Shown here: positions 1 to 64,000 of the stretch, piece by piece | Position numbering within the stretch: position 1 is the stretch's first letter | How the letters are laid out: every line of letters starts with the position of its first letter | Assembly: GCA_039026555.1 (NCBI GenBank) | Contig: JBCCMB010000001.1 | Location: forward strand, 5,631-69,630 | Source: Pseudomonadota bacterium | Lineage (GTDB): Bacteria; Pseudomonadota; Alphaproteobacteria; Caulobacterales; Hyphomonadaceae | Length of the DNA: 64,000 nt | Direction of reading: 5' to 3' | Position numbers and translations under genes: made by a program | The notes under the pieces: generated by a model | The model's database searches: none | Told to the model about the DNA's origin: nothing | Seen by the model: the letters and a program-made list of their open reading frames with translations, nothing else

Positions 1-972
1 GGCGGAGCAGGCTATATCGGCTCGCATGTGGCCTGGGCCTGCGTAGATGAAGGCCGCCCCGTCGTCGTGCTTGACAGTCTCGCCAACGGTCGGCGCGAGA
101 ACATACCGCCGCAAGCTGTTTTCGTGCAGGCGGACATTGCGGATTATGCGGCCGTCGTTGATGCGCTTCGGGCGAATGATGTGACATCCGTCATGCATTT
201 CGCCGGCAGCATCATCGTTCCTGAATCCGTTGAGAAGCCGCTCGAGTATTATGAGAACAACACGGGCAAGACTGTACAGTTGCTGCAGGCCTGTCGCGAC
301 GCCGGCGTGGCGCGTTTTGTGTTCTCCTCCACCGCGGCCGTTTATGGCCCAACCTTAGCGGATTGCATTGGCGAGGACGCCGACAAGGCGCCCGCCAGCC
401 CCTATGGCGCATCCAAGCTGATGACGGAAACCATTTTGCGCGACATGTCGGCTGCGACGGGGCTGGATTACGCGGTGCTGCGCTATTTCAATGTCGCAGG
501 CGCCGATCCTCTAGGTCGGACGGGTCAATCCATGCGCAACGCGACGCATTTGATTAAAGTTGCGTCGCAGGCGGCGCTTGGCGATCGTCCCGTCTTGGAC
601 ATTTTCGGCGATGATTATCCGACCGCCGACGGCACATGCGTGCGCGATTACATCCATGTCAGTGATTTGGCCGACGCACATTTGCGCGCGCTCGATCATC
701 TGGCGGGACATGGCGGTTGCCTGACGCTGAATTGCGGCTATGGCCGCGGGGCGTCTGTGAAGGAGATCGTCCGAGCGTTTGGCGATTATCTCGGCCGTGA
801 TTTGCCTGTAAGAATAGCGCCGCGGCGCGCTGGCGACCCTCCAAGATTGGTTGCAGACACAACACAGATTACACAGAAACTCCCCGCGTGGACGCCGCGC
901 CTAAAGGCGTATTCCGACATTATCGGGACGGCGTTCGAATGGGAGAAAAAGCTGCGCGCTTCTGTGGATTAG
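1..972 (+). CDS. galE: UDP-glucose 4-epimerase, 5' end truncated by the window edge
   Basis: The frame is open from nt 1 and reads GGAGYIGSHV (Rossmann GxxGxxG). Downstream come SSTAAVYG, the PYGASK catalytic YxxxK and YFNVAGA. The listed ORF 28..972 is only the part after an internal Met. Confidence 0.9.
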   Translation, partial: GGAGYIGSHVAWACVDEGRPVVVLDSLANGRRENIPPQAVFVQADIADYAAVVDALRANDVTSVMHFAGSIIVPESVEKPLEYYENNTGKTVQLLQACRDAGVARFVFSSTAAVYGPTLADCIGEDADKAPASPYGASKLMTETILRDMSAATGLDYAVLRYFNVAGADPLGRTGQSMRNATHLIKVASQAALGDRPVLDIFGDDYPTADGTCVRDYIHVSDLADAHLRALDHLAGHGGCLTLNCGYGRGASVKEIVRAFGDYLGRDLPVRIAPRRAGDPPRLVADTTQITQKLPAWTPRLKAYSDIIGTAFEWEKKLRASVD

Positions 973-1205
973 GCGAAGCTTTACCGTCGTGGCTGGTCTT
1001 CGGGATGCCATGTAATGGCGGCGCCGGTCGCGCGCATTAACTATTAATCACTCGCAATCGGCCGTTTTGCAGTTCAAACACTGGGCGATGGGTCAGATTA
1101 TTAACACTTTTTCTGTTGTATAGCCCCAGCATAACGTGTGTGCGAGGCCTGGGCGTCGGACAGTGTTGATTGGCCATTTGGCTTACTTCGGGTGGTGAAA
1201 CACCG

Positions 1206-2492
1206 ATGACGAATAGAATTGTTTTGGGCCTTTTGGGCTCGTGTGCGGCCGTTAGTTTTGCGGCGCCAGCATTGGCGCAGGACGGCGATGACAGCTATTT
1301 CCGGCGTGACCGCAACGTCTCTGTTCAAGAACGCCCGCGTCCGGAGTACCAGGTGCCGCCCATCCAGGCCGGCGCTTTCCTCTATCAACCGCGTCTCGCG
1401 ATCGACGCTGATTCCACCGACAATGTTTTCGCGACGGAGAATGACGAAGAAAGCGACGTCATCCTCAGCATCGTGCCGTCATTGAACATGTCGACGGCGT
1501 GGTTGCGTCACGCTTTATCAGGACGCGCGTCGGTTAATCACCGCGAATATCTAGATTTCGGCGATGAGAGCGTGACGGATTTCGACATAGGGGCGAACGG
1601 ACGTTTGGATTTTGCGTCGAATACGGAAGTCGACGGCGGTCTAAACTACGCTTTATTACATGAGCCGCGGACGTCCGCGGGCGCGGCGACCCGCTCGCTT
1701 GAGCCGATTGAGTATCAAGCCTTGGGCGCTTATGTCGGCGCGGAGCGAGAGTTTGGCCGCACGCGGTTCGGCGGAACTTTCGACATAAGATCGTTTGATT
1801 TTGACGACGGTGAATTGCTTGGCGGCGTTGAAATCGACCAAGACAACCGCGACCGCGAGGATTACAGCCTTGAGCTTCGCGGCGACTATGCTCTTAGCTC
1901 GGACACTGCAATTTTCACGCGCGCGCGCTATCTGGCGCGAGAGTATGATTCGGTTTTTGACGATGCATCCGGCGATGATTTTACGCGGAATTCGAGTGGT
2001 TACACATTCGATGTGGGCGCTGATTTCGATCTGTCGAATTTGGTCCGCGGACAAGTCGGCGTCGGCTATCTGACGCGTTCATTTGACGACAATGACCTAG
2101 CCGAAGTCGACGGACTAAGCGTGGATGGGTTGCTCGAATGGTTCGCAACCCCGCTAATGACTGCGACCTTCCGCGCGGGTCGGGCGCTGCAGCCATCCGC
2201 AATTATCGGATCGGGCGTATACACGGGAACCGCAGCGTCTGCGGAGCTCGATTACGAATTGCTCGACAACGTTGTTCTCAACGGTGGCCTCAGCTACGCG
2301 GAAGATGATTATGAAGGCATTGATCGTGCGGACGAGCGCATAGGCGCGAATTTCGGCGGCACGTATCTGTTGAGCCGAAATGTCGGCGTCTCGGCGAATT
2401 ACTATTATTCCGACCAAGATTCGACCGGTCTGGCGGGTCAGCAAGATTATAGCGTCAATCGCTTTGTGGTCAGTTTGACGCTGCAGCGCTAG
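1206..2492 (+). CDS. Outer-membrane beta-barrel family protein (uncharacterised)
   Basis: Start moved to ATG 1206, giving the signal peptide MTNRIVLGLLGSCAAVSFAAPALAQ. The protein is Asp/Gly/Tyr-rich with alternating beta-strand-like segments over ~430 aa. Confidence 0.5.
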   Translation: MTNRIVLGLLGSCAAVSFAAPALAQDGDDSYFRRDRNVSVQERPRPEYQVPPIQAGAFLYQPRLAIDADSTDNVFATENDEESDVILSIVPSLNMSTAWLRHALSGRASVNHREYLDFGDESVTDFDIGANGRLDFASNTEVDGGLNYALLHEPRTSAGAATRSLEPIEYQALGAYVGAEREFGRTRFGGTFDIRSFDFDDGELLGGVEIDQDNRDREDYSLELRGDYALSSDTAIFTRARYLAREYDSVFDDASGDDFTRNSSGYTFDVGADFDLSNLVRGQVGVGYLTRSFDDNDLAEVDGLSVDGLLEWFATPLMTATFRAGRALQPSAIIGSGVYTGTAASAELDYELLDNVVLNGGLSYAEDDYEGIDRADERIGANFGGTYLLSRNVGVSANYYYSDQDSTGLAGQQDYSVNRFVVSLTLQR

Positions 2493-2537
2493 GTTTCAGT
2501 AGGACCGCAGCGGCGGTCCGACATTTGTCATCCAACG

Positions 2538-2589
2538 AAAAAAACAGAAGGGTGCCGCCTACGTATCTGGAGGCGGCGCCTTTTTGTTT
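2538..2589. terminator. Bidirectional rho-independent terminator between convergent genes
   Basis: Stem GGTGCCGCCT / AGGCGGCGCC (one G-U pair) is flanked by an A-run upstream and TTTTTGTTT downstream. It lies between the ORF ending at 2492 (+) and the ORF ending at 2643 (-). Confidence 0.55.
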
Positions 2590-2642
2590 GGATGAAACGG
2601 GATCATCGCTTCGAAGATAGCGTCCGTAGGCGTTTGCTTCGG

Positions 2643-3095
2643 CTATTGTGCGGTCGGTGGGACGATCTCGCATTCGTCGACGGCGAGAGTCAAAGCGGCG
2701 CTGCAAGCCTCTACGGCAGCTTCTTGGGTGGCCCAAGCGCCCAGCTGAACGCGATAATAATCCTGTCCGACCGCTCGCGTCGTGGTGATCTCGGCGTGGC
2801 CAAGTTCGCCAAGCTTCTCATAGGCCGCTTCAGCGTCCGCAATCTGCTCAAACGCGCCTGCTTGGAGCAGGTAGCCGGCACGGCCTTCCGGCAGCGGCGA
2901 TGGGGCCGAAGTCGGAGGCGCCGATTTCATAATCGTGTAGACAAGCGTTTGCTTGCGCCGTTTTTCCGATTTCGGGCGTATCGAAAGAGACGCTTCCTTG
3001 ATCGGTTTAACGGTCGATTCCGCACGCGCGGTCGGCGTTTCAATCACAAATGTTGCGGCGACCGCGGCGAGGCCAAATTTCAAAAGCGGCGGCAA
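2643..3095 (-). CDS. SPOR domain-containing protein
   Basis: N-terminal signal-like MPPLLKFGLAAVAATFVIETPTARA. The C-terminus reads YLLQAGAFEQIADAEAAYEKL...DYYRVQLGAWATQEAA, typical of a SPOR repeat. Confidence 0.7.
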   Translation of the reverse strand: MPPLLKFGLAAVAATFVIETPTARAESTVKPIKEASLSIRPKSEKRRKQTLVYTIMKSAPPTSAPSPLPEGRAGYLLQAGAFEQIADAEAAYEKLGELGHAEITTTRAVGQDYYRVQLGAWATQEAAVEACSAALTLAVDECEIVPPTAQ

Positions 3096-3212
3096 AGTTC
3101 CAGCTCCTAAGCTGCAAATATCTATCCCTGGACACAGAGATTGGCGCTAATCGGTCAATGAGGCATTAACCTGACGAAATTCGTGCATGAAACGGGCTGA
3201 TTGGAGCTCATT

Positions 3213-3719
3213 ATGGAAATTGGCGCAGAGACTGCGGGAGCTGAGGCCGCCTTCGAAAGGGCGACGCGTTATCGCGAGTTAAAAGTTGAGATCGAATCGA
3301 TTGTAAGAGGAGAACCGTCGCACACGGCGCGCTATGCTTCCGCGGCCTGCTTGCTCGCGCACGCATTTGCGCCACGCTTCTTTTGGACCGGGTTTTACGT
3401 TGTCGACCCCAACAGGCCCGACGAATTAGTGGTGGGCCCCTATCAAGGAACGTTGGGGTGTTTGCGGATTCCCTTTGGCAAGGGCGTATGCGGAACAGCC
3501 GCTGCGCGCCGAGAGACGCAATTGGTCGCCAATGTTCATGAGTTTCCCGGCCACATCGCCTGCGACGCGCGGTCGCAATCTGAAATCGTGGCGCCCGTCT
3601 TTGATGCGGAAGGGCGCTTGGCGGCCGTTCTGGATGTAGATTCTGAACGCCTCAACGCGTTCGACGCGGTCGATCAAGCCGGTCTTGAGGCGATTTGCGG
3701 TGATCTGCTGACCGTTTAA
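3213..3719 (+). CDS. GAF domain protein, free methionine-(R)-sulfoxide reductase-like
   Basis: FWTGFYVV...LVVGPYQG..GC.RIPFGKGVCGTAA...V.NVHEFPGHIACD..S.SEIV.PV matches the YebR/fRMsr family. ATG 3213 is preceded by GGAG; TTG 3201 is an alternative start. Confidence 0.75.
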   Translation: MEIGAETAGAEAAFERATRYRELKVEIESIVRGEPSHTARYASAACLLAHAFAPRFFWTGFYVVDPNRPDELVVGPYQGTLGCLRIPFGKGVCGTAAARRETQLVANVHEFPGHIACDARSQSEIVAPVFDAEGRLAAVLDVDSERLNAFDAVDQAGLEAICGDLLTV

Positions 3720-4276
3720 GCGCGTCCGCCCGAAACCTGCAGCTGATGCGGGGAAACGCCTATGCGGGCGAGCGCGCGGCTCCATTTCGTGTCGAAGGAT
3801 CGATCGAACACAATCTCCATGTCTGGATCGCCGACCAGCCAGACATTGCCGGCGAGCTCCTCTTCCAATTGCCCGGCGCCCCAACCGGAATAGCCTAAGG
3901 CCAAGACCGCGCGTTCCGGCGGCAAATCAGACGCCATTGCGTGAAGCACGTCTTTGGTGGCGGTAAGGCACACGCCTTCTATGACGGGAAGCGTGGCGCC
4001 CTCGCTGTCGAAATCCTCTGAATGGAGAACAAAGCCGCGATCCCGACCGACCGGACCGCCCACGAGGATGGGGTCTTCTTCGCTGGCGCCCTCGCCGTCC
4101 ACGCCGAGCTGATCCAGCAAATCGGGCAGGGTCAAATCATCCATTGTGTGATTGAGCACAATGCCCATCGCGTGCTCTTCATTGTGAGCGCATAGCAAAA
4201 TCACCGCCCGCTTAAATCGCGGATCCTCGATCGAGGGCAGCGCAATTAGCAGTTTACCGGCGAGTGATTGGTCCAA
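3716..4276 (-). CDS. YqgE/AlgH family protein (UPF0301)
   Basis: LAGKLLIALPSIEDPRFKRAVILLCAHNEEHAMGIVLN and GYSGWGAGQLEEEL are signature stretches of this family. Confidence 0.85.
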   Translation of the reverse strand: MDQSLAGKLLIALPSIEDPRFKRAVILLCAHNEEHAMGIVLNHTMDDLTLPDLLDQLGVDGEGASEEDPILVGGPVGRDRGFVLHSEDFDSEGATLPVIEGVCLTATKDVLHAMASDLPPERAVLALGYSGWGAGQLEEELAGNVWLVGDPDMEIVFDRSFDTKWSRALARIGVSPHQLQVSGGRA

Positions 4277-4482
4277 GCGAATGTCTCCTTCGCATGTCGC
4301 TTATGGTTGACCCAATCATGATGACGCGCAAGGGCGTCATTCGCCTTCTAGGCGATTGCGTCGCGGATTTTATTGTTCCTATCATCGTTTTGGGGGTCGA
4401 TTTATCCGGCTGCGCCCTTAGGTTTCCCTGCAACGTCAAAGCACAACGCGGCGCCAAGCGCCGCAGGGAGAGGATAAGATCC

Positions 4483-4965
4483 ATGGCGATACAAAAAGGC
4501 GATAAACTGCCCGAAGCGGTTTTCATGACCATGACAGCGGACGGCCCAGGCCCGATCAGCATTGCCGACCTCACCGGCGGCAAGACTGTCGCGCTTTTCG
4601 CAGTGCCGGGCGCGTTTACGCCGACCTGTTCGGCCAAACATCTGCCGGGGTTCAAAGAAAAGGCCGATGAGTTTCGCGCGAAGGGCGTCGACACCATCGC
4701 CTGCACCTCCGTGAATGATGTGTTCGTCATGGACGCCTGGGGCAAGGATCAGGGCGTCGGCGAGGATGTGGTCATGCTGGCGGACGGCAATGGCGACTTC
4801 GCGAAGGCCATTGGTCTAGAGATGGATGGGAAAGGTTTTGGCATGGGATCTCGCTCCCAGCGTTATTCAATGGTCGTCAAAGACGGCGTCGTCCAGGAAC
4901 TCAATGTCGAAGACGGTGGAGAGTTTAAAGTTTCATCTGCAGAATACATGCTCGAGCAGCTTTAG
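4483..4965 (+). CDS. Peroxiredoxin (Prx5-like, atypical 2-Cys type)
   Basis: Start moved to ATG 4483 (MAIQKGDKLPE) behind GGGAGAGG. It carries FAVPGAFTPTCSAKHLPGF, the PxxxTxxC peroxidatic motif. Confidence 0.85.
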   Translation: MAIQKGDKLPEAVFMTMTADGPGPISIADLTGGKTVALFAVPGAFTPTCSAKHLPGFKEKADEFRAKGVDTIACTSVNDVFVMDAWGKDQGVGEDVVMLADGNGDFAKAIGLEMDGKGFGMGSRSQRYSMVVKDGVVQELNVEDGGEFKVSSAEYMLEQL

Positions 4966-4997
4966 TCTGGCGCTAAATACAGAATAGTATGCAAAAA

Positions 4998-5037
4998 GAC
5001 GCCGCTCAGTTTTCTAGACTGGGTGGCGTTTTTGTGT
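4998..5037 (+). terminator. Rho-independent terminator after the peroxiredoxin gene
   Basis: ~12-bp stem GACGCCGCTCAG / CTGGGTGGCGTT (with wobbles) followed by TTTTGTGTT. Confidence 0.5.
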
Positions 5038-5074
5038 TAAAATACATGACACTATATGAGGGAGTTTTGAGAAT

Positions 5075-6046
5075 ATGGAATATGCGGTTCCAATTATTGT
5101 ATTTGTACTGGCGTTATTTTTCATTTCGAGCGCCGTTAAGGTCGTTCCGCAAGGTTATCAGTTTACGGTTGAGCGGTTTGGTCGCTTTACGCGGATCCTT
5201 CAGCCCGGTCTTGCGTTCTTAATCCCGTTTTTCGATCGGGTCGGCCGCAAGATGAATATGATGGAGACGGTGCTGGACGTGCCGCGCCAAGAAGTGATCA
5301 CAAAAGACAATGCGATGGTCTCGTGCGACGCTGTTGTCTTTATCCAAGTGGTAGACCCCGTCCCCGCGGCGTATGAGGTGAATGATTTAGAGCGCGCGAT
5401 CACCAATTTGGCGCTGACGAATATTCGGACAGTCGTCGGCTCGATGGATCTGGACGAGGTTTTGTCCAATCGGGACGATATTAATGCGCGGCTTTTGTCC
5501 GTTATAGACGCGGCGACCAATCCTTGGGGCGTGAAGGTCACGCGTATTGAGATCGCGGATTTGTCTCCGCCGGCGGATATCACAGAAGCCATGGCCCGCC
5601 AGATGAAGGCGGAACGGGAAAAGCGCGCGGAAATCTTATCGGCCGAAGGCGAAAAGCAATCGGCGATTCTTCGCGCGGAAGGCGAAAAGCAATCCCAAAT
5701 TCTGGAAGCTGAAGGCCGGCGAGAAGCAGCGTTCCGCGACGCTGAAGCGCGTGAGCGGGAGGCGGAAGCCGAAGCGAAAGCCACTGAAGCCGTCTCTGAA
5801 GCCGTCGCACGCGGCGACGTCAGCGCTATCAACTACTTTTTGGGACAAGGCTATATCGAGGCGTTCAAGGCGTTGGCGACGTCGAAGCAACAGAAAACCG
5901 TCATTATTCCGGCCGAATTCTCCGGCATTGCTGGTGCGATTGAAGGCATTCGCGCGCTGACGGAGGATTTCAAGCCCAAGGGCGATGGTGACGGTCCTAA
6001 CGGGTCCACGCCGCCCAGCGCCAACCCCTGGGGAGGATCGCGATGA
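5075..6046 (+). CDS. SPFH/band 7 (stomatin-like) membrane protein
   Basis: N-terminal TM segment, then VVPQGYQFTVERFGRF...PGLAFLIPFFDRV and a Glu/Ala-rich coiled coil (EGEKQSAILRAEGEKQS). Confidence 0.85.
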   Translation: MEYAVPIIVFVLALFFISSAVKVVPQGYQFTVERFGRFTRILQPGLAFLIPFFDRVGRKMNMMETVLDVPRQEVITKDNAMVSCDAVVFIQVVDPVPAAYEVNDLERAITNLALTNIRTVVGSMDLDEVLSNRDDINARLLSVIDAATNPWGVKVTRIEIADLSPPADITEAMARQMKAEREKRAEILSAEGEKQSAILRAEGEKQSQILEAEGRREAAFRDAEAREREAEAEAKATEAVSEAVARGDVSAINYFLGQGYIEAFKALATSKQQKTVIIPAEFSGIAGAIEGIRALTEDFKPKGDGDGPNGSTPPSANPWGGSR

Positions 6047-6507
6047 TCGACGTTTTAGGCGGATTGACGGCATGGCATTGGTTGGCGCTGGCGTTGGCGC
6101 TGCTGGTTATTGAAGTCTCCGCCGGCACGTTCGATCTGTTGTGGATCGCCATCGCCGCCGCGCTCACATCTGTGTACGCAGCGATCGCGCCCAGCGGCAT
6201 GGATGGATGGCAAGCGCAATTCGCGGTTTTCGCGGTCATCGCGGTGATCTTGGTGATTATGGGCCGCACCGTGTTCGCCGGTATTCGTAGACCGCCGGAG
6301 ACCCACCCCAATCTCAACAATCGCGCGGCTCAAATGGTCGGCAAGCGCGGGCACGCCGCCGCGGCTTTCGATGGCGGCGTCGGCCGGGTGAAGTTGGGCG
6401 ACAGCGAATGGCGCGCTGAAGCGGACGCGGACGCCGTCTTGCTGGAAGGCGCTGAAGTCGTCGTTGAAAGCGCCAAGGGTACAATCCTGAAAGTACGCCC
6501 GACTTAG
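6043..6507 (+). CDS. NfeD family membrane protein
   Basis: 4-nt overlap with the stomatin gene (the classic stomatin-NfeD pair). It has multiple TM helices and a C-terminal OB-like GRVKLGDSEWRAEAD. Confidence 0.8.
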   Translation: MIDVLGGLTAWHWLALALALLVIEVSAGTFDLLWIAIAAALTSVYAAIAPSGMDGWQAQFAVFAVIAVILVIMGRTVFAGIRRPPETHPNLNNRAAQMVGKRGHAAAAFDGGVGRVKLGDSEWRAEADADAVLLEGAEVVVESAKGTILKVRPT

Positions 6508-6601
6508 TTTAAGCCGCCTTCGTCCATCCAAGCGCGATCAGCTCCATTGACGAGGGCGGTGCCCGCCGCTACGCCCCCGTCATCTTTGTCAGGAGCATTA
6601 C

Positions 6602-8209
6602 ATGACCGACGCGGCGATCGCCGATCTTGTCTCTATGGCGGAGGCCGCCAGGGCGTGGCCTTTTGAGCAGGCGCGGGCGCTGAAGAAGAAGCTCGAGATC
6701 GCGGAAAAGCGCGGAAACCCCAAGACCGGGCCAGTGATTTTCGAAACAGGCTACGGACCGTCTGGACTGCCGCACATCGGCACATTCGGCGAAGTGGTAC
6801 GCACAACCATGGTGCGTAATGCGTTTCGCGCGCTGACGGATGATAAGATCCCGACCAAGCTGATCTGCGTTTCGGACGATATGGATGGCATGCGCAAAGT
6901 TCCGGACAACATGCCCAACGCCGACATGCTGACGGAGCATCTGCAAAAGCCGCTGACGGATGTGCCAGATCCCTTCGGTACGCATGAGAGCTATGGCGCG
7001 CACATGAATGCGCGGCTTCAAAGCTTTTTGGACAGTTTCGGGTTTGACTATGAATTCCGCTCCGCGACGGAGCTTTATAAATCCGGCGCGTATGATGCGG
7101 CTTTGCAGCGCGCGCTTGAAAAATTCGACGCCATTATGGACGTCATGCTGCCCACGCTAGGCGAAGAGCGCCGTCAGACCTACAGCCCTTTCCTGCCCAT
7201 CTCACCGAAAACTGGACGCGTTCTCTACGTGCCGACGAAGTCTGTGAAGGCGTCGGACGGGACGATTGTTTTCGATGATGAGGATGGGACTGAAACCGAA
7301 CTTCCGGTTACCGGCGGGCATGTCAAACTACAATGGAAGCCGGATTTCGGCATGCGTTGGGCCGCGCTGGGCGTGGATTTTGAGATGTTCGGCAAGGATC
7401 ATCAGGCCAACGCCGCGATCTATTCGAAAATCTGCCGGATCTTGGGCGCCGAGCCGCCGGTGCAATACGTCTATGAATTATTCTTGGACGATAAGGGCGA
7501 GAAAATCTCCAAATCGAAAGGCAATGGCATTTCGGTCGAGGATTGGCTGGCTTATGCGCCGCAGGAAAGCTTGGCGCTGTTCCAGTTCCAAAAGCCCCGT
7601 ACGGCGAAACGCTTGCATTTCGACGTCATTCCGAAAGCCGTGGACGAGTATTTGACCTTCCTCGACAAATACCATCAGGAGACGGCGGACAAACAGCTCG
7701 AAAACCCAGCCTGGCACATTCATGGCGGCCAACCTCCGACATGGGGAACGCCGCTGTCTTTCGCGTTGTTGTTGAACCTTGTAAGTGTCGCCAACGCCGA
7801 AACAAAAGACGTATTGTGGGGCTTCATCTCGCGTTATGCGCCCGAAGCAACGCCTGAGAACGCGCCCTATCTGGATCAAATGGCGGGCTATGCGATCCGC
7901 TATTATGCGGATTTTGTGAAGCCGCAAAAATCCTATCGAACGCCTGATGAAAAAGAGCGCGCGGCCCTTGCCGATCTCGCCGAACGTCTTGCAGCCTTTG
8001 ATGGTGAGGTGACCGGCGAGGCGTTGCAGACCCTGGTGTTTGAGGTCGGTAAAGCGCATGAATTCGAGCCGCTACGCGACTGGTTCAAAGCGATCTACGA
8101 GGTTTTGCTCGGCCAATCGCAGGGACCGCGCTTTGGCGGCTTCATGGCGCTTTACGGTGTGGAGGAGACACGCGCCCTGATCGAAACGCGTCTCGCAAGC
8201 GGCGCCTAA
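6602..8209 (+). CDS. lysK: Lysine--tRNA ligase, class I
   Basis: [14 protein letters not shown] (HIGH-like) and KISKSKGNG (KMSKS) in a 535-aa class I LysRS layout. Confidence 0.9.
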
Positions 8210-8289
8210 GCTGCAATTTGCTGTGCGGACGCGGTCACATTTCGGTGCGTAGGGTAAACTTCGTCGCATTATGACCTAGGTTTTGATTC

Positions 8290-9087
8290 GTGATGGGACT
8301 CACGAATTGGACGGAGGCTTGGATGAGACAAATTCGGGCGCGAGCAACAGCCGTCATTCTCGCGGCGAGCGTCTGGGCGGCGCCCGCGCTGTCAGAAACG
8401 CCTTATGAGTATTTTTCGGTCGGCGCGTATGAAGACGCCGCGGGTGCGGCGGACGCGCTGGAAACTGCGGACGGACACGCGTTCGCCGCTCGGGCGTTGC
8501 TGGCGGAATACGCCACGGCGGACGAACCCGCATCCGGCGAATTGCTTAGGCGCGCGCAAGCGTCCGCGGAGGCGGCGTTGGCGTTAGAGCCCGACCACGC
8601 CGAGGGACTGATGCAATTGGCGATCTCCTTGTCCATGCAAGCGCGTCCGATGAGCGTTCGCGAAGCTATGGCCAGCGGCAATGGCGAGCGGGCGCGCGAA
8701 TTGGCGGAGATGGTGTTGGACGCAGATCCCAACAATTACTACGCCCACGGATTTCTGGCCGTTTGGCATGTCGAGGTGCGCCGACGCGGCGGCGCGCTGG
8801 GCGCATCGGTGATGGGCGCAAGCGTCAAAAAAGGGCGCGCGCATTATGAGCGGTGCGCTTACCTTGCGCCCGACAACGCCTCTTTGCATTGGCAATACGG
8901 GCGCGCCCTGATTGCGCACAATCCCCAGAAGTTCGGCGCAGAGGCGCAAGAAGCTTTGGACCGCGCGTTGGCGGCGAACACCGACGATCATTTGGAGGCG
9001 ACGTCTCAGGCGCGCGCCGCCTTGATCGCTGATTTGCTGGCGTCTGATGTCAGGTCGGCGTCTGAGCGCGCGGCGGAGATGCTCTAA
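8290..9087 (+). CDS. Secreted hypothetical protein, helical/TPR-like
   Basis: Signal-like AVILAASVWAAPALSE followed by Ala/Leu/Glu-rich helical repeats. I recognise no family motif. Confidence 0.35.
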   Translation: MMGLTNWTEAWMRQIRARATAVILAASVWAAPALSETPYEYFSVGAYEDAAGAADALETADGHAFAARALLAEYATADEPASGELLRRAQASAEAALALEPDHAEGLMQLAISLSMQARPMSVREAMASGNGERARELAEMVLDADPNNYYAHGFLAVWHVEVRRRGGALGASVMGASVKKGRAHYERCAYLAPDNASLHWQYGRALIAHNPQKFGAEAQEALDRALAANTDDHLEATSQARAALIADLLASDVRSASERAAEML

Positions 9088-10250
9088 AGCGTCTTATCGT
9101 CGGTCGGCAGGCCGAATAGGACCCGACCGGTCAATTCATAGGTCGGCGGAGCGATCATCATATGCTGCGTCGCCGTATGCGCATCCCGAAAGCGGCGTTG
9201 AAGAGGGCTGTCCAAGAAGACCGACGAGCCTCCGCCCATATCATAAGCGGCGCGGCACACCTCAGCGCCGGTTCGGGTCATATGAGTCGCCGCAAGTCTA
9301 AGATCCGCCTTAAGCTCGATATCGATTTGACCCGTTTCCTCGGCGCGGTCCCACGCTGCGCCGACTGCGTCGAACAGATATGCGCGCGCGGACCTTAAGG
9401 ACGCTTCCGCCTTCGCAAGATCGATTTGCGCGGCCGCGCGTTCGGCCTGGCTTTTCTTAGCGCCCGGCGCTTTCTTGCTGGTCGCGAGGGTTTTAACGTC
9501 CTCAAGCGCGGCGCGCGCATTGCCCGCGGCGACCGCTGCGATCCCCAACGCTAATAGGCCGAACACCGGAAACGCGTAGAGCGCGCCTTCGACGGTTGGT
9601 TTGTCGACGATGAGGGAGACTGACCGGGCTTTAGGAACCCGCGCGGCCTTCACAGCGATGTCGCCTGACCCCGTGCCTTTGAGTCCCGCGACATTCCAGG
9701 TGTCGATCAGCTCCACATCTTCGCGCGGGAAGATCATCATCCGGTGATTGGGCGATCCATCAGGAAATGTCAGTAGTGTTCCGTCTTCAATCACCACCGA
9801 CCCTCCGACGAGCCAGCTGCAATTGGCCGAACCTGAGGCCCATTTCCACTGGCCGTCGACAATGTACTCGTCACCCTTCGACACGGCTTTGCCCATCGGC
9901 GCGAATACGCCGCCGGTGATTGTGTCCGGGTCGGCGAAGATTTCCGATGCGACGTCGTGCGGCAAATAGGCGCCGTTGAGCGCGGTCGTCGAGCCGATCA
10001 TCAAGCACCAGCCGACAGATGCGTCGGCTCGCGCCAGAATTTCGATTGTTTGCAGCAATTCGGCTGGAGGCGTCTGCAGGCCGCCCAGAGTTTCAGGCAG
10101 AACCATCCGGAAAAGGCCGGCGGAGGCCATTGTACTGGCTATATCCGCGGGCAAGCGGCGCGCATCTTCAATCTCATCCGCGCGCGCGGCGATATCCGGG
10201 GCCAAGTTTTTCGCAACGCTGATTGGGCTATTCGGCGCAAGTCCGTCCAT
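9084..10250 (-). CDS. Acyl-CoA dehydrogenase family protein
   Basis: 388 aa with the ACAD layout: N-terminal helical domain, middle beta domain (WKWASGS, NVAGLKGTGS) and C-terminal helical bundle. Confidence 0.75.
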   Translation of the reverse strand: MDGLAPNSPISVAKNLAPDIAARADEIEDARRLPADIASTMASAGLFRMVLPETLGGLQTPPAELLQTIEILARADASVGWCLMIGSTTALNGAYLPHDVASEIFADPDTITGGVFAPMGKAVSKGDEYIVDGQWKWASGSANCSWLVGGSVVIEDGTLLTFPDGSPNHRMMIFPREDVELIDTWNVAGLKGTGSGDIAVKAARVPKARSVSLIVDKPTVEGALYAFPVFGLLALGIAAVAAGNARAALEDVKTLATSKKAPGAKKSQAERAAAQIDLAKAEASLRSARAYLFDAVGAAWDRAEETGQIDIELKADLRLAATHMTRTGAEVCRAAYDMGGGSSVFLDSPLQRRFRDAHTATQHMMIAPPTYELTGRVLFGLPTDDKTL

Positions 10251-10389
10251 GGCGAATTCCTCCTATTCGACAGAATAGCGACAGCGATTGCGTTTGTCCC
10301 CAACCGTAAGCTGTGACCGCTCGCCCCTAGCCAATTCCCATTTGGACCGTTAGGGCTCAATTTCGCTTATCACGCAAAGGATTGCCGCC

Positions 10390-11616
10390 GTGACTCGTTT
10401 GACGTCGCACCTAGATGCGATTGGGTCCGCAGACGCCCGTATCGCAGAGACTTTAACCGCTTGGTCCAATGTCAATTCCGGTTCCGGCAATCTGCCGGGC
10501 ATAGAACGCATGGCGGATCTGGCGACAGCGGCGTTCGGCGCGCTGAACTATGATGTGCGCAAACTTGTGTCGAACCCGGTGGCGTCGATCGATCCGGCGG
10601 GTCGAGAGGTCATGTCGCCGCGCGGGCCGATGCTGCATTTTTCCACGCGTCCGAACGCGTCGAAACGCATCATGTTGGCGGGACATTTGGATACGGTATT
10701 CCCCGAAACCTCAGCTTTTCAATCCGTGGCGAAGCGTCCGGACGGCACGCTGCACGGACCCGGCGTGGCGGACATGAAGGGTGGACTCTTAATTATGCTT
10801 GAGGCCTTGAAGTGTTTTGAGGCTTCGCCCTTCGCGGCGGATGTAGGGATAGACGTTGTTTTGAACTCCGACGAGGAGATCGCCTCTCACGCGTCTCACG
10901 AGTACATGGAAAAGATCGCGACCGGTGCGGATGCCGGATTTGTTTTCGAGCCGGCCCTTGCGGATGGCACGCTTGCGGGCGCGCGTGCGGGCTCCGGCAA
11001 TTATGACGTTGTCGTGCGCGGGCGCGCCGCCCATGCCGGCCGGGAATTCCTGGCCGGGCGCAACGCGATCGCGGGCGCGGCGCGGGTTATCGGCGCGCTG
11101 GATGCGCTCAACGGTCAGCGTAAAGACGTGACGCTGAACATCGGATTAGTGTCGGGCGGCGTCGCCCTGAATGTGGTGCCGGACACTGCAGTGGTGCGAT
11201 TGAACATACGGGCGCGCACGCCGGAGGATTTGGCGTGGATCGACGCCGCCATCCGCGACACCATCGCGAAGGGCGTGTTTGGTCCCGACATTGAGACCAG
11301 CCTACATGGCCGCATCCACCGGCCGGCTAAACCCATGACGGGCTCTTTGCAAGCTTTGTTCGAGACTGTGAAAGCCGCGGGCGCGGATATCGGCCAGCCG
11401 ATCGCCTGGGCGCCGACGGGGGGATGCTGCGACGGCAATAATCTGTCAGCCGCCGGCCTGCCGAATGTCGACACGATGGGGGTTCGGGGCGCCTATATTC
11501 ACTCCGACGAGGAATACGCCGTTATTGAGAGCTTCACCGAGCGCGCGCGCTTGGCGGCCTTGAGCATGCTGATGTTAGCGTCGGGCGAAGCGCGTTGGCC
11601 GAAGGAGCTGGCGTGA
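10390..11616 (+). CDS. M20 family metallo-hydrolase (ArgE/DapE/CPG2-like)
   Basis: LAGHLDTVFP, GPGVADMKGG and NSDEEIAS are the M20 metal-ligand motifs. Its stop overlaps the astA start. Confidence 0.75.
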   Translation: MTRLTSHLDAIGSADARIAETLTAWSNVNSGSGNLPGIERMADLATAAFGALNYDVRKLVSNPVASIDPAGREVMSPRGPMLHFSTRPNASKRIMLAGHLDTVFPETSAFQSVAKRPDGTLHGPGVADMKGGLLIMLEALKCFEASPFAADVGIDVVLNSDEEIASHASHEYMEKIATGADAGFVFEPALADGTLAGARAGSGNYDVVVRGRAAHAGREFLAGRNAIAGAARVIGALDALNGQRKDVTLNIGLVSGGVALNVVPDTAVVRLNIRARTPEDLAWIDAAIRDTIAKGVFGPDIETSLHGRIHRPAKPMTGSLQALFETVKAAGADIGQPIAWAPTGGCCDGNNLSAAGLPNVDTMGVRGAYIHSDEEYAVIESFTERARLAALSMLMLASGEARWPKELA

Positions 11617-12629
11617 CCGCAGCCTCTGAAAAACCGGTCGTTCGTCCTGCGCGCGAAAGCGATTTGCCCCAATTGGTGGATATGCTCGACAAGGTCGATC
11701 CGGGCATGGTGACGATGCCGCAAACCGAAGCGGATATGGCCGCGCGGATTGAACAATCCCTTGGAGCTTTCGAAAAACCGTCCGGGACGCCGGAGGGCGA
11801 GGCTTACTTCCTAGTGTTAGACGAAGATGGACGTCTTGCGGGAACGTCCAGCATTTTCACCAATCTTGGCGCAACCCGCCCCTTTTACAGCTATCGCATA
11901 TCGCGCCAGTCCAAATTATCGCCGGAAACCTCGTCCAAGGTGGAGTTGGATATTCTTCATCTGGTCAATGATTATCATGGCGACAGCGAGCTTGGGACCT
12001 TGTTCCTTGTGCCGGAAGCGCGGGGCGGCGGACGCGGGAGGCTCCTGTCCTTCGCCCGCTTAATGTTGATCGCCGCAGATCCGATCCGCTTTGGGCCGCG
12101 CGTGATGGCGGAAATCAGGGGCTGGGTGGACGAGACGGGAAAGCCGCCCTTTTGGGAGGCTGTCGGCCGGCATTTTTTCGGTATGGATTTCAATGACGCG
12201 GATGGGCTAAGCGCCCGCGACAGCCGCTTTATCGCCGATCTAATGCCGCGCTATCCGATCTATGTCGACTTGCTGCCGGACGAGGCGCGGGCTGCGATCG
12301 CTCGCCCAAATACGGGCGCCGCGCCTGCGAAAGCGCTGCTGGAAAGCCAGGGTTTTCGCTATAATTCGCAGGTCGATATTTTCGACGGCGGCCCCGATAT
12401 CGACGCCTACACGGAGACCATTTCCATCGTTCGGGATGCGGAACGTGCAAGCGCCGGCGAATGGGCGGGCGGCGATCCGGCAAAGGGCTTATTGTCGTTC
12501 GCGGATTTTAAAAGGTTCGCCGTGGTGCAGACCGGCGATGATGAGGCGCGCGGCGCGGCGCTAGAACGCTTGGGCGCTGGCGCGTCCGACGAGATCTTAT
12601 TTTATCCACTCGGGAGCAAGTCGGCATGA
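11613..12629 (+). CDS. astA: Arginine N-succinyltransferase
   Basis: VVRPARESDL..L, ...SIFTNLG..RPFYSY and LFL.PE.RGGG.GRLLS match the AstA family. GTG 11613 overlaps the upstream TGA and follows GAAGGAG; TTG 11595 is an alternative start. Confidence 0.8.
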   Translation: MTAASEKPVVRPARESDLPQLVDMLDKVDPGMVTMPQTEADMAARIEQSLGAFEKPSGTPEGEAYFLVLDEDGRLAGTSSIFTNLGATRPFYSYRISRQSKLSPETSSKVELDILHLVNDYHGDSELGTLFLVPEARGGGRGRLLSFARLMLIAADPIRFGPRVMAEIRGWVDETGKPPFWEAVGRHFFGMDFNDADGLSARDSRFIADLMPRYPIYVDLLPDEARAAIARPNTGAAPAKALLESQGFRYNSQVDIFDGGPDIDAYTETISIVRDAERASAGEWAGGDPAKGLLSFADFKRFAVVQTGDDEARGAALERLGAGASDEILFYPLGSKSA

Positions 12630-14104
12630 CGAGCCTGACAGGCGAGCATTTCATCGACGGCGCCTGGCGCTGTGAGGGCGCACGGTCGTTTGCGTCCGCG
12701 AGCCCTGTGACGGACGATGTCGTGTGGTCCGGCTATGAAGCGACGGATGAGGAGGTCGACGCGGCGGTTGCGGCGGCTCGCAAAGCCTTTGAAACCTGGT
12801 CCCGCCTGTCTTTCGACGAGCGCTTGAGTTTTATCAACGCCTATTCGGAGATCGCGCTGGCGAAGAAGGAGGATTTGGCCGCCATCATCTCCAAAGAGAG
12901 CGGGAAGGCACTCTGGGACGCCAGAACTGAAGCCGGCGCGGTGGCCGGAAAGGCCGGCTTATCGGTCAAAGCCTACCATGAGCGTACGCCGACAAAAGAA
13001 GCGCCGTCTGGCGCGGCCACTTTGCGTATCAGCCATCATCCGCATGGCGTGATGGCGGTGCTGGGACCGTTTAATTTTCCGGCGCATTTGCCGAACGGAC
13101 ATATCGTTCCGGCGCTCATCGCCGGCAATACGGTGGTCTTTAAACCCAGCGAGCAAACGCCGGCCACGGCCGAGTTTATGGTGCGGATGTGGGAAGAGGC
13201 CGGACTGCCCGCAGGCGTGGTCAATCTGGTGCAGGGCGCGCGGACGCCGGCCGAACAGCTCGTCAGCCATGATGATGTCGACGGCGTTTTGTTCACCGGC
13301 GGCGTCAATGCGGGCCGAGCGATCCACAAAGCGATGGCCGGAAAGCCGGAGAAGATCGTCGCGTTGGAATTGGGCGGCAATAACCCGCTGGTGGCATGGG
13401 ACGTTGAAGACGTCGCGTCGGCCGCGCGGATCATTGTGAAGTCCGCCTTTATCTCGGCGGGGCAGCGCTGCACATGCGCGCGCCGATTGATCGTGCCGGA
13501 CGGCGCAGAGGGCGATCGGATCGTCGCCGCCGTCGTTGAAATGTCGAAGCGTTTAAGCGTCGGCGCCCCGGACGCCGACCCGCAGCCCTTCATCGGATCC
13601 TTGGTGTCGGCGACCGCGGCGCAAAGTGTTCTGACCGCGCAAGAGGGGCTGATCCGCGACGGCGGCGAGGCGTTGAAACCGGTCGAAGCGTTAGATGTTG
13701 GACCCGCCTTCCTCACGCCTGGACTTATCGACGTAACACCGATTGTTGATCGCAAGGATGAGGAGATTTTCGGGCCGCTTTTGCAGGTGATCCGTGTTCC
13801 AAATTTCGAAGCGGCGATCTCGGAGGCCAACGACACCCGCTTTGGCTTGGCGGCGGGATTGATCTCAGATGACGCGGCGCTGTTTGAACAATTTTCCAGC
13901 CAGGTCCGCGCGGGCGTTTTGAACTGGAACCGCCAGACGACAGGGGCGTCGGGCGCCGCGCCGTTTGGCGGTCCGGGCCTTTCGGGCAATCACCGACCGG
14001 CGGGCTATTACGCGGCGGATTATGCGGCGTGGCCGATGGCGAGCTTAATCGCGCCGGGCCCCGCGAAAGATGAAGATCCTATTCCTGGGCTGTTGGACGG
14101 TTGA
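12626..14104 (+). CDS. astD: Succinylglutamate-semialdehyde dehydrogenase
   Basis: Aldehyde dehydrogenase motifs FKPSEQTP, ELGGNNP and GQRCTC. It lies between astA and astB with a 4-nt overlap to astA. Confidence 0.85.
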   Translation: MTSLTGEHFIDGAWRCEGARSFASASPVTDDVVWSGYEATDEEVDAAVAAARKAFETWSRLSFDERLSFINAYSEIALAKKEDLAAIISKESGKALWDARTEAGAVAGKAGLSVKAYHERTPTKEAPSGAATLRISHHPHGVMAVLGPFNFPAHLPNGHIVPALIAGNTVVFKPSEQTPATAEFMVRMWEEAGLPAGVVNLVQGARTPAEQLVSHDDVDGVLFTGGVNAGRAIHKAMAGKPEKIVALELGGNNPLVAWDVEDVASAARIIVKSAFISAGQRCTCARRLIVPDGAEGDRIVAAVVEMSKRLSVGAPDADPQPFIGSLVSATAAQSVLTAQEGLIRDGGEALKPVEALDVGPAFLTPGLIDVTPIVDRKDEEIFGPLLQVIRVPNFEAAISEANDTRFGLAAGLISDDAALFEQFSSQVRAGVLNWNRQTTGASGAAPFGGPGLSGNHRPAGYYAADYAAWPMASLIAPGPAKDEDPIPGLLDG

Positions 14105-14108
14105 GACG

Positions 14109-15446
14109 ATGACGCGCGAGGTTAATTTCGATGGGCTAGTCGGCCCTAGCCACAATTATGGCGGCTTGTCGCAGGGCAATATCGCTTCGATGAGCCATGG
14201 CGGCGGCGTCTCCAATCCCAAATCCGCCGCGAAGCAAGGTCTGGCGAAGATGCGCCGCTTGATCTCGCTGGGTTTGACGCAGGCGGTTTTGCCCCCGCAT
14301 GAACGGCCGCATATCCCGACACTGCATCGCCTGGGGTTTGCAGGGTCGGATCGCGAGATTATCGAACATGCGGCGAAAACGGCTCCCGCGCTGCTGGCGA
14401 ACGTCACCTCCGCATCCTGTATGTGGACCGCGAATGCCGCGACGGTGAGCCCAAGTGCGGACACCGCCGATGGCCGGGTGCATTTCACCCCCGCCAGTCT
14501 GTCCGCCATGTTTCATCGATCGATCGAGCATCCCGTAACCGGGCGCGTTCTGAAGGCGATTTTCGCGGATGATGCACGCTTTGCGCACCACGTCGCTGTT
14601 CCCGCCGGCGGGCGCATGGGGGATGAAGGCGCCGCGAACCATGGACGCATGGGCGCGGCGCATGGCGACGCCTCGCTGGAATTATTCGTCTATGGCCGCT
14701 CCGCGTTCGAGCGCGATGAAGGCGCAAAACGCTTTGATGCGCGGCAGGCCTTGGAATGCAGCGAGGCGGTGGCGTATCAACATCAGCTCAAGCCTGAACA
14801 AACGCTGTTTATTCGCCAGGCGGCCAAAGCGATCGACGCCGGCGCTTTCCACAATGATGTGGTGAGCGTGGCGAACGGACCGGCTCTGATGTTTCACGAA
14901 CATGCGTTTGAAGATCGCGAGGGGACGCTGGACGCCATTCGCGCGGCCGCGGAGCCGCTGGGATTTGAACCGGTTTTCCTAGAAGCGCGCGCCGACGATG
15001 TGTCTTTGGACGACGCCATCACATCTTATCTCTTCAATTCGCAATTGGTGACGCTCCTTGATGGCGGGATGGCGTTAATCCTGCCGACGGAAGCCGAAGA
15101 GACGGCCTCCACAAAGGCTTGGGTCGACGCGCAGATTGCAGCGAACGGTCCTATCAACGAGGCGCATTATCTCGATCTCAAGCAATCTATGAGCAATGGC
15201 GGGGGGCCTGCTTGCCTGCGTTTGCGGGTAGCGCTCAGCGATGAAGAGCTTGATGCCTTAGGCGCGGCGGTGATTTTGGACGATGCCAAGATAAGCGTTT
15301 TAGAAGATTGGGTGGAGCGCCATTATCGCGACCGGCTGGAACCCGCCGATATCTCGGATCCAGATTTATTGGACGAGTGCCGCGCGTCGCTGGACGAGCT
15401 GACGCAGATCCTCGATCTAGGTTCGGTCTACGATTTCCAGCTTTAG
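14109..15446 (+). CDS. astB: N-succinylarginine dihydrolase
   Basis: Start moved to ATG 14109: MTREVNFDGLVGPSHNYGGLS is the canonical AstB N-terminus. GGGPACLRLRV lies near the C-terminus. Confidence 0.85.
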   Translation: MTREVNFDGLVGPSHNYGGLSQGNIASMSHGGGVSNPKSAAKQGLAKMRRLISLGLTQAVLPPHERPHIPTLHRLGFAGSDREIIEHAAKTAPALLANVTSASCMWTANAATVSPSADTADGRVHFTPASLSAMFHRSIEHPVTGRVLKAIFADDARFAHHVAVPAGGRMGDEGAANHGRMGAAHGDASLELFVYGRSAFERDEGAKRFDARQALECSEAVAYQHQLKPEQTLFIRQAAKAIDAGAFHNDVVSVANGPALMFHEHAFEDREGTLDAIRAAAEPLGFEPVFLEARADDVSLDDAITSYLFNSQLVTLLDGGMALILPTEAEETASTKAWVDAQIAANGPINEAHYLDLKQSMSNGGGPACLRLRVALSDEELDALGAAVILDDAKISVLEDWVERHYRDRLEPADISDPDLLDECRASLDELTQILDLGSVYDFQL

Positions 15447-15522
15447 CGCTACATTCCGAATTCCATCCTTTCGCGTCGGCAAGGCTTGGAAGACGGCAGT
15501 CTGCACCTTAGCATCTACGCCA

Positions 15523-16761
15523 ATGACGAGGCCGCAAGACGGCGTCGCAAGCGAATTCGGGCCGGAGGGAAATGGGGTGAGCGGAGCGCTATCCGGATTG
15601 CGCGTTGTGGAGATGGGCCAATTGATCGCCGGCCCGTTTTGCGGCCAGCTCATGGGCGATATGGGCGCAGAGGTCATCAAGCTGGAAGCACCCGGCGCCG
15701 GCGATCCGATGCGTGGCTGGGGTCAGGGGGAAACGCCCGTCTGGTGGCAGGTCATCGCCCGCAACAAAAAATCGGTCTCCGTCAATTTGCGAACGTCCCA
15801 AGGTCAGGCGATCGCGCGGCGATTGATAGCTGAAGCCGACATTTTGATTGAGAATTTTCGACCCGGAACATTGGAAAAATGGGAGATGTCGCCGGAGAGG
15901 CTGCAGCGGGAGAACCCAGGACTGATCATTGTGCGCGTCTCGGGATACGGCCAGGACGGCCCCTACGCACAGCGCGCGGGATTTGGCGGTATTGGCGAAG
16001 CGATGGGAGGCTGGCGCGCCATTGTTGGCGATCCGGACAGACCGCCGTCGCGCATGGGCGTGTCCATCGGCGACACGCTAGCGGCGACCTATGGATGCTT
16101 AGGCGCGCTTGCGGCGCTCAATCATCGCCACCAAACGGGGCGCGGGCAGGTCGTCGACAGCGCGCTTTACGAAGCGGTGTTGCAGGTGATGGAAAGCTCG
16201 GTGGTCGACTATGGCGTCAACGGCGTGGTGCGCCAACGGACGGGGCCGATCCTGCCCAAGATTGCGCCCTCGAATGTTTATCCTTGCAAGGATGGAGAGT
16301 ATCTGATTGGCGCTAATCAAGATGGCGTTTTCGCCCGATTGTGCGAGGCTATGGGTCGGCCGGAATTGGCGGAAGATCCGCGCTACGCCGACCATCACGC
16401 CCGCGGCGAGCGACAGGCTGAGCTTGACGCACTGATCGCGGATTGGACCAGAACGCTGACGATTGATGAGCTCGAAGCGTTGATGACCGAATATGCCGTT
16501 CCGGCCGGGAAAATCTATACGCCGCCGGATATGTTGGAGGACCCGCATTTCAGAGCGCGGGACGCTCTGATCAAAGTGCCGCATCCTCAACATGGCGAAA
16601 TGTCCATGCAGGGCGTTTTTCCAAAGCTCTCAGAAACGCCGGGTCACGTGCGAACGACCGCCCCCGAAACCGTCGGCGCGCACAATGAGGATGTTTTGTC
16701 CGGCCTTCTCGGACTCGGACGCGAGGATCTGGCGGCGCTGAAAAAGGACGGCGTGATTTAG
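15523..16761 (+). CDS. CaiB/BaiF family III CoA-transferase
   Basis: LSGLRVVEMGQLIAGPFCGQLMGDMGAEVIKLE, ENFRPGTLEKW and GYGQDGPY are family III CoA-transferase motifs. Confidence 0.8.
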   Translation: MTRPQDGVASEFGPEGNGVSGALSGLRVVEMGQLIAGPFCGQLMGDMGAEVIKLEAPGAGDPMRGWGQGETPVWWQVIARNKKSVSVNLRTSQGQAIARRLIAEADILIENFRPGTLEKWEMSPERLQRENPGLIIVRVSGYGQDGPYAQRAGFGGIGEAMGGWRAIVGDPDRPPSRMGVSIGDTLAATYGCLGALAALNHRHQTGRGQVVDSALYEAVLQVMESSVVDYGVNGVVRQRTGPILPKIAPSNVYPCKDGEYLIGANQDGVFARLCEAMGRPELAEDPRYADHHARGERQAELDALIADWTRTLTIDELEALMTEYAVPAGKIYTPPDMLEDPHFRARDALIKVPHPQHGEMSMQGVFPKLSETPGHVRTTAPETVGAHNEDVLSGLLGLGREDLAALKKDGVI

Positions 16762-16770
16762 GTCGACGCG

Positions 16771-17514
16771 CTAATCGTCCAGATAATAGGTCACAGTCGT
16801 CACCACACGGACTTTTTTGTTGATCTGCTGTTCTGGGCCGACGCCTGGAATTTCATCTCGCCCTGATACCGAGAAATAGCCCTGGTTGGCGGTTTTGATG
16901 CCGCCAAGCGTCGCGCCGGAATCATTGGCGAATTGTTCGCCCGCCGCACGTGCGTCTTGTGTGGCTTCGGCGATCATGCCCGGCTTGATTTCGTTGAGGC
17001 CGGTGAAAATGAAGCTTGCGCCTTGGGCCGCCCAATCCTCAAACACGACAATGCCCTGCTTGACCAAATCCCCGGTCTTCCGGCTGGTGTCGGCGACAAG
17101 ATCGACGTTTTCCGAGCGCACTAGGAGCGTCTGAATAACGGTATAGCGCTCCACGGGACGGTTATTGCCATAGCCGGGACCTTCATCGCGGACCTCCAGC
17201 TTTTGCGGTTCGATTTCCGATGCGTTGAAGCCCTGATCGATCAGATAGCGGCGTACGGTGACGATGTCGGCGTCGACCGCTTCTTGGGCGGCGACAAGAT
17301 TATTGCCGCGGCGCGCAAACTTTAAAGGCCACATCGCGAGATCGGCTTTCACTTCGCGTTCGGCTAAGCCTTTCACCGTGACAGAGCGGTCGCCCAGGCG
17401 GCTTTCGACAAAGCCTTGGCCGACCTGCATGCCCGCGAATACGAGGCCGATCGCGAGCGCCAGCGCGCCGACAAATCCCCCAAGAATTCCTGGTCCGTTG
17501 TTCATCTCATCCAC
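16771..17514 (-). CDS. SIMPL (DUF541) domain protein
   Basis: N-terminal TM segment, then the RSVTVKGLAEREVKADLA opening and the ...KKVRVVTTVTYYLD ending, both typical of SIMPL proteins. Confidence 0.7.
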   Translation of the reverse strand: MDEMNNGPGILGGFVGALALAIGLVFAGMQVGQGFVESRLGDRSVTVKGLAEREVKADLAMWPLKFARRGNNLVAAQEAVDADIVTVRRYLIDQGFNASEIEPQKLEVRDEGPGYGNNRPVERYTVIQTLLVRSENVDLVADTSRKTGDLVKQGIVVFEDWAAQGASFIFTGLNEIKPGMIAEATQDARAAGEQFANDSGATLGGIKTANQGYFSVSGRDEIPGVGPEQQINKKVRVVTTVTYYLDD

Positions 17515-17597
17515 CCCTTCATGGCCGGTTCATCACCGATGTGAGAGCTTACCCCATATAAGCTGGCGCGCGATAACGGTTTTCCCGTGACGGGATC

Positions 17598-18491
17598 TTG
17601 TTTAAGCTAGGATGGCGCGCCAGGGGAGATGTAATTATGTGCGATTTGCACGAAACTCTAAATGCGGCGGACGGTGAAATGCCGACCTTGCATCGACGCG
17701 ACGTTGTACGCGGTCTGTGGTCGGGTACGATGGTGGCCTATGCGGGTGCGGCGGCCGGTTGCACGACCAACCCAGCGACAGGTCGATCCCAATTGATCAT
17801 GTTCTCCGAAGGGGAATTGGTGCAAATGGCCTCCCAAGCGTGGGCGCAAACCAAGCAAGAAACCCCAATTTCGCGGGATCGCGCGGCGAATGCGAGGCTA
17901 CAGCGCATCGGTAAGAAGATTGCCGCGAACGCCACCGCCCGCTCGCCGCAATTGCAGGGCACGCAATGGGAATTCGTCGTTTTTGACACGGATGACAAAA
18001 ACGCCTTCGTTCTGCCGGGCGGAAAAGTCGGATTCTACAAAGGCCTGATGGATTTTTCGGAGAATGACGACCAAATGGCGGCCGTTCTTGGCCATGAGGT
18101 CGGTCATGTCACCGGACGGCATTCCTCTGAACGCATGAGCCAACAAATGTTGGGGCAGGTCGGTATGGTGGCGGCCGGCGTCGCGGCGGCTTCATCGGAT
18201 TTATCGACGGAACAACAACAATTGCTCCTAGCGCTCGGCGGGGCGGGGCTGACAATGGGCGTGATCTTGCCGTATTCGCGCAAGCATGAGTTAGAGGCGG
18301 ATCTCCTGGGCGTCGATTACATGTATGACAGCGGATACGACGTAACCGAAAGCGTTCGGCTTTGGGAACGAATGGGCGGGGAGAGCCGGTCTTCAACGCC
18401 TGAATGGATGTCGACCCATCCCAGCCCAAATACGCGTGTGCGCGAGCTTAAGAGCTACATCAACTCCCGCGGCTATGCGCTGATGGCTTAG
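17598..18491 (+). CDS. M48 family metallopeptidase, probable lipoprotein
   Basis: HEVGHVTGRH zinc motif with downstream E..AD. A lipobox-like AGAAAGC is present. The start codon is uncertain (17598 or 17637). Confidence 0.8.
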   Translation: MFKLGWRARGDVIMCDLHETLNAADGEMPTLHRRDVVRGLWSGTMVAYAGAAAGCTTNPATGRSQLIMFSEGELVQMASQAWAQTKQETPISRDRAANARLQRIGKKIAANATARSPQLQGTQWEFVVFDTDDKNAFVLPGGKVGFYKGLMDFSENDDQMAAVLGHEVGHVTGRHSSERMSQQMLGQVGMVAAGVAAASSDLSTEQQQLLLALGGAGLTMGVILPYSRKHELEADLLGVDYMYDSGYDVTESVRLWERMGGESRSSTPEWMSTHPSPNTRVRELKSYINSRGYALMA

Positions 18492-18614
18492 CCGACATTT
18501 GGCGCAATCCAACTGTCTGTTCGCATATGCTGTGTCTCACCGCCGAAGCGACTTGCCGCGCTTGCGCGATCAACGTATACCGGCGGCCCTGAAACTGCTT
18601 TTCAACGCCGGTTC

Positions 18615-18691
18615 GCCGCCTTAGCTCAGTTGGTTAGAGCGCTTGATTGTGGATCAAGAGGTCTCCCGTTCGAACCGGGAAGGCGGTACCA
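18615..18691 (+). tRNA. tRNA-His (anticodon GTG)
   Basis: Hand-folded cloverleaf: acceptor GCCGCCT/AGGCGGT, D arm GCTC..GAGC, anticodon arm CTTGA-TTGTGGA-TCAAG, T arm TCCCG-TTCGAAC-CGGGA, A73 and an encoded CCA. Confidence 0.85.
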
Positions 18692-18721
18692 TCCAAGACG
18701 TTGAAAACGTTTCAAAAATTT

Positions 18722-20005
18722 ATGAACCAAAATCCTGAAATTGACAGTTTTTGGCGATTTGGTTCACAATTTGGTTCATTCTCAGGAGTGGACCCATTGC
18801 CTAAGCTCGCCTTTTCCGACCGCTGGATCGCCAATGTGCGGAGCGCGTCCGGGACGACGGAATACGTAGATGCTGCGTGTCCGAATTTGCGGCTCCGCGT
18901 CGGCGCGAGGACGAAAACATTCTCCGTGATGGTGGGCGACGCCGCCAGCAGACGCAGGTTGCGGCTCGGCAAATATCCGGAAATTTCTCTAGCGGATGCG
19001 CGTAAGCGCGCTGAAACGGCGGACGACAGTCCTTCGGTTAAACGTGTTGTTCAGCGCGAAAGCCGTTTCGGAACGGTCCGCGAGCTTTTCGAGTTTGTCG
19101 TTGACCAGATGGAAGCGGAGGGAAAGAACGCCGGCCCGAACCGCACCTATTTGCTTACGGGGCCGCGCGCAGCCGTCGATGCGTTTGGCGAGAACACGTT
19201 AGCGAGAAATGTAACGGCGGAAGACGTCGCTGATTGGCTTCGCGATATCTATCGCTCCGGCGTGCAGACAATTCATCCGCGATCGTTCGTATCGTCGGCG
19301 TTTAGGCGCGGCATGCTAGCAGACAATGATCCGACGAAAGATATCGGTGACGTGTTATTCGGAATTGAAACGAACCCCGTAACAAATGTCGGCGGGGGAG
19401 GCGCGTCGCGTGCGCGTCATCGGAAACTAAGTTTAGATGAGCTGAGAACGCTGTGGTCAGGCTTGCCGACATACGTATCGGCTCAAACAACTTGCGCCAT
19501 CCGGCTCATAATCAGTCTTGGCGGAGTGCGGATCACTGAAGTTCTTCGAAGCGAGAAGGCATGGTGGATAGATGGCGAACCTGTCTGGCTAAAGATCCCG
19601 GCGACGAAGAATGAAACGGAGCACGCGCTGCCGCTCCCGGAGATGGCCGCAGCGCAGCTGAGCGTCGCAAAATTGCTCGCGCATCCCGAAGCGCCTTTCC
19701 TGTTTCCGCACCGCTTTCGGCAGACCGAGATGCACGTGACGCCAAACACCCTGAGCCAGGCGATCCGTCGTTATTGTGACGAGACGGGAATTGAGCGGTT
19801 CCAGCCTCGGGACCTTCGACGCACGATGAAGTCCCATTTGCTCGACAGCAATGACGATCTGCAAGAGGCGTGGTTGGACATCTGGCACAATCACGGACGC
19901 AACGCGACTGTTGCGCGCAAACACTATGATCGCGCCGAATACAGACGTGTAAAAAAGCGGGTCGCTGACGCGATCGATCGGTTGCTGGAGTCAGTCGTGA
20001 AATAA
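18722..20005 (+). CDS. int: Tyrosine-type site-specific integrase
   Basis: Immediately 3' of tRNA-His. The N-terminus reads LSDRWIANV...LRLRVGARTKTFSV, as in an integrase arm-binding domain. The C-terminus has RDLRRTMKSHL and HNHGRNATVARKHYDR (R..H..R..Y). The start is uncertain, because the listed ORF begins inside the tRNA. Confidence 0.85.
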   Translation: MNQNPEIDSFWRFGSQFGSFSGVDPLPKLAFSDRWIANVRSASGTTEYVDAACPNLRLRVGARTKTFSVMVGDAASRRRLRLGKYPEISLADARKRAETADDSPSVKRVVQRESRFGTVRELFEFVVDQMEAEGKNAGPNRTYLLTGPRAAVDAFGENTLARNVTAEDVADWLRDIYRSGVQTIHPRSFVSSAFRRGMLADNDPTKDIGDVLFGIETNPVTNVGGGGASRARHRKLSLDELRTLWSGLPTYVSAQTTCAIRLIISLGGVRITEVLRSEKAWWIDGEPVWLKIPATKNETEHALPLPEMAAAQLSVAKLLAHPEAPFLFPHRFRQTEMHVTPNTLSQAIRRYCDETGIERFQPRDLRRTMKSHLLDSNDDLQEAWLDIWHNHGRNATVARKHYDRAEYRRVKKRVADAIDRLLESVVK

Positions 20006-20067
20006 CCAACTGCGGCTCGCCGTTTGGTTTGCGCCGAATTCATGCTGCGATCGGCGTTTGAACAATC

Positions 20068-20115
20068 TGTCTCCAAAACCGAGGGTCGGGGGTTCGATTC
20101 CCTCTGCCCCTGCCA
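20068..20115 (+). pseudogene. 3' fragment of a tRNA-Trp gene (anticodon loop to CCA)
   Basis: GTCTCCAAAACCGAGGGTCGGGGGTTCGATTCCCTCTGCCCCTGCCA parallels the 3' half of bacterial tRNA-Trp(CCA): CUCCAAA loop, T arm, acceptor 3' strand, G73 and CCA. No matching 5' acceptor strand or D arm lies upstream. Confidence 0.6.
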
Positions 20116-20617
20116 GGCGGAAATATAAGAAAAACAAGGCCTTTGGCCGATCGGCTCGTGCCTTTGAAGAGTCTCGATTTTGTTCGTGGGTCCAATGTGG
20201 GTCCAAACTGAACGCCGTTGTCGGTGTTGGGGGGAGATTCGCGATCACAATTTCGTATCTGTTGTCCACTCGCCAACCTGCCCCGCCGGAGGATAGAGTT
20301 TTTCGGCTCTTTCACATTAACTGGCTGGCTGCGCCGGGAGGTTAGGCGACCAACCTGAAGAAAAACGTCGAATATGCAATTGGCTAGGTCGGCAGGTCCG
20401 CAATAGGACGCAGAAGCGTCGTGTGAGAGCCAAACTCCCGTCTCCTGTTTCGATCGTCCCCGGATTCACCCGACCTCACGCTTGACGCTAAGCCAGCCGC
20501 GCCGGGCCGCAACCCCCGCTGCGCGCCTGCGGTAAAGGGGTTGCGCCCCGCCACGCCCGTCTCCTGCGGCGCGTATCGGCACGGATATCCCGCGCCGATC
20601 GACATAGGAGAAGACCA

Positions 20618-21145
20618 ATGACAGCAACATCCCAATCCGATGCAGCAGAAATTCGCATCTACGTCGCCTGCCTGGCCAGCTACAATAACGCCATGCTTCA
20701 CGGCGCGTGGATCAGTGCAAACCAAGACGAGGCGAACATCCTCGCGGCCATCCGAGCAATGCTCGCCAATTCGCCGATCCCTGACGCAGAGGAATACGCG
20801 ATCCATGATTACGAAGGCTTTGGCCCGCTGAGAATCGGCGAGTATCAGGGTGTCGCCGAAATCGCTGACATCGCCGCATTCATCGCCCAAAAGGGCGATC
20901 TCGCCGCTGAACTTGTCTTTCACTACGGCGATGTCGGGGCCGCACGCGATGCGTTGGAAAACCGATATGCCGGGTCGTACGAAGACCTTGAAGCGTTCGC
21001 GCAGGAATTGACCGAGCAGACAACGCAGATCCCTGAGCCGCTGCAATACTATATCGACTGGCGCGCCATGGCGCGCGATCTCGCAATCAGCGATGCCGAG
21101 ACCTTCGAAATCGCCGGCGAGGTCCATGTGTTTTGGCATCGGTGA
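20618..21145 (+). CDS. ardA: ArdA-like antirestriction protein
   Basis: IRIYVACLASYNNAMLHGAWI followed by an acidic C-terminal half, with AGGAGA upstream of the ATG. This is a typical leading-region gene of ICEs. Confidence 0.65.
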   Translation: MTATSQSDAAEIRIYVACLASYNNAMLHGAWISANQDEANILAAIRAMLANSPIPDAEEYAIHDYEGFGPLRIGEYQGVAEIADIAAFIAQKGDLAAELVFHYGDVGAARDALENRYAGSYEDLEAFAQELTEQTTQIPEPLQYYIDWRAMARDLAISDAETFEIAGEVHVFWHR

Positions 21146-21230
21146 CGGCAGTTACGACGTCGGAGTCAACGACGTAGTCCTCGAAGCCGAAGATGTCGGC
21201 GTTATCTAAAAAAACTGCCAAGCAGCTTCC

Positions 21231-22136
21231 TTGAGCGTATCGCTCTGCTTTCGCCGGCGCGGATTTTGCGTGGAGCCCAAGTGTTTGAAGCGCCGTCTTA
21301 AAGGCGCCGCTTCGTTTGGGGTTGGGGCGATAAACGTGATGCTGACGAGATCGCCGTTTCCGGCGATGCCGAACGCGGCTTGGGCCTGGGAGGGTCTTCG
21401 GCGCAACAACACCTACCGATCGGACTGGCGAGCCGCCTGCGAGCGCGCGCCTAAAGCCGAAACTCTGACGACCGGAGCGCGCCTTCTTCGTCAGGACGGC
21501 CCAGCGCCCCATCCGGAAGAATGGGGCCTTCTCTGTTTTGCAGACCCCGACAAATCCGCCGTCGATGCAGATGTCTTTTGGCGGCCCGATCTGCTCGCCG
21601 GAGCCTTGCAGGTCAGCTTGTCGCCCGTTTCGGATGAGGGCTTCGCAGACGAGGGTGAAATCGTGTTGTCCCGCCTGCAGACGCGGCGAACCTTGCTGAT
21701 GGTCGGAGACGATCTTCTTCATATCCGTCTTGCCGGCCGTCGGTTTTGGATTCAGCTTTTCGCAAAAACGCCGCGGCCTTTGAACGAACACACACGCGTG
21801 GGCATTCGTATCGATGGCGCGCGGTACGCCCGGCGTCGCCTTGATACGGCGACACAATTGCTGTCGCTCCATCGCGCGCAGGGCGGCAAGTTGTCGCTCA
21901 TCGGACGCCGACGGAATACCGAGCCGCTTGCAAACGCGCTGACCGCTTTCGACATTTATGCTTCTGGCGGCGGCCTTAGAGACATCGCAATCACGCTCTA
22001 TGGCGAGGATCGCGTTTCGGAAGCCTGGACAGGTCCGCGCAATTACCTCAAAGACCGAGCGCGTCGCGCACGCAACAAAGGCCGGGCCTTTGTAGACGGC
22101 GGATATCGCGACCTTCTTGCGCAACGTGCGCTCTAG
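21231..22136 (+). CDS. DUF6499/DUF2285 domain protein (FseA-like ICE regulator family)
   Basis: AWAWEGLRRNNTYRSDWRAA is the W-E-x-L-R-R-N motif of this family. Size and position in the ICE backbone fit. The start may be internal (about 21339). Confidence 0.6.
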   Translation: MSVSLCFRRRGFCVEPKCLKRRLKGAASFGVGAINVMLTRSPFPAMPNAAWAWEGLRRNNTYRSDWRAACERAPKAETLTTGARLLRQDGPAPHPEEWGLLCFADPDKSAVDADVFWRPDLLAGALQVSLSPVSDEGFADEGEIVLSRLQTRRTLLMVGDDLLHIRLAGRRFWIQLFAKTPRPLNEHTRVGIRIDGARYARRRLDTATQLLSLHRAQGGKLSLIGRRRNTEPLANALTAFDIYASGGGLRDIAITLYGEDRVSEAWTGPRNYLKDRARRARNKGRAFVDGGYRDLLAQRAL

Positions 22137-22275
22137 CCGGGTTTTTCAACCCCCAAGACGTGGCGATATGGCGACGTCGCGATTTCGCCACTCGCTAAAG
22201 CCTTGAAACCAAAGCTGAATGATCCAGCGCGGGCGCAATCGCCCGGCGCCTAATTCCAAGTGTCGGGGGGACAGT

Positions 22276-22494
22276 ATGGAGCACTTTCGGAGAAGTCCGT
22301 ATCTCACGTCGGAGGAGGCTGGCGACTATTTGCGCCTTGAGCCGCGAACACTCAAAAACATGCGTTGCTGAGGAGAGGGGCCGCGTTATCGCAAGCATGG
22401 CGGCAAAGTCATCTATCATATCGACGATCTAATCGCGTGGTCGCGCCGCCGAAGTTTCGGAACCGATCCGGGTGCGCCTAGCAATGATGGCTGA
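22276..22494 (+). pseudogene. MerR/AlpA-type HTH (excisionase-like) gene interrupted by an in-frame TGA
   Basis: Reads MEHFRRSPYLTSEEAGDYLRLEPRTLKNMRC-TGA-GEGPRYRKHGGKVIYHIDDLIAWSRRR. The stop at 22369-22371 sits where the family has Arg (CGA), and the frame is unchanged after it. Confidence 0.6.
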
Positions 22495-22936
22495 TCGCGA
22501 GCGTCGGTTCACGATCATTGTCTGCGCCTATCGGAAAAACCGTCTCAACAGACGTCTACTGTTCGGGCGGCCCGCATTCGACATACGTCGCGGCTGGCGA
22601 CGGAAATTCGTTTGTTTCGAGCCCGGCGAGATCTTCGCCTACGAAGCGTGGCGCGCTGATCGTTATGGAACCCAGGATTGGCGGCTTGTCGTCGCCCAGA
22701 CCGTTCACGCCGGACCACTCGCGCGATTGCCCGGTGTTTTCCCCGGCGCCGACCCGCTCTTATACGCCTCGGGCGTGACGCAAGTCCGGACTGCGTTGAA
22801 GGCGCTGGACCAGCTTAGACAAAGCGCAGGGGGATTAACGGCAATAACGCCCGCCTATTGGCGGCATCTCCAAAATCGCCTTCAGACGAAGCAAGAGCCG
22901 CACGACTTCACGAGACTGCAGGCCGCGGCCCGGTGA
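22472..22936 (+). CDS. DUF2840-like ICE backbone protein
   Basis: 154 aa between the HTH gene and the S26 peptidase, as in related alphaproteobacterial ICEs. The call rests on synteny and loose sequence memory only. Confidence 0.5.
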   Translation: MRLAMMADRERRFTIIVCAYRKNRLNRRLLFGRPAFDIRRGWRRKFVCFEPGEIFAYEAWRADRYGTQDWRLVVAQTVHAGPLARLPGVFPGADPLLYASGVTQVRTALKALDQLRQSAGGLTAITPAYWRHLQNRLQTKQEPHDFTRLQAAAR

Positions 22937-23697
22937 AACGGTCAAAGCGTATTCGATATGGTTTCGCGTTCGCTGCGGCGGCCGCGGTCTCCGCGGGCGC
23001 AGTCTTTCAGATCATGGCGCCCCCGGTCCCGCGTGTAATCTACAATGCGAGCGAAAGCGCTCCGCGCGGATGGTATTGGCTTAACCCCTCCGGTGAGATC
23101 GTGCCCGGCGTACGGGTCGCAGCCTTCGCGACGCCGGAGGCTCAGGCGTTGGCCGAAGCGCGCGGCTACCTCCCATCCGGCGCGCCGCTTCTCAAAACTG
23201 TTTGGGCGGTCGGTGGAGATAGGATTTGTATCGAGAACCAAACCGTTCGCGCGCCAAACCATCCCGACATCCACGCCTTAGCGCGGGACGGAGCGGGACG
23301 CGACCTGCCGCAATTGTCCCGATGTTTCGAGCTCGCCCCCAACGAGATCTTCCTTGTCTCAAACGATGTGCAGGCCTCTTTCGACAGCCGATATTTCGGT
23401 CCGGTTCACAGAGATCTCGTTTTGGGAACCGTCCGTTATCTCGGCGGCGCGAGGAAGAAGCAGAACAGCGATGGCGTTTCAGACCAGGGCGGGGCGCGGG
23501 GTTTTGGCGCGGAGGGCAAGATAAAAACGAGGAGGCCTCCTAAGGCCTTATCCCCTTGTCTGCACATCTTTTTTGGGAGGGCTCCGCATAAGGCGGGCAG
23601 GCCCGGTAGATGCGTTGTAAGCCCAACATTCGCAGGCGAAAGTGGGAGGCCTCCCAGCCCGCAAAGTCACCTGATGGTCCGGAACGTCACGCCGTGA
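22933..23697 (+). CDS. traF: S26 family signal peptidase, TraF-like
   Basis: NASESAPRGWYWL (catalytic Ser region) and SNDVQASFDSRYFGPV (S26 box E). GTG 22933 overlaps the upstream TGA. The last ~75 codons look non-homologous and may be a read-through extension. Confidence 0.65.
   Translation: MKRSKRIRYGFAFAAAAAVSAGAVFQIMAPPVPRVIYNASESAPRGWYWLNPSGEIVPGVRVAAFATPEAQALAEARGYLPSGAPLLKTVWAVGGDRICIENQTVRAPNHPDIHALARDGAGRDLPQLSRCFELAPNEIFLVSNDVQASFDSRYFGPVHRDLVLGTVRYLGGARKKQNSDGVSDQGGARGFGAEGKIKTRRPPKALSPCLHIFFGRAPHKAGRPGRCVVSPTFAGESGRPPSPQSHLMVRNVTP
23525..23660. promoter_or_regulatory. Palindrome cluster upstream of the relaxase (candidate oriT region)
   Basis: GGAGGCCTCC (23531-23540) abuts TAAGGCCTTA (23541-23550). 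GGGAGGCCTCCC lies at 23644-23655. All are within ~170 nt upstream of the relaxase start. Confidence 0.3.
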
Positions 23698-25613
23698 GCG
23701 AGGGCGATGACGGCTTCGAAATCAGGCTCGGCCGCATCCGCTCCCCCGCCGGCGTTCAGAAATCGCAGCGTTTCTTACGACAGGCCGCCCGCGGCGCAGG
23801 CCGGCTCGCCGGCGTCGGCAAGGGGCGCAATCGCCTGCCACGGTCTTCAGGGCGCGCGCTTCACTTTTATCGCCGCGTCTTGGTCAAAGCCCGTATCGTG
23901 CGCATGGTCGGGCGCGGCGCCGGCGCTCAACGGCTCCATCTCTCCTATATCGCGCGGGACGGCGCCGGACGCGATGGCGGGCGCGCCGGTCTGTTCGATG
24001 CGGCTGGCGAGGCCGACGCTAATGCGTTCTTGGACCGCGGCGCCGGCGACCGCCATCAATTCCGTTTCGTGATTTCGCCGGAGGACGCCGCCGATATGGC
24101 GGACCTTCCAGCCTTCACGCGGGACTTCGTCGCTCAGATGGAGGTTGATCTGGAGACGAGGCTCGATTGGGTCGCCGCAGATCATTACGACACCGACCAC
24201 CCCCATATTCACCTCGTGGTCGCCGGACGGCGCGAGGATGGCCGTGACCTCGTCATGCCTCGCGCCTACATCGCGCATGGCGTACGCGAACGCGCCCAAG
24301 CGCTCGTCGATCTCGAGCTTGGTCCGGTCAGTGAATTCGACGGCAAGCGCCGCCTCGCGCGCATGGTCGGTCAAGACCGCTTAACGGAGATCGATCGAAG
24401 TTTGATTCGTCGCGCGGAGGGCGGCGTTGCTGATCTGAAGGCGACTGGTCGTCCCGGCGAGCACTGGCTTAGACGTATCGAGCGCGCGCGCCTTCGAAAA
24501 CTTGAGCGCTTCGGTCTCGCCGAGGCGCTGGACAGCGATCGCTGGCGGCTTCGGACCGATACGCGCGCGACGCTCGAACGTATGGGCGCGCGCGGAGATG
24601 TCGTCAAAGCGATCAATTGCGGTCTGGCGCGCGCGGGACGGGCGCACACCGTCGACAGCGCGTCAATCTATGATGCGGCCGCTAAAGACGCCTCGGCGAT
24701 GACAGGACGGGTTGTGGCGCTCGGCGTCGCAGACGACGTCGAAGATCGCGCCTACGTCCTGATCGATCGGGAAGACGGGCGCGTCGTCTATGTCGACATT
24801 GGCGGCTCCGATCGCCTCGCTGAGGTTGAGGCGGGCTTCATCGTAACTGTGACGCCCTCGGCGGCGGAGCCGCGACTATCCGACAAAACAATCGCGCGCA
24901 TCGCCGATGAGAATAATGGCCGCTATAGCGCGCAGCTTCATCGCGCCGCCGATCCGGGCGCACGGGCGGAATTTATCAGCGCCCATGTCCGGCGCTTGGA
25001 AGCGATGCGGCGCGTCGGCTGCGCCGTCCGCAGCAGCAACGGCGAATGGACCATTCCCGGCGACTACCTCGCCCGCGCCGCCGCGATCGAACAGGCGAGG
25101 GCGGTTCGACGGCCGGTGGAGATAGACATCCGATCCAAACTCTCCCTGGGCGCCATGAAGACGGCGATCGGCGCGACCTGGTTGGACCGACATCTCAGGG
25201 ATTATGACATCGACGAATCAGCGAGGGGCTTTGGCGGCGACGTCGCAAGGGCGAGGCGGGAGCGCTTGGCGTTTCTGGAACACGGGGGATTTATTAAGCT
25301 AGGGACGAAGAGATTAGCGCCGGAAATTCTCGACGCGCTCAAAGCGCGCGATCTTGAAGAGGCTGGCGCAGACCTCTCAAAGCGCCTGCAGAAACCCTAC
25401 GTCGCCGCGCCAGACGTGGGAGAGGTTCACGGTGTTTACGCAGAGGCGATCGAACGTCCGAGCGGTCGATACGCCCTGATCGAATGGACTAAGGATTTCA
25501 CGCTGGTTCCATGGCGCGATGTGCTTGAGCGCGGTAGGGGCAAAGCGGTGTCGGGTGTCGTGCGCGGCGGAGGGATTTCTTGGAAGCTGACGAAGGGCAG
25601 AAGCGTTTCATAA
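23694..25613 (+). CDS. Conjugative relaxase/mobilisation nuclease (VirD2-like plus DUF3363-like C-terminus)
   Basis: DDGFEIRLGRIRS N-terminus. YIARDG, the Tyr-containing stretch, lies upstream of DHYDTDHPHIHLVV, the relaxase histidine triad. GTG 23694 overlaps the upstream TGA. Confidence 0.8.
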   Translation: MSEGDDGFEIRLGRIRSPAGVQKSQRFLRQAARGAGRLAGVGKGRNRLPRSSGRALHFYRRVLVKARIVRMVGRGAGAQRLHLSYIARDGAGRDGGRAGLFDAAGEADANAFLDRGAGDRHQFRFVISPEDAADMADLPAFTRDFVAQMEVDLETRLDWVAADHYDTDHPHIHLVVAGRREDGRDLVMPRAYIAHGVRERAQALVDLELGPVSEFDGKRRLARMVGQDRLTEIDRSLIRRAEGGVADLKATGRPGEHWLRRIERARLRKLERFGLAEALDSDRWRLRTDTRATLERMGARGDVVKAINCGLARAGRAHTVDSASIYDAAAKDASAMTGRVVALGVADDVEDRAYVLIDREDGRVVYVDIGGSDRLAEVEAGFIVTVTPSAAEPRLSDKTIARIADENNGRYSAQLHRAADPGARAEFISAHVRRLEAMRRVGCAVRSSNGEWTIPGDYLARAAAIEQARAVRRPVEIDIRSKLSLGAMKTAIGATWLDRHLRDYDIDESARGFGGDVARARRERLAFLEHGGFIKLGTKRLAPEILDALKARDLEEAGADLSKRLQKPYVAAPDVGEVHGVYAEAIERPSGRYALIEWTKDFTLVPWRDVLERGRGKAVSGVVRGGGISWKLTKGRSVS

Positions 25614-25953
25614 GCAAGTAGGGGAACGCAGATAAGCCTGGCTCGAGAGGGTATGTGCGGCTATCGCGTCTTTGCGCCGTCGATCTTGTCTGCATGGTTT
25701 ACTTATAGGCGCCTGCGATTTGTTTTAACTACGATGCATTTAGCCGTAACGCTCCAGCTACTATCCAAACCGCGTTGGGGCGGGCTTCAACTATGCGAAG
25801 CCCGCCGCCGTCCCGGCTCGCAGGTCCGGCAAGACGGCGGCGGGGTCTTGACGGCGCGGATCCTACTCCGCGCCCGCTCATCATGCGCGGTCCTGGACGC
25901 ACTCCGGGCGCACCCGGCGGTCCCTTAGGATCGCCGGCTCCGGCCCATTTGTG

Positions 25954-26079
25954 GAGCGTGCTGGCCACACGGAAACCGACATTGTTGTTTCGGTTCGTGG
26001 TGGTGTTCCTGTTGCGGTTCGCCGAGCGAAGGTTCTGCGGATTGTTGTTCCAGGAACCACCGCGGAGAACACGACGCGA
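25954..26079 (-). repeat. DGR template repeat (TR), 126 nt
   Basis: Collinear with the terminal 126 nt of four FGE-domain genes. It is AAY-rich (reads NNNPQNLRSANRNRNTTTNRNNN). By hand alignment, all mismatches to VR1, VR3 and VR4 lie at its adenines. The 3' end (GGCCAGCACGCTCCAC) differs from the VR ends (GGCCAGGACGCTTTRA). Confidence 0.85.
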
Positions 26080-26194
26080 GGGGACCGTGCAGGGATGACG
26101 GCCGACCGCACCGAAGCGCGGGCGTGAAGCAGGCGAAACGCGTTCGAGGCTGCAACCATCATCAATATTGAGATTGATCGGAGTCGCCCGGCAG

Positions 26195-26246
26195 AGCAAA
26201 AAAATCGAACCGGCTTCGCCGGTACAAGACGCGGGCTCTCGCCCGC
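26195..26246 (-). terminator. Post-VR1 module: GNRA-loop hairpin plus rho-independent terminator
   Basis: Coding sense: GCGGGC-GAGA-GCCCGC (26231-26246), then ACCGGCGAAGCCGGT (26209-26223) followed by TCGATTTTTTT. Confidence 0.6.
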
Positions 26247-26263
26247 GCTAAAGGAAAAAGGGG

Positions 26264-28648
26264 TCAAAGCGTCCTGGCCACACGGAAACCGACAAGGCTG
26301 CCTCGGTCCGCGGTGGTGCCCCTGAGGCGGTTCGCCGAGCGAAGGCTCTGCGGAATGTGGCTCCAGGAACCACCGCGGAGAACACGACGCGAACATTCTC
26401 CGATTGTCCAAGCAGAGCCGTTCGACGGACCCCCTGAATAACTGGCGTTCCAGCAATCTTGCGTCCATTCCCAGACATTGCCGATCATATCGTGAAGGCC
26501 AAAAGCGTTTGCCTGATATCTGCCAACCAGCGCTGTTTTTTTGCCTACGCCGTCGTCGCAAGTTGAAGTCGTCCAATTACTATCTTCTCGTTTCGCCGTG
26601 ATGTCGGCCGCATTCGAATACGCGCACCCCCCATTCCTATCGTTTCCCCAAGGATAGGCGCTCGTCGTCCCCGCACGCGCCGCATACTCCCATTCCGCCT
26701 CAGACAGAAGGCGATAGGTCTTACCCGTCTTGCGAGACAGCCAACCCGCATAGGCCTGAGCATCGTTCCAATCGACATTGATCACAGGACGCGATCCGCG
26801 ACCCCAGCCTTCATCCCCGCCTGTGCTCGCCGGCCCCGCATCATCGCACGTCCCGTCGGCGACGCATGCGCCCCATTCCGCCCAAGTCACCTCGTATTTG
26901 CCCACCGCGAACTGGTAGTCGATCCGCACAGTCCGGACCGGGCCTTCATCATCGTCGCGGCCTTCCTCCGACGACGGCGAGCCCATCACAAAACGGCCCG
27001 AGGGGATCACGACCATTTCGGGGCCTTGCCCGCCGCCCGAGAGCGCATCGCGGAACACCTGGCCGGGCGTTGAGGGGCGCTCTATCGCTTTGAGTTTCGC
27101 GCGCGCGGCGGCTGCGTTGGCGCCGGATGCGTGGGACGCTAAATACCGCTCATACCCAGCCTTGGTATCCGTGCGCTGCGCCAGCGCCCAGGCTTGCGCC
27201 TCCGCCTCCCGCGCCGCTTGCGCGCGTTGCTTCGCTGCGGCCGCCTCGGCTTCCGCTTTCAGGGCCGCCAGCCGCGTCCGCGCCCGCGCCGCATTCGGAC
27301 CGTTCGGATAGTCGGACAGGAAGCTCTCAATCGCACGGACGGTGTCGGTGCGTTCGGCGACCATCCACGCAGCGTTTTCAGAGATCTCAAATTCTCGCGC
27401 CGCGCGTTCGGCCCGGTCCGCAAACGCGGCGATGTCGTCCAACGCTCCCGTGGCCAGGTCCGGCGCCGTAAGGCCGGCGTCGCTCGCAAAGCTTGCGGCG
27501 GCGGCGATCGTGCCGCGTCCCGCTGCGCCGTCGACGCTGCTGGTGTAGAGGCCGAGACGCTTTAGCGCCGTCTGAACGCGCCGGATCGCTGACGCTCGCG
27601 CGGCGGGGGCGTCCGCAGAGGCCGCTAGCTCTTCGGTTCCGAGCGCAGTTGTTGATGTTTGCGAAGTTGACGACAGGCGATTAAGCGTTTCGAGCGCCTT
27701 GTCGATATTGTCCTTTAGCGTTTGGTCCGTCGTCTGCCGATCAAGCTGTTGCAGCAGCATCGCCGCTCTTTCCGACGACCTCGACGAGATTGGCGTATCA
27801 AGACGGCTGACGACGTTCGCCACGCCCAACTGCTCGTAGTAAACTTGGCTCTCAACACCCCATTCGACAAATTCCAGAATTGCGGATTCGTCCTCATCGC
27901 CATTGATGTTCTCGGCGATTTTTTCGCGCGCCCGCCTTCGAACAGCAGAAATATCAGACGTCAGATCAGAGATCAGCGCGGGGTCTAATCCAGCCACGGT
28001 TTCGCCGGCTGCGGTGGCTGTAGGTGCGCTCGTCGTCGTATCGCGCCAGCCGAAAGGGTCAAACGTCCAAAGGCCGCCGCCTAGACTGACCAAAAGTAGG
28101 GCGACAACAGCGGCGACAACACCGCCAGGACTCGCCTTCGTATCCGCCCCGGGACTACGACTTGGTTTGTCCGCCGGGACCTGTTGGCCGATGTTCAAGC
28201 CGCGGATCAAAACGCCGACATCATTGTCGAAACTGTCCGCGCGCAGCTTGACGCCGTGGCGCATGGAGAGTTCGCGGATGTCTTCGGGCAGCTCGTCCGC
28301 CTCCGGCACGGCGACGCCGTCCAGCAACACCGGGACGACGGGGATGTCGCGTTTCAACGCCGCCGCGATTTCCGCGCGCACGAAATCACGCGGATCGTCC
28401 AAGCGGCGCTTGCCGGTGTCGGGGTCGGCCGCGTTTAGCCAATTACGGCCGATCATGGCGAGGACCATGTCGCACTGGGCGACCGTCATATCGATCTGTT
28501 GCTTGAAGTTCAGCCCGACCGTCATGGAGTCCAGGTCGTAGAAAATGTCGACCTTGGGATCGTCGACTACCTTGGCCAACGCCTCATAAACCGACTTCGT
28601 CTGCCACTGGCTGTCGTCGCGCCTGTAAGAGATGAAGATCTTCGACAT
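26264..28648 (-). CDS. TIR - TM - PG-binding-like/helical repeats - FGE-sulfatase (C-type lectin fold) protein; DGR target 1
   Basis: Start at ATG 28648: MSKIFISYRRDDS (TIR). TM segment VVAAVVALLLVSLGGGLWTF. RRVQTALKRLGLYTSSVDGAAG is PG_binding_1-like. The C-terminal FGE domain has MVVIPSGRFVMGS, VNVDWNDAQAY, LLSEAEWEYAARAG, GLHDMIGNVWEW and RVLRGGSW. Confidence 0.85.
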   Translation of the reverse strand: MSKIFISYRRDDSQWQTKSVYEALAKVVDDPKVDIFYDLDSMTVGLNFKQQIDMTVAQCDMVLAMIGRNWLNAADPDTGKRRLDDPRDFVRAEIAAALKRDIPVVPVLLDGVAVPEADELPEDIRELSMRHGVKLRADSFDNDVGVLIRGLNIGQQVPADKPSRSPGADTKASPGGVVAAVVALLLVSLGGGLWTFDPFGWRDTTTSAPTATAAGETVAGLDPALISDLTSDISAVRRRAREKIAENINGDEDESAILEFVEWGVESQVYYEQLGVANVVSRLDTPISSRSSERAAMLLQQLDRQTTDQTLKDNIDKALETLNRLSSTSQTSTTALGTEELAASADAPAARASAIRRVQTALKRLGLYTSSVDGAAGRGTIAAAASFASDAGLTAPDLATGALDDIAAFADRAERAAREFEISENAAWMVAERTDTVRAIESFLSDYPNGPNAARARTRLAALKAEAEAAAAKQRAQAAREAEAQAWALAQRTDTKAGYERYLASHASGANAAAARAKLKAIERPSTPGQVFRDALSGGGQGPEMVVIPSGRFVMGSPSSEEGRDDDEGPVRTVRIDYQFAVGKYEVTWAEWGACVADGTCDDAGPASTGGDEGWGRGSRPVINVDWNDAQAYAGWLSRKTGKTYRLLSEAEWEYAARAGTTSAYPWGNDRNGGCAYSNAADITAKREDSNWTTSTCDDGVGKKTALVGRYQANAFGLHDMIGNVWEWTQDCWNASYSGGPSNGSAWTIGECSRRVLRGGSWSHIPQSLRSANRLRGTTADRGSLVGFRVARTL
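26267..26392 (-). repeat. DGR variable repeat VR1
   Basis: Last 42 codons of the gene. I count 15 mismatches to the TR, all at TR adenines, for example AAC AAC AAT to AGC CAC ATT. Confidence 0.85.
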
Positions 28649-28702
28649 ACGTCGTCCCCGCCGAACTCTAGAGAACACGCTAGTCCATCCATGAACGCAA
28701 TG

Positions 28703-29773
28703 TCACCCTAGAATGCGTTTGCCGTACTTTCGTTCGCCTAGAACTGCATTTCGCAGCTTGCGCGTGTGGGCGAAGTTGGCATGAGCCTCCCAGGCCTCGA
28801 TGCGGACGTGAGCGTCAGCCTCTGTCGTGGTTCCGGCGCTCAATTGGTCGCGGAGGCTGCGCAGGCGGTGACGGAAGCGCCGGATAGTCGCCTCGGGCAA
28901 GCGACGTACGCCTTTAGGCGCCAAGACATAGCACAGGAACTCCGCGGGCTCCGCTGTCGGCGCGACCCAAGTCTTCTGCGTATGAAGCTTTAACCGTCGC
29001 CCCTCCAGGAACCGAGCGATCCGATCCCGCCAATCTGCAAGGATTGCAGGATCGTCGTGAAACAATGCGAAATCGTCGACATATCGCACATAGGGCGCGC
29101 GGAGCACTTCAGTACAAAAATGGTCCAGCGGGTCTAGATAGAGATTGGCGAAAAATTGGCTGGTGAGATTTCCGATCGGCAGGCCGCGCCGGCGGGCGAC
29201 TGGCGCGAATAGATCGTCGCCTGGGAAATGTAGCTCCACCAGCTCTTGGCGGTTTGAAGCGTCGATGATGCAGTCCAGTAGGCCGAGCGTGCGCTCGCAT
29301 GCGAGACGCCGACGCAAATCGCGCTTGAGGATGGCGTGGTCGATGGCTGGGAAATAACGAAAGATGTCGCAGCGCAAGACGTAAGCGCAGCGATCACGAT
29401 AGCGCTCATACGCCTCCACCGCCCGGTGTGCGCCCTTGCCCCGCCGGTTGGCGAAGGTGTGAGCGATGAAGCCGCGTTCGAAAATTGGTTCTACGACGGC
29501 GCATACGGCGTGGTGAACCACGCGGTCGCGAAACGGGGCCGCGGAAACGATACGGTGCTTGGGATCGAAAAGTTCGATCTTCACATACCGGCCGGGGCGG
29601 TACTCGCCGCTTAACAGCGCGCGCTCAAGCGCCAAGCATTCCTTCTCTCGATCAGCCAGGAAAGCGGCGGCGCCAGGTTTCGTCTTTTTGCCGAGAGCTG
29701 CGCGGCGCGTCGCCGATACAAGCGCGCTGAAATTAGCGATCTGCGGACAAAGATTACGTTCACGCTTGGGCAT
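28703..29773 (-). CDS. DGR-type reverse transcriptase
   Basis: DPKHRIVSAAPFRDRVVHHAV, RRGLPIGNLTSQFFANLYL (the DGR hallmark I/LGxxxSQ) and YVRYVDDFALF (YxDD). 356 aa. No maturase or endonuclease domain and no intron-like flanks. Confidence 0.9.
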   Translation of the reverse strand: MPKRERNLCPQIANFSALVSATRRAALGKKTKPGAAAFLADREKECLALERALLSGEYRPGRYVKIELFDPKHRIVSAAPFRDRVVHHAVCAVVEPIFERGFIAHTFANRRGKGAHRAVEAYERYRDRCAYVLRCDIFRYFPAIDHAILKRDLRRRLACERTLGLLDCIIDASNRQELVELHFPGDDLFAPVARRRGLPIGNLTSQFFANLYLDPLDHFCTEVLRAPYVRYVDDFALFHDDPAILADWRDRIARFLEGRRLKLHTQKTWVAPTAEPAEFLCYVLAPKGVRRLPEATIRRFRHRLRSLRDQLSAGTTTEADAHVRIEAWEAHANFAHTRKLRNAVLGERKYGKRILG

Positions 29774-30143
29774 GACGCGCGGACGACGCTTTTAGCCAAC
29801 CTCCGATCAGACGTCCGACCTTGTCAATTTCACGAGCAGCGAATTCATAGCGGCGCGGGTCTAAATGGCGGAGATCATAGGCCAAGCGGAAGAGGTGGCG
29901 CAGTTTCTCCAGGCCGAGATTGGCGGCTTTCAGAGCTGGCGCGCGCTCGCGCGAATAGGTCGCGTCGATCAGGCGTTCCAGCACGTCTAGCGCGGTTCCC
30001 TGAATACGGTCGCCGAGGAGGAATTTCTGGCTGCGTGGAAACTTTTCGACCGCGGGGATCAGCCAGCGTAGGAAGCCGTTCATCGCTTCGAGCGCAGGAC
30101 CGATTTTCCGTTGCCCGGATTCATATTTCAGCGCCCCAAACAT
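29760..30143 (-). CDS. avd: Avd-like accessory variability determinant (four-helix-bundle protein)
   Basis: 127 aa, basic and helical (FPRSQKFLLGDRIQGTALDVLERLIDA...). Its 3' end overlaps the RT start by 14 nt. Confidence 0.75.
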   Translation of the reverse strand: MFGALKYESGQRKIGPALEAMNGFLRWLIPAVEKFPRSQKFLLGDRIQGTALDVLERLIDATYSRERAPALKAANLGLEKLRHLFRLAYDLRHLDPRRYEFAAREIDKVGRLIGGWLKASSARHAQA

Positions 30144-30221
30144 GGCGTTATGAAGCCGCGAGTCGCCGATTGCGTCGAGCCCCTATGCGTCGCGAATGTC
30201 CCCGAACATTGGCGGGGACAC

Positions 30222-30551
30222 TCAGGAGATTTCCATCACATCGCCGTCGCCAGATAGTAAGGCTCTTATCGCATCGGCGTGCAGCCGGAGCGACAGAGCG
30301 ATCTGTTGCGTGGCTGCGTTTCCGAGCTTTACCCAGACCAGCCTGGGCGGCGCGCCGCGGGTCTCTACCAGCGCTCGCATGTGGTCGTCTTTCGACAAGA
30401 GGGACAGACCGTTAGCACGGGCGTAGCTCCAGACTACGACGTCGTCCGCGCGCTCCAATCCGCACGCCGTGACATGACGACAGTCCGGAAACTCCACCTC
30501 AAGTATCCCTCCAAGGCGCCAGGAGAGATTTTCGTCGATCAAGAAGGTCAA
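30222..30551 (-). CDS. DUF5615 family PIN-like putative toxin
   Basis: MTFLIDENLS...VVVWSYARANGLSLLSKDDH. 4-nt overlap with the upstream DUF433 gene. Confidence 0.6.
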   Translation of the reverse strand: MTFLIDENLSWRLGGILEVEFPDCRHVTACGLERADDVVVWSYARANGLSLLSKDDHMRALVETRGAPPRLVWVKLGNAATQQIALSLRLHADAIRALLSGDGDVMEIS

Positions 30552-30772
30552 GCAGCGCTGTCCGCCAGTCGCCGCTCCCTGTCGGCCGCATAGGCGAGCG
30601 CCGCGCGAATATCCGCTATTTCGATTTCAGGAAAATCTCCGACGATTTCTTCCGGCGTCATTCCGGCCGAAAGATATTCAAGGATATCGTAGACCGTAAT
30701 CCGCAAATTCCGGATGCAGGGCTTGCCTGAGCGTTTGTCCGCTTCGAAGGTAATAACGTCTCGCCAAGACAT
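30548..30772 (-). CDS. DUF433 domain putative antitoxin
   Basis: GKPCIRNLRITVYDILEYLSAGMTPEEIVGDFPEIEIADIRAALAYA is the DUF433 signature. Confidence 0.75.
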   Translation of the reverse strand: MSWRDVITFEADKRSGKPCIRNLRITVYDILEYLSAGMTPEEIVGDFPEIEIADIRAALAYAADRERRLADSAA

Positions 30773-30849
30773 GGTTGATTATCGCCAGACCCTTGCGCCA
30801 GGTCAATGTCGGCGCGATCTAACCTGCTGAATCGATCGGGCCGCCCTTT

Positions 30850-30901
30850 TTCAAAAAAATCGAACCGGCTTCGCCGGTACAAGGCGCGGGCTTGCGCCCG
30901 C
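30850..30901 (-). terminator. Post-VR2 module: GNRA-loop hairpin plus terminator
   Basis: Coding sense: GCGGGC-GCAA-GCCCGC (30886-30901), then ACCGGCGAAGCCGGT (30864-30878) followed by TCGATTTTTTT. Confidence 0.6.
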
Positions 30902-30918
30902 TATTAAGGAAAAAGGGC

Positions 30919-33858
30919 TTAAAGCGTCCTGGCCACACGGAAACCGACAAGGTTGAACCGGTCGCCTGTGTCGTTCCTGTCGCGGAACGCCGAGCGGAGG
31001 AGCTGCGGATCGTTGAGCCAGGAACCGCCGCGGAGAACACGACGCGAGCAGTCACCGGCCGTGTGCGGAGCACCGTCGGGAGGCTGAGAAGCAAGCGTGT
31101 CACGATAGCAATCCTCCACCCATTCCCAGACATTGCCATGCATGTCGTAAACGCCGAATGCGTTAGGCTTAAAGCTGCCGATGGGTGCGGTCTCCAAGTA
31201 ATTGCCTTCGCAATCCACGACATCCCACGACAAATTGTATTTTTGTTGTGTGTCGGGATTTGCGAGGTTGGCGTAGGTGCATATCTCTGCGGCGTCGTCC
31301 CCCCAGGAATACGCCGTTTGCGTCCCCGCCCTAGCGGCATATTCCCATTCGGCTTCCGTTAACAGGCGATAGGGGCCGCCGCCCGCGTCCTTCGAAATCA
31401 TCCAATTAAGCCAGCGCACATACCCCTGCGCGTCGTTCCAGTTCAGATTGATGGCGGGATAGGTTCCCGTCCCGAAGCCTGCATCGCTGAGCGGCGCGCA
31501 GCCGATTATTGCTTCGCCATCCTCGGCCGCTAACAAGGCCGCTTGATCTGTGAAGGCGACGCATCGCGCCCATTCCTGATGAGTGATCTCGAACTGGCCG
31601 ACGGCGAAACGTTGGATCTCGATCTCTTTCTGCGGCCCCTCATCGCGAAAGCGGCCGGTTTCGTCGTCAGGTGATCCCATGACGAAACTGCCTGCGGGAA
31701 TAACGACCATTTCCGGGCATTGGGCCTCGGCGGCGCACTCTCGGAATGTCGCGCGAGCGTCAAGATCGGCTAAATCCTGAGATGACAGCGCGTAGCGCGC
31801 ATAATCGAAACGCTGCACCCATTCTCGCTTCAGTTCGAACTCAAACGCGTATCCCATACTGCCAAGCACGACCAAAAGGCCCAACGCGCCGACCGTTGCG
31901 CCAAGAAGCCGCCGGCGAGTCTTAGACCGGTTCTCCGACTTCTGCGCAGCAGACAAATAGTTCTGCTCGACCTCCCCAAGCTGGGGGCCATAGCGGGGAT
32001 GGTCCGCCAGCGCCGAGGCCGCCTTCAGCCGTTCGCCGAAATGGGTGAGGTATTCGCCTCTACGCTCCTGGCGCGCCCAGATCGCGGCGGCCTGTTTCAA
32101 CCCGCGCAAGGCTTCCAGCCGGGCTTTTTCGGGCTCCAGCCAAGCCTCCAGGCGCGGCCATTTGCGGAACAAGGCTTCATGCGCGACTTCGACGGTCCCG
32201 CCTTCGTCTCCGCTTTCCTTACGCACCACCAGCCGCCAGCGGTCGAAGCGCTCCAACAACTCCCGCTCTTCCGGCCCGAACGCGCGCCACGCCGCCACGC
32301 GCCGGATCGCTTCGCCGTCGTCATTCACATCCGCCAGCGGCGGCACGAAGACGGCTGCGCCGAGCTTTGTCTGGTGCGCCTTCGCCCCGCCTGCAGGCAG
32401 GGCTGCGTCGCGCTGTTCCGGATCGATCCCGCACAAAGCGCGCTCGGCCGCGTCCTCGATCAGGCCCGAAAGCCCCCCCATGGAGGCGTAGTCCGCATGG
32501 GCGAGCTTGCCCGACACGGCGAACTGGTCCCACAACCTTTGCAGCGCGAAGGCGAGCAGCGGCAGCGCATCCTTGCCCGGCGCATCCTCCATCAGCGCGT
32601 CGGTGAGCGCGGGATCCACCTCCACGCCATAGCGCGCCGCCGGGTCCTCGGCGACGTCGTCGAAGCGGAAGACGGGCAGCGTGCGCAAATCATATCCGCG
32701 CGCCTCCAACCCCTGAAAACGCGGATGCGCCTGCAGCTCCGGAAAGCTGTCTGTCCGGATGGTGAAGGCGAGCCGGATTGGCGAGGCCGCCTCCATAGCG
32801 GCGCGCAGATAATCAGCGAGCGCCTGGCCGTTCTCCCCGTCGGCCCGGGCGATCTCCTCCGCCTGGTCGACGCTGATGAGGAGGGTCGCGCCCGGGCGAT
32901 TGGCGCGCGTGCGCAGGCGGGCGGCTTGATCCTCCAGTGTTGCAACTAGGGCGGCGCGCCCGTCCTCCGTCAGCTCGGCCTTGTCGTCGCGCGGGGCCTG
33001 GCGCCAAGCCTCCAGCAGCGTTCGCTTCAGCGCGCCATGGGCTTCGCGCGTTCCGAAATCCGCCAGCGTCCCAGTGATCGCCTCCGCGAAGTTAAGCAGA
33101 GGGTCCGCCCCCGGCCGGAAGGCGCGCAAGGGCAGCCAGGCCGGCGCTTCTCGCCGCAAACGCGGAATGATCCCAGCCTTCAAGAGCGAGGATTTCCCGG
33201 CGCCAGACGCGCCGAGAATCACCAGGGGACGTTTGTCCGCGGCCGCCCGCATGGCGCGTAATTCTTCAAGCGCTTCGGCGATCTCCCGCGAGCGGCCGAA
33301 GAACAGCGCGGCGTCCGCATCGTCATCGCCAAAACTCTGCAGCCCTGGAAAGGGCGAGGGCCGCGCTGCGCGGTCTATCTCGAACGCCGCTGGATCGAGG
33401 CCCACAGCCGACAGCGCCCCCGCCTCGCGTAGGCCCCGTTTCAGCGTCTCAGCGCGGTCTTCGTCGCGAGCGAGGCTCAAGCCCTCAGGCGTCAGGAAGG
33501 GCGTCAGATCCAGCCCCTGGGCCTCGGCGCGCACGCGGCCCAGCTCGGCGCGCTGTTTCTCGTCCAGCGTCGCCTCTTCGCCCAGCAGGAAAAGCGGAAT
33601 AATCCGCTTGCCCATATACCAGGCGGCCTTGAACTCGGACGGGCATTCGCCTGAGGCGAGCCAATTGGGCGTTACCAGGCACAAGACCACGCGGCAGGCG
33701 CCCGCGTTCGCTCTCAGCGCATCGGCCCACGCTTCGCCGCCGGAAATGCTCGAATGGTCGATAAAAAGATCGGTAAAGCCTTCGGCTCTCAGCCAGGCCT
33801 CAAGCCGGCTGGCCAAATCGTCATCCCGACTGGAATGGGAAATGAAAATCGTCGCCAC
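30919..33858 (-). CDS. TIR - STAND P-loop NTPase - TM - FGE-sulfatase (C-type lectin fold) protein; DGR target 2
   Basis: MATIFISHSSRDDD (TIR). FFGRSREI...RPLVILGASGAGKSSLLKAG (Walker A) and TLLISVDQAEE (Walker B), followed by a long helical region. TM segment LLGATVGALGLLVVLGSMGYAF preceded by KTRRR. The FGE domain has MVVIPAGSFVMGS, INLNWNDAQGY, LLTEAEWEYAARAG and GVYDMHGNVWEW. Confidence 0.85.
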   Translation of the reverse strand: MATIFISHSSRDDDLASRLEAWLRAEGFTDLFIDHSSISGGEAWADALRANAGACRVVLCLVTPNWLASGECPSEFKAAWYMGKRIIPLFLLGEEATLDEKQRAELGRVRAEAQGLDLTPFLTPEGLSLARDEDRAETLKRGLREAGALSAVGLDPAAFEIDRAARPSPFPGLQSFGDDDADAALFFGRSREIAEALEELRAMRAAADKRPLVILGASGAGKSSLLKAGIIPRLRREAPAWLPLRAFRPGADPLLNFAEAITGTLADFGTREAHGALKRTLLEAWRQAPRDDKAELTEDGRAALVATLEDQAARLRTRANRPGATLLISVDQAEEIARADGENGQALADYLRAAMEAASPIRLAFTIRTDSFPELQAHPRFQGLEARGYDLRTLPVFRFDDVAEDPAARYGVEVDPALTDALMEDAPGKDALPLLAFALQRLWDQFAVSGKLAHADYASMGGLSGLIEDAAERALCGIDPEQRDAALPAGGAKAHQTKLGAAVFVPPLADVNDDGEAIRRVAAWRAFGPEERELLERFDRWRLVVRKESGDEGGTVEVAHEALFRKWPRLEAWLEPEKARLEALRGLKQAAAIWARQERRGEYLTHFGERLKAASALADHPRYGPQLGEVEQNYLSAAQKSENRSKTRRRLLGATVGALGLLVVLGSMGYAFEFELKREWVQRFDYARYALSSQDLADLDARATFRECAAEAQCPEMVVIPAGSFVMGSPDDETGRFRDEGPQKEIEIQRFAVGQFEITHQEWARCVAFTDQAALLAAEDGEAIIGCAPLSDAGFGTGTYPAINLNWNDAQGYVRWLNWMISKDAGGGPYRLLTEAEWEYAARAGTQTAYSWGDDAAEICTYANLANPDTQQKYNLSWDVVDCEGNYLETAPIGSFKPNAFGVYDMHGNVWEWVEDCYRDTLASQPPDGAPHTAGDCSRRVLRGGSWLNDPQLLRSAFRDRNDTGDRFNLVGFRVARTL
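30922..31047 (-). repeat. DGR variable repeat VR2 (divergent)
   Basis: Same length and flanks as the other VRs. By my count ~16 mismatches lie at TR adenines and 6 at non-adenine positions (GGT to GGC, CTT to CTC, and within ACC ACC ACG to GAC ACA GGC). Confidence 0.65.
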
Positions 33859-34077
33859 TGGATCGTGTCCCCGCCTTACAATGTCGACATTTTAAGCGGG
33901 CGGTCGAGGCAATGTCCAATCTCGAGAGTTGCTAGCCGACGACTGCTCAAACACATCGCATGATCACTCAATTCGATGCATTAACAGTCATGTCGTCGTC
34001 TCCGCGCTGTTCGCCAGCGCGGAAGAAATGATACGCTGCCGGGGGCAGACGGACCAACAACGCCAAGAAGGACGCCA

Positions 34078-34461
34078 ATGGTTGGGGGAAAGCGCAGCGC
34101 TGCGGAGATCGAAGAGGCCATTGGGCGGCAGATCAGACACGCCCGCCGAAAGCGCAAATTATCGCAAGAGGACTTGGCGGAAGCTCTGGAGCTGATCCAT
34201 CAACAGATCCAGAAATATGAGAAAGGGGTCAACCGGATTGCTTCAGGAACGTTGTTCGATATCGCGCGAATCCTGGACAAACCGATCAGCTATTTCTACG
34301 GCGAATACATCATGGACCCGGTGCTCGAAGACCGAGAGCGAAAAACGCCGGGCTGCCAGGCGTGCTTGACCTTGTTGCAGCAGTTTGAGCGGCCCGCGTC
34401 TTACGCCTTCATCGAAGAATTCCTACACGCTGCTCTGCTGCGCGAGGGCGGCAAGCGTTAA
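34078..34461 (+). CDS. XRE family helix-turn-helix transcriptional regulator
   Basis: IGRQIRHARRKRKLSQEDLAEALELIHQQIQKYEKGVNRIASGTLFDIARIL is a canonical Cro/C1 HTH. Confidence 0.8.
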   Translation: MVGGKRSAAEIEEAIGRQIRHARRKRKLSQEDLAEALELIHQQIQKYEKGVNRIASGTLFDIARILDKPISYFYGEYIMDPVLEDRERKTPGCQACLTLLQQFERPASYAFIEEFLHAALLREGGKR

Positions 34462-34682
34462 CCCTTTTTGTCTTCGTTCAGGATCAGCGCACCGGCGTTC
34501 AACCCCTGCGCCACACGCCACCGCAAGAGTTCGCTTTCTCCAATCGCTAGCGCGCGTTCAACCGCTTCGCGGGTTTCTTCCTCATAGATCTCCGCCGCAT
34601 CCAATATCCAGCGAACGCCCTCAAGATATCTGGCGGCCTCAGCCGCCAGAAGGAGTTTATCGGCGGTGGAATAGGCCATCAT
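34458..34682 (-). CDS. Hypothetical small protein (74 aa)
   Basis: ATGA overlap with the upstream dioxygenase gene suggests translational coupling. No recognisable motif. Confidence 0.3.
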   Translation of the reverse strand: MMAYSTADKLLLAAEAARYLEGVRWILDAAEIYEEETREAVERALAIGESELLRWRVAQGLNAGALILNEDKKG

Positions 34683-35695
34683 GCGGCCCGTTTTGCTGGC
34701 GGCGCGTTCTGCAGGTCATAGAGGTCCGCGATGGACGCATCAGGCCATGGGCGCGGCCAGACCACTGGGTGATCGGGCGAGAGCAACCGATCACCGGGTT
34801 TGAGGAGATTTTGCCCATAGGTCCGCGGCGAAGCGCCCGGACGGTCGACATAACGAACGTCGTCGCCGCAGTAATGGATGGAAAGCGCGCGGCGCATCTG
34901 GTCGGTTGGGTTACCGCCAGCGCCGTGCACGGTGAGGACATGGTGCGCGATTACATCCCCCGGATAAACATCGAAGCTCACAATGTCATAATCGTCTTCA
35001 TTGGCTTCGATATCGGGGCAACGCGGCGCTTGCGCGCCGGGCATGGGGGTCTGCGATACGAACATGTTGGGTGCGTATTCCTTCCCCCATTTGTGCGAGC
35101 CGCGGACATAACGCGTAACGCCGTTCGCAAGCGTGGCGGGATCAAGCGGCACCCAGAAAATAACGCTCTGATCGCCCTCAAACTGGTTATAGCCAAGGTC
35201 CTGATGGAAGGCGGTTTTCTGGCGTGTGTGCGGCGCTTTAACGAAGCTGCCGTCCTCCCAGAAATTGACAACGGATGCGTCCATCAACTGAGCGGCGATA
35301 CGTGGCAGATGCGAGTCGAAGGCGACCTCGCGGATCTCCCGGTGGCGTCGCCAACCTGACGTTTCATAGACAAACGCCCCATTTTGGTCGGCGTCCTGCC
35401 GGGTGTCTAACAAAGGCCGCGCCTCCGGATCGCTCTTGATGACGGCGGCGAAATGATCGATGGCGAAACGTGCCGCATCGCCGATATCGACATTGTTTTT
35501 GCGGGTTTCCCAGACCTGTTCGGCGATGCTTTCCAGATCATAGGCGGTCGGCGATTGACCGACGGAGGCGATTTGTTGATCGACCGCGTTTTGCAAGCCG
35601 ACAAGTTCGGTCATGCCGAGCACATCGCGCAGGCAGACGACGCCGTCGCGGTCGAAAATGGCTTTGTCTTCAGCAGAGAGCTTGAAATTGGTCAT
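34679..35695 (-). CDS. Phytanoyl-CoA dioxygenase (PhyH) family Fe(II)/2-oxoglutarate oxygenase
   Basis: TAFHQDLGY (HxD), RYVRGSHKWG and HHVLTVHGAGGN (distal His) in a 338-aa PhyH-like layout. Confidence 0.7.
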   Translation of the reverse strand: MTNFKLSAEDKAIFDRDGVVCLRDVLGMTELVGLQNAVDQQIASVGQSPTAYDLESIAEQVWETRKNNVDIGDAARFAIDHFAAVIKSDPEARPLLDTRQDADQNGAFVYETSGWRRHREIREVAFDSHLPRIAAQLMDASVVNFWEDGSFVKAPHTRQKTAFHQDLGYNQFEGDQSVIFWVPLDPATLANGVTRYVRGSHKWGKEYAPNMFVSQTPMPGAQAPRCPDIEANEDDYDIVSFDVYPGDVIAHHVLTVHGAGGNPTDQMRRALSIHYCGDDVRYVDRPGASPRTYGQNLLKPGDRLLSPDHPVVWPRPWPDASIADLYDLQNAPPAKRAA

Positions 35696-35697
35696 GA

Positions 35698-36368
35698 TTA
35701 GGCGGCCTCCTGATTGGAACGCAGGGATTCAGGGATGAAGTTGAAGATTGGGGCGAGCGCGAAGGTTATGTGCTCTTGCGGGTCGTTGAGCCGCGCCCGC
35801 ATGGCCGCGAGCGAGGCTTCATCAACTCGTGATAAGGCGGCGATGTAGGTTTCATCATCGTTCTCGTCGTGGCGCGGCAGCCCAAGCGGTTCGATTTGCA
35901 TCACCCGCTTGATGGTCGCGTAAAAGCTGGGGCCGGTGTACCAGGCGATATGGTTGACGCCCGCGGCCAAGCCGTACTCGTTCACGCCGATGCCGATGCG
36001 CCACATCACATCATAGTGCTGCTGGCGCGAGGCCAATCCCGCGACACGACGAACCGCGAGGCTTCCCAAATCGTTCGATCGCGAGGGACCGCCTGAAGGT
36101 CGCATGCGTCTTCAAACAAGTCCGACAACATGGTCGGGCCGGTCGTGGGGTTGAGTCGGCAGCAGCCCAACACTTTCCGCCGGCCTTCATCAAGGTGCAG
36201 GATGTAAACGGTTTCGTCGGTGTCGAACTGGTCTTTGTCGCGACCAGGCGTTGCACCGGGCACCCGCCATCCCCATTTTTTGACGACGACGTCGTACCGC
36301 ATGCGGTACATGTCCTCGATCAGGGGCGCATAACAGCGCCGGTTTCCCGGGGTTACGATTTCGATCAT
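35698..36368 (-). pseudogene. luxI: LuxI-family acyl-homoserine-lactone synthase, apparently frameshifted
   Basis: ORF 36006-36368 gives the N-terminal two thirds (EDMYRMRYDVVVKKWGWRV...DQFD...RLNPTTGPTMLSD...IWEASRFVV). ORF 35698-36105, in another frame, gives the C-terminal part (EYGLAAGVNHIAWYTGPSFYATIKRV...PLGLP). The two ORFs overlap by 100 nt. Confidence 0.65.
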
Positions 36369-36449
36369 GTGCTCCCTCCAAATCGCGAGAGCTGCACAAT
36401 GGTTAATGATCTGAAAATTGGGTATCTAGCCGATCGATGGCTTGACCCG

Positions 36450-37178
36450 TCAGGGTACGATTAAATCTCGCGCAATCGCCCGGGAGACGGCTTGGGTAGT
36501 GTTGACGCAATTCAGTTTACGTCGTGCGCGCACCAGCGCGTCTTTCACCGCCGCCTCGCTGATCGACATAATCACGCTCATCTCCCAGACGGTTTTGCCG
36601 ACTGCGGCGTATTGGAGAACGTCGCGTTCACGAGGCGCGAGCTTTACATCCGGGACGACCGGTACCGGCGGCTGCATATCCTCGAGCCGATAGTAGAAAT
36701 GCATGCTCACCAGCTGCAGCGCCGCAAAATCATCTTTCGAGATATCCACTTTGTTGGTGGCTAAGGAGACCCCGCCATCAACGCTGCCAGGCCTGCGCAT
36801 GGGTAGCATGATCCCGTCATTCAGGTCAAAGTCGCGCGCAATCTGCTGCACCGGACCATTGCCGTATCTTCGCTCGAACTTAAAGGCCTCCGCCCAACTA
36901 AACGGCCGCCGCGAGCGCATGGCGTAGATAATGACGGGGTCGCGGAGCAGATGCCCCTTTTCGAGCTGATACTCGACGATCTGACCTGGAAAATTGGAAT
37001 AGCTCATCGCCTTGTGCAGCTTCGGATTAAGCGGATTGACGAGTTGGCTGACGAAGAAGCGCTCGAACCCAAGCTTTCGGATAAAGCTGGAAAACACCCC
37101 GAGCACGCCATCGGTGGTCCGCGCGTCGTCAATCTCAGCTAAGGTGTCGAGCACCTCAATGCGTTGGCGTACATCCAT
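36450..37178 (-). CDS. luxR: LuxR family transcriptional regulator (autoinducer-binding plus HTH)
   Basis: N-terminal autoinducer-binding-like domain. The C-terminal LAPRERDVLQYAAVGKTVWEMSVIMSISEAAVKDALVRARRKL is a LuxR/GerE HTH. Confidence 0.85.
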   Translation of the reverse strand: MDVRQRIEVLDTLAEIDDARTTDGVLGVFSSFIRKLGFERFFVSQLVNPLNPKLHKAMSYSNFPGQIVEYQLEKGHLLRDPVIIYAMRSRRPFSWAEAFKFERRYGNGPVQQIARDFDLNDGIMLPMRRPGSVDGGVSLATNKVDISKDDFAALQLVSMHFYYRLEDMQPPVPVVPDVKLAPRERDVLQYAAVGKTVWEMSVIMSISEAAVKDALVRARRKLNCVNTTQAVSRAIARDLIVP

Positions 37179-37553
37179 CCGTCATCATAGGCGGCCAAGA
37201 ACGGACGCCGTTCTCCTTAAACATCAGCGCTAACTCACGCCGCCCAGCGAACCGGACGGCGTGAGGCCGCCCCAGCTCCTGGGTTGGGGGATGGAGCCGA
37301 GACGACGCTAAATCTTAACAAAGGCGTCCGATCGCCGGGATTAACCACTGGTTGCAAATTGCCCAATCACTCGCCATGAGAGAATAGCCGAACCGCAGAG
37401 AGTATCCTCCCGGTCGTCGGCAGGCCGGCGTCCAATCATGTCTCAAACTAATTACAGCACGTCCGAAAGCGTCGCTGCGAACGAGACAAATCCTAACATC
37501 AACTGGACTTGCCTCACTTTGATGAAGAGCCTCTGATCAGATGAACGGAGTCA

Positions 37554-38723
37554 ATGATGACAGGACGGAACCGACATTTCATGGATGCGTTCAAGGCTGA
37601 GGCGATGCGGTTTAGCCACGAGAGCGGGCGAACGGTCTACCAGGTGGCGCAGGATTTGGGGGGGGGAATCGACGCTGACGGCTTAGCGGCGACAATTGCG
37701 GGATAAGGTGCAGGCCGGACCTTTTAACAATCCAAAGAAGGAATTTGCTCGGCGCCACCGTGAGCTTGAGACGGTTCGTTAAAAGCGTGACTTATTAAAG
37801 TGAGGCGGACCGTTTGCGGAGCAAACGCAGCCGACGAACGCAACGGCCTTCTTCGCAACTGAGACAAAGAGATGACGTTTCGGTTCATCGCCGAGTCGAA
37901 GACCAGTGCAACGGTTTCCAGAGCCTGCCGGCTGTTCGGCCTCTCGCAGAGCGGATTCTACGCGCGGAAGCATCGTCCCGCCACTGCGCGTCGGCGACAA
38001 GATATGATCCTGCTGGTGCATATCCGAAACGCCTTTTCGCTCTCGAACGAGACTTGTGGCAGTCCACGGATGGCTGCTAACTTGAAAGAGGAAGGGTCTG
38101 CCGTCGGCCGCCGGTGAGCGGCGCGTCTCATGCGTCTCAATTGCCTGCAAGCGCATCGAAAGCCGCGCGTGAAACGCACGACTGACAGTCATTATGCATG
38201 GCCGGTCGCCAGGAAAGTTATTGACCTGGACTTCGCCGCAAGTGCTCCAGATTATAAAAAGGCCGTCGATATCAGCTATGTCTGGACGGCAGAAGTGGGG
38301 CTCTACCTCGCAATCGTAATAGACCCCTTCTCCCTGCGCATAGCCGGCTGGTAGACGTTGGATCGATTGAAACGCGACCTGGCTATCGAAGCCCTGCGCC
38401 GGGCAGTCGCGCTGCGGCGGCCGCCCCCGGGGGCTTATTCACCATTCGGATCGCGGATCGCAGTATTGCTCCGTCGATTACCGAACCGAGCTCGGGCGTA
38501 TGGGGACGACCGCCTCCTTGTCTGTCAAAGGAAGCTGCTACGACAACGCGGTCTTCGAAACATTCTTCAAGACCATCAAGTCGGAACTCGTCTAGCCAAC
38601 GAGCTTTGCAACACACGTCGAAGCAACGAAGTAAATCGCTCAATACATCTACGGCTATTTATAATCCCGTCAGACGACATACAGCGTTCGGCTATCAATC
38701 GACGATCGCTTATGAAAAAATAG
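37554..38723 (+). mobile_element. Degenerate IS3-family insertion sequence (orfA/orfB remnants with multiple frame breaks)
   Basis: An orfA-like HTH stretch (FKAEAMRFSHESGRTVYQVAQDLG) is followed by orfB pieces in different frames: RACRLFGLSQSGFYARK, GSPRMAANLKEEG, DISYVWTAEVGLYLAIVID and KGSCYDNAVFETFFKTIKSELV. Confidence 0.7.
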
Positions 38724-38874
38724 CTGCGTAGTAAAAAAAGGCTCTCCACTAAACCGTAGCAATTCCACTCAGGCGAGGTCTTAAAATAGCGGAAAGGAGA
38801 GGCGGTCACGTCCCGAGGCTAGAGGAAGTCGTAAAATCGGTCAGTTCCGCTGACATTGCCCTTCTCCCTTTTTC

Positions 38875-40776
38875 CTATTTGATAGCAGCCTGCCACAACT
38901 GATCCGCAACTTCCGCCGCCGATTGTGGGCGAAGGTCAGGCTGAAAGCTCGTAAGTTGGAACACAAGACGTCGAATTTCGGTTGCACCGAACCAGCTGTT
39001 GTTTGAAAGCACGCGCCACCGCAACCGCGCCAGGTCTCTAAAACCGGGCAATGTGGCGTTGGGCGCAGCTCTACCTGTTAGGGCGTACCCAAGCATTGAA
39101 CCCGCATAGAAGAGATCTGTGGACTCGGACCCGTTTCCGCGCCGCGTTTCAGGTGCGATGAAAGCTTGTTCAAAGGCGTGCGGATCGCCAAGATCACTGT
39201 CGGCGGCGGAAGCGATCGATATCACGGACGGTTTTTTGAGGCCGATCTGCCCAGCGCGGAGTTCGATAGGCGACTGGCCGGCGCCATGTCGCCTGGCGAG
39301 CTCGTCGAACAGAGCCGCATAGGCCACGTAAACATCCTTAACGTCGGTATTTTTCTCACGAGGTTTAAACGCGAAGATAAGCGGTTCGAAACTGTCCGCT
39401 AAACCTTTTTTTTCAATCGCCTCTTGAGGAGACAGTCGATGTTCTGCCTGACCCAAGGCGTCGATGATGCGTTTTGCTTGGGGATCGTCCATCGTGACGC
39501 CTAGCGCGGCTGCGGCGCGGTCGACGCGGTTAGCCTGATCGTGCGCCGCGCCGAGCGCCAGGGCGCCTTTATGGCCGTCGGGGTCGAGTTCAAACGCGGC
39601 AAGATAAGCTTCGACCGCATAGAGCCGAGCATCCAGCTCGTGCGGCCGTTCGTTGTAGTTAGACAGGTACTTCGCCGCTAAACGTACAAGCGCGTCGCCT
39701 GCGAGAAGCGCATCATCTACGGATTTGGAAGACGCCGCCAAATGTGCGTTCACGAGAAGGTCGGCCGCGTTGCGCCGATAACCAGTGTTGTCTTTGGCGT
39801 CAATATTCGCGCGTAGAGCATACTCGCCGGCATCTTTCAGCGCGTCAGCTTGTGCTTTTCCGGCTGCCGCCAGCCCAGCGAGACCGAGGTCGCGGCGGAT
39901 GATGAACGAACGATAGCGGTCGCTGACGTCCGGATTGCCGCCCGACGCCATGCGAAGGATGTCCATTGCCTCTTGCAGTCGGCGTTCGCCTTCGTCAATG
40001 CGGCCAGCCCTGAAGTGGGCGCTGCCGCTAGAGGCGAGCGCGCGCGCCCTTTTCTTTGCAGATACCTTTGTGACACGCTCAAATGCGTCGACGACGCCGT
40101 CAAATCCGCTGGCTGCGGTGTCGTACCGACGGAGATCGTGGTCTTGCATCGCACGCTCATACTCGATATCCGCTTTGAGCAGCGCGTTGTTTCTAACCGC
40201 CCGAAGCGCCTCGTCCAGATAGGCGCGCGCCAACCCAGAGGCGCCGATCCAGCCGTGCAGTCGGCCGAGCTCTTTGGCGGCCATGCCGCGCGTAAGGTCA
40301 TCACCCTTGCCCGAGTTACGGGCATCCAGGAGCAATTTCTCGGCGCGACTAAAACTTCGATCTTCAGTCAACTTAGCGCCCAAGTGCAGCGCCGCACGCG
40401 CCTGCGCCAACTCAACAAATTCCGACTGTTCTCTTTCTTTCAAATCGTCCAAAATATTTTGCAGACCGGCCCGGTCGGGTTCTCTTTCGATTTTCGCGAG
40501 CGTCTGCCCCCTAGGGTCTTCGTTCTGCGTAAGCCAATCGAGGAGTATATCCACCTGGATGGGCCGCTCGGCGTCCTCGCGTATTTCGGGGCCGTCGATC
40601 GAGGTTCTCCAGCCGAGATGCTTTAACCCAAGGACAGCGAAATAGAGGTCAGCCGCCGGTGAATCGGGCGCGAGGGATTGAGCCTTCGTAATCAGAGCAG
40701 CGTAATCGCCGTTCATCAGCGGTGTTGCAAATTGGCTCTTCGAACGATTTGCAATGAAGTCTGCGGCTTCCGTCAT
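38875..40776 (-). CDS. TPR-like helical repeat protein with a C-terminal protein-kinase C-lobe-like remnant
   Basis: Long Ala/Leu-rich repeats. The C-terminal DLFYAGSMLGYALTGRAAP...DLRPQSAAEV resembles kinase subdomains IX-XI, but I see no VAIK/HRD/DFG. ATGA overlap with the upstream protease gene. Confidence 0.45.
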   Translation of the reverse strand: MTEAADFIANRSKSQFATPLMNGDYAALITKAQSLAPDSPAADLYFAVLGLKHLGWRTSIDGPEIREDAERPIQVDILLDWLTQNEDPRGQTLAKIEREPDRAGLQNILDDLKEREQSEFVELAQARAALHLGAKLTEDRSFSRAEKLLLDARNSGKGDDLTRGMAAKELGRLHGWIGASGLARAYLDEALRAVRNNALLKADIEYERAMQDHDLRRYDTAASGFDGVVDAFERVTKVSAKKRARALASSGSAHFRAGRIDEGERRLQEAMDILRMASGGNPDVSDRYRSFIIRRDLGLAGLAAAGKAQADALKDAGEYALRANIDAKDNTGYRRNAADLLVNAHLAASSKSVDDALLAGDALVRLAAKYLSNYNERPHELDARLYAVEAYLAAFELDPDGHKGALALGAAHDQANRVDRAAAALGVTMDDPQAKRIIDALGQAEHRLSPQEAIEKKGLADSFEPLIFAFKPREKNTDVKDVYVAYAALFDELARRHGAGQSPIELRAGQIGLKKPSVISIASAADSDLGDPHAFEQAFIAPETRRGNGSESTDLFYAGSMLGYALTGRAAPNATLPGFRDLARLRWRVLSNNSWFGATEIRRLVFQLTSFQPDLRPQSAAEVADQLWQAAIK

Positions 40777-42641
40777 AGGGTTTGGTCGAGATCAGAACAG
40801 GCGAACACGCGATATTCGAGCTCGACGTCTGGCGCGCCTTCGGCGGCCAGGTGGGCGTTTCCACTTTCCGTCAGCGTCGTGCTCAGGAATCCCTTACTAA
40901 CCGTCGCCATAAACTGACTTTTTCGTCTTTCCACGCCGTTCAGCGCCACGCCGAACGAGAAGTGACCTGCGGCGTCGCCGCGGTGCTCCATGAGAATGGA
41001 AATGGGTTGGTCGACTGGCAGATTTATAGGCGCTTGCGCATAGCCGTCGCCGTCTAGCCGGAGACGGGCGTCGATAATGGGCGGTCGAGCTACGGCACCG
41101 TTGCATACATCGAGGCGCCATTGGTGCACTGCAAATTCGGCCGGATCGTCGCCGGTGTAGTCTACGAACAGATCACCCCAACGCGCCAACCGATCTGCGC
41201 GCGTCTCTGGGTCCTGACGGAGTTCGTCAATGACGTCGGCGCGGATTGCGTATGTAAAGCCCAAAGGTAAGCGTAGGTTATCCGCATCGCCAACGCGGCA
41301 CGCGCTCGCGGTTAGATAGCCGTTTCGTGGCGCGCACAGCGTGTCGCCGCCGCTGACCATGCCCACGACGCGACCTTCGCGGTTGAGAAGAGGGCTACCG
41401 CTGGACCCGCCTGTCGCCGACAGATCCATTGTCAACATGTGGCGGCGCGCGGGCAGCGCGCCGCCGACGCCAAATTCGTTCGAGACCTTGGCGACGACGC
41501 CGCGCACATAAACAGCTGTGGGCGCTTGTGGTTGGGGCGAGGCGGGCCCGAGATTCTCAAATGGAAAGCCGACATAGCCCAATTCATCGCCGCCGGTGAC
41601 GGCATAGAGGTCCTCCCGCGCGGCGATCTGGAGTCCCTGGCCGAGGCGCACATTGTCTGTCTCCTCAACCGCCGAGAGAAGAGCGACGTCGTATGCGTTG
41701 TAAACGGCGCCGAGCTGGCCCTTTTCCTTCTCCGACAATCCAGATTCCCAGGTTTTCAGCGCGCGATAGTCTGGATGAACAAGAGGGGGCGAGCCCATGT
41801 CGCCGCCGCTCACGCGTATCGGTATCGAGATTGGCCGCTCATCGTCGACGCGGCGGGCGCAGGCGATCTCGCCTGGTCTGGCCAACTGACCTTCGACATG
41901 GGCGTTTGTGACAAGCCGGATGCCGTCGCCGGTGTTTAGCGCCCAACCCGTTCCGACGCGTGTGAGAGACTCGCTTTCGCAAGCTTTTTCGTCGGCCTCT
42001 TGCACTGTGCCGAGTAGCCAAACCTGCGCGGCCGCCATATCCAGGTTTGCCGGCTCCACATAGTTTGGCAGAGCCGCGATGCCGAGCTGTAAAGCCTGAA
42101 GGCGTTCTTGAATGTCTCGCTGGCCTTCGAGTATTTTGCCGTCATTTTCCAGCACCTGATCGATGGCCGCGTCGGCCTCGTAGAAAAATGAGATTATAAT
42201 CCAATAGAGCGGCGCGATCGATATAGCCAAGGCGACGATGCCCGCGACCGCAGCCCCCCAATTGTCCCGTCGCCGGACTTTGTTCTGAGCCAATCGGCGC
42301 GCCGATTGGCGAGGTGATTCGGATAGGCTGCGCCTTCGGCGGCTGATATGTAGGCGCGCCGCAGACAATCGCGCTTCCGTGTTATCGTCTTCGCCTGGTT
42401 GGGCTAGTTTCGCGCCGAGATCGAGCCAGATTTCGTTCTCCTCGTCCTCCAATAGAGGTCGACGCTTCGTTATTTCGTCCGCCTTTTCCGCGCTTGGCCG
42501 CCACAAGAAGGCAGGTTGGTCTTCTCGTGGTTCGAACGCTGCTCCGTCTTGATCAAAGACCAGAGAGCCATGCTCCAATCCAACCGCCTCGGCGTGCAGG
42601 AAGAGCGGCTCCGAACCGTCAGAGTGCGGCGCGGCGCGCAT
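40773..42641 (-). CDS. Membrane-anchored trypsin-like (S1/DegP-type fold) serine protease with a ~130-aa cytoplasmic N-terminal domain
   Basis: TM segment GAAVAGIVALAISIAPLYWIIISFF. The catalytic triad context is LVTNAHV (His), YDVALLS (Asp) and TGGSSGSPLLNREGRVVGMVSGG (Ser). Confidence 0.75.
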   Translation of the reverse strand: MRAAPHSDGSEPLFLHAEAVGLEHGSLVFDQDGAAFEPREDQPAFLWRPSAEKADEITKRRPLLEDEENEIWLDLGAKLAQPGEDDNTEARLSAARLHISRRRRSLSESPRQSARRLAQNKVRRRDNWGAAVAGIVALAISIAPLYWIIISFFYEADAAIDQVLENDGKILEGQRDIQERLQALQLGIAALPNYVEPANLDMAAAQVWLLGTVQEADEKACESESLTRVGTGWALNTGDGIRLVTNAHVEGQLARPGEIACARRVDDERPISIPIRVSGGDMGSPPLVHPDYRALKTWESGLSEKEKGQLGAVYNAYDVALLSAVEETDNVRLGQGLQIAAREDLYAVTGGDELGYVGFPFENLGPASPQPQAPTAVYVRGVVAKVSNEFGVGGALPARRHMLTMDLSATGGSSGSPLLNREGRVVGMVSGGDTLCAPRNGYLTASACRVGDADNLRLPLGFTYAIRADVIDELRQDPETRADRLARWGDLFVDYTGDDPAEFAVHQWRLDVCNGAVARPPIIDARLRLDGDGYAQAPINLPVDQPISILMEHRGDAAGHFSFGVALNGVERRKSQFMATVSKGFLSTTLTESGNAHLAAEGAPDVELEYRVFACSDLDQTL

Positions 42642-42775
42642 AGGGATTGCGCGGCCGATTCGGATCTCTTTCGCTTCGCCGGCATCTATCTTGATCCGCC
42701 GAGCATCGTCGACGCCGCCGTCGACTGTGACAATGAAACCGCCATCGGCGCGCTTTGTGCTCGCTTTGAACAGCG

Positions 42776-44170
42776 TTAGCCTCCAAGTCGCGATAGCAGA
42801 TCGCGGTCGATTATACCGTCTGTCGGCAGGCCTCTATTCTCCTGCCATCTCAAGACGGCGGCGAACGTCTTCAATCCCAAAACGCCCGCTTCGCGCCCGG
42901 CGGGATCATGCAGGGTGGAAAGTTTTGACTGAATGGTTGCGATATCTTCGCCAGACGACCCGAAGCGCCAACGACGCGCATCGGCGATATTCCATCCTTG
43001 GGCGTGCAGCCGCGCTTCGCGGCCCGTGAGGAGCATATAGAAAAAACGTCGGCCTTTATTGAAGCCGCACGTGAGTCCCAATTGATCTTGGAACGGGACG
43101 ATGCTGTCTCTGTAGGGTATCTTGCATACGCCGCCCTCATCTGTCGTCATACAGCCGCCGCCATGTATCACATTGCACCCCGCCGACCCGTGACGAATGC
43201 CGTCTCTGGAGGGCCAGGCTGGGTGAATATTGTCGTTGACGAGTTCGAAATCCCTGTCCCAATCGGTCAAGCGATATCCAAGCCCATCTTTTGCGCGCAG
43301 CACGGGACCATACCAGTTTGCGTCCTGCCGCAATAGGTTTGGGGATGCAGCGTGACGCCCGCAATGCATAACGTGAAGACCTAGACCAAGCTGGTTCGTG
43401 CGCCAATCCAAGATCGCACGGTTTACAACATCGGGATTTGCGCGATCCTCTGATCTTACGGTGGGGTCGGAAAGTTGCAGCAGACCTTTCAAGAAAAGCC
43501 CAATCCGGTATATCTGCATGTTCATTAGATTTGGTGTGGTTGAGGCCGAAAAAGCGCTAACTGTATGCGCTTTGCGGTCCCACACGCCGATGACGCAGTT
43601 AAGCTCCTGGTGATCAATCGCCGCTTCGATGAGGTCGATGCGCTCGGACGGCTGGCCGGCGGCTGATCGGTTTTGGGCGATCCGGCATCCGCGCAATCCG
43701 AAAACGACCTTATCGGCGTTGATCCGCAGTCCGGGAGCGGTCCCTAGGAAGGTTGCATCATACGCGTTCGAGGCCGCCATCGCCTCCAACGTAGCAGATG
43801 TCAGAGGAAAGACGCTTGCTTCTGCGCCCTCTCCGACATGACGCAGATCCGGCGACTGGGCGTCTTCCACGCGCGCTGCGGAGATCTGTCTGTTTTTCAT
43901 CGCCGGAACGACCCGCTTATCGCGAAGCTCCTTGCGCAGAGTTTTATCCGTTTCGAAATCCTCGAACGTAAAATTGCCGACCGCCGAGGCTTGGGGTTCA
44001 TTAACGAGCGCGTCCAATTGCGCATCGATCGCGTCGTCGTCATAGACGAAATCATCGGCGTCGTAATCGGGTAGCAGTCCTGCCGTAACGTCCTGGGCGC
44101 GCGCGCTCAAACTCCCGAGCGCCGCCGCGCTAAGGCCTAGACTAAGCGCTCTTCGTCGATTGATTATCAT
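42776..44170 (-). CDS. Tat-signal exported protein with a C-terminal peptidoglycan-binding domain
   Basis: ATG 44170 gives MIINRRRALSLGLSAAALGSLSARA (twin-arginine) behind GGGAGGGGA. The C-terminal IQSKLSTL...LGLKTFAAVLRWQENRGLPTDGIIDRDLLSRLG is PG_binding_1-like. The central region is unassigned (HGSAGCNVIHG). Confidence 0.6.
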   Translation of the reverse strand: MIINRRRALSLGLSAAALGSLSARAQDVTAGLLPDYDADDFVYDDDAIDAQLDALVNEPQASAVGNFTFEDFETDKTLRKELRDKRVVPAMKNRQISAARVEDAQSPDLRHVGEGAEASVFPLTSATLEAMAASNAYDATFLGTAPGLRINADKVVFGLRGCRIAQNRSAAGQPSERIDLIEAAIDHQELNCVIGVWDRKAHTVSAFSASTTPNLMNMQIYRIGLFLKGLLQLSDPTVRSEDRANPDVVNRAILDWRTNQLGLGLHVMHCGRHAASPNLLRQDANWYGPVLRAKDGLGYRLTDWDRDFELVNDNIHPAWPSRDGIRHGSAGCNVIHGGGCMTTDEGGVCKIPYRDSIVPFQDQLGLTCGFNKGRRFFYMLLTGREARLHAQGWNIADARRWRFGSSGEDIATIQSKLSTLHDPAGREAGVLGLKTFAAVLRWQENRGLPTDGIIDRDLLSRLGG

Positions 44171-44339
44171 GAGCTCCCCTCCCAACCTGCTGCTAAACGT
44201 TAACGGACGGTCCCGCATTGCTCAAGCTTTCAGCTGCGACCCGTTCGGTCGCGGGCGGACAGCCTTGTTCGCCCTGGCGCATCCGCTAGGGTTCTGTATT
44301 GTCGCGTGAAGTGTTCAGCGTGTTGGGGACGAACGAAGC

Positions 44340-45704
44340 GTGGGATGGCTTCTTAGAGCTTTGGTCTGGTCTGTGGCGCTTGTTTGCTGCGCAGGGTTGG
44401 TCGGATGGTTTCTCATCGCCGGGCATAAACATGTTGCGGGTCTAGACGGGCCGGGGCGGCAATTAGAGACCGCGGTGATCTCCGCTGATGGTAGATACGT
44501 CGCTATTTTGCTCAATGATGGGGCGGCGGATGTTCAAACGATTGAGGGGGAGACGCTCGGGCTTATTCGCGGGCACGACGCGCCGTTGGCGGCGGCGCAT
44601 TTTTCGCCCGACGGCGAGATACTGATCACGATTGACGACGCGGGCAGTGTCCGCCGAACGCGGCTGGAGGGGCTCTTTTTTCGAGAAAGGGGGCATGGCG
44701 CCGATATGTCGGCGGCGGTCGAGCAGGCGGTTTGGGGCGATGCGTTGGCCGCACCGGCGGCGCTATTATGGGAGACAAGCGCGATCCATGCGCCCTGGAA
44801 GGCGTCGTCGCAGATTATGGATGCAGACACGCGCGCGCCTGTTTTGCCAAAGGGCGCAGTCCCGCCGCCGAGGAGCATGTTTCGAGATTGCGCAGATTGC
44901 CCGGAAATGCTGGTTGTTCCGCCGGGCGCATTCCTTATGGGCTCTCCTGAAGATGAAGAGGGGCGTGATCCCGATGAGGGCCCGCAGCGAGACGTGCGGA
45001 TCGATTATCCTTTCGCCGCGGCGCGGTTTGAGACGACGCTCGCGGAGTTTCAACGCTTCATGAAAGAGACTGGCCATGCGCCGGCGGGCGGGTGCGTCGC
45101 CGATTCCAACGGCGATGGGTTGTTGTCCGATGAGCCTGAGGCTAATTGGTCAAACACGGGGTTTGAACAAAGCGACGCCCAGCCCGCAGCCTGCGTTTCG
45201 TGGAACGACGCGCAGGCCTATGTGCATTGGCTGTCGCGCAAAACGGGCGAGACGTATCGTCTGCTTTCGGAAGCGGAATGGGAGTATGCGGCTCGGGCTG
45301 GGACGACGAGCGCCTATTTCTGGGGCTCAAGCGCAGATGCCGGCTGCGCTTATATGAACGGAGCGGACGCGACGGCGAAGCGCTCCTATCCTGGCTGGAC
45401 GACCGTGAGTTGCGATGACGGCTATTTGAATACGTCGCCCGTAGGCTCGTTCAACGCGAATGCATTTGGTCTTTACGACATGACGGGCAATGTTTCGGAG
45501 TGGACTGAGGATTGCTGGAATGAGAGCTATTCCGGTGCGCCGATAAATGGCTCGGCGTGGATAAGCGGCGAGTGCTCGCGTCGTGTTCTCCGCGGTGGTT
45601 CCTGGAGCGGCTATCCGCGGAGCCTTCGCTCGGCGCTCCGCGGCTGGAACTCCACCTCGGACCGGTACGACCATGTCGGTTTCCGTGTGGCCAGGACGCT
45701 TTAA
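44340..45704 (+). CDS. N-terminal TM anchor - short WD40-like segment - FGE-sulfatase (C-type lectin fold) protein; DGR target 3
   Basis: GTG start. TM segment LVWSVALVCCAGLVGWFLIAG. The FGE domain has MLVVPPGAFLMGS, VSWNDAQAYVHWLSRKTGETYRLLSEAEWEYAARAG, GLYDMTGNVSEW and RVLRGGSW. Confidence 0.8.
   Translation: MGWLLRALVWSVALVCCAGLVGWFLIAGHKHVAGLDGPGRQLETAVISADGRYVAILLNDGAADVQTIEGETLGLIRGHDAPLAAAHFSPDGEILITIDDAGSVRRTRLEGLFFRERGHGADMSAAVEQAVWGDALAAPAALLWETSAIHAPWKASSQIMDADTRAPVLPKGAVPPPRSMFRDCADCPEMLVVPPGAFLMGSPEDEEGRDPDEGPQRDVRIDYPFAAARFETTLAEFQRFMKETGHAPAGGCVADSNGDGLLSDEPEANWSNTGFEQSDAQPAACVSWNDAQAYVHWLSRKTGETYRLLSEAEWEYAARAGTTSAYFWGSSADAGCAYMNGADATAKRSYPGWTTVSCDDGYLNTSPVGSFNANAFGLYDMTGNVSEWTEDCWNESYSGAPINGSAWISGECSRRVLRGGSWSGYPRSLRSALRGWNSTSDRYDHVGFRVARTL
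45576..45701 (+). repeat. DGR variable repeat VR3
   Basis: I count 18 mismatches to the TR, all at TR adenines. It is on the opposite strand and ~19.5 kb from the TR. Confidence 0.85.
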
Positions 45705-45723
45705 CCCCCTTTTTCCTTTAACA

Positions 45724-45770
45724 GCGGGCGAGAGCCCGCGTCTTGTACCGGCGAAGCCGGTTCGGTTTTC
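45724..45770 (+). terminator. Post-VR3 module: GNRA-loop hairpin plus terminator-like hairpin
   Basis: GCGGGC-GAGA-GCCCGC (45724-45739), then ACCGGCGAAGCCGGT (45747-45761) followed by TCGGTTTTCG. Nearly identical to the module after VR1. Confidence 0.6.
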
Positions 45771-45965
45771 GATCCTCGGACACACACAGCTGAATGGATC
45801 GAAGCGCTTGATCTATTGAAATATTTTGAGATGCGGTTGGGTGTCCCCAGGCGATATCAAACATGGATTATCTCATTTTTTAATTTCAAGGCCGCCGGAA
45901 CGGAGGGCTAGCGTCCAGAGCACGCCGTGTGTAACGTGAAGTTGCGGGGAATGTGGAGCTAGGAC

Positions 45966-47306
45966 GTGTCTTCGGGGACAAGACAACATCAATTTGTTTT
46001 TGTCAGTCATGCGCGGACAGACAAACCCAAAATCAAGGCGATCGTAGACGCCCTTATTTCTGGCGACGATCCAATAAAGGTCTGGCTCGATAACCCATCT
46101 GTCATGGGCTATTCCCAAGCCGAAATCGAAGCATCTTTTATCGATTTGCACGGCGGCGGTCGCTGGGACGACCAAATCAATGATGCGCTGGAAGCCTCCA
46201 TGTGCGTTTTAGCGTGCGCCTCGCACAGCTTCACTAAGCGCTATCATGACGATACGGACAGCAAGAAGGGCAGCGTTATCCGCAAAGAGGTCACGGCCGG
46301 CGAGACGGGCGATAAGCTGGTCTCGTGTCGTATCGACGATCTTCCGTTCGGGAATCTGCCGGGCGCGCTGTCGGAGGCGCAGACGGTCGATTTGCATGAG
46401 ACGCCGGACAAGCTGTCCGCCTTGGTGCGCGATGTCCGCCGAAAGATTAAGACGGTCAATGAGCGCAAGGAAGCCGGCGGATTGCGCAGCGACGCAAAAC
46501 TTTATCTCGTCGACCGCACGCCGCAGGAAAACGCGGCGAAGAAAAGTATTGAAGCTGCAAGCGACGGCGGCGTCCACGCGCTGTTCGTAAAGGCGCCGCA
46601 AAATGAATGCCTAGATCTTTTTCAAGAGCGCCTGCGCGAGGAGACCAGTCGGATTAGCAACCATACCAGATGCGTTTGGCAGGAATTGCACGTGGAGTGG
46701 CCGTCGCTGGCCGCCTCGCGAGATGAGTTTGCAGACGCCTATTTGAGCAATTTGGCGAGCAAACTGGGTGCGCGCGTGTCCGACTTGACTGCAAACCTCT
46801 CCAAGCCTCGCCAGGCGCCGCTGGCGGCTGTTTCCTTCATGAGTATGAGCGAGTGGGGACGGAGCCGGTTGCAAAAGGATCGGTTGCGCGAGTGGCTGGC
46901 CTTATGGCGGCGATTGCAGGAGGATACACGCGAGCTAAAGGCGGTGCCGGTGCTCGCTGTCGAGTTGCCGGAAGCGGCGCCCAAATGGAAAACCACGCCC
47001 AAAGTCAGCGACGGAGGCGTGTCCTCCCTACAGATTTTGAGAGACGTGCGTGCGGTTGAGAAAGAAGCGAAGCGCTCTGACGATTATGTGCCCCTGCGCC
47101 GATTGGACACGCTCCATCCTGTAACGCACCCGGACGCCGTTCGATGGCTGAAACAATGCGGGTACAGCGAATCGAGCAAGCAATGGGACGAGTTGCGGTC
47201 GGCAATTGACGGCGCCTTCGCGCAGGGCCGCAAGCGGCTGAAGCGCATCGCTATGCTGACATTTAAAAGGCGTATGGACGCACTCGTTCGTGATGGGACG
47301 ATATAG
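45966..47306 (+). CDS. TIR-like domain protein with an uncharacterised ~300-aa C-terminal region
   Basis: GTG start. QHQFVFVSHARTDKPKIKAIVDAL...VWLD...CVLACASHSF fits a TIR/TIR_2 N-terminal domain. I recognise no P-loop or other motif in the rest. Confidence 0.6.
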   Translation: MSSGTRQHQFVFVSHARTDKPKIKAIVDALISGDDPIKVWLDNPSVMGYSQAEIEASFIDLHGGGRWDDQINDALEASMCVLACASHSFTKRYHDDTDSKKGSVIRKEVTAGETGDKLVSCRIDDLPFGNLPGALSEAQTVDLHETPDKLSALVRDVRRKIKTVNERKEAGGLRSDAKLYLVDRTPQENAAKKSIEAASDGGVHALFVKAPQNECLDLFQERLREETSRISNHTRCVWQELHVEWPSLAASRDEFADAYLSNLASKLGARVSDLTANLSKPRQAPLAAVSFMSMSEWGRSRLQKDRLREWLALWRRLQEDTRELKAVPVLAVELPEAAPKWKTTPKVSDGGVSSLQILRDVRAVEKEAKRSDDYVPLRRLDTLHPVTHPDAVRWLKQCGYSESSKQWDELRSAIDGAFAQGRKRLKRIAMLTFKRRMDALVRDGTI

Positions 47307-47314
47307 GGGACACA

Positions 47315-48388
47315 ATGATGACCGAACAACGCGCCGCTTATCCCTATTTCAAGCGAGGCATTGCGGGGTATGAGCAGGAGCCCGCGCCGCGAGCGGAAGA
47401 GGCGCGCCCTTATGATCGCAGAAAAGCGGAAGCGTCCGCCGACTATATCCCCCATGAGGATTTGTCTCACGCCGTCAATGTCGCCTTGGCGCTCGGCATG
47501 CCGCTCTTGCTCACCGGCGATCCCGGGACCGGCAAGACCCAACTCGCTTACGCCGTAGCGCATGACCTTCAATGCCCGGTTCACAAATTTGAAACCAAGT
47601 CGACGAGCGCCGCGAAGGATTTGTTCTACACCTATGACGCGCTAACCGCGTTCAAGATTAAGGAGGCGGCCGATCCGCGTCAGTTCATTCGCTACCAAGC
47701 GTTGGGCCGCGCCATATTAGAGGCGTTTCCCTCAAACCATCCCGCCGTCGAAAAGCTATTGCCTCCAGCGGGATCGCCCAACCACACGCATCCAGGGCGA
47801 CCGCGTCGCGCGGTCGTACTCATCGACGAGATCGACAAAGCGCCGCGGGATTTTCCCAATGACTTGCTCAACGAAATAGACCGTCTGCACTTCCGAGTGC
47901 CGGAGCTTCAAAATATCGGGTCCCCCGGAGCGGACGCCGCCGAACGAGGTGAAGACGAAAGCGAGCAAGGCGTGTCGCCGGAATTTCGGCCCATCGTCAT
48001 CCTAACGTCGAACTCCGAAAAGGGATTGCCCGATCCGTTCCTACGCCGCTGCGTTTACTATGACATTCCCTTCCCGGAAGGCGATCAGATGGCGAAAATC
48101 GTAGCGGCGCGCGTGAAAGGCGTGGACGCCGGCGACCCCATGCTCGCGGATGCGCTGGATCTCTTTTATTCGCTGCGCCACGACAAAGGGCTGACCAAGC
48201 TGGCCAAAGAGCCGTCGACGGCCGAATTGCTGAATTGGCTGCATTTGCTGCTTCATCGCGGCGTTGCTGGGGGTAAGTCCCTTAAGACCCAGCCGGATCT
48301 GGTGAAGCAGACAATCTCCACGCTCGTGAAGAATTCGCGCGATCGGGAAGAGGCGATCGCTTTTGTCGATAATTGGAAAGCCGGCTGA
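47315..48388 (+). CDS. MoxR-like AAA+ ATPase
   Basis: PLLLTGDPGTGKTQLAYAVA (Walker A), AVVLIDEIDKAPRDFPNDLLNEID (Walker B and the MoxR-typical stretch) and ILTSN (sensor 1). Confidence 0.85.
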   Translation: MMTEQRAAYPYFKRGIAGYEQEPAPRAEEARPYDRRKAEASADYIPHEDLSHAVNVALALGMPLLLTGDPGTGKTQLAYAVAHDLQCPVHKFETKSTSAAKDLFYTYDALTAFKIKEAADPRQFIRYQALGRAILEAFPSNHPAVEKLLPPAGSPNHTHPGRPRRAVVLIDEIDKAPRDFPNDLLNEIDRLHFRVPELQNIGSPGADAAERGEDESEQGVSPEFRPIVILTSNSEKGLPDPFLRRCVYYDIPFPEGDQMAKIVAARVKGVDAGDPMLADALDLFYSLRHDKGLTKLAKEPSTAELLNWLHLLLHRGVAGGKSLKTQPDLVKQTISTLVKNSRDREEAIAFVDNWKAG

Positions 48389-48412
48389 ACGGGGTAGGGC
48401 GGGATTTGCGCC

Positions 48413-51400
48413 ATGGCCGATGGAGCATCAGCAGCAGAGTTCGAGGACGAAGAGGTCGCGCGCCTTTTGGGCGACGAGCTGGAGCGGCTTTTTGATCGCC
48501 TAGACGAGGCGGGGCTTTTGGTGGGGCCGCGTGAGCGGTCGGCGGCTTACGCCATCGCGTTTCAATGGCTTGGCGGAACGCGCGCGCCGCCCGCCCGCGC
48601 ATCTGAGGCGATGTGGCGGCTTCGCCCGATGCTGGCGCCCGTTCTCGCCCGAACGCAAAATGATCGGGCAGTTTTCTTCCATGTGTTCGACACAAATTAC
48701 GAACCTCAGCCTATTAACCCGCCCGATGAGCCGGACCCACCCTTAAAGGGTTGGCCTTGGCGGCGGATCGTGCTGGGTATCGCGGCCACGATCATGCTCA
48801 GCGGATTGGCAAGCGTTGTCTATCATCGAACTCAGAATGAGGCCGACGTGGTCGTCGTCGAGGACGGCCCAAGCGGCGTCGCCAAAATCGAGCCAATTCA
48901 GACGGATGGCGATGCGCCGGTCGCGACTGAGAGGAGAGCCGCGCCATTGGCGGACCAAACGGCGAATGATTTTCTCAACCGCATTCGCGATGCCGCAACG
49001 GCAATCGATGGCGACGTCTACAGGTACGGCCTTGCTCCCACGCTGGAGGAAGTCGCCAAGGAGCTGATCGACGACTCCAGGTCGTTGCGAAACGCGACGC
49101 CGGCGGATGGTGGAGGCGTCGCGCTATCGTCTCAAACGACTATTTTAGCCGGCGGCGTATTAAGTGGCGCGGCGTTCTCAAATGATGAAACACGCATCCT
49201 CTCATGGAGCTCGGACAACACCGTCAGACTCTGGGACGCGCAGACCGGAGACCAGATCGGGCCGTCCATGCAACATAACTTCATCGTCCGGGGCGCGGTG
49301 TTCTCAAAGGATGACACACGCATCCTCTCATGGAGTGTGGACAACACCGTCAGGCTCTGGGACGCACAGACCGGAGACCAGATCGGACCGTCCATGCAGC
49401 ATGAGGACGCCGTCGGGGGCGCGGCGTTCTCAAATGATGAAACACGCATCCTCTCATGGAGCGACGACGCCACTGTCAGGCTTTGGAACGCACAGACCGG
49501 AAACCAGATCGGGACACTTATGGGACATGGACGCGACGTCTATGGCGCGGCGTTCTCAAAGGATGAGACGCGCATCCTCTCATGGAGCCGGGACGCCACC
49601 GTCAGGCTCTGGGACGCGCAGACCGGAGACCAGATCGGACCGTCCCTGCAACACGAGCACGTCGTCCTGGGCGCGGCGTTTTCAAAAGATGAGACACGCA
49701 TCCTCTCATGGAGCGACGACGCCACCGTGCGGCTTTGGGACGCCAACACAGGCGATCAGATCGGACGGCCAATGGTACATAAGGGCAGGGTATCTGGCGC
49801 AGCGCTCTCAAAGGACGAAAGCCGCATTCTGACTTGGAGTGAAGATGGAAGGATAAGCTCTTGGAGCGACCCGGGGGCCTCTTTAGACGCGGAGTGGAGC
49901 GCCGACGCCTATGCGCGCCGGCTGAGCGACCTTACCGGCTTGCCGGGCGGGGCGCCGTTATCGATTTTTGCGAACAATGGCGCGCTCTGGGCGCGCCTGG
50001 CCCATGCGCTGTCGCGGATGGAGCAGCCGGGTCGAGAGACGTCCTTGTCCCAACTTCGCGCCGACGCTGCCAAATCTCTGGAGGACGTCCAACCCTCGCG
50101 CGTAGATCGGATCGCCGAAAAGCTGCGCGCCCTAGACGCCCCGCCGACGGATCGCGCCGCGCTCTTTGACGCCGTTTTCGCCCTCGATGAAGCAGCCGCG
50201 TCCGATGCGCCCAGCATAGATCAAAACATCGGTTTTGGTCCGGCCTCCGACGTGCTGCGCGCCGCCGCGATCGCCGGCTTGGATGCGGCGCGATATGGCG
50301 ATCCGCCGTGGCTGAACCTTAAGCCGCCGGCGCGTCCGGCCGCTTCGCCCGCGCCGGCCTGGCTGTGGCCTCTTTCTGTTTTGATACCGCTGGCGTTCGC
50401 GTTTTGGGTGGCGTCGTCGCTCGCTTTGAAGCGCGCCTATCTTCGCCGCCGCGCGCCGCGCGTCCCGCCGCTTCATACCAAATTCGTCAGCGAGGCCGGC
50501 CGGAACGTCGCCTATCAAGCGGGTCTCTTCCAGCGCGCCGCGCAGCAATTGCTCACGCGAACGCCCCGCGCCAGCGCCGCAATCGACATTCCTGCGACGG
50601 TCTCGGCGACGCTTGCGGAAGGCGGCGAGATTATCGCGCCGGTTTTTAAGGATGCGCGTCTGCGTCCCGAATATCTGGTGCTGATTGAAGCGAACGCCGC
50701 CGGCGACCAGGAGGCGCGCCGGTTGAGGCGGATGGCCGAGCGTCTAGAGGACATCGTCGATTTAGACGTCTTTTACTATCAGACCGATCCTGGCGAGTTG
50801 GAGAGTGAGGACGGCGCGAACCGCATCACAATTGAACAAGCCCAGTCGCGCTATCCGGACCATCGATTGATCATTCTCGGGACGGGCGGAGGCTTTCTTG
50901 ATGCCGTGGATTTGTCTCTTCGTCCCCCAGCGCAGAAGCTTTTCTATTGGGAGCGGCGCGCGCTGCTGACGCCTATTCCTCTCGCGGAGTGGAGCAAAGA
51001 GGATTACGCGCTGGCCAAAGCGCTAGAGATGCCCATCGGGCGTGCGACGCCTGAGGGTCTGCTCACGCTCGCCGAACTGCTCGGGTTAGAAGGCGCTGAA
51101 GCTGGGACCGAACCCAACCCGAGCGGAGACGGCTTGGCGCGCCCGCTGCCGGACTTGTTTCGCAATCGCTCGCAGCGCTTTTTGTTCAACGCGCCGCCCG
51201 ACCAAGCAACAATAGCCGATCTTCTACGTGAATTGCGCAATTATCTAGATCCGTCGGCGTTCGATTGGTTCGCGTCATTAGCGGTTTATCCGAATGTTCA
51301 ATGGGATTTGACGCTGCTTCTGGGAGTCAAGCTGCCCCGTGCGCCGGGAGAGGACTTTGCCACTAATCCGCTTTATGATGAACGTCGGCTGGCCGCGATC

Positions 51401-54400
51401 ACGCAGTTGCCTTGGCTGCGGTCGGGCCGCATGCCCAACTGGCTCAGACGCACTTTAATTAGCAAGCTGTCGCCCGAGCGGCGCGAGGAGATCAAGGCCG
51501 TTCTGGACGAGCTGCTTGAAAATGCGCGACCTAAGAACAAACACGAAGTCGACGCGATCGAACTCAGTATCCGTCGCGATAAGCCTAAAGACACAACACG
51601 AACTGACCGTTTGCTAGACGACGAAGTCCTGCTCGACTTTCTCGCCTCCGGCCAACGAGAGGATTTTGCGTTGGCGCGGTTCTCACGGTTCGCTGAATTG
51701 TTCGATCGCGGGTTTTGGGATCGGATAGGCGGGCCCGAAGGCGTTGCGGGCGCAGCAGCGCTAGCCTTCTCATTGACCGCGTTTGTCGTTACCCCGCGCG
51801 CCGCAGACGGCGCTGTTGTGACCGGTGCTTATGCGCCGCTATGGCTTTTGGGCGTCGGGGGGCTGCTGGTCTTTGCATTCTGGAAGCCCGACATTGCGGC
51901 GGCTCGTCTCGGCGCCGCGTTCGAGCGCGCCGCGCCTGGCGCTTTGGCTTTGTTCTTGGCGACGCTGGGCCCGCTCGCGGCGGCGTACGTCAGCGCTCGA
52001 TCAGGTGTAGATCCGCTGTCTATAGTCGCGACGTCGAATACCACGTCATTTTGGATCTGGGGCGCGTATATCGCTCAATTTGGTCTTCTCGTCGGCGGGC
52101 TTTGGGTCTCACGTTCGATCTGCACGCGCTTTGGCCTTCGCATCTACGTCGCTGCATCGCTGCCTGATTGGGCCGAGTTGTCGATCAAAGCTGCGGGGCT
52201 GGGCGCGTTCGCTTTGGCGATAACAGCGCTCGCCGGAAATGTTCCCGGCCTAGCCGAGTTTTCGCGCTCGCCACTTGTTGACCCAGACCAATTGGACGCG
52301 TCGGCGATGCTTTGGCTCGGCGGTTGTCTCGCCGTATTTTTGTTGGGCTGGCTGGCTGCGCAGTTCGCGCCGGATATGCAGACGATCCGGGCGGCGAGCG
52401 CCGGCCGCAGCGCAAAGCCCGCACTATTCGCGATTGTCGCACGCGCCCTCGCCGCACTTGTTCCCGTTGTAGCGTCATTGGCGGCCTATTGGCATGTGTC
52501 CTTGACCTCGTCGCGATCAGACCTCGCTATGGATGAGACGGTTTTCCGACCCGCTCTGACCGCAATATCGCCGGACGGCGAGACGCTCGCAGCGGTCGAC
52601 ATCGCCGGGCGGCTTGTCGTTTCGCATGCCAACGCCGCCGCGCCTTACCGCGCCGACCCGACGCAATTGAGCGACGCGCGCGCGCCGTTCACGGCGTTGG
52701 CGGTTGGCGGCGAAGGTGAAGCCGTCATCGCTTTCGCAGATGCAGACGGACGAGTCTTTGAGGCGACGCCGTATCGCGACGCCGTCGCGCCCGTCGTTGA
52801 TCCGTCGGAAAATTCCGGTCGGGCGCGTAGCGACGGCGCGCCGGCCCAACTCGCGTTCGGCCCCAACGCGCAACTCTGGACGGCGATAGAGACAGCGGAA
52901 GTCGGTGTTCGCGTTATCACCGCAGGCCGAGCTTGGAACGACGCGGAGCAGAGCGGCCCGCCACAAGCACTTATTGCTGTGAGTGGAGGCCGAGCGGCCT
53001 TAGCGACACTGGACGGCCGTATTCGTTTGGTGACGCCCACAAGCGACGGTCTCGCCGTTCAGCTGATTGGCGCCAGCGGGTCTCTCGCGCCGTCGCGTCA
53101 GCTCAGTTTCGATCCGGACACGATGACACTTCGCGCTGGTCTGATCGATGGCGAGATATGGGAAGCAAATTTGGTCGACAGCGGCGCTTCGTTCGAATTT
53201 GTAGGCCGCGCCAACGCCATGGCGCTCGGGCCGGCGCCTCTCTACACGACATCTTCTGAGATCTCACCATTTGTTGGGCCCGCCACGCCCTCGGGCAGGC
53301 GGCTCGCGCTTGTAATTGGAAACGCCGAGTACGAGCAATTACCAGACCTGAAGAATCCCTTGAACGATGCGCGCCTCATTTCTGAGTCGTTGGAAAGTTT
53401 AGGTTTCGAAGTATCCCGGCTACAAAACGCGTCGCGCAACGAAATGCTTCAAGCGGTGCGTCAACATGCTCAGAATGTCGCGGCCGCCGGGCGTAATTCT
53501 GTGAGTTTTGTTTATTTTGGGGGACAAGGCGTTGAGATAGACGGTCAAAACTATTTGATTCCAACTGACTTGAGTGCGCACGAGCCAGCCACCGTCCGAA
53601 GCGATTCACTACTTCTCAATGATGTAATAAGTGAAATCGATACGGTCGGGCCAGCGGCTAGCCTTTTCGTACTGGATACCTGCCGAAACGATCCATTTTC
53701 TGGCCAACGCGGATCAATCGGCCAAGGTTTTGCTCCCGCGAACGCGCCGACAAACACCTTCATCGCCTTTGCGGTCGAACCAGGAGGGATAGCGCTCGAC
53801 AGTTTGGATGCGAGGGACAATAACAGTCCTTACACCTCGACGTTGGCGGAGACCTTGCTTATTCCGGGGTTATCTGTGCAGGATGCGTTTGCCGAGGTTC
53901 GCCGCAAGGTGACGGCTGCGACATCAGGCGAACAAGTGCCATGGATATCGGACCGTTTAGCGAGCGAATTTTGTTTCGCTGGCTGCGAGGTGCAAACGCC
54001 CGAGCCGGCCGCCATCCCCTCGGCGCTCCCACCTCGCCTCTATATCCAGATCGCTTCAGAGGCGCAGCGCGAAGACGCGTTACGTGTTCGCGAGGCGTTG
54101 TCGCCGCTCGACGTAGACGTGCCGGAGTTTGAGGTGCGTAGCGCGAGCATGCCGGACCGGGGGGAGTTTCGCTATTTCCGGCGCTCGGAAGAGGGGCTGG
54201 CGCGTGAAACGTACAACGCGCTGCCGGATCTCGACGCCGGCGGTGCCGCCTTTGTCTACGTGTCCGGCTATGAGGACTCCGAGGACATCCGAGACAATCA
54301 TTTCGAGCTTTGGCTGCCCGGTCCTACGATGTTGGAGGACGATTTCCAGCCGGGTTTCGAGTTTCGCGATGTGATTGAGGGCGCGCCGGAGATCGCGACA

Positions 54401-55135
54401 CCCGAGATGGTCGTGATTCCGTCGGGTCGGTTCCTGATGGGTTCGCCGGCGTCTGAGGCCGCGCGCGACGATGATGAAGGCCCGGTTCGGACGGTTCGGA
54501 TCGATTATCAGTTTGCGGTCGGCAAGTATGAAGTGACCTGGGCGGAATGGGAGGCGTGCGTCGCCGACGGCGCGTGCGATGACGCCGGTCCGGTCGGCGC
54601 AGACGGGGATGAAGGCTGGGGGCGCGGGTCGCGTCCTGTGATCAATGTGGATTGGAACGATGCGCAGGCCTATGTGCGCTGGCTGTCGCGCAAAACGGGC
54701 AAGACGTATCGTCTGCTGTCTGAAGCGGAATGGGAGTATGCGGCTCGCGGGGTGACGACCACAGAAGCCGTCTCGACGCGTTTCAGCTGGGGAGACGAGG
54801 ATCCGGTTTGCGAACGCGGCGCGCCGAACGGGGCGGTGTTTAGTCGATGCGAAGGCGGGGGAACGCGGCCCGTTGGGTTTTCGGCTCCGAACGCCTTTGG
54901 TCTTTACGATATGCACGGCAATGTTTGGGAATGGGTGGAGGATTGCTGGAATGACAGCTATTCTGGCGCGCCATCGAACGGCTCAGCTTGGACGCGCGGC
55001 GGATGTTCGCGTCGTGTTCTCCGCGGTGGTTCCTGGGGCAACGATCCGCAGCTCCTTCGCTCGGCGGACCGCCTCAGGAGCACCACCGCGAACCGACTCG
55101 ACTATGTCGGTTTCCGTGTGGCCAGGACGCTTTAA
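48413..55135 (+). CDS. Giant 2240-aa multidomain protein: N-terminal domain - TM - WD40 repeats - TM - large unassigned region - ~7 TM helices - propeller-like region - caspase-like (C14) domain - FGE-sulfatase domain; DGR target 4
   Basis: Six 42-aa WD40 repeats (TRILSWSxDxTVRLWDAQTGDQIG). Hydrophobic helices at about aa 115, 650 and 1130-1400. Caspase-like RRLALVIGNAEYEQLPDLKNPLNDA...VYFGGQG...NYLIPTD...FVLDTCRND. The FGE domain has MVVIPSGRFLMGS...RVLRGGSW. Confidence 0.85.
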   Translation: MADGASAAEFEDEEVARLLGDELERLFDRLDEAGLLVGPRERSAAYAIAFQWLGGTRAPPARASEAMWRLRPMLAPVLARTQNDRAVFFHVFDTNYEPQPINPPDEPDPPLKGWPWRRIVLGIAATIMLSGLASVVYHRTQNEADVVVVEDGPSGVAKIEPIQTDGDAPVATERRAAPLADQTANDFLNRIRDAATAIDGDVYRYGLAPTLEEVAKELIDDSRSLRNATPADGGGVALSSQTTILAGGVLSGAAFSNDETRILSWSSDNTVRLWDAQTGDQIGPSMQHNFIVRGAVFSKDDTRILSWSVDNTVRLWDAQTGDQIGPSMQHEDAVGGAAFSNDETRILSWSDDATVRLWNAQTGNQIGTLMGHGRDVYGAAFSKDETRILSWSRDATVRLWDAQTGDQIGPSLQHEHVVLGAAFSKDETRILSWSDDATVRLWDANTGDQIGRPMVHKGRVSGAALSKDESRILTWSEDGRISSWSDPGASLDAEWSADAYARRLSDLTGLPGGAPLSIFANNGALWARLAHALSRMEQPGRETSLSQLRADAAKSLEDVQPSRVDRIAEKLRALDAPPTDRAALFDAVFALDEAAASDAPSIDQNIGFGPASDVLRAAAIAGLDAARYGDPPWLNLKPPARPAASPAPAWLWPLSVLIPLAFAFWVASSLALKRAYLRRRAPRVPPLHTKFVSEAGRNVAYQAGLFQRAAQQLLTRTPRASAAIDIPATVSATLAEGGEIIAPVFKDARLRPEYLVLIEANAAGDQEARRLRRMAERLEDIVDLDVFYYQTDPGELESEDGANRITIEQAQSRYPDHRLIILGTGGGFLDAVDLSLRPPAQKLFYWERRALLTPIPLAEWSKEDYALAKALEMPIGRATPEGLLTLAELLGLEGAEAGTEPNPSGDGLARPLPDLFRNRSQRFLFNAPPDQATIADLLRELRNYLDPSAFDWFASLAVYPNVQWDLTLLLGVKLPRAPGEDFATNPLYDERRLAAITQLPWLRSGRMPNWLRRTLISKLSPERREEIKAVLDELLENARPKNKHEVDAIELSIRRDKPKDTTRTDRLLDDEVLLDFLASGQREDFALARFSRFAELFDRGFWDRIGGPEGVAGAAALAFSLTAFVVTPRAADGAVVTGAYAPLWLLGVGGLLVFAFWKPDIAAARLGAAFERAAPGALALFLATLGPLAAAYVSARSGVDPLSIVATSNTTSFWIWGAYIAQFGLLVGGLWVSRSICTRFGLRIYVAASLPDWAELSIKAAGLGAFALAITALAGNVPGLAEFSRSPLVDPDQLDASAMLWLGGCLAVFLLGWLAAQFAPDMQTIRAASAGRSAKPALFAIVARALAALVPVVASLAAYWHVSLTSSRSDLAMDETVFRPALTAISPDGETLAAVDIAGRLVVSHANAAAPYRADPTQLSDARAPFTALAVGGEGEAVIAFADADGRVFEATPYRDAVAPVVDPSENSGRARSDGAPAQLAFGPNAQLWTAIETAEVGVRVITAGRAWNDAEQSGPPQALIAVSGGRAALATLDGRIRLVTPTSDGLAVQLIGASGSLAPSRQLSFDPDTMTLRAGLIDGEIWEANLVDSGASFEFVGRANAMALGPAPLYTTSSEISPFVGPATPSGRRLALVIGNAEYEQLPDLKNPLNDARLISESLESLGFEVSRLQNASRNEMLQAVRQHAQNVAAAGRNSVSFVYFGGQGVEIDGQNYLIPTDLSAHEPATVRSDSLLLNDVISEIDTVGPAASLFVLDTCRNDPFSGQRGSIGQGFAPANAPTNTFIAFAVEPGGIALDSLDARDNNSPYTSTLAETLLIPGLSVQDAFAEVRRKVTAATSGEQVPWISDRLASEFCFAGCEVQTPEPAAIPSALPPRLYIQIASEAQREDALRVREALSPLDVDVPEFEVRSASMPDRGEFRYFRRSEEGLARETYNALPDLDAGGAAFVYVSGYEDSEDIRDNHFELWLPGPTMLEDDFQPGFEFRDVIEGAPEIATPEMVVIPSGRFLMGSPASEAARDDDEGPVRTVRIDYQFAVGKYEVTWAEWEACVADGACDDAGPVGADGDEGWGRGSRPVINVDWNDAQAYVRWLSRKTGKTYRLLSEAEWEYAARGVTTTEAVSTRFSWGDEDPVCERGAPNGAVFSRCEGGGTRPVGFSAPNAFGLYDMHGNVWEWVEDCWNDSYSGAPSNGSAWTRGGCSRRVLRGGSWGNDPQLLRSADRLRSTTANRLDYVGFRVARTL
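49150..49900 (+). repeat. Tandem 126-bp in-frame repeats encoding WD40 blades
   Basis: Period 126 nt (units start at 49166, 49292, 49418 and so on). Units 1 and 3 share an identical 45-nt string, GGCGCGGCGTTCTCAAATGATGAAACACGCATCCTCTCATGGAGC. The sixth unit is degenerate. Confidence 0.85.
55007..55132 (+). repeat. DGR variable repeat VR4
   Basis: I count 14 mismatches to the TR, all at TR adenines. It is on the opposite strand and ~29 kb from the TR. Confidence 0.85.
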
Positions 55136-55156
55136 CCCTCTTTTCCTTATGGCTTA

Positions 55157-55206
55157 GCCGCGCAAGCGGCGGGGCTAGAACTCGCGAAGCGGGTCAAGAT
55201 TTTTTT
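55157..55206 (+). terminator. Post-VR4 module: GNRA-loop hairpin plus rho-independent terminator
   Basis: GCCGC-GCAA-GCGGC (55157-55170), then ACTCGC-GAA-GCGGGT (55180-55194) followed by CAAGATTTTTTT. Confidence 0.55.
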
Positions 55207-55249
55207 GGGTGCGTTTTGGCTTCTGGCTCAGTCTGCAATGCCGCCGATT

Positions 55250-55560
55250 GTTTTGAAAAAGTCTGACTGCGACGCCTGCGCTCTCAAGTCGAAATACCGC
55301 TCGGACCTGCCGGTGCGCCGCGTCCTGCGCTCGTTGCACAAAGATGCTCGCGACATCGCCGGACGGAACACGGCGTCTGACGCCTACCTGGTCTCTACGC
55401 GGGAGCGGAATAAAGTGGAGATGCCGTTCGCCCACCTTAAACGCATCCAAAAGTTCGATCGTTTGCGCCTTAGCGGACCAAACGGTGCCAAGGACGAGTT
55501 CTTCCTCGCCGCAACCGCCCAAAACCTCTGAAAACTTGGGAAGCTGTCTATCCGCAGCGT
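55250..55560 (+). pseudogene. C-terminal remnant of an IS5/IS1182-family transposase
   Basis: RERNKVEMPFAHLKRIQKFDRLRLSGPNGAKDEFFLAATAQNL matches the conserved C-terminus of this family. No N-terminal part is present. A TGA sits where the family continues with RKLAK. Confidence 0.65.
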
Positions 55561-55783
55561 CATCCCAGAACCCGCCTGAGGCATGGGGAGCCGATCAGCC
55601 GAAATCAGAGGCGCGGAGAAACCGCCTCGGCAGCCGGTTTTTTCAACACTATCGGCCTGAAGCAGTACTAGTGACAGCTATAGATCATAATCCCGCCATT
55701 CGATGTCTTTCAACGACTGTCCGGTTTCGGCATTTTGAGATGCTCGCGTATAGCGTTTACTGACGGCCATTGGCCCCTCGCGG

Positions 55784-58675
55784 TCATCGGGGCCTCTCGT
55801 CTAGGTCTGGCGGCGTCGCGAAGTCCGAGGGCGAGATTAATCGAGAAGACGGACCCGGAGGAACGCCATCCCAAGCGCTGAAGAATGAAGGCAGCGTGGC
55901 GAGCGGCGGAAGGCCGTTGTCAGATGCGCGATCTGGCGATTTACTCAACTGCTCAAAGGCTGCGCAGTAGTTTCGCCCAAGCGCGACCGTGTGGCTTACG
56001 TCAAGAAGACGAATAGACCCATCTTCCAACGCTAAGCCAAGCGTTGCGCCATCGGTCAAAAATCTGGCGCTCCATACCGGTCGATCATGCTCGACGCTCC
56101 AAAACAAGGTCTTGGCGTCTAGCGGGTCAAACACGCCCACTTCACCCCCGCGCGTCGCGGCAGCGACACGATTGTCTCCTGCCGCGATACAAACACTGGT
56201 GATTGCGTGGCTGGAAATGACTAATCTTCTTTCGATGACTTTTTCATCGCGATTCCACGTGACTACAGCGCCATCGGAGCAACCACCGACGCATGTTATC
56301 CCGTCGGCCGATACGGCTAGCGACGTAAGCGCAACATCTGCAATTACCGTCCGACTAGAAACGTTCAGCGACCGCCCATCCAAGCGGACATCAAAAGCTT
56401 GGCCAGTATCACTGGTAACCAAAAATTCGGTTTCGTTCATTGCCACGACAGCGAGGAGGCTCCCTGCACGAAGGTCTAGCGTTGCGATCCTTTCTCCGTT
56501 TCGCGCGTCTACAACGCTCACGACGCTGTAGCCCGAGACGACCACCACCGCGCGTCCCCGTTCAAGCCAAGCACCGCACCACTGGACAGCGTCGCCTAAA
56601 GCACGCGTGAAGCGCCATGCGTACCGCGACAAATCCAAGACGCCAAGTGAGCCTTTGCCAAAACAAACAAGCGCCGCCTCGCTTCCGGGAGAAATTGTTA
56701 TGTGAGTTGCAACGGCATCAATTCCTGACTCTACAGTGCGACCACATCCTTTGGAGGACGTTGCGCCGACAGAACCATTTCGAAATGCTGCGACCAACGT
56801 TTGGCCGTCTTCGCTGAAATCCAAAGACGTGACACCACCGCCTTGGCACCAGAGTCCCTGCCGCATCACGCTGCGCCGTCCAGCGGTGGCGCGAGCTTGC
56901 CCAAGTGAGACTGGTTGATACCCCTTCGGATCCAAGGTGTCGCGACGCCAAACATCAATCGAGCCTGCCGCCGTCAAACCGACCAAAACAGATCCGTTGC
57001 TTCTAAGAGCGATCTGTTGATATTCCAATCCTGAAGGGACTGTGGCAGCGAGCGTGCCATCAGACGTTTGGACGACGGCAATGCTTTGATCGCCGCGCTG
57101 CAGGGCGAGATAATTTCCGTCTGCCGAAAACGTAAACGCGCGGCCCTCAACAGCCTCAGACGGCAAATCAACAAGCCACTCCAATTCGTGCCGATCCGCA
57201 CCTCTCTTCAGATGATACAGTGAACGCGGCACAAGTGCGTGTGCATGAGGTCTATAACCTTCAACGAAAACAAATCGGCCAGAAGGATCAAAGCGCGCAG
57301 CCCTCACCTCCGGGTTTTGATACCATGGCCTAATTTTTACTGAGCGATCGCTTCCAGCCCTCGAGATTTCTTGAGTCTCGCCTTCTCGCCATTGACGAAG
57401 CACGCCAAAGCCCGACATCGCAACGATCCGACGGGCTACTTCATCGAAATAGGCGTCAACAAACGACGTAAAGCCAGCTTCCGCGTGCGCGATCCGTTGT
57501 CCAGTCTTGGTATCCCAAACCCTCCCATGATTGATCAATTCCATCGTCAGCACCGTCGATCCGCCAGACGTAAACTTGGCGACCTGGGTGATGATCGGTT
57601 TGGTGATAACATGTGTGCCCGTTTGCTTGGACTGTGCATCCCACACAAACACGGCGCCGTCCTCAAACGTGATCAACACGTTCATAGACTCACCAGCTAA
57701 GTCAAACGCTGCGATTGGCCGGTCGAACGTAACAAATTCACGTAGTGATAAATCTACAGAACTGCGAAAGGTGAGTGTAGAATCAGCTGCCGTGACGATG
57801 AGGTCCGCGCTCTCGACGATACCGAGTTTCGCGCCGTCGCTGGCGGCTGCCTTAAATTGATCAAACGGCAATCCAAGGGTCGAAAGCGCCTGAGAGGCCG
57901 CCGCTGTCAGCTGTGGCGCCCACGTGAGCGCCTCATAGCCACGCGCTTCGCCGAACTCGCGCATCCGCCTCAACGCGTCGGCGTATCGTCCGCGCTGCAT
58001 ATCGAGCTGAGCCTCGCCAGCAATTCGCCGGGCTTGGTCCACTTGCGCGCGCAACCGACTTTCCGCGACGAAGGCCATAAGTGTTTCAGTCAGGGGCGCT
58101 GCTGCGCCCGGCACCGTTTTTATGACCGCGTCCGCGTCATCGACGAGTAGGTCTGGCAAGAGCAGGCCGTCCTCGCGACTCGCGCGATCCCATTCTGCTG
58201 CACGAGCGGTGAGATCGGAATGCGCGCGCACCCACTTGATATCGGTGTCGATAGCTCCGCAAAGCTTCTTTAGCGCCATCTCGCTCATCATTGGCGGGTG
58301 GCTATGACCGTTGAGCGGGTCGTCTGAGAAGACCCAATTCAGTTGCCCGAGTAGCGATGGAGCCACAAGCTTCCGCTTGCCGTGCGCAACAGGAAGCAAC
58401 CGCTTGCCGAGCGACGTTGCTCTCTCAACCTCCCATCCACAATGCTCCGAGGAGAGAGAGGCGTCTGTTACAACAAAAACGACGACGTCAGCCCTGAGGA
58501 TCAGGTTCTCCAGCCGCGTCCTCCACGCTTCACCGGCGCCAATGTCCTCCCTATCGATCCAAGCATCATAACCACGGCTGATTAGAGAAGTTCGCAAGCT
58601 GTCCGTGAAGGCGCTGTCCGCTCGGCTGTACGAGATAAAGACACTGATCCGCCGTGTATCGTCGTTGTCGGGCAT
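55784..58675 (-). CDS. TIR domain - helical linker - divergent beta-propeller (WD40-like) repeat protein
   Basis: ATG 58675: MPDNDDTRRISVFISYSRADSAFTDSL...DAWIDREDIGAGEAW...VVVFVVTDASLSSEHCGWEVERA (TIR). About 650 aa of irregular repeats follow (ITSVCIAAGDNRVAAATRGGEVGVFD and similar). No FGE domain and no VR. Confidence 0.75.
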   Translation of the reverse strand: MPDNDDTRRISVFISYSRADSAFTDSLRTSLISRGYDAWIDREDIGAGEAWRTRLENLILRADVVVFVVTDASLSSEHCGWEVERATSLGKRLLPVAHGKRKLVAPSLLGQLNWVFSDDPLNGHSHPPMMSEMALKKLCGAIDTDIKWVRAHSDLTARAAEWDRASREDGLLLPDLLVDDADAVIKTVPGAAAPLTETLMAFVAESRLRAQVDQARRIAGEAQLDMQRGRYADALRRMREFGEARGYEALTWAPQLTAAASQALSTLGLPFDQFKAAASDGAKLGIVESADLIVTAADSTLTFRSSVDLSLREFVTFDRPIAAFDLAGESMNVLITFEDGAVFVWDAQSKQTGTHVITKPIITQVAKFTSGGSTVLTMELINHGRVWDTKTGQRIAHAEAGFTSFVDAYFDEVARRIVAMSGFGVLRQWREGETQEISRAGSDRSVKIRPWYQNPEVRAARFDPSGRFVFVEGYRPHAHALVPRSLYHLKRGADRHELEWLVDLPSEAVEGRAFTFSADGNYLALQRGDQSIAVVQTSDGTLAATVPSGLEYQQIALRSNGSVLVGLTAAGSIDVWRRDTLDPKGYQPVSLGQARATAGRRSVMRQGLWCQGGGVTSLDFSEDGQTLVAAFRNGSVGATSSKGCGRTVESGIDAVATHITISPGSEAALVCFGKGSLGVLDLSRYAWRFTRALGDAVQWCGAWLERGRAVVVVSGYSVVSVVDARNGERIATLDLRAGSLLAVVAMNETEFLVTSDTGQAFDVRLDGRSLNVSSRTVIADVALTSLAVSADGITCVGGCSDGAVVTWNRDEKVIERRLVISSHAITSVCIAAGDNRVAAATRGGEVGVFDPLDAKTLFWSVEHDRPVWSARFLTDGATLGLALEDGSIRLLDVSHTVALGRNYCAAFEQLSKSPDRASDNGLPPLATLPSFFSAWDGVPPGPSSRLISPSDFATPPDLDERPR

Positions 58676-59017
58676 CCAATCTCCCCCAAGTCCGAAATGC
58701 ACGCCAGTCCATTGCATTGGGAGACTAAACACCGATAGCAGATATCGTCCACACGGGACGGTCGTGAACGGCGGGAGCGCGCGTGCGGGAGGGCCGCGCT
58801 GTGTCCGCTCCGCGATTAATCACGGCCGGCGCCGAGGCATCGTCTCAGACGCCTGTTCCGTTGTTCGATGTCCCTCAACGTCACCCAAAGGGCTATGACG
58901 CGACTGGACTGGTCTCGAATTACCTGAATTAAAACAATTTTGACCCGCTTCTTGATCTGGCCGGCGCCGCCTCTCACCCGCACGCTTGCGCTCGTTAGAT
59001 TTAAGGAGCGCCTAGGC

Positions 59018-61036
59018 ATGTCGCCGCAATCCATTCTTGTCGGTCAGATCATCCTCGTCTTTGCGACGATCATCGCCGGCGTATGGTTTGCGACCCAATG
59101 GACGGCGGGACAATTCGCTTACGACGCTCGCCTGGGCCCGGCATGGTTTACCGCCGGCGAAACGCCGATCTACTACCCCTGGCGCTTCTTTGAATGGTGG
59201 TACGCGTTCGACGCCTACGCGCCGGACGTCTTTTCCAAAGGCGGCTACATCGCCGCCGGGAGCGGATTTCTCGGAGCGTTCGTCGCGGCCATCGGATCCG
59301 TTTGGCGCGGTCGACAAGCCAAGCGTCTCACTACTTATGGCTCGTCGCGATGGGCGACGGCGCGCGACATCGCGTCAGCCGGCCTCTTTAAGCCCGCCGG
59401 CGTCTTTCTCGGCCGCTTGAGAGACGCCTATCTCCGCCATGACGGGCCGGAACACGTGATGGCGTTTGCGCCGACGCGTTCCGGGAAGGGCGTCGGCTTG
59501 GTCGTTCCAACGCTTTTGAGCTGGCGCGAGAGCGCCGTCATCCACGACATCAAAGGCGAAAATTGGACGCTGACGGCCGGCTGGCGCGCGCGTTTCTCCC
59601 ATTGCCTGTTTTTCAATCCGACAGATCCAAGCAGCGCCAGATACAATCCGCTTCTGGAGGTTCGGAAAGGCCTGAACGAAGTCCGTGACGTCCAGAATAT
59701 CGCCGACATATTGGTCGATCCCGAAGGCGCCCTGGAGCAGTGCAACCATTGGGAAAAGACAAGTCATTCGCTGCTCGTCGGCGCAATCCTGCACATTCTC
59801 TATGCGGAAGACGAAAAAACACTCGCGCGCGTGGCGTCTTTCTTGTCCGACCCGTCGCGCAGTTTCGAACAGACGCTTTGGGTGATGATGAACACCAATC
59901 ACCTTGGCGACGAGCGCGCCGCCGAAGTTCATCCGGTCGTTGCGCAGGCCGCACGCGAACTCCTCAATAAATCTGAAAATGAACGCTCCGGGGTCCTGTC
60001 GACCGCCATGAGCTTTTTGGGACTTTATCGCGATCCGACGGTCGCGGCGGCCACATCCGCTAGCGATTGGCGGATCGAGGACCTGGTCGGTGGTGAGAAA
60101 CCGTTGTCTCTTTATCTTGTTGTGCCGCCGTCGGATATTTCGCGGACAAAACCGTTGGTACGGCTAATCCTCAATCAGATCGGGCGCCGTCTGACGGAGA
60201 CGCTCGACGACGGTGTCGACGGTCCGCGCCGCCGAGTTCTGCTAATGCTAGACGAGTTTCCGGCACTAGGGCGGCTCGATTTCTTTGAAAGCGCGCTCGC
60301 CTTCATGGCGGGATACGGCTTGCGCGCCTTTCTGATCGCGCAATCGCTTAATCAGATCGAAAAGGCCTATGGGCCGAACAACTCGATCCTGGACAATTGT
60401 CATGTCCGGGTCGCGTTCGCCACAAATGACGAGCGCACGGCCAAACGCATATCCGACGCGCTCGGGACGGCAACGCAAATGCGCGCCATGCGCAATTACG
60501 CGGGCCATCGCCTGGCGCCCTGGCTGTCGCATGTCATGGTCTCGCGCCAGGAAACCGCACGCCAGCTATTGACGCCGGGCGAAGTGATGCAATTGCCTGC
60601 CGAAGACGAGCTCGTGCTTGTTTCGGGCGCGCCGCCGATCCGCGCCAAGAAGCTTCGCTATTTCGAAGATCAGAATTTCACGTCGCGCGTCTCGGGGCCG
60701 CCGGTGTTGCAGGACGCAGATGGAGCGATCCCCTGTGCGCCGGCGCCTCGGCCGAATGATTGGGCCGGCGCCGTTTGCGATGTCGACGATGGCCTGGCGT
60801 TCAACGCCGCGCCGGTCGCCGACGACGCGGAGGAGGGCGGCAAGGAGCTCAAGCCCGAACTTCAAGTCGAACCGCGCACGCACGAGAGCGAAGACGACGC
60901 GCCGACGCCGGACATTGAAAGCGACGACCCAGAAACAGCCGCAAAGCGCGCCGCCGATCTCGCGAAAGCCGACACGATCCGCCGCGCCTATGGCGTCGAG
61001 CGCGCCGCGCCCGACCGCGACCTATTGGATTTTTGA
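59018..61036 (+). CDS. traG: Type IV secretion coupling protein TraG/VirD4
   Basis: ATG 59018 behind AAGGAG. Two N-terminal TM helices, APTRSGKGVGLVVP (Walker A), VLLMLDEFPALG (Walker B) and an acidic C-terminal tail. Confidence 0.9.
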   Translation: MSPQSILVGQIILVFATIIAGVWFATQWTAGQFAYDARLGPAWFTAGETPIYYPWRFFEWWYAFDAYAPDVFSKGGYIAAGSGFLGAFVAAIGSVWRGRQAKRLTTYGSSRWATARDIASAGLFKPAGVFLGRLRDAYLRHDGPEHVMAFAPTRSGKGVGLVVPTLLSWRESAVIHDIKGENWTLTAGWRARFSHCLFFNPTDPSSARYNPLLEVRKGLNEVRDVQNIADILVDPEGALEQCNHWEKTSHSLLVGAILHILYAEDEKTLARVASFLSDPSRSFEQTLWVMMNTNHLGDERAAEVHPVVAQAARELLNKSENERSGVLSTAMSFLGLYRDPTVAAATSASDWRIEDLVGGEKPLSLYLVVPPSDISRTKPLVRLILNQIGRRLTETLDDGVDGPRRRVLLMLDEFPALGRLDFFESALAFMAGYGLRAFLIAQSLNQIEKAYGPNNSILDNCHVRVAFATNDERTAKRISDALGTATQMRAMRNYAGHRLAPWLSHVMVSRQETARQLLTPGEVMQLPAEDELVLVSGAPPIRAKKLRYFEDQNFTSRVSGPPVLQDADGAIPCAPAPRPNDWAGAVCDVDDGLAFNAAPVADDAEEGGKELKPELQVEPRTHESEDDAPTPDIESDDPETAAKRAADLAKADTIRRAYGVERAAPDRDLLDF

Positions 61037-61039
61037 GCC

Positions 61040-61537
61040 ATGCCGTCGACCAACCCCCGCATCCGTCCTTACATTTCGCCCGACAACCATGTTCGGCTTA
61101 AAGCGCTCGCCGAACTGCCCGGCCGCGGCGAAAGTGAGATTGTCGACAAAGCGCTGGCCGCCTTTTTCAGTCATGAACATGACGACAAACGGGACGGCGC
61201 GCTGATCCGGCGCCTCGATCGCATGACACGTCAGATGGAGGGTTTGAAGCGCAACCAGATCATTTACGCCGAGGCGTTCGCGCTCTTCATGCGGTATTTT
61301 CTGACGGTCATTCCGCCTGTGAGCGAGGCGGATAAAGCCGCGGCCCAAGCCCAAGGCGCCGACCGTTACGAAAAATACCTCAAAAGCCTGCGGACCGTCC
61401 TCGCCGACGGGGAACGCATCCTCTTCGATGTTGTCGACGATCTCATCGTCGATGAGAGCGCCTTCTTCACGGCCGAAGAACTCGCCCGGCTCCATGAGCC
61501 GGCGCCGAGCGCGCAGAAGGAGGCGGCCGATGCATAA
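61040..61537 (+). CDS. Ribbon-helix-helix (CopG-like) protein of the Trb operon
   Basis: The position between traG and trbB is typical for this ICE family. The N-terminal PRIRPYISPDNHVRLKALAE fits an RHH beta-strand plus helix. Confidence 0.55.
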   Translation: MPSTNPRIRPYISPDNHVRLKALAELPGRGESEIVDKALAAFFSHEHDDKRDGALIRRLDRMTRQMEGLKRNQIIYAEAFALFMRYFLTVIPPVSEADKAAAQAQGADRYEKYLKSLRTVLADGERILFDVVDDLIVDESAFFTAEELARLHEPAPSAQKEAADA

Positions 61538-62516
61538 TCGCGAGACGACGCTGCGCACGCTCTCCATGCTGAAAACGGCGATGGGGCCGCTCATCGCTAA
61601 TGCGCTCACCGATCCGTCGGTCATTGAGATCATGGTCAATCCCGACGGCCGGCTCTGGATCGAGCGCCACGGCGAAGGCCGAACGCAAGCGTCTAGCGGC
61701 TTGAGCGCCGAACAGGCCGAACGGGTCGTCCGCTTGGTCGCAAGCCATTTGGGACGCGAAGCAAATTCGTCTCAGCCCATTGTCAGTGCGGAATTGCCCG
61801 GCGGCGGAGAACGCTTTGAAGGCGTCTTGCCGCCTGTTTCACAGCGTCCTTGCTTTTCTATTCGCAAGGCCGCCGCGCGGGTGTTCACACTGGACGATTA
61901 TGTGGACGCCGGGATTTTGTCCCGCGCGGGCGCGCTCGCGCTTCGCCAAGCGGTGCAATCCAAGCTCAACATCATGATCGTCGGTGGAACAAGTTCCGGA
62001 AAGACGACGCTCGCCAATGCGCTCTTGCACGAGATCGCCGATCTGGGCGATCGCGTCGTCATCCTGGAGGATACGCGCGAACTGCAATGCGCTGCGCCCG
62101 ACCACGTAGCGCTGCGAACGCAGGCCGGGTCCGTCAGCCTGTCGGATCTTGTCCGGTCAACGCTTCGTTTGCGGCCCGACCGCATCATTATCGGCGAAGT
62201 GCGCGGGCCCGAAGCGCTTGATCTTCTTAAGGCTTGGAACACCGGCCATCCCGGCGGGATTGCGACCATCCACGCCAATTCGGCGCTCGGCGGCCTTCAC
62301 CGTTTGGAACAGCTGATCGGCGAAAAGAGCCTTCGTATCCCCGACGTTCTCATCGCCGAGGCCGTCGATTTGGTCGTCTTCATTTCGGGGCGCAACGCCG
62401 CCCGGAAAGTCGAAACCATCGCCCAATTGAGGGGGCATGACGGTGAGGATTACGTCCTCAGCGATTTTGCGCCCCAAGGCCCCAAGCTCATCCAACTCAA
62501 TGGAGACACCGCATGA
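61530..62516 (+). CDS. trbB: P-type conjugative transfer ATPase TrbB (VirB11 family)
   Basis: ATG 61530 behind GAAGGAGG. IMIVGGTSSGKTTLANAL (Walker A), RVVILEDTREL (Walker B) and RPDRIIIGEVRG..A...L.AWNTGHPG.I.T.HAN. Confidence 0.9.
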   Translation: MHNRETTLRTLSMLKTAMGPLIANALTDPSVIEIMVNPDGRLWIERHGEGRTQASSGLSAEQAERVVRLVASHLGREANSSQPIVSAELPGGGERFEGVLPPVSQRPCFSIRKAAARVFTLDDYVDAGILSRAGALALRQAVQSKLNIMIVGGTSSGKTTLANALLHEIADLGDRVVILEDTRELQCAAPDHVALRTQAGSVSLSDLVRSTLRLRPDRIIIGEVRGPEALDLLKAWNTGHPGGIATIHANSALGGLHRLEQLIGEKSLRIPDVLIAEAVDLVVFISGRNAARKVETIAQLRGHDGEDYVLSDFAPQGPKLIQLNGDTA

Positions 62517-62830
62517 TGAAATCATCTCATGTCGCGCGCGCCGTCGTGCTGGCAGGCATGGCTGCAATGATCGTCGCGCCAGCCTACGCCGCAGGATCCG
62601 GCATGCCCTGGGAAGGGCCGCTCGATCAAATCCTGCAATCGGTCGAAGGGCCGGTCGCCAAGATCATCGGGACGTTGGCGATCATCATAACCGGCCTCAC
62701 GCTGGCGTTCGGCGATAGCGGCGGCGGTTTCCGCAAGCTGATCCAGATCGTGTTGGGCCTGTCGATCGCCTTCACAGCGACCAGCTTCTTTTTATCCTTC
62801 TTCTCCTTCGGCGGTGGCGCGACGCTATGA
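62513..62830 (+). CDS. trbC: TrbC/VirB2 family pilin
   Basis: Signal-like N-terminus ending AYAAG, followed by two hydrophobic helices. 4-nt overlaps on both sides. Confidence 0.75.
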   Translation: MMKSSHVARAVVLAGMAAMIVAPAYAAGSGMPWEGPLDQILQSVEGPVAKIIGTLAIIITGLTLAFGDSGGGFRKLIQIVLGLSIAFTATSFFLSFFSFGGGATL

Positions 62831-63081
62831 CGCCCGAAGGCTTTGTCATCCCCGTCCACCGGGCGCTCACCGAACCGATTCTGCTCGGCGGCGCGCCAAG
62901 GAACGCCGCCATCTTAAATGGAACAATCGCGGCGGCTTTAGGGTTAGGACTCCAGCTTTGGGCGGTTGGCGTTGTCTACTGGATTATCGCCCATGGCGCG
63001 TGCGTCTTTATGACCAAGCGCGATCCGCAATTCTTGGACGTTCTGATCCGACATGTCCGGCACAAGGCGTATCTATCATGA
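62827..63081 (+). CDS. trbD: TrbD/VirB3 family protein
   Basis: PVHRALTEPILLGGAPR and a hydrophobic hairpin. Located between trbC and trbE. Confidence 0.7.
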   Translation: MTPEGFVIPVHRALTEPILLGGAPRNAAILNGTIAAALGLGLQLWAVGVVYWIIAHGACVFMTKRDPQFLDVLIRHVRHKAYLS

Positions 63082-64000
63082 TGCGCCTCGCTGAATATCA
63101 AAAGCGGCCGACGCGGCTCGCCGACTATCTGCCATGGGCGGCCTTGGTCGCGCCGGGCGTCGTGCTCAACAAGGATGGAAGCTTTCAGCGGACGGCGGCC
63201 TATCGCGGACCGGATCTCGAAAGTTCGACGCGCGACGAACTCGTCTCGCTTTGCGCGCGCGTCAATAACGTGCTGCGCCGCTTCGGTTCGGGATGGGCGC
63301 TCTTTTTCGAGGCGGCGCGTCATCCGGCGCCTGATTACCCTCACAGCGCTTGGCGCGAACCCGTCGCTTGGCTGATCGATGAAGAAAGGCGCGGCGTGTT
63401 CGAAGACGCCGACGCGCTGTTCGAGAGCGCCTATTATCTCACCTTCTCCTATCTGCCGCCGGCCGATGCGGTCCACACGCTCGAAGACATGCTCTTGGAA
63501 CGCGCCGAGGATGGAGAGCATCCCGCGGGCGCTGACCAACTCGCAGTCTTCCTCGAAACGACGGATCGAAGCCTGGACTTGCTGGCGAATCTTCTGCCGA
63601 GCGCGCGGTTTTTGGACGACGACGAAACGCTAACCTATCTGCAAAGCTGCGTGTCGCCGAAACCCCATATCGTGCGCGCCCCCGAATTTCCCGCATATCT
63701 CGACGCCGTTCTGGGCGGCGCTGATCTTGTCGGCGGATTGGAGCCCATATTGGGCGGGTCGAATTTGCGCGTCCTTTCCATCCAAGGCTTTCCGAATGGG
63801 ACCGAACCGGGGCTGCTCGACGAGCTCAACAGCCTTGGGTTTTCTTATCGCTGGTGCACGCGGTTCCTGCCGATGGATAAGGCGGAAGCAGTCAGAACGC
63901 TGACGCGCTATCGCCGGCAATGGTTCGCCAAGCGTAAATCCGTCCTCGCCGTCTTGAAAGAAGCGATGACGCAGGAGGGGACTGCGCTCGTCGATGCGGA
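63078..64000 (+). CDS. trbE: TrbE/VirB4 conjugal transfer ATPase, 3' end truncated by the window edge
   Basis: ATG 63078 overlaps the trbD stop. My translation (MMRLAEYQKRPTRLADYLPWAALVAPGVVLNKDGSFQRTAAYRGPDLES...FSYRWCTRF) matches the TrbE N-terminal region. The ORF is open to the end of the window, so it is absent from the track. Confidence 0.85.
   Translation, partial: MMRLAEYQKRPTRLADYLPWAALVAPGVVLNKDGSFQRTAAYRGPDLESSTRDELVSLCARVNNVLRRFGSGWALFFEAARHPAPDYPHSAWREPVAWLIDEERRGVFEDADALFESAYYLTFSYLPPADAVHTLEDMLLERAEDGEHPAGADQLAVFLETTDRSLDLLANLLPSARFLDDDETLTYLQSCVSPKPHIVRAPEFPAYLDAVLGGADLVGGLEPILGGSNLRVLSIQGFPNGTEPGLLDELNSLGFSYRWCTRFLPMDKAEAVRTLTRYRRQWFAKRKSVLAVLKEAMTQEGTALVDA

What the first reader, a model, noticed from the sequence alone, without database searches (positions are those of the whole stretch)
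18615..64000. The DGR/TIR/MoxR island is cargo of a tRNA-His-integrated conjugative element
tRNA-His and the integrase mark one end. The backbone genes are ArdA, DUF2285, HTH, DUF2840, S26 TraF and relaxase, then TraG, CopG and TrbBCDE. They flank the cargo precisely: convergent gene ends at 25.6 kb, and the TIR-propeller gene ends 340 nt before traG. The whole sensor/effector/DGR system can therefore move horizontally as a unit. An ICE benefits from carrying defence or kin-discrimination cargo. Envelope-exposed variable lectins could also bear on mating-pair or recipient recognition. The right end of the ICE is outside the window.
Basis: partly seen in the sequence, partly recalled or inferred. 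Interest (0 to 1): 0.6.

Follow-up and report, generated by a model that had tools for sequence, protein, structure and literature searches.

The report
Conjugative element carrying a hypermutating defence island
A 53-kb integrative conjugative element sits in a tRNA-His gene and carries a 33-kb island of self-diversifying immune-type genes in its usual cargo slot. Both kinds of system are known, its excision gene has a premature stop, and one target of its mutator lies outside the element.

Summary
The central claim holds. The predicted right end exists. A perfect 50-bp copy of the tRNA-His 3' end lies 7.7 kb past the window end, so the element is 53,072 bp. The missing transfer genes (rest of TrbE, then TrbJ, L, F, G, I) lie before that repeat, and rmlBACD host genes follow it. 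Both ends carry the same triple TTTGGTTCAT motif. The closest integrase relatives (53-58% identity) also sit just after tRNA-His.

The backbone is of the Tn4371/ICEMlSymR7A type. The 33.3-kb island (one template repeat, four variable repeats) fills the relaxase-traG gap. In 15 related elements that gap is 42-160 bp in six and 1-10 kb in nine. The filled gaps hold CBASS, AbiE, HipBA, RES and similar modules.

Three caveats:
- The RdfS-type excisionase gene has an in-frame TGA at codon 32, so present mobility is doubtful.
- A fifth cognate variable repeat lies on another contig among housekeeping genes, so the system is not wholly on the element.
- None of 52 related retroelement loci has this backbone within 10 kb, so the "mating recognition" idea has no support.

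This is a new member of known kinds and of moderate interest.

The parts
18615..18691 (+). tRNA-His(GTG). Its last 50 nt (18642-18691) are the attL copy of the att core.
   Evidence: ARAGORN; repeat extension
18723..18782 (.). attL arm with three copies of the TTTGGTTCA(T/C) motif (18723 on the minus strand, 18761 and 18773 on the plus strand). Candidate arm-type integrase-binding sites.
   Evidence: The same triple layout occurs at the attR arm and downstream of tRNA-His in three homologous integrase loci. Background is 0.35 per kb. Function is inferred.
18797..20005 (+). P4-type tyrosine integrase (Arm-DNA-bind_3 plus Phage_integrase), apparently intact
   Evidence: Pfam. The motifs R..RDLRRT..HNHG..KHY are conserved in the family. 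The closest homologues (53-58% identity) all lie about 100 nt downstream of tRNA-His.
20068..20115 (+). Orphan 3' half of a tRNA-Trp gene, probably a relic of an earlier att site or an integration-module swap
   Evidence: 94% identical over 52 nt to the genome's own tRNA-Trp on C53. There is no second copy in C1.
20618..21145 (+). ArdA anti-restriction protein (backbone)
   Evidence: Pfam E=2e-39; colinear in related ICEs
21231..22136 (+). FseA-like DUF2285 regulator (Trans_reg_dom plus RovC_DNA-bd)
   Evidence: Pfam; PDB 6xz5 RovC E=4e-9; role taken from PMC10359603
22276..22494 (+). RdfS-type excisionase (HTH_17) gene with an in-frame TGA at 22369-22371 (codon 32). A pseudogene as assembled.
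   Evidence: Three-frame translation. Relatives have an intact 80-81-aa gene with W-R where this one has C-stop. HTH_17 spans the stop. PDB 8dgl RdfS E=4e-14.
22472..22936 (+). DUF2840 backbone protein
   Evidence: Pfam E=3e-35
22858..23697 (+). TraF S26 pilin-processing peptidase
   Evidence: Pfam; TIGR02771
23694..25613 (+). RlxS-type relaxase (MobP; DUF3363)
   Evidence: Pfam E=3e-115; NF041267 relax_RlxS, 624 bits. The closest of 5.8 billion protein clusters is 54% identical.
25614..59017 (.). Cargo region of about 33.4 kb in the relaxase-traG variable slot. It holds the DGR core, four DGR targets, the TIR-iSTAND/AAA+ set, the TPR-trypsin-PG-binding genes, a LuxR solo, PhyH, a DUF433/DUF5615 TA pair, an IS fragment and TIR-WD40.
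   Evidence: Pfam. The same slot is 42-160 bp in 6 related ICEs and 1-10 kb in 9.
25945..26079 (-). DGR template repeat (TR)
   Evidence: Alignment and mismatch counts. It is the only TR in the genome.
26264..28678 (-). DGR target 1: TIR-TM-PG_binding-FGE, with VR1 at 26258-26392
   Evidence: Pfam; VR1 has 15 of 16 differences at TR adenines; TM helix at residues 185-203
28703..30143 (-). DGR reverse transcriptase (28703-29773) and Avd (29760-30143)
   Evidence: Pfam RVT_1 and bAvd. It is the only RT homologue in the genome.
30222..30772 (-). DUF433/DUF5615 toxin-antitoxin-like pair
   Evidence: Pfam
30919..33858 (-). DGR target 2: TIR-nSTAND1-TM-FGE, with VR2 at 30913-31047
   Evidence: Pfam; VR2 has 16 of 23 differences at TR adenines; TM helix at residues 651-669
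44340..45704 (+). DGR target 3: TM-anchored FGE protein, with VR3 at 45576-45710
   Evidence: Pfam; 18 of 19 differences at TR adenines
45966..48388 (+). TIR-iSTAND (45966-47306) and a MoxR-like AAA+ ATPase (47315-48388)
   Evidence: Pfam PF19995, TIR_2 and AAA_5
48413..55135 (+). DGR target 4: 2240-aa WD40, multi-TM, caspase and FGE protein, with VR4 at 55007-55141
   Evidence: Pfam; 14 of 15 differences at TR adenines; 8 hydrophobic segments; no vWA domain detected
55205..55531 (+). C-terminal fragment of an IS5/IS1182-type DDE transposase
   Evidence: Pfam DDE_Tnp_1_6 E=6e-8
55784..58732 (-). TIR-WD40 propeller protein, transcribed divergently from traG
   Evidence: Pfam
59018..61036 (+). 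TraG type IV coupling protein
   Evidence: Pfam E=5e-104; 66-77% identical in related ICEs; probable ATG start
61040..61537 (+). Conserved backbone gene between traG and trbB, at the position of msi031.
   Evidence: No family match; 59-70% identical and colinear in relatives
61428..64000 (+). In-window part of the mating-pair-formation operon: trbB (61428-62516), trbC (62513-62830), trbD (62827-63081) and the start of trbE (63081 onward). The element continues beyond the window. Coordinates beyond 64000 are window-equivalent (contig C1 coordinate minus 5630):
- trbE to 65513
- trbJ 65498-66214
- trbL 66214-67545
- trbF 67460-68239
- trbG 68068-69237
- trbI 69234-70433
- AlpA-family HTH 70437-70688 (+)
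- ParE/ParD 70743-71359 (-)
- attR arm with three TTTGGTTCAT motifs 71549-71590
- attR core 71714-71763 (C1 77344-77393), a perfect 50-bp copy of the tRNA-His 3' end
- rmlBACD host genes follow.
   Evidence: Pfam and NCBIfam for the Trb proteins, AlpA, ParDE and the rml genes; att repeat; arm motifs. AlpA and ParDE are not shared with the G033 or G009 ICEs.

Best explanation
Window position 18642 to window-equivalent 71763 (C1 24272-77393) is one integrative conjugative element of 53,072 bp.

Shown here:
- A tRNA-His-specific P4-type integrase recombined a 50-bp core into the 3' end of tRNA-His. This rebuilt the tRNA at attL and left a 50-bp copy at attR.
- The backbone is of the Tn4371/ICEMlSymR7A type. 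Its order is FseA-like DUF2285 regulator, rdfS, DUF2840, traF, rlxS, a variable region, traG, an msi031-like gene and trbBCDEJLFGI. An AlpA-like HTH and ParDE lie at the right end.
- The 33-kb DGR/TIR/STAND/AAA+ island occupies the family's canonical variable region between rlxS and traG.

Inferred:
- In relatives that slot repeatedly holds defence and addiction modules. The island therefore most likely serves the element as defence or conflict cargo that benefits the host and the ICE.
- When the ICE was transfer-proficient the island would have travelled with it: excision by Int plus RdfS, nicking by RlxS, and export through TraG and the Trb pilus system. None of these steps was observed.

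Two limits:
1. The rdfS homologue has a nonsense codon at codon 32. [quoted passage not shown] The element may therefore be recently locked in place, unless the AlpA-like protein substitutes or the stop is an assembly or minority variant.
2. The only RT and TR in the genome are on the ICE, yet a fifth cognate target lies in the chromosome. The system is therefore not fully self-contained on the element.
For: att sites:
- The 3' 14-30-mers of tRNA-His occur exactly twice in the 2.97-Mb assembly. The repeat extends to 50 of 50 identical bases.
- No tRNA gene lies at the second site.

Completeness:
- The rest of TrbE and TrbJ, L, F, G, I lie between the window end and attR. AlpA and ParDE follow them. 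rmlB, A, C, D and ABC-transporter genes lie beyond attR.

Arm motifs:
- Triple TTTGGTTCAT motifs lie on both ICE ends, and also in the L129, L131 and L133 integrase loci.

Integrase clade:
- P0127, P0131 and P0135 (53-58% identity) all lie about 100 nt after tRNA-His, with unrelated cargo.

Family:
- The relaxase hits NF041267 RlxS.
- The rdfS product matches PDB 8dgl RdfS.
- The backbone is colinear in G033, G009, L069, L071 and L072, at 44-82% protein identity.
- Backbone and variable-region definitions come from PMC8627217, PMC11963761, PMC10359603 and PMC2789088.

Cargo slot (relaxase-traG gap):
- 42-160 bp in six related ICEs.
- 1.1-10.2 kb in nine others, holding AbiEi/AbiEii, HipBA, two CBASS systems, RES, ABC-3C parts, a multiubiquitin/E1-like set and a UvrD-nuclease fusion.
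- 33.3 kb here.

DGR:
- One TR and four VRs lie on the ICE, with adenine-biased differences.
Against: - No direct evidence of excision or transfer. A metagenome scan with the 50-nt core found only intact tRNA-His genes of other organisms, with no attB or attP.
- No empty-site comparator. The genus holds only this genome. The right flank is not syntenic in other genera.
- rdfS carries an in-frame TGA.
- The DUF736 and msi021/DUF2274-like backbone genes, present in relatives, are absent here.
- The closest relaxase anywhere is only 54% identical, so there is no sign of recent spread of this element.
- The composition of the ICE and cargo is not distinct from the host.
- Related DGR loci are not ICE-linked.
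- A fifth VR lies outside the ICE.
Confidence: 0.88

Rival explanations
1. The region is an ICE-derived genomic island that can no longer excise or transfer. The DGR island is now an ordinary vertically inherited chromosomal locus, and 'moves as a unit' is history rather than present biology.
For: - rdfS has a nonsense codon at codon 32, inside the HTH_17 domain.
- In ICEMlSymR7A, deleting rdfS abolishes excision and conjugation (PMC11963761).
- DUF736 and msi021-like genes are missing.
- No near-identical copy of the element is found in any collection.
Against: - Every other backbone ORF is open and full length.
- The att repeat is 50 of 50 identical, and arm motifs are intact on both ends.
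- The frame and conservation downstream of the TGA are preserved, which suggests a very recent change, an assembly error or a minority variant.
- An AlpA-family HTH at the right end could act as an alternative directionality factor (this is inference).
Confidence: 0.4
2. The 33 kb is not one functional 'system' acquired as a unit. It is a mosaic that built up in the hotspot by several insertions. The DGR merely links some of the genes through shared VRs.
For: - A transposase fragment lies between target 4 and the TIR-WD40 gene.
- Unrelated modules sit between the DGR targets: the DUF433/DUF5615 TA pair, an XRE HTH, PhyH and a LuxR solo.
- Relatives carry sub-sets. L017 and L018 have RT, Avd and TIR-(STAND)-FGE only. 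L036 has iSTAND, AAA+, a giant FGE protein, Avd and RT in a compact block.
- A fifth target lies off the element.
Against: - All four on-ICE targets share one TR and near-identical IMH, spacer and hairpin elements.
- No repeats mark internal boundaries at the cargo edges.
- Composition is uniform.
Confidence: 0.5
3. The DGR-diversified, membrane-anchored lectin-fold domains serve conjugation itself, in recipient or mating-pair recognition, rather than defence.
For: - All four targets have a TM segment N-terminal to the FGE domain, so some variable domains may face the periplasm.
- The genes are carried on a conjugative element.
Against: - 0 of 52 related DGR loci have conjugation genes within 10 kb.
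- Six related ICEs have nothing in the slot, and the others carry CBASS, Abi or TA modules.
- The partner domains (TIR, STAND, caspase, iSTAND/AAA+) are those of the described conflict systems (PMC7159879, PMC10907252).
Confidence: 0.03
4. The association is an assembly artefact: a metagenome-assembled contig wrongly joins an ICE to a DGR island.
For: The genome is a 217-contig draft. Repeated VR and FGE sequences could mislead an assembler.
Against: - The cargo is flanked on both sides by colinear ICE backbone, and the ICE on both sides by host genes with matching att repeats.
- The VR copies are 81-88% identical over only about 125 nt.
- The contig is continuous over 106 kb.
Confidence: 0.03

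Closest known systems
ICEMlSymR7A-type / Tn4371-type ICEs of proteobacteria (rdfS-traF-rlxS ... traG-trbBCDEJLFGI)
   Same: - Same gene order and homologous proteins: an RdfS homologue (PDB 8dgl, E=4e-14), an RlxS-family relaxase, TraF, a DUF2840 gene between rdfS and traF, an FseA-like DUF2285 regulator, TraG, an msi031-position gene and the Trb operon.
- The variable cargo region lies between the relaxase and traG, as described for Tn4371-like ICEs (PMC2789088).
- The integrase is P4-type and targets the 3' end of a tRNA gene, as IntS does.
   Different: - It integrates at tRNA-His. Tn4371 uses the 8-bp TTTTTCAT site, and no tRNA-His-integrated member of this family came up in the papers read here.
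- Proteins are only 44-82% identical to the nearest relatives found.
- rdfS is interrupted by a stop codon.
- No DUF736, msi021/DUF2274-like or msi107 gene was found.
- An AlpA-like HTH and ParDE lie at the right end.
- No parA, parB or repA maintenance block was seen.
- The cargo is a DGR conflict island rather than symbiosis, catabolic or metal-resistance genes.
DGR-diversified STAND/TIR and MoxR 'ternary' conflict systems (Kaur et al. 2020, PMC7159879; Dore et al. 2024, PMC10907252)
   Same: - C-type-lectin/FGS variable domains lie at the C-termini of TIR, nSTAND1 and caspase proteins.
- A TIR-iSTAND gene and an AAA+ gene lie next to a giant FGS protein.
- Trypsin-like and PG-binding accessory genes are present.
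- Several targets share one TR.
- Transposase remnants lie in the locus.
- Some variable domains are predicted to lie beyond a TM segment.
   Different: - The system is carried inside a conjugative element. Dore et al. name phages, plasmids and transposons as DGR vectors.
- No vWA domain was detected in the giant protein by Pfam.
- The host appears to be a Hyphomonadaceae- or Caulobacterales-like alphaproteobacterium.
- One target lies away from the element that encodes the RT and TR.
Legionella pneumophila ICEs that carry DGRs (ICE-beta-ox / Trb-1 region; PMC4010831 citing Arambula et al. 2013)
   Same: A DGR located on a Trb-type integrative conjugative element.
   Different: The Legionella DGR diversifies a surface lipoprotein. 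It does not diversify a set of TIR, STAND and caspase conflict proteins. The ICE family and the position on the element also differ.
Defence hotspots of SXT/R391 ICEs (LeGault et al., bioRxiv 10.1101/2020.12.16.423150)
   Same: A fixed intergenic slot in a conserved ICE backbone is filled by different anti-phage systems in different members.
   Different: - The ICE family is different (MPF-T/Trb here versus the SXT type).
- The slot is rlxS-traG.
- The contents here were inferred from domain matches and were not tested against phage.

Membership tests
Integrative conjugative element (generic) | Site-specific recombinase next to one end | tested here: met
   P4-type tyrosine integrase 106 nt after tRNA-His. 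The catalytic-region motifs are conserved with relatives.
Integrative conjugative element (generic) | Direct att repeats bounding the element | tested here: met
   A perfect 50-bp repeat. These are the only two copies in the assembly, 53,072 bp apart.
Integrative conjugative element (generic) | Relaxase, type IV coupling protein and a full mating-pair-formation set | tested here: met
   RlxS-type relaxase, TraG and TrbB, C, D, E, J, L, F, G, I (VirB11, 2, 3, 4, 5, 6, 8, 9, 10 equivalents), plus the TraF peptidase.
Integrative conjugative element (generic) | Excision to a circular form and conjugative transfer | not testable with these tools
The metagenome scan for attB or attP was negative.
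ICEMlSymR7A/Tn4371-type ICE family | rdfS as first gene of the rdfS-(DUF2840)-traF-rlxS block, intact | tested here: inconclusive
   The gene is present at the right place and is homologous to RdfS. It is interrupted by TGA at codon 32.
ICEMlSymR7A/Tn4371-type ICE family | RlxS-family relaxase and the traG-msi031-trbBCDEJLFGI cluster in conserved order | tested here: met
   NF041267 at 624 bits, which is below the 850-bit 'exception' cut-off, so this is a family-level match and not an equivalog. Colinear with five related ICEs.
ICEMlSymR7A/Tn4371-type ICE family | DUF2285 (FseA-type) regulator upstream of rdfS | tested here: met
   Pfam PF10074 plus PF20109 in one 301-aa frame; PDB RovC match.
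ICEMlSymR7A/Tn4371-type ICE family | DUF736 and msi021-like backbone genes | tested here: not met
   tblastn with DUF736 from L071 and L072 found nothing in the genome. AlpA replaces the DUF2274-like gene after trbI.
Tn4371 family sensu stricto | Integration at the 8-bp TTTTTCAT attB site, and a parA/parB/repA block | tested here: not met
   Integration is at tRNA-His with a 50-bp core. No such maintenance genes were seen between int and ArdA. The definition is from PMC2789088.
Diversity-generating retroelement | RT plus Avd, and TR/VR pairs whose differences fall at TR adenines | tested here: met
   RVT_1 and bAvd. The share of differences at adenines is 15/16, 16/23, 18/19 and 14/15 for the on-ICE VRs, and 18/22 for VR5.
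Diversity-generating retroelement | IMH-type VR end and a downstream hairpin at the targets | tested here: met
   GTCGG(T/C)TTCCGTGTGGCCAGGACGCT is followed by a T-rich spacer. A GCGGGCGAGAGCCCGC-type hairpin follows at VR1, 2, 3 and 5, and a GCCGC-GCAA-GCGGC hairpin follows at VR4. The TR has C in place of G at the IMH position.
Diversity-generating retroelement | Ongoing mutagenic retrohoming | not testable with these tools
iSTAND ternary conflict system (Kaur et al. 2020) | iSTAND protein with an N-terminal effector domain, next to a MoxR-type AAA+ ATPase | tested here: met
   TIR_2 plus PF19995 iSTAND. The neighbouring gene hits AAA_5 and AAA.
iSTAND ternary conflict system (Kaur et al. 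2020) | vWA-domain third component | tested here: not met
   No vWA domain was detected. It is absent from the 25 best Pfam matches shown for the 2240-aa protein (30 matched), and no family matched residues 1-262 or 650-1629 at E<=0.001. A divergent vWA domain cannot be excluded without a structure.

The most novel reading that the evidence does not exclude
The ICE supplies a trans-acting mutator to the host. Its single RT/Avd/TR set diversifies four receptors on the element and also a chromosomal TIR-TM-PG_binding-FGE paralogue on contig C5. Gain or loss of the ICE would then switch hypervariation of a resident gene on or off. More broadly, the rlxS-traG junction of this alphaproteobacterial ICE family may be a dedicated immune-cargo hotspot that can carry a whole DGR-driven sensor repertoire between hosts.
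Probability: 0.3. Interest if true: 0.6.

Novelty: new member of a known kind. Interest (0 to 1): 0.38.

Why it matters
DGR-diversified TIR/STAND/AAA+ 'antigen-sensor' systems have been described mainly as chromosomal loci. They are thought to spread by phages, plasmids and transposons. Here a large multi-target example sits in the canonical cargo slot of a structurally complete conjugative element with both ends defined. That gives a concrete vehicle for moving such a repertoire.

The same slot in related ICEs holds CBASS, Abi, TA and ubiquitin-like modules. This points to a defence hotspot in a widespread ICE family that has mostly been studied for symbiosis and catabolic cargo.

The premature stop in rdfS and the off-element fifth target are testable. 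They bear on how such islands become fixed in, and entangled with, a host genome. None of this changes the known mechanisms of ICEs or DGRs.

Tried and rejected
2. A scan of JGI metagenome contigs with the exact 50-nt att core gave 11 contigs. All were intact tRNA-His genes of other organisms with different flanks, and none was attB or attP.
3. Empty-site comparison:
   - The M48-tRNA-His linkage is conserved in four other genera, but the rml right flank is not adjacent there.
   - The genus contains only this genome.
4. Recent spread: the exact relaxase is not on record elsewhere, and the nearest homologue is 54% identical.
5. Composition: GC content and tetranucleotide distance of the cargo (0.109) and backbone (0.13-0.15) are not clearly outside the genome background for 20-kb pieces (95th percentile 0.14). 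This is uninformative.
6. Repeats at the cargo edges: no shared direct or inverted 10-14-mers between 25.6 kb and 55.1-59.0 kb.
7. The 'CopG' identity of 61040-61537: no Pfam, NCBIfam or PDB match.
8. PADLOC on the cargo proteins gave only weak TIR or AAA domain-level hits and no named system.
9. Integrase relatives within the family-level genome set (34-39% identity) lie next to tRNA-Arg or tRNA-Val, not tRNA-His. Only the closer homologues from the large protein collection share the tRNA-His site.

Full report
**Observation.** ARAGORN finds one tRNA in the window, tRNA-His(GTG), at 18615-18691.
- A P4-type tyrosine integrase (18797-20005).
- ArdA, a DUF2285/RovC_DNA-bd regulator, DUF2840, an S26/TraF peptidase and a DUF3363 relaxase. 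The relaxase matches NCBIfam RlxS at 624 bits.
- After the cargo: TraG, TrbB, TrbC, TrbD and the start of TrbE.

The cargo genes are also as described. A single template repeat (25945-26079, minus strand) matches four variable repeats, at 26258-26392, 30913-31047, 45576-45710 and 55007-55141. Nearly all differences fall at TR adenines: 15/16, 16/23, 18/19 and 14/15.

Three details need correcting:
- The 'HTH' is a broken excisionase gene (see below).
- 'CopG' has no family support, although it is a conserved backbone gene.
- The TIR-propeller gene is divergent from traG, so its 5' end faces traG.

**The right end.** The window is C1:5631-69630 of a 217-contig, 2.97-Mb assembly.
- The last 14-30 nt of tRNA-His occur exactly twice in the whole assembly, both on the plus strand of C1. 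The identity extends to 50 of 50 bases, at C1 24272-24321 and 77344-77393.
- The second copy is not a tRNA gene.
- The element is therefore 53,072 bp, and its right end lies 7.7 kb beyond the window.
- Between the window end and attR lie the rest of TrbE, TrbJ, TrbL, TrbF (VirB8), TrbG (CagX), TrbI, an AlpA-family HTH and a ParE/ParD pair.
- Beyond attR come rmlB, A, C, D and ABC-transporter genes.

**Independent support for the att sites.**
- Inside the element, about 30-90 nt from the attL core and about 130-165 nt from the attR core, the same triple motif occurs: ATGAACCAAA followed by two TTTGGTTCA(T/C) copies 12 bp apart. The hexamer frequency in C1 is 0.35 per kb.
- The closest integrase homologues in a 5.8-billion-cluster protein collection are 53-61% identical. 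The three on long contigs all lie about 100 nt downstream of a tRNA-His(GTG) in the same orientation. They carry the same double GGTTCAT motif in the spacer but entirely different downstream genes: czc efflux, ParB/Toprim, or an IS with a decarboxylase.
- This is a tRNA-His-specific integrase clade. I infer that the motifs are arm-type binding sites.
- More distant relatives (34-39% identity) lie beside tRNA-Arg or tRNA-Val.
- The integrase's RDLRRT, HNHG and KHY motifs are shared by the family, so it looks intact.

**Which ICE family.** The nearest relaxases (53-54% identity) lie in contigs with the same order:
- ArdA, DUF736, DUF2285, HTH_17, DUF2840, S26 and the relaxase.
- A short variable stretch.
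- TraG, a family-less gene of about 165 aa, then TrbB, C, D, E, J, L.

Two ICEs in related genomes (G033, G009) are colinear, with protein identities of 43-81%. This is the rdfS-traF-rlxS / traG-trb architecture of ICEMlSymR7A and Tn4371 (PMC11963761, PMC8627217, PMC10359603). For Tn4371-like ICEs the variable accessory region is described as lying between the relaxase and traR/traG, 'suggestive of an insertion into a primordial transfer module' (PMC2789088).

This element is not a Tn4371 family member in the strict sense. It uses a tRNA-His site rather than TTTTTCAT, and it lacks the parA/parB/repA block. It also lacks DUF736 and the DUF2274-like gene that follows trbI in G033 and G009.

**The cargo slot.** I measured the relaxase-to-traG distance in 15 related ICEs.
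- It is 42-160 bp in six (G037, two in G020, G007, G009-C6, G012).
- It is 1.1-10.2 kb in nine.

The filled slots hold:
- AbiEi/AbiEii (L071).
- HipBA with ankyrin and glyoxalase genes (L069).
- Two genes without a family match (L072), and one 261-aa ORF (G009-C3).
- A CBASS set of cyclase, E2 and phospholipase, with PADLOC E-values of 2e-144, 1e-47 and 2e-118 (G033).
- Patatin with an E2-E1-JAB fusion, plus a RES toxin (G029).
- A Y-family polymerase with DUF2326/CTD10 ABC-3C parts (G036).
- An M78-UvrD-PD(D/E)XK fusion with multiubiquitin, an E1-like protein and DUF6527 (G023).
- The 1.6-kb slot in G018 was fetched but not annotated.

Here the gap is 33.3 kb, the largest seen. The island therefore sits in a true hotspot whose usual contents are defence or addiction modules. 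It parallels the SXT ICE hotspots (bioRxiv 10.1101/2020.12.16.423150).

**What the cargo is.** The combination is:
- TIR-(nSTAND1)-TM-FGE proteins.
- TIR-iSTAND next to an AAA+ ATPase and a giant WD40-caspase-FGE protein.
- Trypsin-like and PG-binding genes.
- One DGR.

This matches the DGR-diversified conflict systems of Kaur et al. 2020 and Dore et al. 2024. I could not detect the vWA domain expected of the ternary systems. Each target has a hydrophobic segment before the FGE domain, so a periplasmic location for some variable domains is plausible. The island also holds a DUF433/DUF5615 pair, an XRE HTH, PhyH, a LuxR solo and a fragment of an IS5/IS1182-type transposase. This suggests that it was built up in steps.

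**Is the cargo ICE-specific?** No.
- A scan of one genome per species returned 52 loci with RT homologues of 51-79% identity. None has a homologue of any backbone gene within the fetched flanks, which reach up to 10 kb on each side. In this element the RT is only 3 kb from the relaxase.
- The closest locus (L017, RT 79%) has a HINT toxin fragment, an rve transposase, AbiEi, TIR-nSTAND-FGE, Avd, RT and TIR-FGE, followed by a lipoate-protein ligase gene.
- L036 has a compact iSTAND, AAA+, giant FGE, Avd and RT block.

I read it differently. It shows that the module moves between contexts and was captured by this ICE. It also removes support for a conjugation-specific role of the lectins.

**Two limits on 'moves as a unit'.**

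First, the rdfS gene is broken.
- The gene between DUF2285 and DUF2840 (22276-22494) encodes an HTH_17 protein that matches the solved RdfS structure (8dgl, E=4e-14). Codon 32 is TGA, where close relatives have Arg, and the preceding Trp has become Cys.
- The downstream frame is preserved. This is therefore a recent inactivation, an assembly error or a minority variant.
- The AlpA-like HTH at the right end is not part of the conserved backbone. It might act with the P4-type integrase, but that is conjecture.

Second, one target lies off the element.
- A BLAST of the TR against the whole assembly finds a fifth VR on contig C5 (50414-50538). 18 of its 22 differences are at TR adenines. It has the same IMH-like end, T-rich spacer and GCGGGCGAGAGCCCGC hairpin.
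- It ends a 684-aa TIR-TM-PG_binding-FGE paralogue of target 1, 67-71% identical over the C-terminal 440 residues.
- Its neighbours are an acyl-CoA dehydrogenase (6es9, E=4e-228), a DsbA-like protein and an HtpX-like protease.
- The genome has only one DGR RT and one TR, both on the ICE.

So either the ICE-borne DGR acts in trans on a chromosomal gene, or VR5 is a stranded target.

**History of the element.** A 47-nt 3' half of a tRNA-Trp gene lies 62 nt after the integrase stop. It is 94% identical, over 52 nt, to the host's own tRNA-Trp on C53. In the circular form, the attR arm, the core, the attL arm and int form one contiguous cassette of roughly 1.6 kb that abuts this fragment. This fits replacement of an older tRNA-Trp integration module, and such swaps are reported for this ICE family (PMC8627217). 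This is inference.

**What could not be shown.** Excision, transfer, DGR activity and an empty site were not demonstrated.
- The metagenome scan with the att core found only other organisms' tRNA-His genes.
- Right-flank synteny is absent in other genera, and the genus has a single genome.
- The nearest relaxase anywhere is 54% identical.
- Composition is uninformative.

**Verdict.** The finding is real and its main interpretation is right. This is a structurally complete Tn4371/ICEMlSymR7A-type ICE at tRNA-His, with a DGR-driven conflict island in the family's cargo hotspot. DGRs on ICEs are known from Legionella (PMC4010831), and ICE defence hotspots and DGR conflict systems are also known. 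It is therefore a new member of known kinds. The broken rdfS, the off-element fifth target and the family-wide defence hotspot are the points worth following up.

Noticed in passing
G000 contig C5:48488-50542 (L139 12489-14543); VR5 at C5:50414-50538: A fifth DGR target lies outside the ICE. It is a 684-aa TIR-TM-PG_binding-FGE paralogue of target 1. 18 of its 22 VR differences are at TR adenines, and it has the same IMH and hairpin. Its neighbours are acyl-CoA dehydrogenase, DsbA-like and HtpX-like genes. The only RT and TR in the genome are on the ICE.
   Followed up: partly
window 22276-22494 (TGA at 22369-22371): The RdfS-type excisionase gene has an in-frame stop at codon 32. The rest of the frame is conserved (PDB 8dgl, E=4e-14). 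This may lock the ICE in place.
   Followed up: yes
window 20068-20115: An orphan 3' half of a tRNA-Trp gene lies 62 nt after the integrase stop. It is 94% identical to the host tRNA-Trp on C53. It is probably a relic of an earlier att site or integration module.
   Followed up: partly
window 18723-18782, and window-equivalent 71549-71590 (C1 77179-77220): The same triple TTTGGTTCA(T/C) motif lies on both arms of the element and downstream of tRNA-His in three homologous integrase loci (L129, L131, L133). These are candidate arm-type integrase sites.
   Followed up: partly
Relaxase-traG slots of related ICEs: G033:C29 ~152.6-157.8 kb; G029:C1 1374.0-1380.4 kb; G036:C1 463.6-472.9 kb; G023:C1 716.0-726.2 kb; L069, L071, L072: The slot is a recurrent hotspot for conflict modules: two CBASS systems, AbiE, HipBA, RES, ABC-3C parts, a multiubiquitin/E1-like set and a UvrD-nuclease fusion.
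   Followed up: partly
window 55205-55531: A C-terminal fragment of an IS5/IS1182-type DDE transposase lies between DGR target 4 and the TIR-WD40 gene. This suggests the cargo was built up in steps.
   Followed up: partly
window 36450-37178 (-): A LuxR-family autoinducer-binding regulator with no luxI nearby sits in the middle of the cargo. Quorum sensing controls transfer in ICEMlSymR7A through TraR and FseA. This protein scores better with the PA1136 family (E=1e-21) than with TraR (E=7e-11), so a link to ICE control is open.
   Followed up: no
window 30222-30772 (-): A DUF433/DUF5615 toxin-antitoxin-like pair lies between Avd and target 2, inside the DGR core.
   Followed up: no
window-equivalent 70437-70688 (L001 8068-8319): An AlpA-family HTH directly follows trbI, where the related ICEs G033 and G009 have a DUF2274-like gene followed by DUF736. 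It could be an alternative directionality factor for the P4-type integrase.
   Followed up: no
VR2 (30913-31047) and VR5 (C5): Both share the same non-adenine difference from the TR (position 21, T to C), and each has a few other non-A changes. This is consistent with older or partial homing, or with a later change in the TR.
   Followed up: no
G012:C2:1704342-1705937, and many other relatives: TIR...FGE and FGE-domain proteins are common in genomes of this bacterial family, including genomes where no close DGR RT was found.
   Followed up: no

What the first reader, a model, noticed from the sequence alone, without database searches (positions are those of the whole stretch)
25954..30143. Diversity-generating retroelement core with an unusual avd-RT-target-TR gene order
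The RT (28703-29773, minus) has the DGR hallmarks LPIGNLTSQ and YVDD and is preceded by an overlapping 127-aa Avd-like four-helix-bundle gene. 25954-26079 is a 126-nt copy of the last 126 nt of the neighbouring gene 26264-28648. In my hand alignment all 15 internal mismatches fall where the 25954-26079 copy has A on the coding strand. Examples are AAC AAC AAT versus AGC CAC ATT and AAC CGC AAC versus CTC CGC GGC. That copy is AAY-rich (NNNPQNLRSANRNRNTTTNRNNN; I count 28 adenines in the variable stretch), which is the signature of a TR and adenine-directed mutagenic homing. The layout is odd: the TR does not abut the RT or avd. It sits 2.6 kb away, downstream of a whole target gene and downstream of that gene's terminator hairpin, so TR transcription needs read-through or its own promoter.
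Basis: partly seen in the sequence, partly recalled or inferred. Interest (0 to 1): 0.95.

Follow-up and report, generated by a model that had tools for sequence, protein, structure and literature searches.

The report
Four-target DGR on a conjugative element
This is a genuine diversity-generating retroelement whose single template repeat rewrites the tips of four immune-like sensor proteins (not one), and its "odd" gene order is a recurring minor variant of a known layout rather than something new.

Summary
TR 25955-26079 (minus strand) matches the 3' end of gene 26264-28678 over 125 nt. There are 16 mismatches, and 15 fall at TR adenines (P = 6e-9).

The RT is DGR-type. Its best solved-structure match is Bordetella bRT (E = 1.6e-41, against 9e-18 for a group II intron RT). 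The Avd passes the NCBIfam equivalog cut-off.

- 30923-31047 (-)
- 45576-45700 (+)
- 55007-55131 (+)

All four lie at the C-termini of FGE-type lectin domains fused to TIR, nSTAND1, or WD40 plus caspase modules. The whole set sits between a relaxase and a TraG gene of an integrative conjugative element.

The gene order is not unique. Among 31 related loci with a detectable TR:
- 19 have avd-RT-TR.
- 7 have target-TR-avd-RT.
- 4 have avd-RT-target-TR like the window, as do the two closest relatives.

The TR carries its own cis-acting RNA elements: a TR-bracketing helix and a post-TR stem-loop. Both are strongly supported by covariation and match the Bordetella "cPRT Stop" and Avd-binding elements. 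That explains how the TR can sit away from the RT.

Verdict: a real, well-formed DGR and a new member of a known kind. Interest is moderate.

The parts
25955..26079 (-). Template repeat (TR), 125 nt with 30 adenines; encodes ...NNNPQNLRSANRNRNTTTNRNNN...
   Evidence: It is the only copy with A at the variable positions and C at the IMH marker (25960).
26082..26091 (-). Upstream strand of the TR-bracketing helix (analogue of the avd strand of the Bordetella 'cPRT Stop' duplex)
   Evidence: Alignment columns 24-33 pair with 249-258. 9 of 10 pairs form in the window; 9 of the 10 pairs show compensatory changes across 29 loci. The single-sequence fold also finds it.
25908..25944 (-). Stem-loop immediately 3' of the TR (analogue of the Avd-binding stem-loop)
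   Evidence: helices 2-4 are 91-100% paired, and 10 of 12 pairs show compensatory changes. One search agrees.
25894..25900 (-). GCGTCC strand predicted to pair with the TR 3' end (GCACGC), followed by an invariant A (25894); candidate primer strand and priming adenosine
   Evidence: 84% of cells paired and 7 compensatory cells, which is modest support. The priming role is inferred by analogy with Sp A56 of BPP-1.
25884..25893 (-). Downstream strand of the TR-bracketing helix; overlaps the conserved CATGATGA block (25878-25885)
25785..25877 (-). Remainder of the structured non-coding RNA downstream of the TR (three further hairpins)
   Evidence: 321-nt fold, z = -4.07. The GGCGCC..GTCTTG..GAC..GGCGCC hairpin is partly conserved in relatives. 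The 3' boundary is not defined.
26268..26392 (-). VR1
   Evidence: 16 mismatches to the TR, 15 at A.
26264..28678 (-). Target gene 1: TIR_2 + (PG_binding-like) + C-terminal FGE-sulfatase (C-type-lectin fold). The true start is probably the ATG at 28648.
26230..26247 (-). GC-rich hairpin with GAGA loop, about 20 nt after VR1 (DGR target-recognition hairpin type)
   Evidence: Feature defined in PMC3240598. Conserved after VR2 and VR3; VR4 has a different stem with a GCAA loop.
26209..26223 (-). Terminator-like hairpin followed by a T-run
28703..29773 (-). DGR reverse transcriptase (IGNLTSQ and YVDD motifs)
   Evidence: Best PDB hit is 8ub7 (bRT), E = 1.6e-41.
29760..30143 (-). Avd accessory protein
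   Evidence: PF22296, 63.7 bits. NF033474, 102.4 bits against a cut-off of 80.
30923..31047 (-). VR2
   Evidence: 23 mismatches, 16 at A, P = 5e-6.
30919..33858 (-). Target gene 2: TIR_2 + nSTAND1 NTPase + FGE-sulfatase
45576..45700 (+). VR3
   Evidence: 19 mismatches, 18 at A.
44340..45704 (+). Target gene 3: unassigned N-terminus + FGE-sulfatase
   Evidence: NCBI calls a 409-aa product with a later start.
55007..55131 (+). VR4
   Evidence: 15 mismatches, 14 at A.
48413..55135 (+). Target gene 4: 2,240 aa, WD40 beta-propellers + caspase (Peptidase_C14) + FGE-sulfatase

Best explanation
This is a complete diversity-generating retroelement carried as cargo on an integrative conjugative element of a proteobacterial MAG.

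**Components**
- avd, RT and target gene 1 form one co-directional block.
- The TR follows target 1 as a self-contained RNA module. The order is: upstream helix strand, TR, stem-loop, primer-like strand with an invariant A, downstream helix strand, and further hairpins.

**Proposed mechanism**
1. The TR RNA is made, most likely by read-through from the avd-RT-target1 transcript. A private promoter in the 115-nt spacer is the less likely alternative.
2. The RNA folds so that the two flanking strands clamp the TR.
3. It binds Avd-RT.
4. It is reverse-transcribed by cis-priming, with misincorporation opposite adenines.
5. The cDNA replaces the last ~100 nt of four genes. Each target site is marked by the same IMH sequence (GGCCAGGACGCT) and a downstream GC-rich hairpin.

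**Outcome**
Up to about 10^15-10^17 variants are possible for each of four FGE/C-type-lectin ligand-binding tips. These tips are fused to TIR, STAND, caspase and WD40 modules, so they are presumed invader sensors.

**Shown versus inferred**
- Shown: the repeats and their adenine bias, the protein identities, the RNA covariation, and the recurrence of the layout.
- Inferred: transcription route, priming site, current activity, and immune function.
For: **Repeats**
- One TR and four VRs. 63 of 73 mismatches fall at TR adenines. The one universal non-A difference is the IMH marker.
- 26 of 30 TR adenines vary in at least one VR; 88 of 95 non-A positions never vary.
- The AAY-rich design has no route to stop codons, and the theoretical repertoire is about 1e17.

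**Proteins**
- RT: bRT (8ub7) E = 1.6e-41 against GsI-IIC 9e-18. It keeps K29, R74, the IGxxxSQ motif and YVDD.
- Avd: NCBIfam equivalog, 102 bits against a cut-off of 80.
- All four VRs end FGE-sulfatase domains. TvpA is among the PDB hits.

**Target-site features**
- GC-rich four-base-loop hairpins lie after the VRs.

**TR RNA elements**
- RNAalifold found the bracketing helix and the post-TR stem-loop unprompted.
- 94.8% of cells are paired, against 29-46% when the partners are slid. The covariation score is 0.613, against at most 0.148 for the slid controls. 0 of 500 shuffles reach the observed values.
- The same fold appears in the single-sequence MFE, z = -4.07.
- These elements correspond to the BPP-1 cPRT Stop duplex and Avd-binding stem-loop, which Handa et al. 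report in 207 of 278 Avd-containing DGRs.

**Layout**
- The window's order recurs in L007, L019, L025 and L041. L001 and L002 are consistent with it.
- The TR is on the RT strand in all 31 related loci, across at least three arrangements. This favours co-transcription.

**Context**
- tRNA, integrase, relaxase, TraG and VirB11 genes mark an ICE.
Against: - There is no direct evidence of current activity. The only database copy of target 3 is the same MAG, and no population variants were found.
- VR2 has 6 extra non-A differences. It may no longer be rewritten by the present TR.
- A terminator-like hairpin with a T-run lies between target 1 and the TR, and no sigma-70-like promoter was found in the spacer. 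How the TR is transcribed is therefore unresolved.
- The primer:template helix has only modest support: one of six pairs is usually unpaired, and a control slid by -2 columns still pairs 67% of cells.
- An immune role for the targets has never been shown experimentally for this class (PMC10907252).
Confidence: 0.88

Rival explanations
1. A fossil DGR. The element once diversified these genes but is now inactive, and the TR survives only as a relic at the end of the operon.
For: - VR2 has drifted at 6 non-A positions.
- The closest relative, L001, has its TR cut after 26 nt, so decay does occur in this lineage.
- No variant copies were found in the databases.
Against: - RT, Avd and all four target ORFs are intact, and the RT keeps its catalytic motifs.
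- VR1, VR3 and VR4 differ from the TR only at adenines plus the IMH marker, with no drift.
- The TR flanking helices are intact: 9 of 10 pairs form in the window.
Confidence: 0.15
2. The TR is an independent, trans-acting small-RNA gene with its own promoter in the ~115-nt spacer after the terminator. In this reading it is not a read-through product of the avd-RT-target1 operon.
For: - A terminator-like hairpin with a T-run lies upstream of the TR here, and a T-run is also visible upstream of the TR in L001, L025 and L035.
- The TR module keeps the same flanks wherever it sits.
- A conserved GATGA(T/C)G(G/T)T block is present in the spacer of the window, L001 and L008.
- Wu et al. note that TR and RT can be on different strands in some DGRs.
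Against: - No sigma-70-like promoter was found. That scan is weak for Alphaproteobacteria.
- The TR is co-directional with avd-RT in 31 of 31 related loci despite at least three rearrangements. A free-standing gene would not need that.
Confidence: 0.4
3. An ordinary duplicated gene fragment or paralogue family. The 125-nt copies would be conserved C-terminal coding sequence shared by paralogues, and the "TR" a pseudogene remnant, with no retroelement involved.
For: The four targets are paralogous over the whole FGE domain (70-83% identity in repeat families D2-D7). A gene-less copy could therefore be a fragment.
Against: - Mismatches are confined to adenines of one copy only (P = 6e-9 to 5e-6).
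- Identity jumps to about 100% at non-A positions exactly within the 125 nt, and falls outside that stretch.
- The fragment is flanked by a covarying RNA structure shared with 28 other DGR loci.
- An RT and an Avd lie adjacent.
Confidence: 0.01
4. The layout is an assembly artefact: a MAG contig mis-joined at repeats, with the true order being avd-RT-TR.
For: The source is a MAG contig, and repeated VRs can break or mis-join assemblies. The Logan contig L053 ends inside target 1.
Against: - An independent Logan assembly has DUF433-DUF5615-avd-RT-target1 in the same order.
- Six independent relatives show or imply RT-target-TR.
- The RT stop is only 25 nt from the target 1 start, leaving no room for a TR.
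Confidence: 0.02

Closest known systems
Bordetella phage BPP-1 DGR (mtd-avd-TR-brt), the prototype
   Same: - RT is homologous to bRT (E = 1.6e-41).
- Avd is present.
- Adenine-specific TR-to-VR transfer, with an IMH/IMH* marker.
- GC-rich four-base-loop hairpin after each VR.
- The TR RNA is clamped by an upstream:downstream duplex, with a stem-loop just 3' of the TR.
   Different: - Order is avd-RT-target-TR instead of target-avd-TR-RT.
- Four targets on both strands, spanning 29 kb, instead of one.
- Targets are FGE-type lectin folds on intracellular-looking signalling proteins, not a phage tail fibre.
- Carried on an ICE, not a phage.
- The candidate priming A directly abuts the stop-duplex strand.
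DGR cassette architecture B2 (avd-RT-TR) of Wu et al. 2018, NAR 46:11 (PMC5758913)
   Same: The relative order of avd, RT and TR on one strand. 19 of 31 relatives of this RT have exactly B2, with the TR roughly 40-90 nt after the RT.
   Different: Here a 2.4-kb target gene sits between RT and TR. I could not check whether that sub-variant is among the 48 published variants, because the supplements are not held.
DGRs that diversify STAND/TIR/peptidase 'antigen sensors' (Dore et al. 2024, PNAS, PMC10907252; clade 5D)
   Same: Several targets, each with a single C-terminal CLec/FGE domain behind nSTAND1 or NACHT NTPases. Some have N-terminal TIR effectors, and peptidases lie nearby.
   Different: - The host is a proteobacterial MAG, whose closest RT relatives are Hyphomonadaceae and Caulobacterales MAGs, not a Thiohalocapsa-type multicellular bacterium.
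- The element is on an ICE.
- Target 1 has a TIR domain but no NTPase.
- Placement of the RT in clade 5D was not tested.
iSTAND / MoxR ternary conflict systems with DGR-diversified FGS domains (Kaur, Burroughs, Iyer, Aravind 2020, eLife, PMC7159879)
   Same: The block at 44340-55135 contains an FGE protein, a TIR-iSTAND protein, a MoxR-like AAA_5 ATPase and a caspase-WD40-FGE protein. The FGS domain is always C-terminal and linked to a DGR.
   Different: Pfam detected no vWA domain in the FGE-bearing components. The published DGR links are mostly cyanobacterial or gammaproteobacterial.
Treponema denticola TvpA (PDB 2y3c), a DGR variable protein with an FGE-type C-type-lectin fold
   Same: The C-terminal FGE-type domain carries the VR. 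It is a sequence hit, E = 4e-10.
   Different: TvpA is a surface lipoprotein whose DGR uses an HRDC accessory gene (architecture C). Here the accessory gene is avd, and the targets carry TIR, STAND or caspase modules.

Membership tests
Diversity-generating retroelement (DGR) | Reverse transcriptase of the DGR clade (closest to bRT; IGxxxSQ motif in place of the group II QGxxxSP; YxDD) | tested here: met
   8ub7 bRT E = 1.6e-41 against group II GsI-IIC 9e-18 and retron-type RTs ~1e-7. The aligned motif is GLPIGNLTSQ/GIPIGSLTSQ, and YVDD is present. No phylogenetic tree was built.
Diversity-generating retroelement (DGR) | TR/VR repeat pair whose mismatches fall almost only at TR adenines | tested here: met
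   15/16, 16/23, 18/19 and 14/15 mismatches at A. P = 6e-9 for VR1 and 5e-6 for VR2.
Diversity-generating retroelement (DGR) | Accessory variability determinant (Avd) or another accessory gene | tested here: met
   NF033474 DivGenRetAVD, 102.4 bits (cut-off 80). PF22296.
Diversity-generating retroelement (DGR) | VR at the 3' end of a target ORF, within a C-type-lectin/FGE (or Ig) fold | tested here: met
   in all four targets the FGE-sulfatase match runs to within 2-3 residues of the C-terminus. TvpA, PvdO and FGE structures are hit.
Diversity-generating retroelement (DGR) | IMH at the VR 3' end that differs from IMH* in the TR, and a GC-rich hairpin with a four-base GRNA loop 4-34 bp downstream of the VR | tested here: met
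   all VRs have GGCCAGGACGCT and the TR has GGCCAGCACGCT; 6-7 bp GC stems with GAGA (VR1, VR3) or GCAA (VR2, VR4) loops about 20-25 nt after the VR. GCAA fits GNRA but not strictly GRNA.
Diversity-generating retroelement (DGR) | Cis-acting RNA around the TR (upstream:downstream 'cPRT Stop' duplex and an Avd-binding stem-loop 3' of the TR) | tested here: met
   the covariation score is 0.613, against at most 0.148 for the slid controls, and 19 of 22 pairs show compensatory changes. Binding to Avd-RT is inferred only.
Diversity-generating retroelement (DGR) | Ongoing mutagenic retrohoming (VR heterogeneity in a population) | not testable with these tools
   Only one database copy exists, and no reads are available.
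Cassette architecture B2 (avd-RT-TR; Wu et al. 2018) | Core order avd, RT, TR on one strand | tested here: met
   30143>29760 avd, 29773>28703 RT, 26079>25955 TR, all on the minus strand.
Cassette architecture B2 (avd-RT-TR; Wu et al. 2018) | TR directly follows RT, as in the 19 class-1 relatives | tested here: not met
   Target gene 1 (2.4 kb) intervenes, and the TR lies 2,624 nt after the RT stop. The same is true in L007, L019, L025 and L041.
STAND-NTPase 'antigen sensor' DGR targets (Dore et al. 2024, clade 5D) | Targets with a central STAND NTPase and a single C-terminal CLec domain, often two per locus | tested here: inconclusive
   Target 2 meets it (nSTAND1, 241 bits). Targets 1, 3 and 4 have no NTPase domain in Pfam. 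RT clade membership was not tested.
iSTAND ternary conflict system (Kaur et al. 2020) | iSTAND protein + MoxR-like AAA+ ATPase + vWA component carrying the effector or FGS domain | tested here: inconclusive
   iSTAND 29.7 bits (cut-off 24) with an N-terminal TIR; AAA_5 40 bits. No vWA domain was detected in 44340-45704 or 48413-55135.

The most novel reading that the evidence does not exclude
The TR with its flanking RNA scaffold could be a portable cassette. It would travel with a target gene (a "target-TR" module) and recombine freely with the "avd-RT" module.

In this window the cassette lets one retroelement, riding on a conjugative element, act as a shared diversifier for a whole island of unrelated immune-type sensors (TIR-only, TIR-STAND, iSTAND/MoxR-associated and caspase-WD40). 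That would make the island a horizontally transferable, anticipatory receptor repertoire. Its layout leaves no repeat within 1 kb of the RT, so it would escape the largest published DGR survey.
Probability: 0.3. Interest if true: 0.65.

Novelty: new member of a known kind. Interest (0 to 1): 0.42.

Why it matters
**As an example of its class.** This is a clean, complete DGR that hypermutates putative intracellular immune sensors. One TR serves four differently built sensors, and the set sits on a mobile conjugative element. That makes it a compact candidate for testing experimentally whether DGR-diversified TIR, STAND and caspase proteins really act as anticipatory antiviral receptors. That hypothesis was proposed in 2020-2024 and is still untested.

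**For how TRs work.** The comparison across 31 loci shows that the TR plus its RNA scaffold behaves as a module. It occupies at least three positions relative to avd-RT while keeping its structure and its strand. This extends the Bordetella RNP model to this clade.

**For detection pipelines.** No repeat lies within 1 kb of this RT: 1,150 nt, 2,311 nt and 2,624 nt are the nearest distances. The rule used in the largest DGR survey (PMC8144416) would therefore skip it, and such layouts may be under-counted.

Tried and rejected
- **Plasmid collection.** Megablast of 25700-34000 found nothing.
- **Rfam.** No family covers the TR-flanking RNA. The only sub-threshold hit was a chance PYLIS_2 match, E = 0.71.
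- **Published architecture tables.** I looked for the supplementary tables of Wu 2018 and the 2024 BMC Genomics survey to see whether avd-RT-target-TR is already listed. Neither supplement is held.
- **Population variants of the VRs.**
  - An exact look-up of the RT found only a 3.7-kb Logan contig that ends inside target 1.
  - A homology search with target 3 found only the same MAG at 100% identity, then nothing above 57%.
  - Activity therefore cannot be judged from the databases.
- **Promoter for the TR.** The sigma-70 consensus scan of 25600-26400 found none. This is uninformative for this host.
- **An alternative helix.** I considered pairing upstream CCTGAAC with downstream GTTCAGG. By eye it fits only a subset of loci, it is mutually exclusive with the well-covarying helix, and RNAalifold did not choose it.
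- **Same-strand scan.** My first TR/VR scan was same-strand only and missed VR3 and VR4. I corrected this with a two-strand search.
- **ORF over the TR.** ORF 25729-26199 (-) overlaps the TR. I regard it as spurious: it is in frame only because the TR copies coding sequence.
Full report
**1. Observation**

On the minus strand, 25955-26079 aligns without gaps to 26268-26392, the last 125 nt before the final base and stop codon of ORF 26264-28678. There are 16 mismatches. Fifteen lie where the 25955-26079 copy has A (A>G 9, A>C 3, A>T 3). The sixteenth is C>G at 25960.

Adenines make up 30 of the 125 bases, so 15 or more of 16 by chance has P = 6.3e-9 (Fisher 2.4e-10). TR adenines sit at codon positions 1 (17), 2 (12) and 3 (1). 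No adenine-substituted codon can become a stop. The theoretical amino-acid repertoire is about 1e17, or about 7e15 if the two IMH codons are left out.

**2. More repeats than reported**

A two-strand search with the TR found four VR copies, not one:

| VR | Coordinates | Strand | Mismatches to the TR | At TR adenines |
|---|---|---|---|---|
| VR1 | 26268-26392 | - | 16 | 15 |
| VR2 | 30923-31047 | - | 23 | 16 |
| VR3 | 45576-45700 | + | 19 | 18 |
| VR4 | 55007-55131 | + | 15 | 14 |

- 26 of 30 TR adenines differ in at least one VR, while 88 of 95 non-A positions never differ.
- The single position that differs in all four VRs is the C (TR) / G (VR) at 25960, inside GGCCAG[C/G]ACGCT. This behaves as the IMH*/IMH marker.
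- VR2 has six further non-A differences. They cluster in TR codons ACC ACC ACG, plus two synonymous T>C changes. VR2 may be an older or decaying target.

**3. Proteins**

- **RT (28703-29773).** It matches RVT_1. Among solved structures its best match by far is Bordetella bRT (8ub7, E = 1.6e-41), ahead of the group II intron RT GsI-IIC (9e-18) and retron-type RTs (~1e-7). It aligns without gaps over the first 102 residues. It keeps K29 and R74 and has a conservative V at I76. It also has the GLPIGNLTSQ motif (bRT: GIPIGSLTSQ) and YVDD.
- **Avd (29760-30143).** It overlaps the RT by 14 nt and passes the NCBIfam Avd equivalog cut-off (102.4 against 80).
- **Targets.** All four end in an FGE-sulfatase (C-type-lectin-fold) domain that runs to the C-terminus:

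| Target | N-terminal modules |
|---|---|
| 1 | TIR_2 |
| 2 | TIR_2 + nSTAND1 |
| 3 | unassigned, about 185 aa |
| 4 (2,240 aa) | WD40 propellers + caspase |

  PDB hits of target 1 include PvdO, FGE and the Treponema DGR variable protein TvpA.
- **Neighbours.** These include a TIR-iSTAND protein, a MoxR-like AAA_5 ATPase, a TIR-WD40 protein, a trypsin-like peptidase and a PG_binding protein.
- **Wider context.** The whole set lies between a relaxase (23610-25613) and TraG / VirB11-like genes (58940-62516). A tRNA and an integrase lie at 18615-20005. This is cargo of an integrative conjugative element.

**4. Target-site features**

After VR1, VR2 and VR3 about 70 nt are conserved. They hold a 6-7-bp GC stem with a GAGA or GCAA loop, followed by a CCGGCGAAGCCGG hairpin and a T-run. 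VR4 has different stems but again a GCAA-looped hairpin and a T-run.

Guo et al. 2011 showed that such GC-rich hairpins with four-base GRNA loops, 4-34 bp after the VR, are needed for homing in BPP-1 and are common in DGRs (PMC3240598).

**5. Is the gene order unusual?**

Wu et al. 2018 define architecture B2 as avd-RT-TR and list 48 cassette variants. Later surveys list 35-122 patterns.

I fetched 52 loci encoding relatives of this RT at 51-79% identity, mostly alphaproteobacterial MAGs. I scanned them for adenine-biased repeats and for avd. Of 31 loci with a TR:

| Arrangement | Number of loci | Loci |
|---|---|---|
| target-avd-RT-TR, TR roughly 40-90 nt after the RT stop | 19 | - |
| target-TR-avd-RT | 7 | L008, L022, L026, L028, L032, L035, L047 |
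| avd-RT-target-TR, as in the window | 4 | L007, L019, L025, L041 |
| two distant TR copies | 1 | L045 |

The two closest relatives agree with the window:
- **L001 (79% RT identity).** It has RT-target followed by the same spacer and the first 26 nt of a TR, then a break.
- **L002 (77% RT identity).** It has three VR-type copies, all with the G marker. The last ends a gene downstream of the RT, 62 nt from the contig end, so its TR must lie beyond that gene.

An independent Logan assembly reproduces DUF433-DUF5615-avd-RT-target1. The layout is therefore real, inherited, and recurrent at about one locus in seven. It reads as a permutation of two modules, (avd-RT) and (target-TR). The TR lies 185-330 nt after a VR in all 11 loci of the last two classes.

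**6. How a distant TR can work**

A ~150-nt non-coding element is conserved around all these TRs, wherever they sit. I built alignment A1 from 29 loci (the window plus 28 relatives). Each row holds 32 nt upstream of the TR, the last 28 nt of the TR, and the downstream sequence to just past a conserved CATGATGA.

- **RNAalifold prediction.** It predicted, unprompted, a 10-bp helix joining the sequence 2 nt upstream of the TR to a downstream strand. In the window this is 26091-26082 paired with 25893-25884. It also predicted a stem-loop directly 3' of the TR (25944-25908).
- **Pair counts.** 94.8% of cells are paired, against 29-46% when the partners are slid. 19 of 22 pairs show compensatory changes. 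The covariation score is 0.613, against at most 0.148 for the slid controls. 0 of 500 shuffles reach the observed values.
- **Single-sequence fold.** The fold of 26100-25780 gives the same helices (z = -4.07).

These match the Bordetella DGR RNA seen by cryo-EM. There an avd:Sp "cPRT Stop" duplex brackets the TR, an Avd-binding stem-loop follows the TR, and a TR:Sp template:primer duplex sits next to the stop duplex. The first two are reported as predictable in 207 of 278 Avd-containing DGRs (Handa et al., bioRxiv 10.1101/2023.10.23.563531).

A third helix has modest support. It pairs the TR 3' end, G-N-A-C-G-C, with G-C-G-T-Y-C, and is followed by an invariant A (25894) that abuts the stop-duplex strand. 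84% of cells are paired and 7 cells are compensatory, but one slid control still pairs 67%. The TR-specific C at 25960 falls inside this helix. If cDNA synthesis starts just 5' of the helix, as in BPP-1, this C would never be copied. That fits all four VRs keeping G. This step is inference.

**7. Transcription of the TR**

- No sigma-70-like promoter was found in the 115-nt spacer. The scan is weak for this kind of host.
- The terminator-like hairpin has a short stem and an interrupted T-run.
- In all 31 relatives the TR is on the RT strand, despite at least three different arrangements.

I therefore favour read-through or processing from the avd-RT-target1 transcript (about 0.6) over a private promoter (about 0.4). 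Neither is shown.

**8. Activity**

In favour of recent use: the ORFs and motifs are intact, VR1, VR3 and VR4 show no drift, and the RNA helices are intact. Against certainty: VR2 has drifted, and the TR is truncated in L001. No population data exist. The only database copy of target 3 is the same NCBI MAG (Pseudomonadota bacterium, contig 106,383 bp).

**9. Comparison with known systems**

This is a DGR by every defining feature I could test. Its targets fall in the classes described by Kaur et al. 2020 (FGS domains of iSTAND/VMAP-type conflict systems linked to DGRs) and Dore et al. 2024 (clade 5D DGRs with STAND plus CLec targets, some with TIR effectors). The concept and the domain combinations are already published.

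What is specific here:
- four differently built sensors share one TR;
- the element is on an ICE;
- the cassette has the avd-RT-target-TR permutation;
- a DUF433/DUF5615 pair is inserted between target 2 and avd.

Together the last two points leave no repeat within 1 kb of the RT. The detection rule of Roux et al. 2021 would therefore not have picked this locus up.

**10. Verdict**

The "unusual order" is a recurrent minor variant that is explained by the self-contained TR RNA module. I class it as a new member of a known kind, with moderate interest (0.42).

Noticed in passing
window 30923-31047: VR2 has 6 non-A differences from the TR besides the IMH marker. They cluster at TR codons ACC ACC ACG, plus two synonymous T>C changes. 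The other three VRs have none. VR2 may date from an earlier TR version, or it may be a target that is no longer rewritten.
   Followed up: partly
window 30222-30772 (-): A DUF433 / DUF5615 (PIN-like, toxin-antitoxin-type) gene pair sits between target 2 and avd. Logan contig L053 has the same order. It pushes VR2 to 1,150 nt from the RT, so no repeat lies within 1 kb of the RT.
   Followed up: partly
window 18615-25613 and 58940-62516: tRNA (18615-18688), tyrosine integrase, S26 peptidase, DUF3363 relaxase, TraG coupling protein and a VirB11-like ATPase are all present. The DGR island is cargo of an integrative conjugative element next to a tRNA gene.
   Followed up: partly
window 34679-37178: A PhyH-family dioxygenase (34679-35695, -) and a LuxR-type autoinducer-binding regulator (36450-37178, -) lie inside the island between targets 2 and 3. 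Any link to the DGR is unknown.
   Followed up: no
window 38875-44218 (-): Three large minus-strand genes lie here: one of 633 aa with no family, a trypsin-like peptidase of 622 aa, and one of 480 aa with a C-terminal PG_binding_1 domain. They resemble the adaptor and effector partners described for ternary conflict systems.
   Followed up: no
L001 10128-11300: In the closest relative (RT 79% identical), the TR sits in the same place after the downstream target but is cut after 26 nt. An ORF on the opposite strand and tRNA-like sequence follow. This looks like a decayed or truncated copy at an island edge.
   Followed up: partly
L045 5987-6112 and 17347-17472: Two near-identical TR copies lie 4 kb upstream and 6 kb downstream of the RT, and the avd-like hit is at 15939-16274 rather than next to the RT. 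This could be a duplicated or rearranged DGR.
   Followed up: no
L007, L019, L025, L041, L047 (alignment A1 columns ~187-240): These loci have an extra 30-80-nt hairpin between the post-TR stem-loop and the GCGTYCAGG motif. The window does not, and its TR flanks most resemble L008 (target-TR-avd-RT class). The avd-RT-target-TR order may therefore have arisen more than once.
   Followed up: partly
window 26140-26160 (-), L001, L008: A conserved GATGA(T/C)G(G/T)T block lies in the spacer between the terminator-like hairpin and the TR. Its function is unknown; it could be a promoter element or an RNA motif.
   Followed up: no
window 25729-26199 (-): A 156-aa ORF spans the TR. It is open only because the TR copies coding sequence, and it is probably not a gene.
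   Followed up: partly

What the first reader, a model, noticed from the sequence alone, without database searches (positions are those of the whole stretch)
26195..26270. Conserved target-recognition module after every VR: IMH-like end, T-rich spacer, GNRA-tetraloop hairpin, terminator
Downstream of all four VRs the sequence runs GGCCAGGACGCTTT(A/G)A(C/G)CCC..TTTTCCTT. A short GC hairpin with a GNRA loop follows: GCGGGC-GAGA-GCCCGC after VR1 and VR3, GCGGGC-GCAA-GCCCGC after VR2, and GCCGC-GCAA-GCGGC after VR4. A second hairpin and a T-run come next. The other copies are at 30850-30925, 45695-45770 and 55127-55206. The TR copy diverges exactly here (GGCCAGCACGCTCCACAAATGG) and lacks the hairpins. 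This mirrors the IMH/IMH* asymmetry and the downstream hairpin/cruciform known to direct cDNA to the VR in the Bordetella phage BPP-1 DGR. Conservation of stem and loop class with a changed stem sequence at VR4 argues for selection on structure.
Basis: partly seen in the sequence, partly recalled or inferred. Interest (0 to 1): 0.7.

Follow-up and report, generated by a model that had tools for sequence, protein, structure and literature searches.

The report
DGR target-site tail with two DNA mini-hairpins
Each of the four genes that one diversity-generating retroelement mutates here ends in the same 70-85 base non-coding tail, a known kind of homing signal in an unusual two-hairpin form, and it occurs only after such genes.

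Summary
All four variable repeats (VR) are followed by GGCCAGGACGCT, a stop codon, a pyrimidine tract, a GC hairpin with a four-base loop, a second hairpin with a GAA loop, and a T-run.

A structure model built without VR4 and without the VR homology finds VR4 at E=2e-4. It finds nothing else in the 64 kb. In 1.27 Mb of related loci, all 17 of its matches lie directly after VR ends. The module is therefore not a generic terminator or REP element.

Four details need correcting:
- The loop class is c(GNNA)g and c(GNA)g, the "mini-hairpin DNA" motifs, always on the sense strand. It is not GNRA; close relatives have GCCA, GTCA and GACA.
- The element conserved across the whole reverse-transcriptase clade is the second hairpin with TCGA and the T-run, not the first hairpin.
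- The T-run sits 3-8 bases from the stem, which is atypical for a terminator.
- The template repeat (TR) has its own conserved RNA tail. The VR-specific G is complementary to a base in the tail's primer strand, and the two bases covary across loci.

This is a new variant of a known kind, of moderate interest. No function was tested.

The parts
26198..26279 (-). Module after VR1 (target 1, TIR-FGE protein 26264-28678). In order: IMH end GGCCAGGACGCT 26268-26279 (VR-specific G at 26273), stop TGA 26264-26266, pyrimidine tract 26250-26263, two hairpins, TCGA 26205-26208, T7 26198-26204.
   Evidence: 91 bits
26230..26247 (-). Hairpin 1 of VR1: CGCGGGC-GAGA-GCCCGCG. Its core GCGAGAGC is a mini-hairpin DNA motif.
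   Evidence: PMC13037366
26209..26223 (-). Hairpin 2 of VR1: ACCGGC-GAA-GCCGGT, core GCGAAGC, followed by TCGA and T7.
30853..30934 (-). Module after VR2 (TIR-nSTAND1-FGE protein 30919-33858). IMH end 30923-30934, tract 30903-30918, hairpin 1 GCGGGC-GCAA-GCCCGC 30886-30901, hairpin 2 30864-30878, TCGA 30860-30863, T7 30853-30859.
   Evidence: 93 bits
45689..45772 (+). Module after VR3 (FGE protein 44340-45704). IMH end 45689-45700, tract 45705-45719, hairpin 1 GCGGGC-GAGA-GCCCGC 45724-45739, hairpin 2 45747-45761, then TCGGTTTT 45762-45769 (weak T-run).
   Evidence: 89 bits
55120..55206 (+). Module after VR4 (WD40-caspase-FGE protein 48413-55135). IMH end 55120-55131, tract 55136-55150, hairpin 1 GCCGC-GCAA-GCGGC 55157-55170, hairpin 2 ACTCGC-GAA-GCGGGT 55180-55194 (one compensatory change and one G-T wobble relative to VR1-3), T7 55200-55206.
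   Evidence: 24 bits, E=2e-4, with a model built without this copy
26268..26392 (-). VR1.
   Evidence: 15 of 16 differences from the TR are at TR adenines
30923..31047 (-). VR2.
   Evidence: 16 differences at TR adenines plus 7 non-A differences
45575..45700 (+). VR3.
   Evidence: 18 of 19 differences at TR adenines
55007..55131 (+). VR4.
   Evidence: 14 of 15 differences at TR adenines
25955..26080 (-). Template repeat (TR). Its IMH* end GGCCAGCACGCTCC is at 25953-25966, with C at 25960 where the VRs have G.
25870..25954 (-). Donor-side RNA tail of the TR. Internal hairpin 25914-25937. Putative primer strand GGAGTGCGTCCAGG 25892-25905, which pairs with the TR's ACGC and places a C opposite the TR's C at 25960. 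CATGATGAG 25877-25885.
   Evidence: 12 of 19 pairs with compensatory changes in 25 loci; no Rfam match
28703..29773 (-). DGR reverse transcriptase.
   Evidence: RVT_1, E=2e-14; 100% identical to an RNA-directed DNA polymerase of a Pseudomonadota MAG
29760..30143 (-). Accessory variability determinant (bAvd).
   Evidence: PF22296, E=3e-17

Best explanation
The four stretches are the recipient-side cis-element of one DGR. This tail marks the 3' end of a C-type-lectin/FGE gene as a place where mutagenised cDNA from the single TR may be installed. It lets one RT/Avd/TR set serve four genes, including two that lie 19 and 29 kb away on the other strand.

The element has two parts.

1. The IMH end (..CCAG-G-ACGCT). 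It differs from the TR's IMH* (..CCAG-C-ACGCT) at one base. In the donor RNA this base sits in the helix between the TR's 3' end and the primer strand downstream of the TR (GCGUCC-A). There the TR's C faces a C, a mismatch, whereas the VR's G would pair with it. By analogy with BPP-1, the RNA primer remains joined to the cDNA's 5' end. It would therefore anneal better to the VR sense strand than to TR DNA, which gives the process its direction.

2. A purine-poor pyrimidine spacer, then two GC hairpins whose loops are the very stable DNA mini-hairpin motifs GCGNNAGC and GCGNAGC, always on the sense strand, then TCGA and a T-run. The sense strand is the strand the cDNA must pair with. It is the lagging-strand template when the gene points with replication. 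The inferred role of the hairpins is to fold out of single-stranded or supercoiled DNA just 3' of the VR and to pause replication or hold the site open, so that the RNA-cDNA hybrid can invade like an Okazaki fragment.

The T-run may in addition give some transcription termination.

Shown here: the anatomy, the restriction to VR ends, the covariation, the strand bias and the loop class. Inferred: hairpin formation in DNA and any effect on homing.
For: DGR identity and A-only mutagenesis are established.

The module is specific to VR ends:
- It is absent elsewhere in the window.
- All 17 covariance-model hits in 1.27 Mb of related loci lie directly after VR ends.
- Of 18 GNA-triloop-plus-T-run hairpins that first appeared to lie outside VR zones, 12 proved to follow VRs my detection had missed.

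Selection on structure:
- Four pairs carry compensatory double changes and 94% of cells are paired.
- The module is more conserved than the adjacent coding DNA.

Strand bias and loop class:
- GCGNAGC occurs 71 times on the sense strand against 2 on the antisense strand in 109 VR-flank zones, at 5.0 per kb against 0.65 per kb background.
- GCGNNAGC occurs 31 against 4 times.
- GNA loops make up 36 of 57 triloop hairpins after VRs, against 6% elsewhere.
- These are the mini-hairpin DNA motifs. Measured Tm values are 76 C for GCGAAGC and 71.5-72 C for GCGAGAGC and GCGCAAGC (PMC13037366).

Literature on BPP-1:
- The BPP-1 hairpin is c(GAAA)g on an 8-bp GC stem. It is needed for efficient homing, with stem structure and loop sequence both mattering (PMC3240598; PMC12875486).
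- Targets co-directional with replication are edited best, and in that orientation the sense strand is the lagging-strand template (PMC12875486).
- RNA primer pairing with the IMH, and hairpin-mediated unwinding or replication pausing, were proposed for BPP-1 (PMC5703328).

Primer-strand evidence found here:
- VR G faces RNA C in 44 loci. VR A faces RNA U in 5 loci, at 4 separate places in the RT tree, with the TR staying C. There were no clean exceptions; three further loci were scored at a different (adenine) position and are uninformative.
- In BPP-1, Sp 47-56 forms 9 Watson-Crick pairs plus 1 G-U with the VR, against 6 Watson-Crick pairs, 1 G-U and 3 mismatches with the TR.
Against: - No experiment was possible, so a role in homing rests on analogy and comparative data.
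- Folding energies are not exceptional, and VR4's hairpin 1 is weak with DNA parameters (z = -0.5).
- About half of the VR flanks in the wider clade lack a perfect hairpin of this class. A survey found GC inverted repeats in only 34% of DGRs (PMC5758913).
- The hairpin-to-VR distance varies from 3 to 107 nt across the clade.
- The sense-strand bias fits an RNA-level role equally well.
- Two targets lie on each strand of the window. They cannot all be co-directional with replication unless an origin or terminus lies between them, and GC skew gives no sign of one.
- The hand-registered alignment behind favours the structure it tests.
- Conservation among VR1-3 could partly reflect gene conversion between paralogues.
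Confidence: 0.6

Rival explanations
1. The hairpins and T-run are ordinary Rho-independent terminators of the four target genes. They look alike only because the C-terminal cassettes (FGE domain, VR and 3' flank) are recent duplicates or are homogenised by gene conversion.
For: - Hairpin 2 with its T-run is picked up by the terminator scan after VR1 and VR2.
- The RNA fold extends hairpin 2 to a 9-bp stem ending at the U-run.
- T-runs follow 35 of 56 such hairpins in the clade.
- The four C-terminal domains are paralogues.
Against: - The module is 79-84% identical among VR1-3, while the coding DNA upstream of the VRs is only 56-68% identical.
- Stems change by compensation in VR4 and in other genomes.
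- Loop identity (GNA or GNNA closed by C-G), the TCGA spacer and the pyrimidine tract persist across an RT clade that spans phyla, down to 45% RT identity.
- The T-run is offset 3-8 nt from the stem in most cases, and VR3 has only T4.
- Only 4 terminator-like hairpins exist in the whole 64 kb. The other two have different loops (TAGG and TGCT, neither GNA nor GNNA).
- At VR1 an efficient terminator would block read-through into the TR, and no sigma-70-like promoter was found in the scanned region around the TR.
Confidence: 0.2
2. The element acts in the mRNA. It would be a structured 3' UTR with GNRA-type loops that stabilises or regulates the target transcripts, or is bound by an RNA-binding partner.
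For: - The loops are always on the transcribed sense strand.
- GAGA, GCAA and GTAA are GNRA tetraloops.
- The hairpins fold in RNA.
Against: - Three of the 10 hairpin-1 copies of the sub-lineage have loops that are not GNRA (GCCA, GTCA, GACA).
- The dominant clade-wide loop is a C-G-closed GNA triloop. This is the hallmark of stable DNA mini-hairpins, not of a recognised stable RNA motif; that last point is my own knowledge.
- No Rfam family matches.
- The experimentally characterised DGR counterpart acts as DNA, shown by T7 endonuclease I cleavage that depends on supercoiling (PMC3240598).
Confidence: 0.1
3. The element is a generic dispersed repeat (REP/MITE-like) or a site-specific recombination site (attC-like) that happens to sit after these genes.
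For: It is a short, structured, repeated non-coding element at gene ends. The window looks like a mobile island, with a relaxase at 23610-25613.
Against: - There are exactly four copies in 64 kb, all at VR ends.
- All 17 model hits in 1.27 Mb of related loci are at VR ends.
- The element keeps a fixed orientation relative to the VR.
- No attC-type core sites were noticed. No search for an integrase was made.
Confidence: 0.03

Closest known systems
IMH plus downstream hairpin/cruciform of the Bordetella phage BPP-1 DGR (Guo et al. 2011, PMC3240598; Naorem et al. 2017, PMC5703328)
   Same: - The element sits immediately 3' of a VR and is absent from the TR.
- The IMH differs from the IMH*.
- There is a GC-rich stem with a 4-base loop G-N-N-A closed by C-G on the sense strand. 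BPP-1 has GCGGGGCC-GAAA-GGCCCCGC.
- Stem sequence is free while pairing is kept.
- The VR-specific IMH base(s) are complementary to the RNA primer strand next to the TR, while the TR's own bases are mismatched.
   Different: - There are two hairpins in tandem, a tetraloop and then a GAA triloop.
- Stems are 5-7 bp rather than 8 bp.
- Hairpin 1 starts 20-25 nt after the end of homology, separated by a pyrimidine tract. In BPP-1 it starts directly after the stop codon.
- Loops GCAA, GCCA and GTCA break the published GRNA consensus.
- A TCGA and T-run follow.
- The IMH/IMH* difference is a single base before total divergence, not 5 of 21.
- The same tail is used at four genes, two of them remote and on the opposite strand.
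- Gene order is avd-RT-target-TR.
Trinucleotide-loop hairpins of nanoarchaeal DGRs (Paul et al. 2015, PMC4372165)
   Same: A DGR-associated hairpin with a constrained G-R-A three-base loop. This resembles hairpin 2 (GAA) and the clade-wide GNA loops found here.
   Different: In the nanoarchaeal DGRs the hairpin lies inside the target gene. Here it is non-coding, follows a pyrimidine tract, is followed by TCGA and a T-run, and the loop is GNA (GCA and GTA are also common).
Mini-hairpin DNA, d(GCGNAGC) and d(GCGNNAGC) (review PMC13037366)
   Same: Every hairpin core in the window matches exactly: GCGAGAGC, GCGCAAGC, GCGAAGC. Such motifs mark single-stranded DNA signals such as the phage G4 origin, ssiA, and phage N4 early promoters.
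   Different: In the literature I could search, these motifs have not been linked to DGR targets. Formation in this DNA is not shown.
Rho-independent transcription terminator
   Same: A GC-rich stem-loop followed by a T-run at a gene end. Two of the four copies pass a simple terminator scan.
   Different: The T-run is offset by a conserved TCGA(A) spacer. The loop and flanks are conserved in sequence across phyla. The element is restricted to VR ends. A second hairpin and a pyrimidine tract belong to it.
DGR-diversified conflict systems with STAND/TIR/caspase plus FGE-type lectin sensors (Dore et al. 2024, PMC10907252; Vallota-Eastman et al. 2020, PMC7517822)
   Same: The targets have the same protein architectures (TIR-nSTAND1-FGE, caspase-WD40-FGE, and a trypsin-like peptidase nearby) and include remote targets.
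   Different: Those papers do not describe the 3' cis-element. [quoted passage not shown]

Membership tests
DGR target-site element (IMH + hairpin/cruciform) | Lies at the 3' end of a VR whose differences from a TR fall at TR adenines, with an RT and an accessory protein present. | tested here: met
   VR1, VR3 and VR4 differ from the TR only at adenines, apart from the one IMH base. RVT_1 and bAvd domains were found.
DGR target-site element (IMH + hairpin/cruciform) | Imperfect repeat (IMH versus IMH*) after the mutagenised zone distinguishes recipient from donor. | tested here: met
   VR G against TR C, then complete divergence. VR purine against TR pyrimidine in about 58 of 75 related pairs.
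DGR target-site element (IMH + hairpin/cruciform) | GC-rich inverted repeat of 7-10 bp, 4-34 bp downstream of the VR, absent after the TR. | tested here: inconclusive
   Hairpin 1 starts 20-25 nt after the end of homology, which is within range, but its stems are 5-7 bp. Hairpin 2 starts at 44-49 nt, which is outside range. The hairpins are absent after the TR.
DGR target-site element (IMH + hairpin/cruciform) | Four-base loop with consensus 5'-GRNA on the sense strand. | tested here: not met
   GAGA fits. GCAA (VR2, VR4) and the relatives' GCCA, GTCA and GTAA do not. The observed class is G-N-N-A closed by C-G.
DGR target-site element (IMH + hairpin/cruciform) | Stem pairing is conserved while stem sequence varies. 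| tested here: met
   4 pairs with changes on both sides, 94% of cells paired, and 0 of 500 shuffles reach the covariation score. The alignment was registered by hand on the loops.
DGR target-site element (IMH + hairpin/cruciform) | Needed for efficient retrohoming, and forms a hairpin or cruciform in DNA. | not testable with these tools
   Requires homing assays and nuclease probing.
Mini-hairpin DNA motif | Core sequence GCGNAGC or GCGNNAGC. | tested here: met
   All eight hairpins in the window match. The motif definition comes from PMC13037366.
Rho-independent terminator | A stable GC-rich stem followed directly by a U-rich tract. | tested here: inconclusive
   VR1 and VR2 pass a simple scan. 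However, the perfect stem ends 4-5 nt before the T-run, VR3 has only T4, and the usual offset across the clade is 3-8 nt.
Generic dispersed repeat (REP/MITE-type) | Many copies after unrelated genes. | tested here: not met
   four copies in the window, all at VR ends; 17 of 17 hits in related loci are at VR ends. The whole genome was not available.
Curated RNA families (Rfam 15) | A match to a covariance model. | tested here: not met
   no match with E up to 1 in 25000-31500. That range covers two modules and the TR tail.

The most novel reading that the evidence does not exclude
In this large RT clade the VR tail may be a two-part address, read entirely at the nucleic-acid level.

1. The RNA primer strand, still joined to the cDNA, base-pairs with the VR-specific IMH base(s). 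This is now supported by four independent compensatory changes between VR DNA and the RNA next to the TR, and by the BPP-1 sequences.
2. A purine-poor spacer, with SSB-resistant DNA mini-hairpins on the lagging-strand template and a TCGA/T-run, creates the entry point. It might do so by blocking Okazaki-fragment synthesis or by recruiting a primase-like activity just 3' of the VR.

On this reading the tail would be a portable tag. Attached to any lectin-fold C-terminus, anywhere in the genome, it would recruit that gene as a DGR target. This would explain how immune-type proteins with shuffled N-terminal domains become targets.
Probability: 0.3. Interest if true: 0.7.

Novelty: new variant of a known kind. 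Interest (0 to 1): 0.42.

Why it matters
How DGR cDNA finds and enters its target is the main unsolved step of mutagenic retrohoming. It was stated as unknown as recently as 2026 (PMC12875486).

This locus and its relatives give a natural data set for that question:
- A compact non-coding tail occurs only after VRs. It serves both local and remote targets.
- Its conserved features are DNA mini-hairpin loops on the sense strand, a pyrimidine spacer, TCGA and a T-run.
- A VR base covaries with the RNA primer strand.

These features yield specific mutations to test. They also give a search pattern for finding remote DGR targets in genomes, and a candidate minimal tag for retargeting DGRs in engineering.

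If the tail is only a terminator, the finding is ordinary.

Tried and rejected
1. RNA guide against the pyrimidine tract. I looked for complementarity between each VR tract and its own avd-RT-TR transcript. The longest run averaged 8.8 nt, against 7.9 nt for shuffled tracts. There is no signal.

2. Primer strand matching the VR-specific flank beyond the IMH. L005 and L006 looked striking, with 10-11 nt matches. Over 57 pairs, however, the run is longer with the TR (5.4) than with the VR (4.3). Only the single asymmetric base is systematically VR-complementary.

3. Novelty of the primer:IMH pairing idea. I derived it from the sequences, then found it already proposed for BPP-1 by Naorem et al. 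2017. It is therefore not claimed as new. Only the comparative covariation is added here.

4. Plasmid database search with 25600-31100: no match.

5. Rfam search: no match.

6. GC skew, to place an origin or terminus between the oppositely oriented targets: uninformative.

7. A plain MAFFT alignment of the modules mis-registers the 5-bp and 6-bp stems. I therefore used loop-registered sequences and a covariance model.

8. Folding z-scores alone do not separate the modules from shuffled sequence.

9. The Legionella DGR paper (PMC3657778) is not held, so its hairpin could not be compared.


Full report
**What is in the window**

The window holds one diversity-generating retroelement (DGR) with four targets.
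- On the minus strand lie bAvd (29760-30143), the reverse transcriptase (28703-29773), and a TIR-FGE target gene (26264-28678) that ends in VR1 (26268-26392).
- The template repeat TR follows at 25955-26080.
- VR2 (30923-31047) ends a TIR-nSTAND1-FGE gene just upstream of avd.
- VR3 (45575-45700) ends an FGE gene on the plus strand.
- VR4 (55007-55131) ends a 2240-residue WD40-caspase-FGE gene, also on the plus strand.

In VR1, VR3 and VR4 every difference from the TR lies at a TR adenine, except for one base near the 3' end. VR2 has seven further non-adenine differences. The RT is identical to a protein from a Pseudomonadota metagenome-assembled genome and has thousands of homologues at 65-80% identity.

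**The observation**

Each VR ends in GGCCAGGACGCT. After it come:
- a stop codon;
- a pyrimidine tract (CCCCTTTTTCCTTT and variants);
- hairpin 1, which is (C)GCGGGC-GAGA/GCAA-GCCCGC(G) in VR1-3 and GCCGC-GCAA-GCGGC in VR4;
- hairpin 2, which is ACCGGC-GAA-GCCGGT in VR1-3 and ACTCGC-GAA-GCGGGT in VR4;
- TCGA or a variant of it;
- a T-run (T7 in VR1, VR2 and VR4, but only T4 in VR3).

The TR carries C where the VRs have the second G of CAGGAC, and it is unrelated to them after ACGCT.

**Is it specific?**

The IMH motif occurs exactly four times, and the hairpin sequences occur nowhere else in the window. A scan for any hairpin with these loop cores finds seven others in the 64 kb, none of them followed by a T-run. 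The window has only four terminator-like hairpins in all, and two of them are the modules after VR1 and VR2.

I built a covariance model from the pyrimidine tract to the T-run of VR1-3 plus two relatives. It left out the IMH and VR4.
- With filters off it finds VR4 at 24 bits, E=2e-4, through compensated stems. The next best match has E=4.2.
- In 1.27 Mb of related loci, all 17 matches with E up to 1 lie directly after VR ends.

**Is it under selection?**

Among VR1-3 the module is 79-84% identical. The coding DNA just upstream of the VRs is 56-68% identical, and the DNA beyond the T-run is 45-58% identical. VR4's module is only 62-68% identical to the others but keeps both hairpins.

A scan of metagenome contigs for the IMH alone and of genomes for RT relatives recovered more copies of the two-hairpin module, in L002, L083, L084 and L101/L113. 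Over nine distinct sequences:
- hairpin 1 uses three stem versions (GCGGGC/GCCCGC, GCCGC/GCGGC, GCGGC/GCCGC);
- hairpin 2 uses four stem versions;
- four pairs change on both sides and 94% of cells are paired;
- none of 500 shuffles reaches the covariation score.

That alignment was registered by hand on the loops, which favours the structure being tested. Folding energies alone are not exceptional.

**What class of hairpin is it?**

The hairpin-1 loops in this lineage are GAGA, GCAA, GTAA, GCCA, GTCA and GACA. This is G-N-N-A closed by C-G. It is not GNRA, and it is not the GRNA consensus published for phage DGRs. Hairpin 2 always has GAA closed by C-G.

Both cores are the "mini-hairpin DNA" motifs GCGNNAGC and GCGNAGC. 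Measured Tm values are 71.5-72 C for GCGAGAGC, GCGCAAGC, GCGTAAGC and GCGACAGC, and 76 C for GCGAAGC. These motifs occur at single-stranded DNA signals such as the phage G4 origin and phage N4 promoters (PMC13037366). The functional hairpin of phage BPP-1, read from AY029185, is GCGGGGCC-GAAA-GGCCCCGC, which is the same class.

**The wider clade**

I identified 75-110 VR ends in the related loci by their adenine-specific mismatches to a TR or by the IMH pattern. A common anatomy appears, from Alphaproteobacteria to Cyanobacteria:
- a pyrimidine-rich tract;
- a GC hairpin with a GNA triloop;
- TCGA(A);
- a T-run.

The numbers behind this are as follows.
- The tract averages 68% pyrimidine, against 50 +/- 8% for background. 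CTTTAC occurs in 36 of 77 tracts.
- GNA loops make up 36 of 57 triloop hairpins after VRs, against 6% elsewhere.
- Of 18 GNA-plus-T-run hairpins that first appeared to lie "elsewhere", 12 proved to follow VRs my detection had missed.
- GCGNAGC occurs 71 times on the sense strand and twice on the antisense strand of the VR flanks. GCGNNAGC occurs 31 and 4 times.
- The T-run usually starts 3-8 nt after the stem, and TCG is the first triplet after the stem in 17 of 56 cases.

Hairpin 2 of the window is therefore the clade-wide element. Hairpin 1 is an addition of this sub-lineage. Proximal tetraloop hairpins also occur in some other sub-lineages, often with the stop codon inside the loop or stem. 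About half of all VR flanks lack a perfect hairpin of this class.

**The donor side**

The TR does not simply lack the hairpins. Its 3' flank (25870-25954) is a conserved structured RNA, and 12 of 19 predicted pairs show compensatory changes across 25 loci. No Rfam family matches it.

In this RNA the TR's ACGCTC pairs with GAGCGU downstream. The asymmetric TR base (C or U) faces a conserved C. Next comes a G-C pair and the sequence CAG. This matches the template:primer duplex of BPP-1, where Sp A56 primes and G57 follows.

The VR's G is complementary to that conserved C. In five loci the VR has A instead and the RNA base is U, while the TR stays C. These five loci sit at four separate places in the RT tree. 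In 44 loci the pairing is G with C, and there are no clean exceptions (three further loci were scored at a different, adenine position and are uninformative).

I checked BPP-1 directly. Sp 47-56 forms 6 Watson-Crick pairs, one G-U and three mismatches with TR 118-127. It forms 9 Watson-Crick pairs and one G-U with the corresponding VR bases.

This idea is not new. Naorem et al. 2017 noted that the RNA primer pairs better with the IMH than with the IMH*. They proposed that this sets direction and that the hairpin aids unwinding or replication pausing. What is added here is independent comparative support from a distant clade.

A motif upstream of the TR also pairs with the distal part of the tail, and it is kept in the window. 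The TR unit therefore looks intact, even though a target gene sits between the RT and the TR.

**Most likely mechanism**

The tail is the recipient mark of the DGR.
- The IMH base lets the cDNA-linked RNA primer anneal to the VR sense strand better than to the TR.
- The sense-strand mini-hairpins fold out next to the VR when the DNA is single-stranded or supercoiled, and they pause replication or hold the site open.

The sense strand is the strand the cDNA pairs with. It is the lagging-strand template for targets that point with replication, and such targets are edited best (PMC12875486). The pyrimidine tract may simply keep the spacer unable to compete for pairing; this is a guess. The T-run may add some termination. 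Only the anatomy and the comparative signals are shown here. Hairpin formation and any effect on homing are inferred.

**Rivals**

- A plain terminator plus recent duplication is the main alternative (about 0.2). Against it stand the higher conservation than coding DNA, the compensatory changes, the sequence-level conservation of loop and flanks across phyla, the offset T-run, and the position of VR1's module upstream of the TR.
- An mRNA-level element (about 0.1) fits the strand bias but not the loop classes.
- A generic repeat or recombination site (about 0.03) is contradicted by the restriction to VR ends.

**Verdict**

This is a new variant of a known DGR cis-element, not a new kind of system.

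It is moderately interesting for three reasons:
- It defines a compact, searchable tag for local and remote targets.
- It links DGR target hairpins to the DNA mini-hairpin motifs.
- It supplies comparative support and concrete mutations for the unsolved integration step.

Noticed in passing
window 25870-25966 (- strand): The 3' flank of the TR is a conserved structured RNA. A helix forms between the TR end and a downstream primer strand (GCGTCCAG), with an internal hairpin and a CATGATGAG motif. In 25 related loci, 12 of 19 predicted pairs show compensatory changes. No Rfam family matches.
   Followed up: partly
window 26273, 30928, 45695, 55126 (VR G) against 25960 (TR C) and 25896-25897 (primer-strand CC, - strand); loci L007, L016, L034, L039, L052: There is intermolecular covariation. 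The VR base at the IMH/IMH* asymmetry is complementary to the RNA primer-strand base: G:C in 44 loci, and A:U in 5 loci at 4 separate places in the RT tree. The TR keeps a mismatching pyrimidine. In BPP-1, Sp 47-56 pairs 9 Watson-Crick + 1 G-U with the VR, against 6 + 1 with the TR. Naorem et al. 2017 had already proposed primer:IMH pairing for BPP-1.
   Followed up: yes
window 25955-30143; L002 5805-9702: The gene order is unusual: avd, RT, target gene with VR1, then the TR. Nearly all relatives have target, avd, RT, then the TR directly after the RT. The closest relative, L002, shares the unusual order. The motif upstream of the TR that pairs with the distal tail is retained at about 26085-26100.
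   Followed up: partly
window 30923-31047: VR2 differs from the TR at 7 non-adenine positions, including a short block CACCACCACG against CGACACAGGCG. The other three VRs have none. VR2 may be decaying, or may have been altered by another process.
   Followed up: no
VR flanks in L003-L113, for example L010 5887-5960 and L006 9544-9620: Across the clade the 30-50 nt after the VR are pyrimidine-rich, with repeated CTTTACC/CTTTACCTC units. Some read ACCTCCTTA, like the 3' end of 16S rRNA. No complementarity to the DGR transcript was found, and the function is unknown.
   Followed up: partly
L041 1033, L043 9514, L049 189, L054 9389, L082 5353, L087, L104, L107: In other sub-lineages a hairpin starts inside the last codons, so that the stop codon lies in its loop or stem. 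Examples are GCTCGCGC-GATA-GCGCGAGC and GCTTTAGGCC-CTT-GGCCTAAAGC. The pyrimidine tract and the distal GNA hairpin follow.
   Followed up: partly
L101 8151-8270 (identical in L113): A roughly 45-nt insertion with its own inverted repeat (GGGAAATTGATC..GATCAATTTC) separates hairpin 1 from hairpin 2. This shows the two hairpins are separable units, with hairpin 1 staying close to the VR.
   Followed up: no
window 30222-30551 and upstream (also L001 110-660): A DUF433/DUF5615 gene pair, which looks like a toxin-antitoxin pair, sits between the VR2 module and avd. A sigma-70-like promoter match lies at 30806-30778 (- strand).
   Followed up: no
window 36450-48388 and 55784-58732: The surroundings are an island of conflict-system genes: a LuxR-type regulator (36450-37178), a trypsin-like peptidase (40773-42641), a PG-binding protein (42776-44218), TIR-iSTAND (45966-47306), an AAA ATPase (47315-48388), and TIR-WD40 (55784-58732).
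   Followed up: no
window 23610-25613: A relaxase/DUF3363 protein is encoded right next to the TR tail. This suggests the DGR island sits on, or beside, a mobilisable element. A search of the plasmid collection found no match.
   Followed up: no
window 49039-49842: Five tandem copies of a 126-nt unit (62-84% identical) lie inside the WD40-caspase-FGE gene. They are consistent with WD40 repeats.
   Followed up: no
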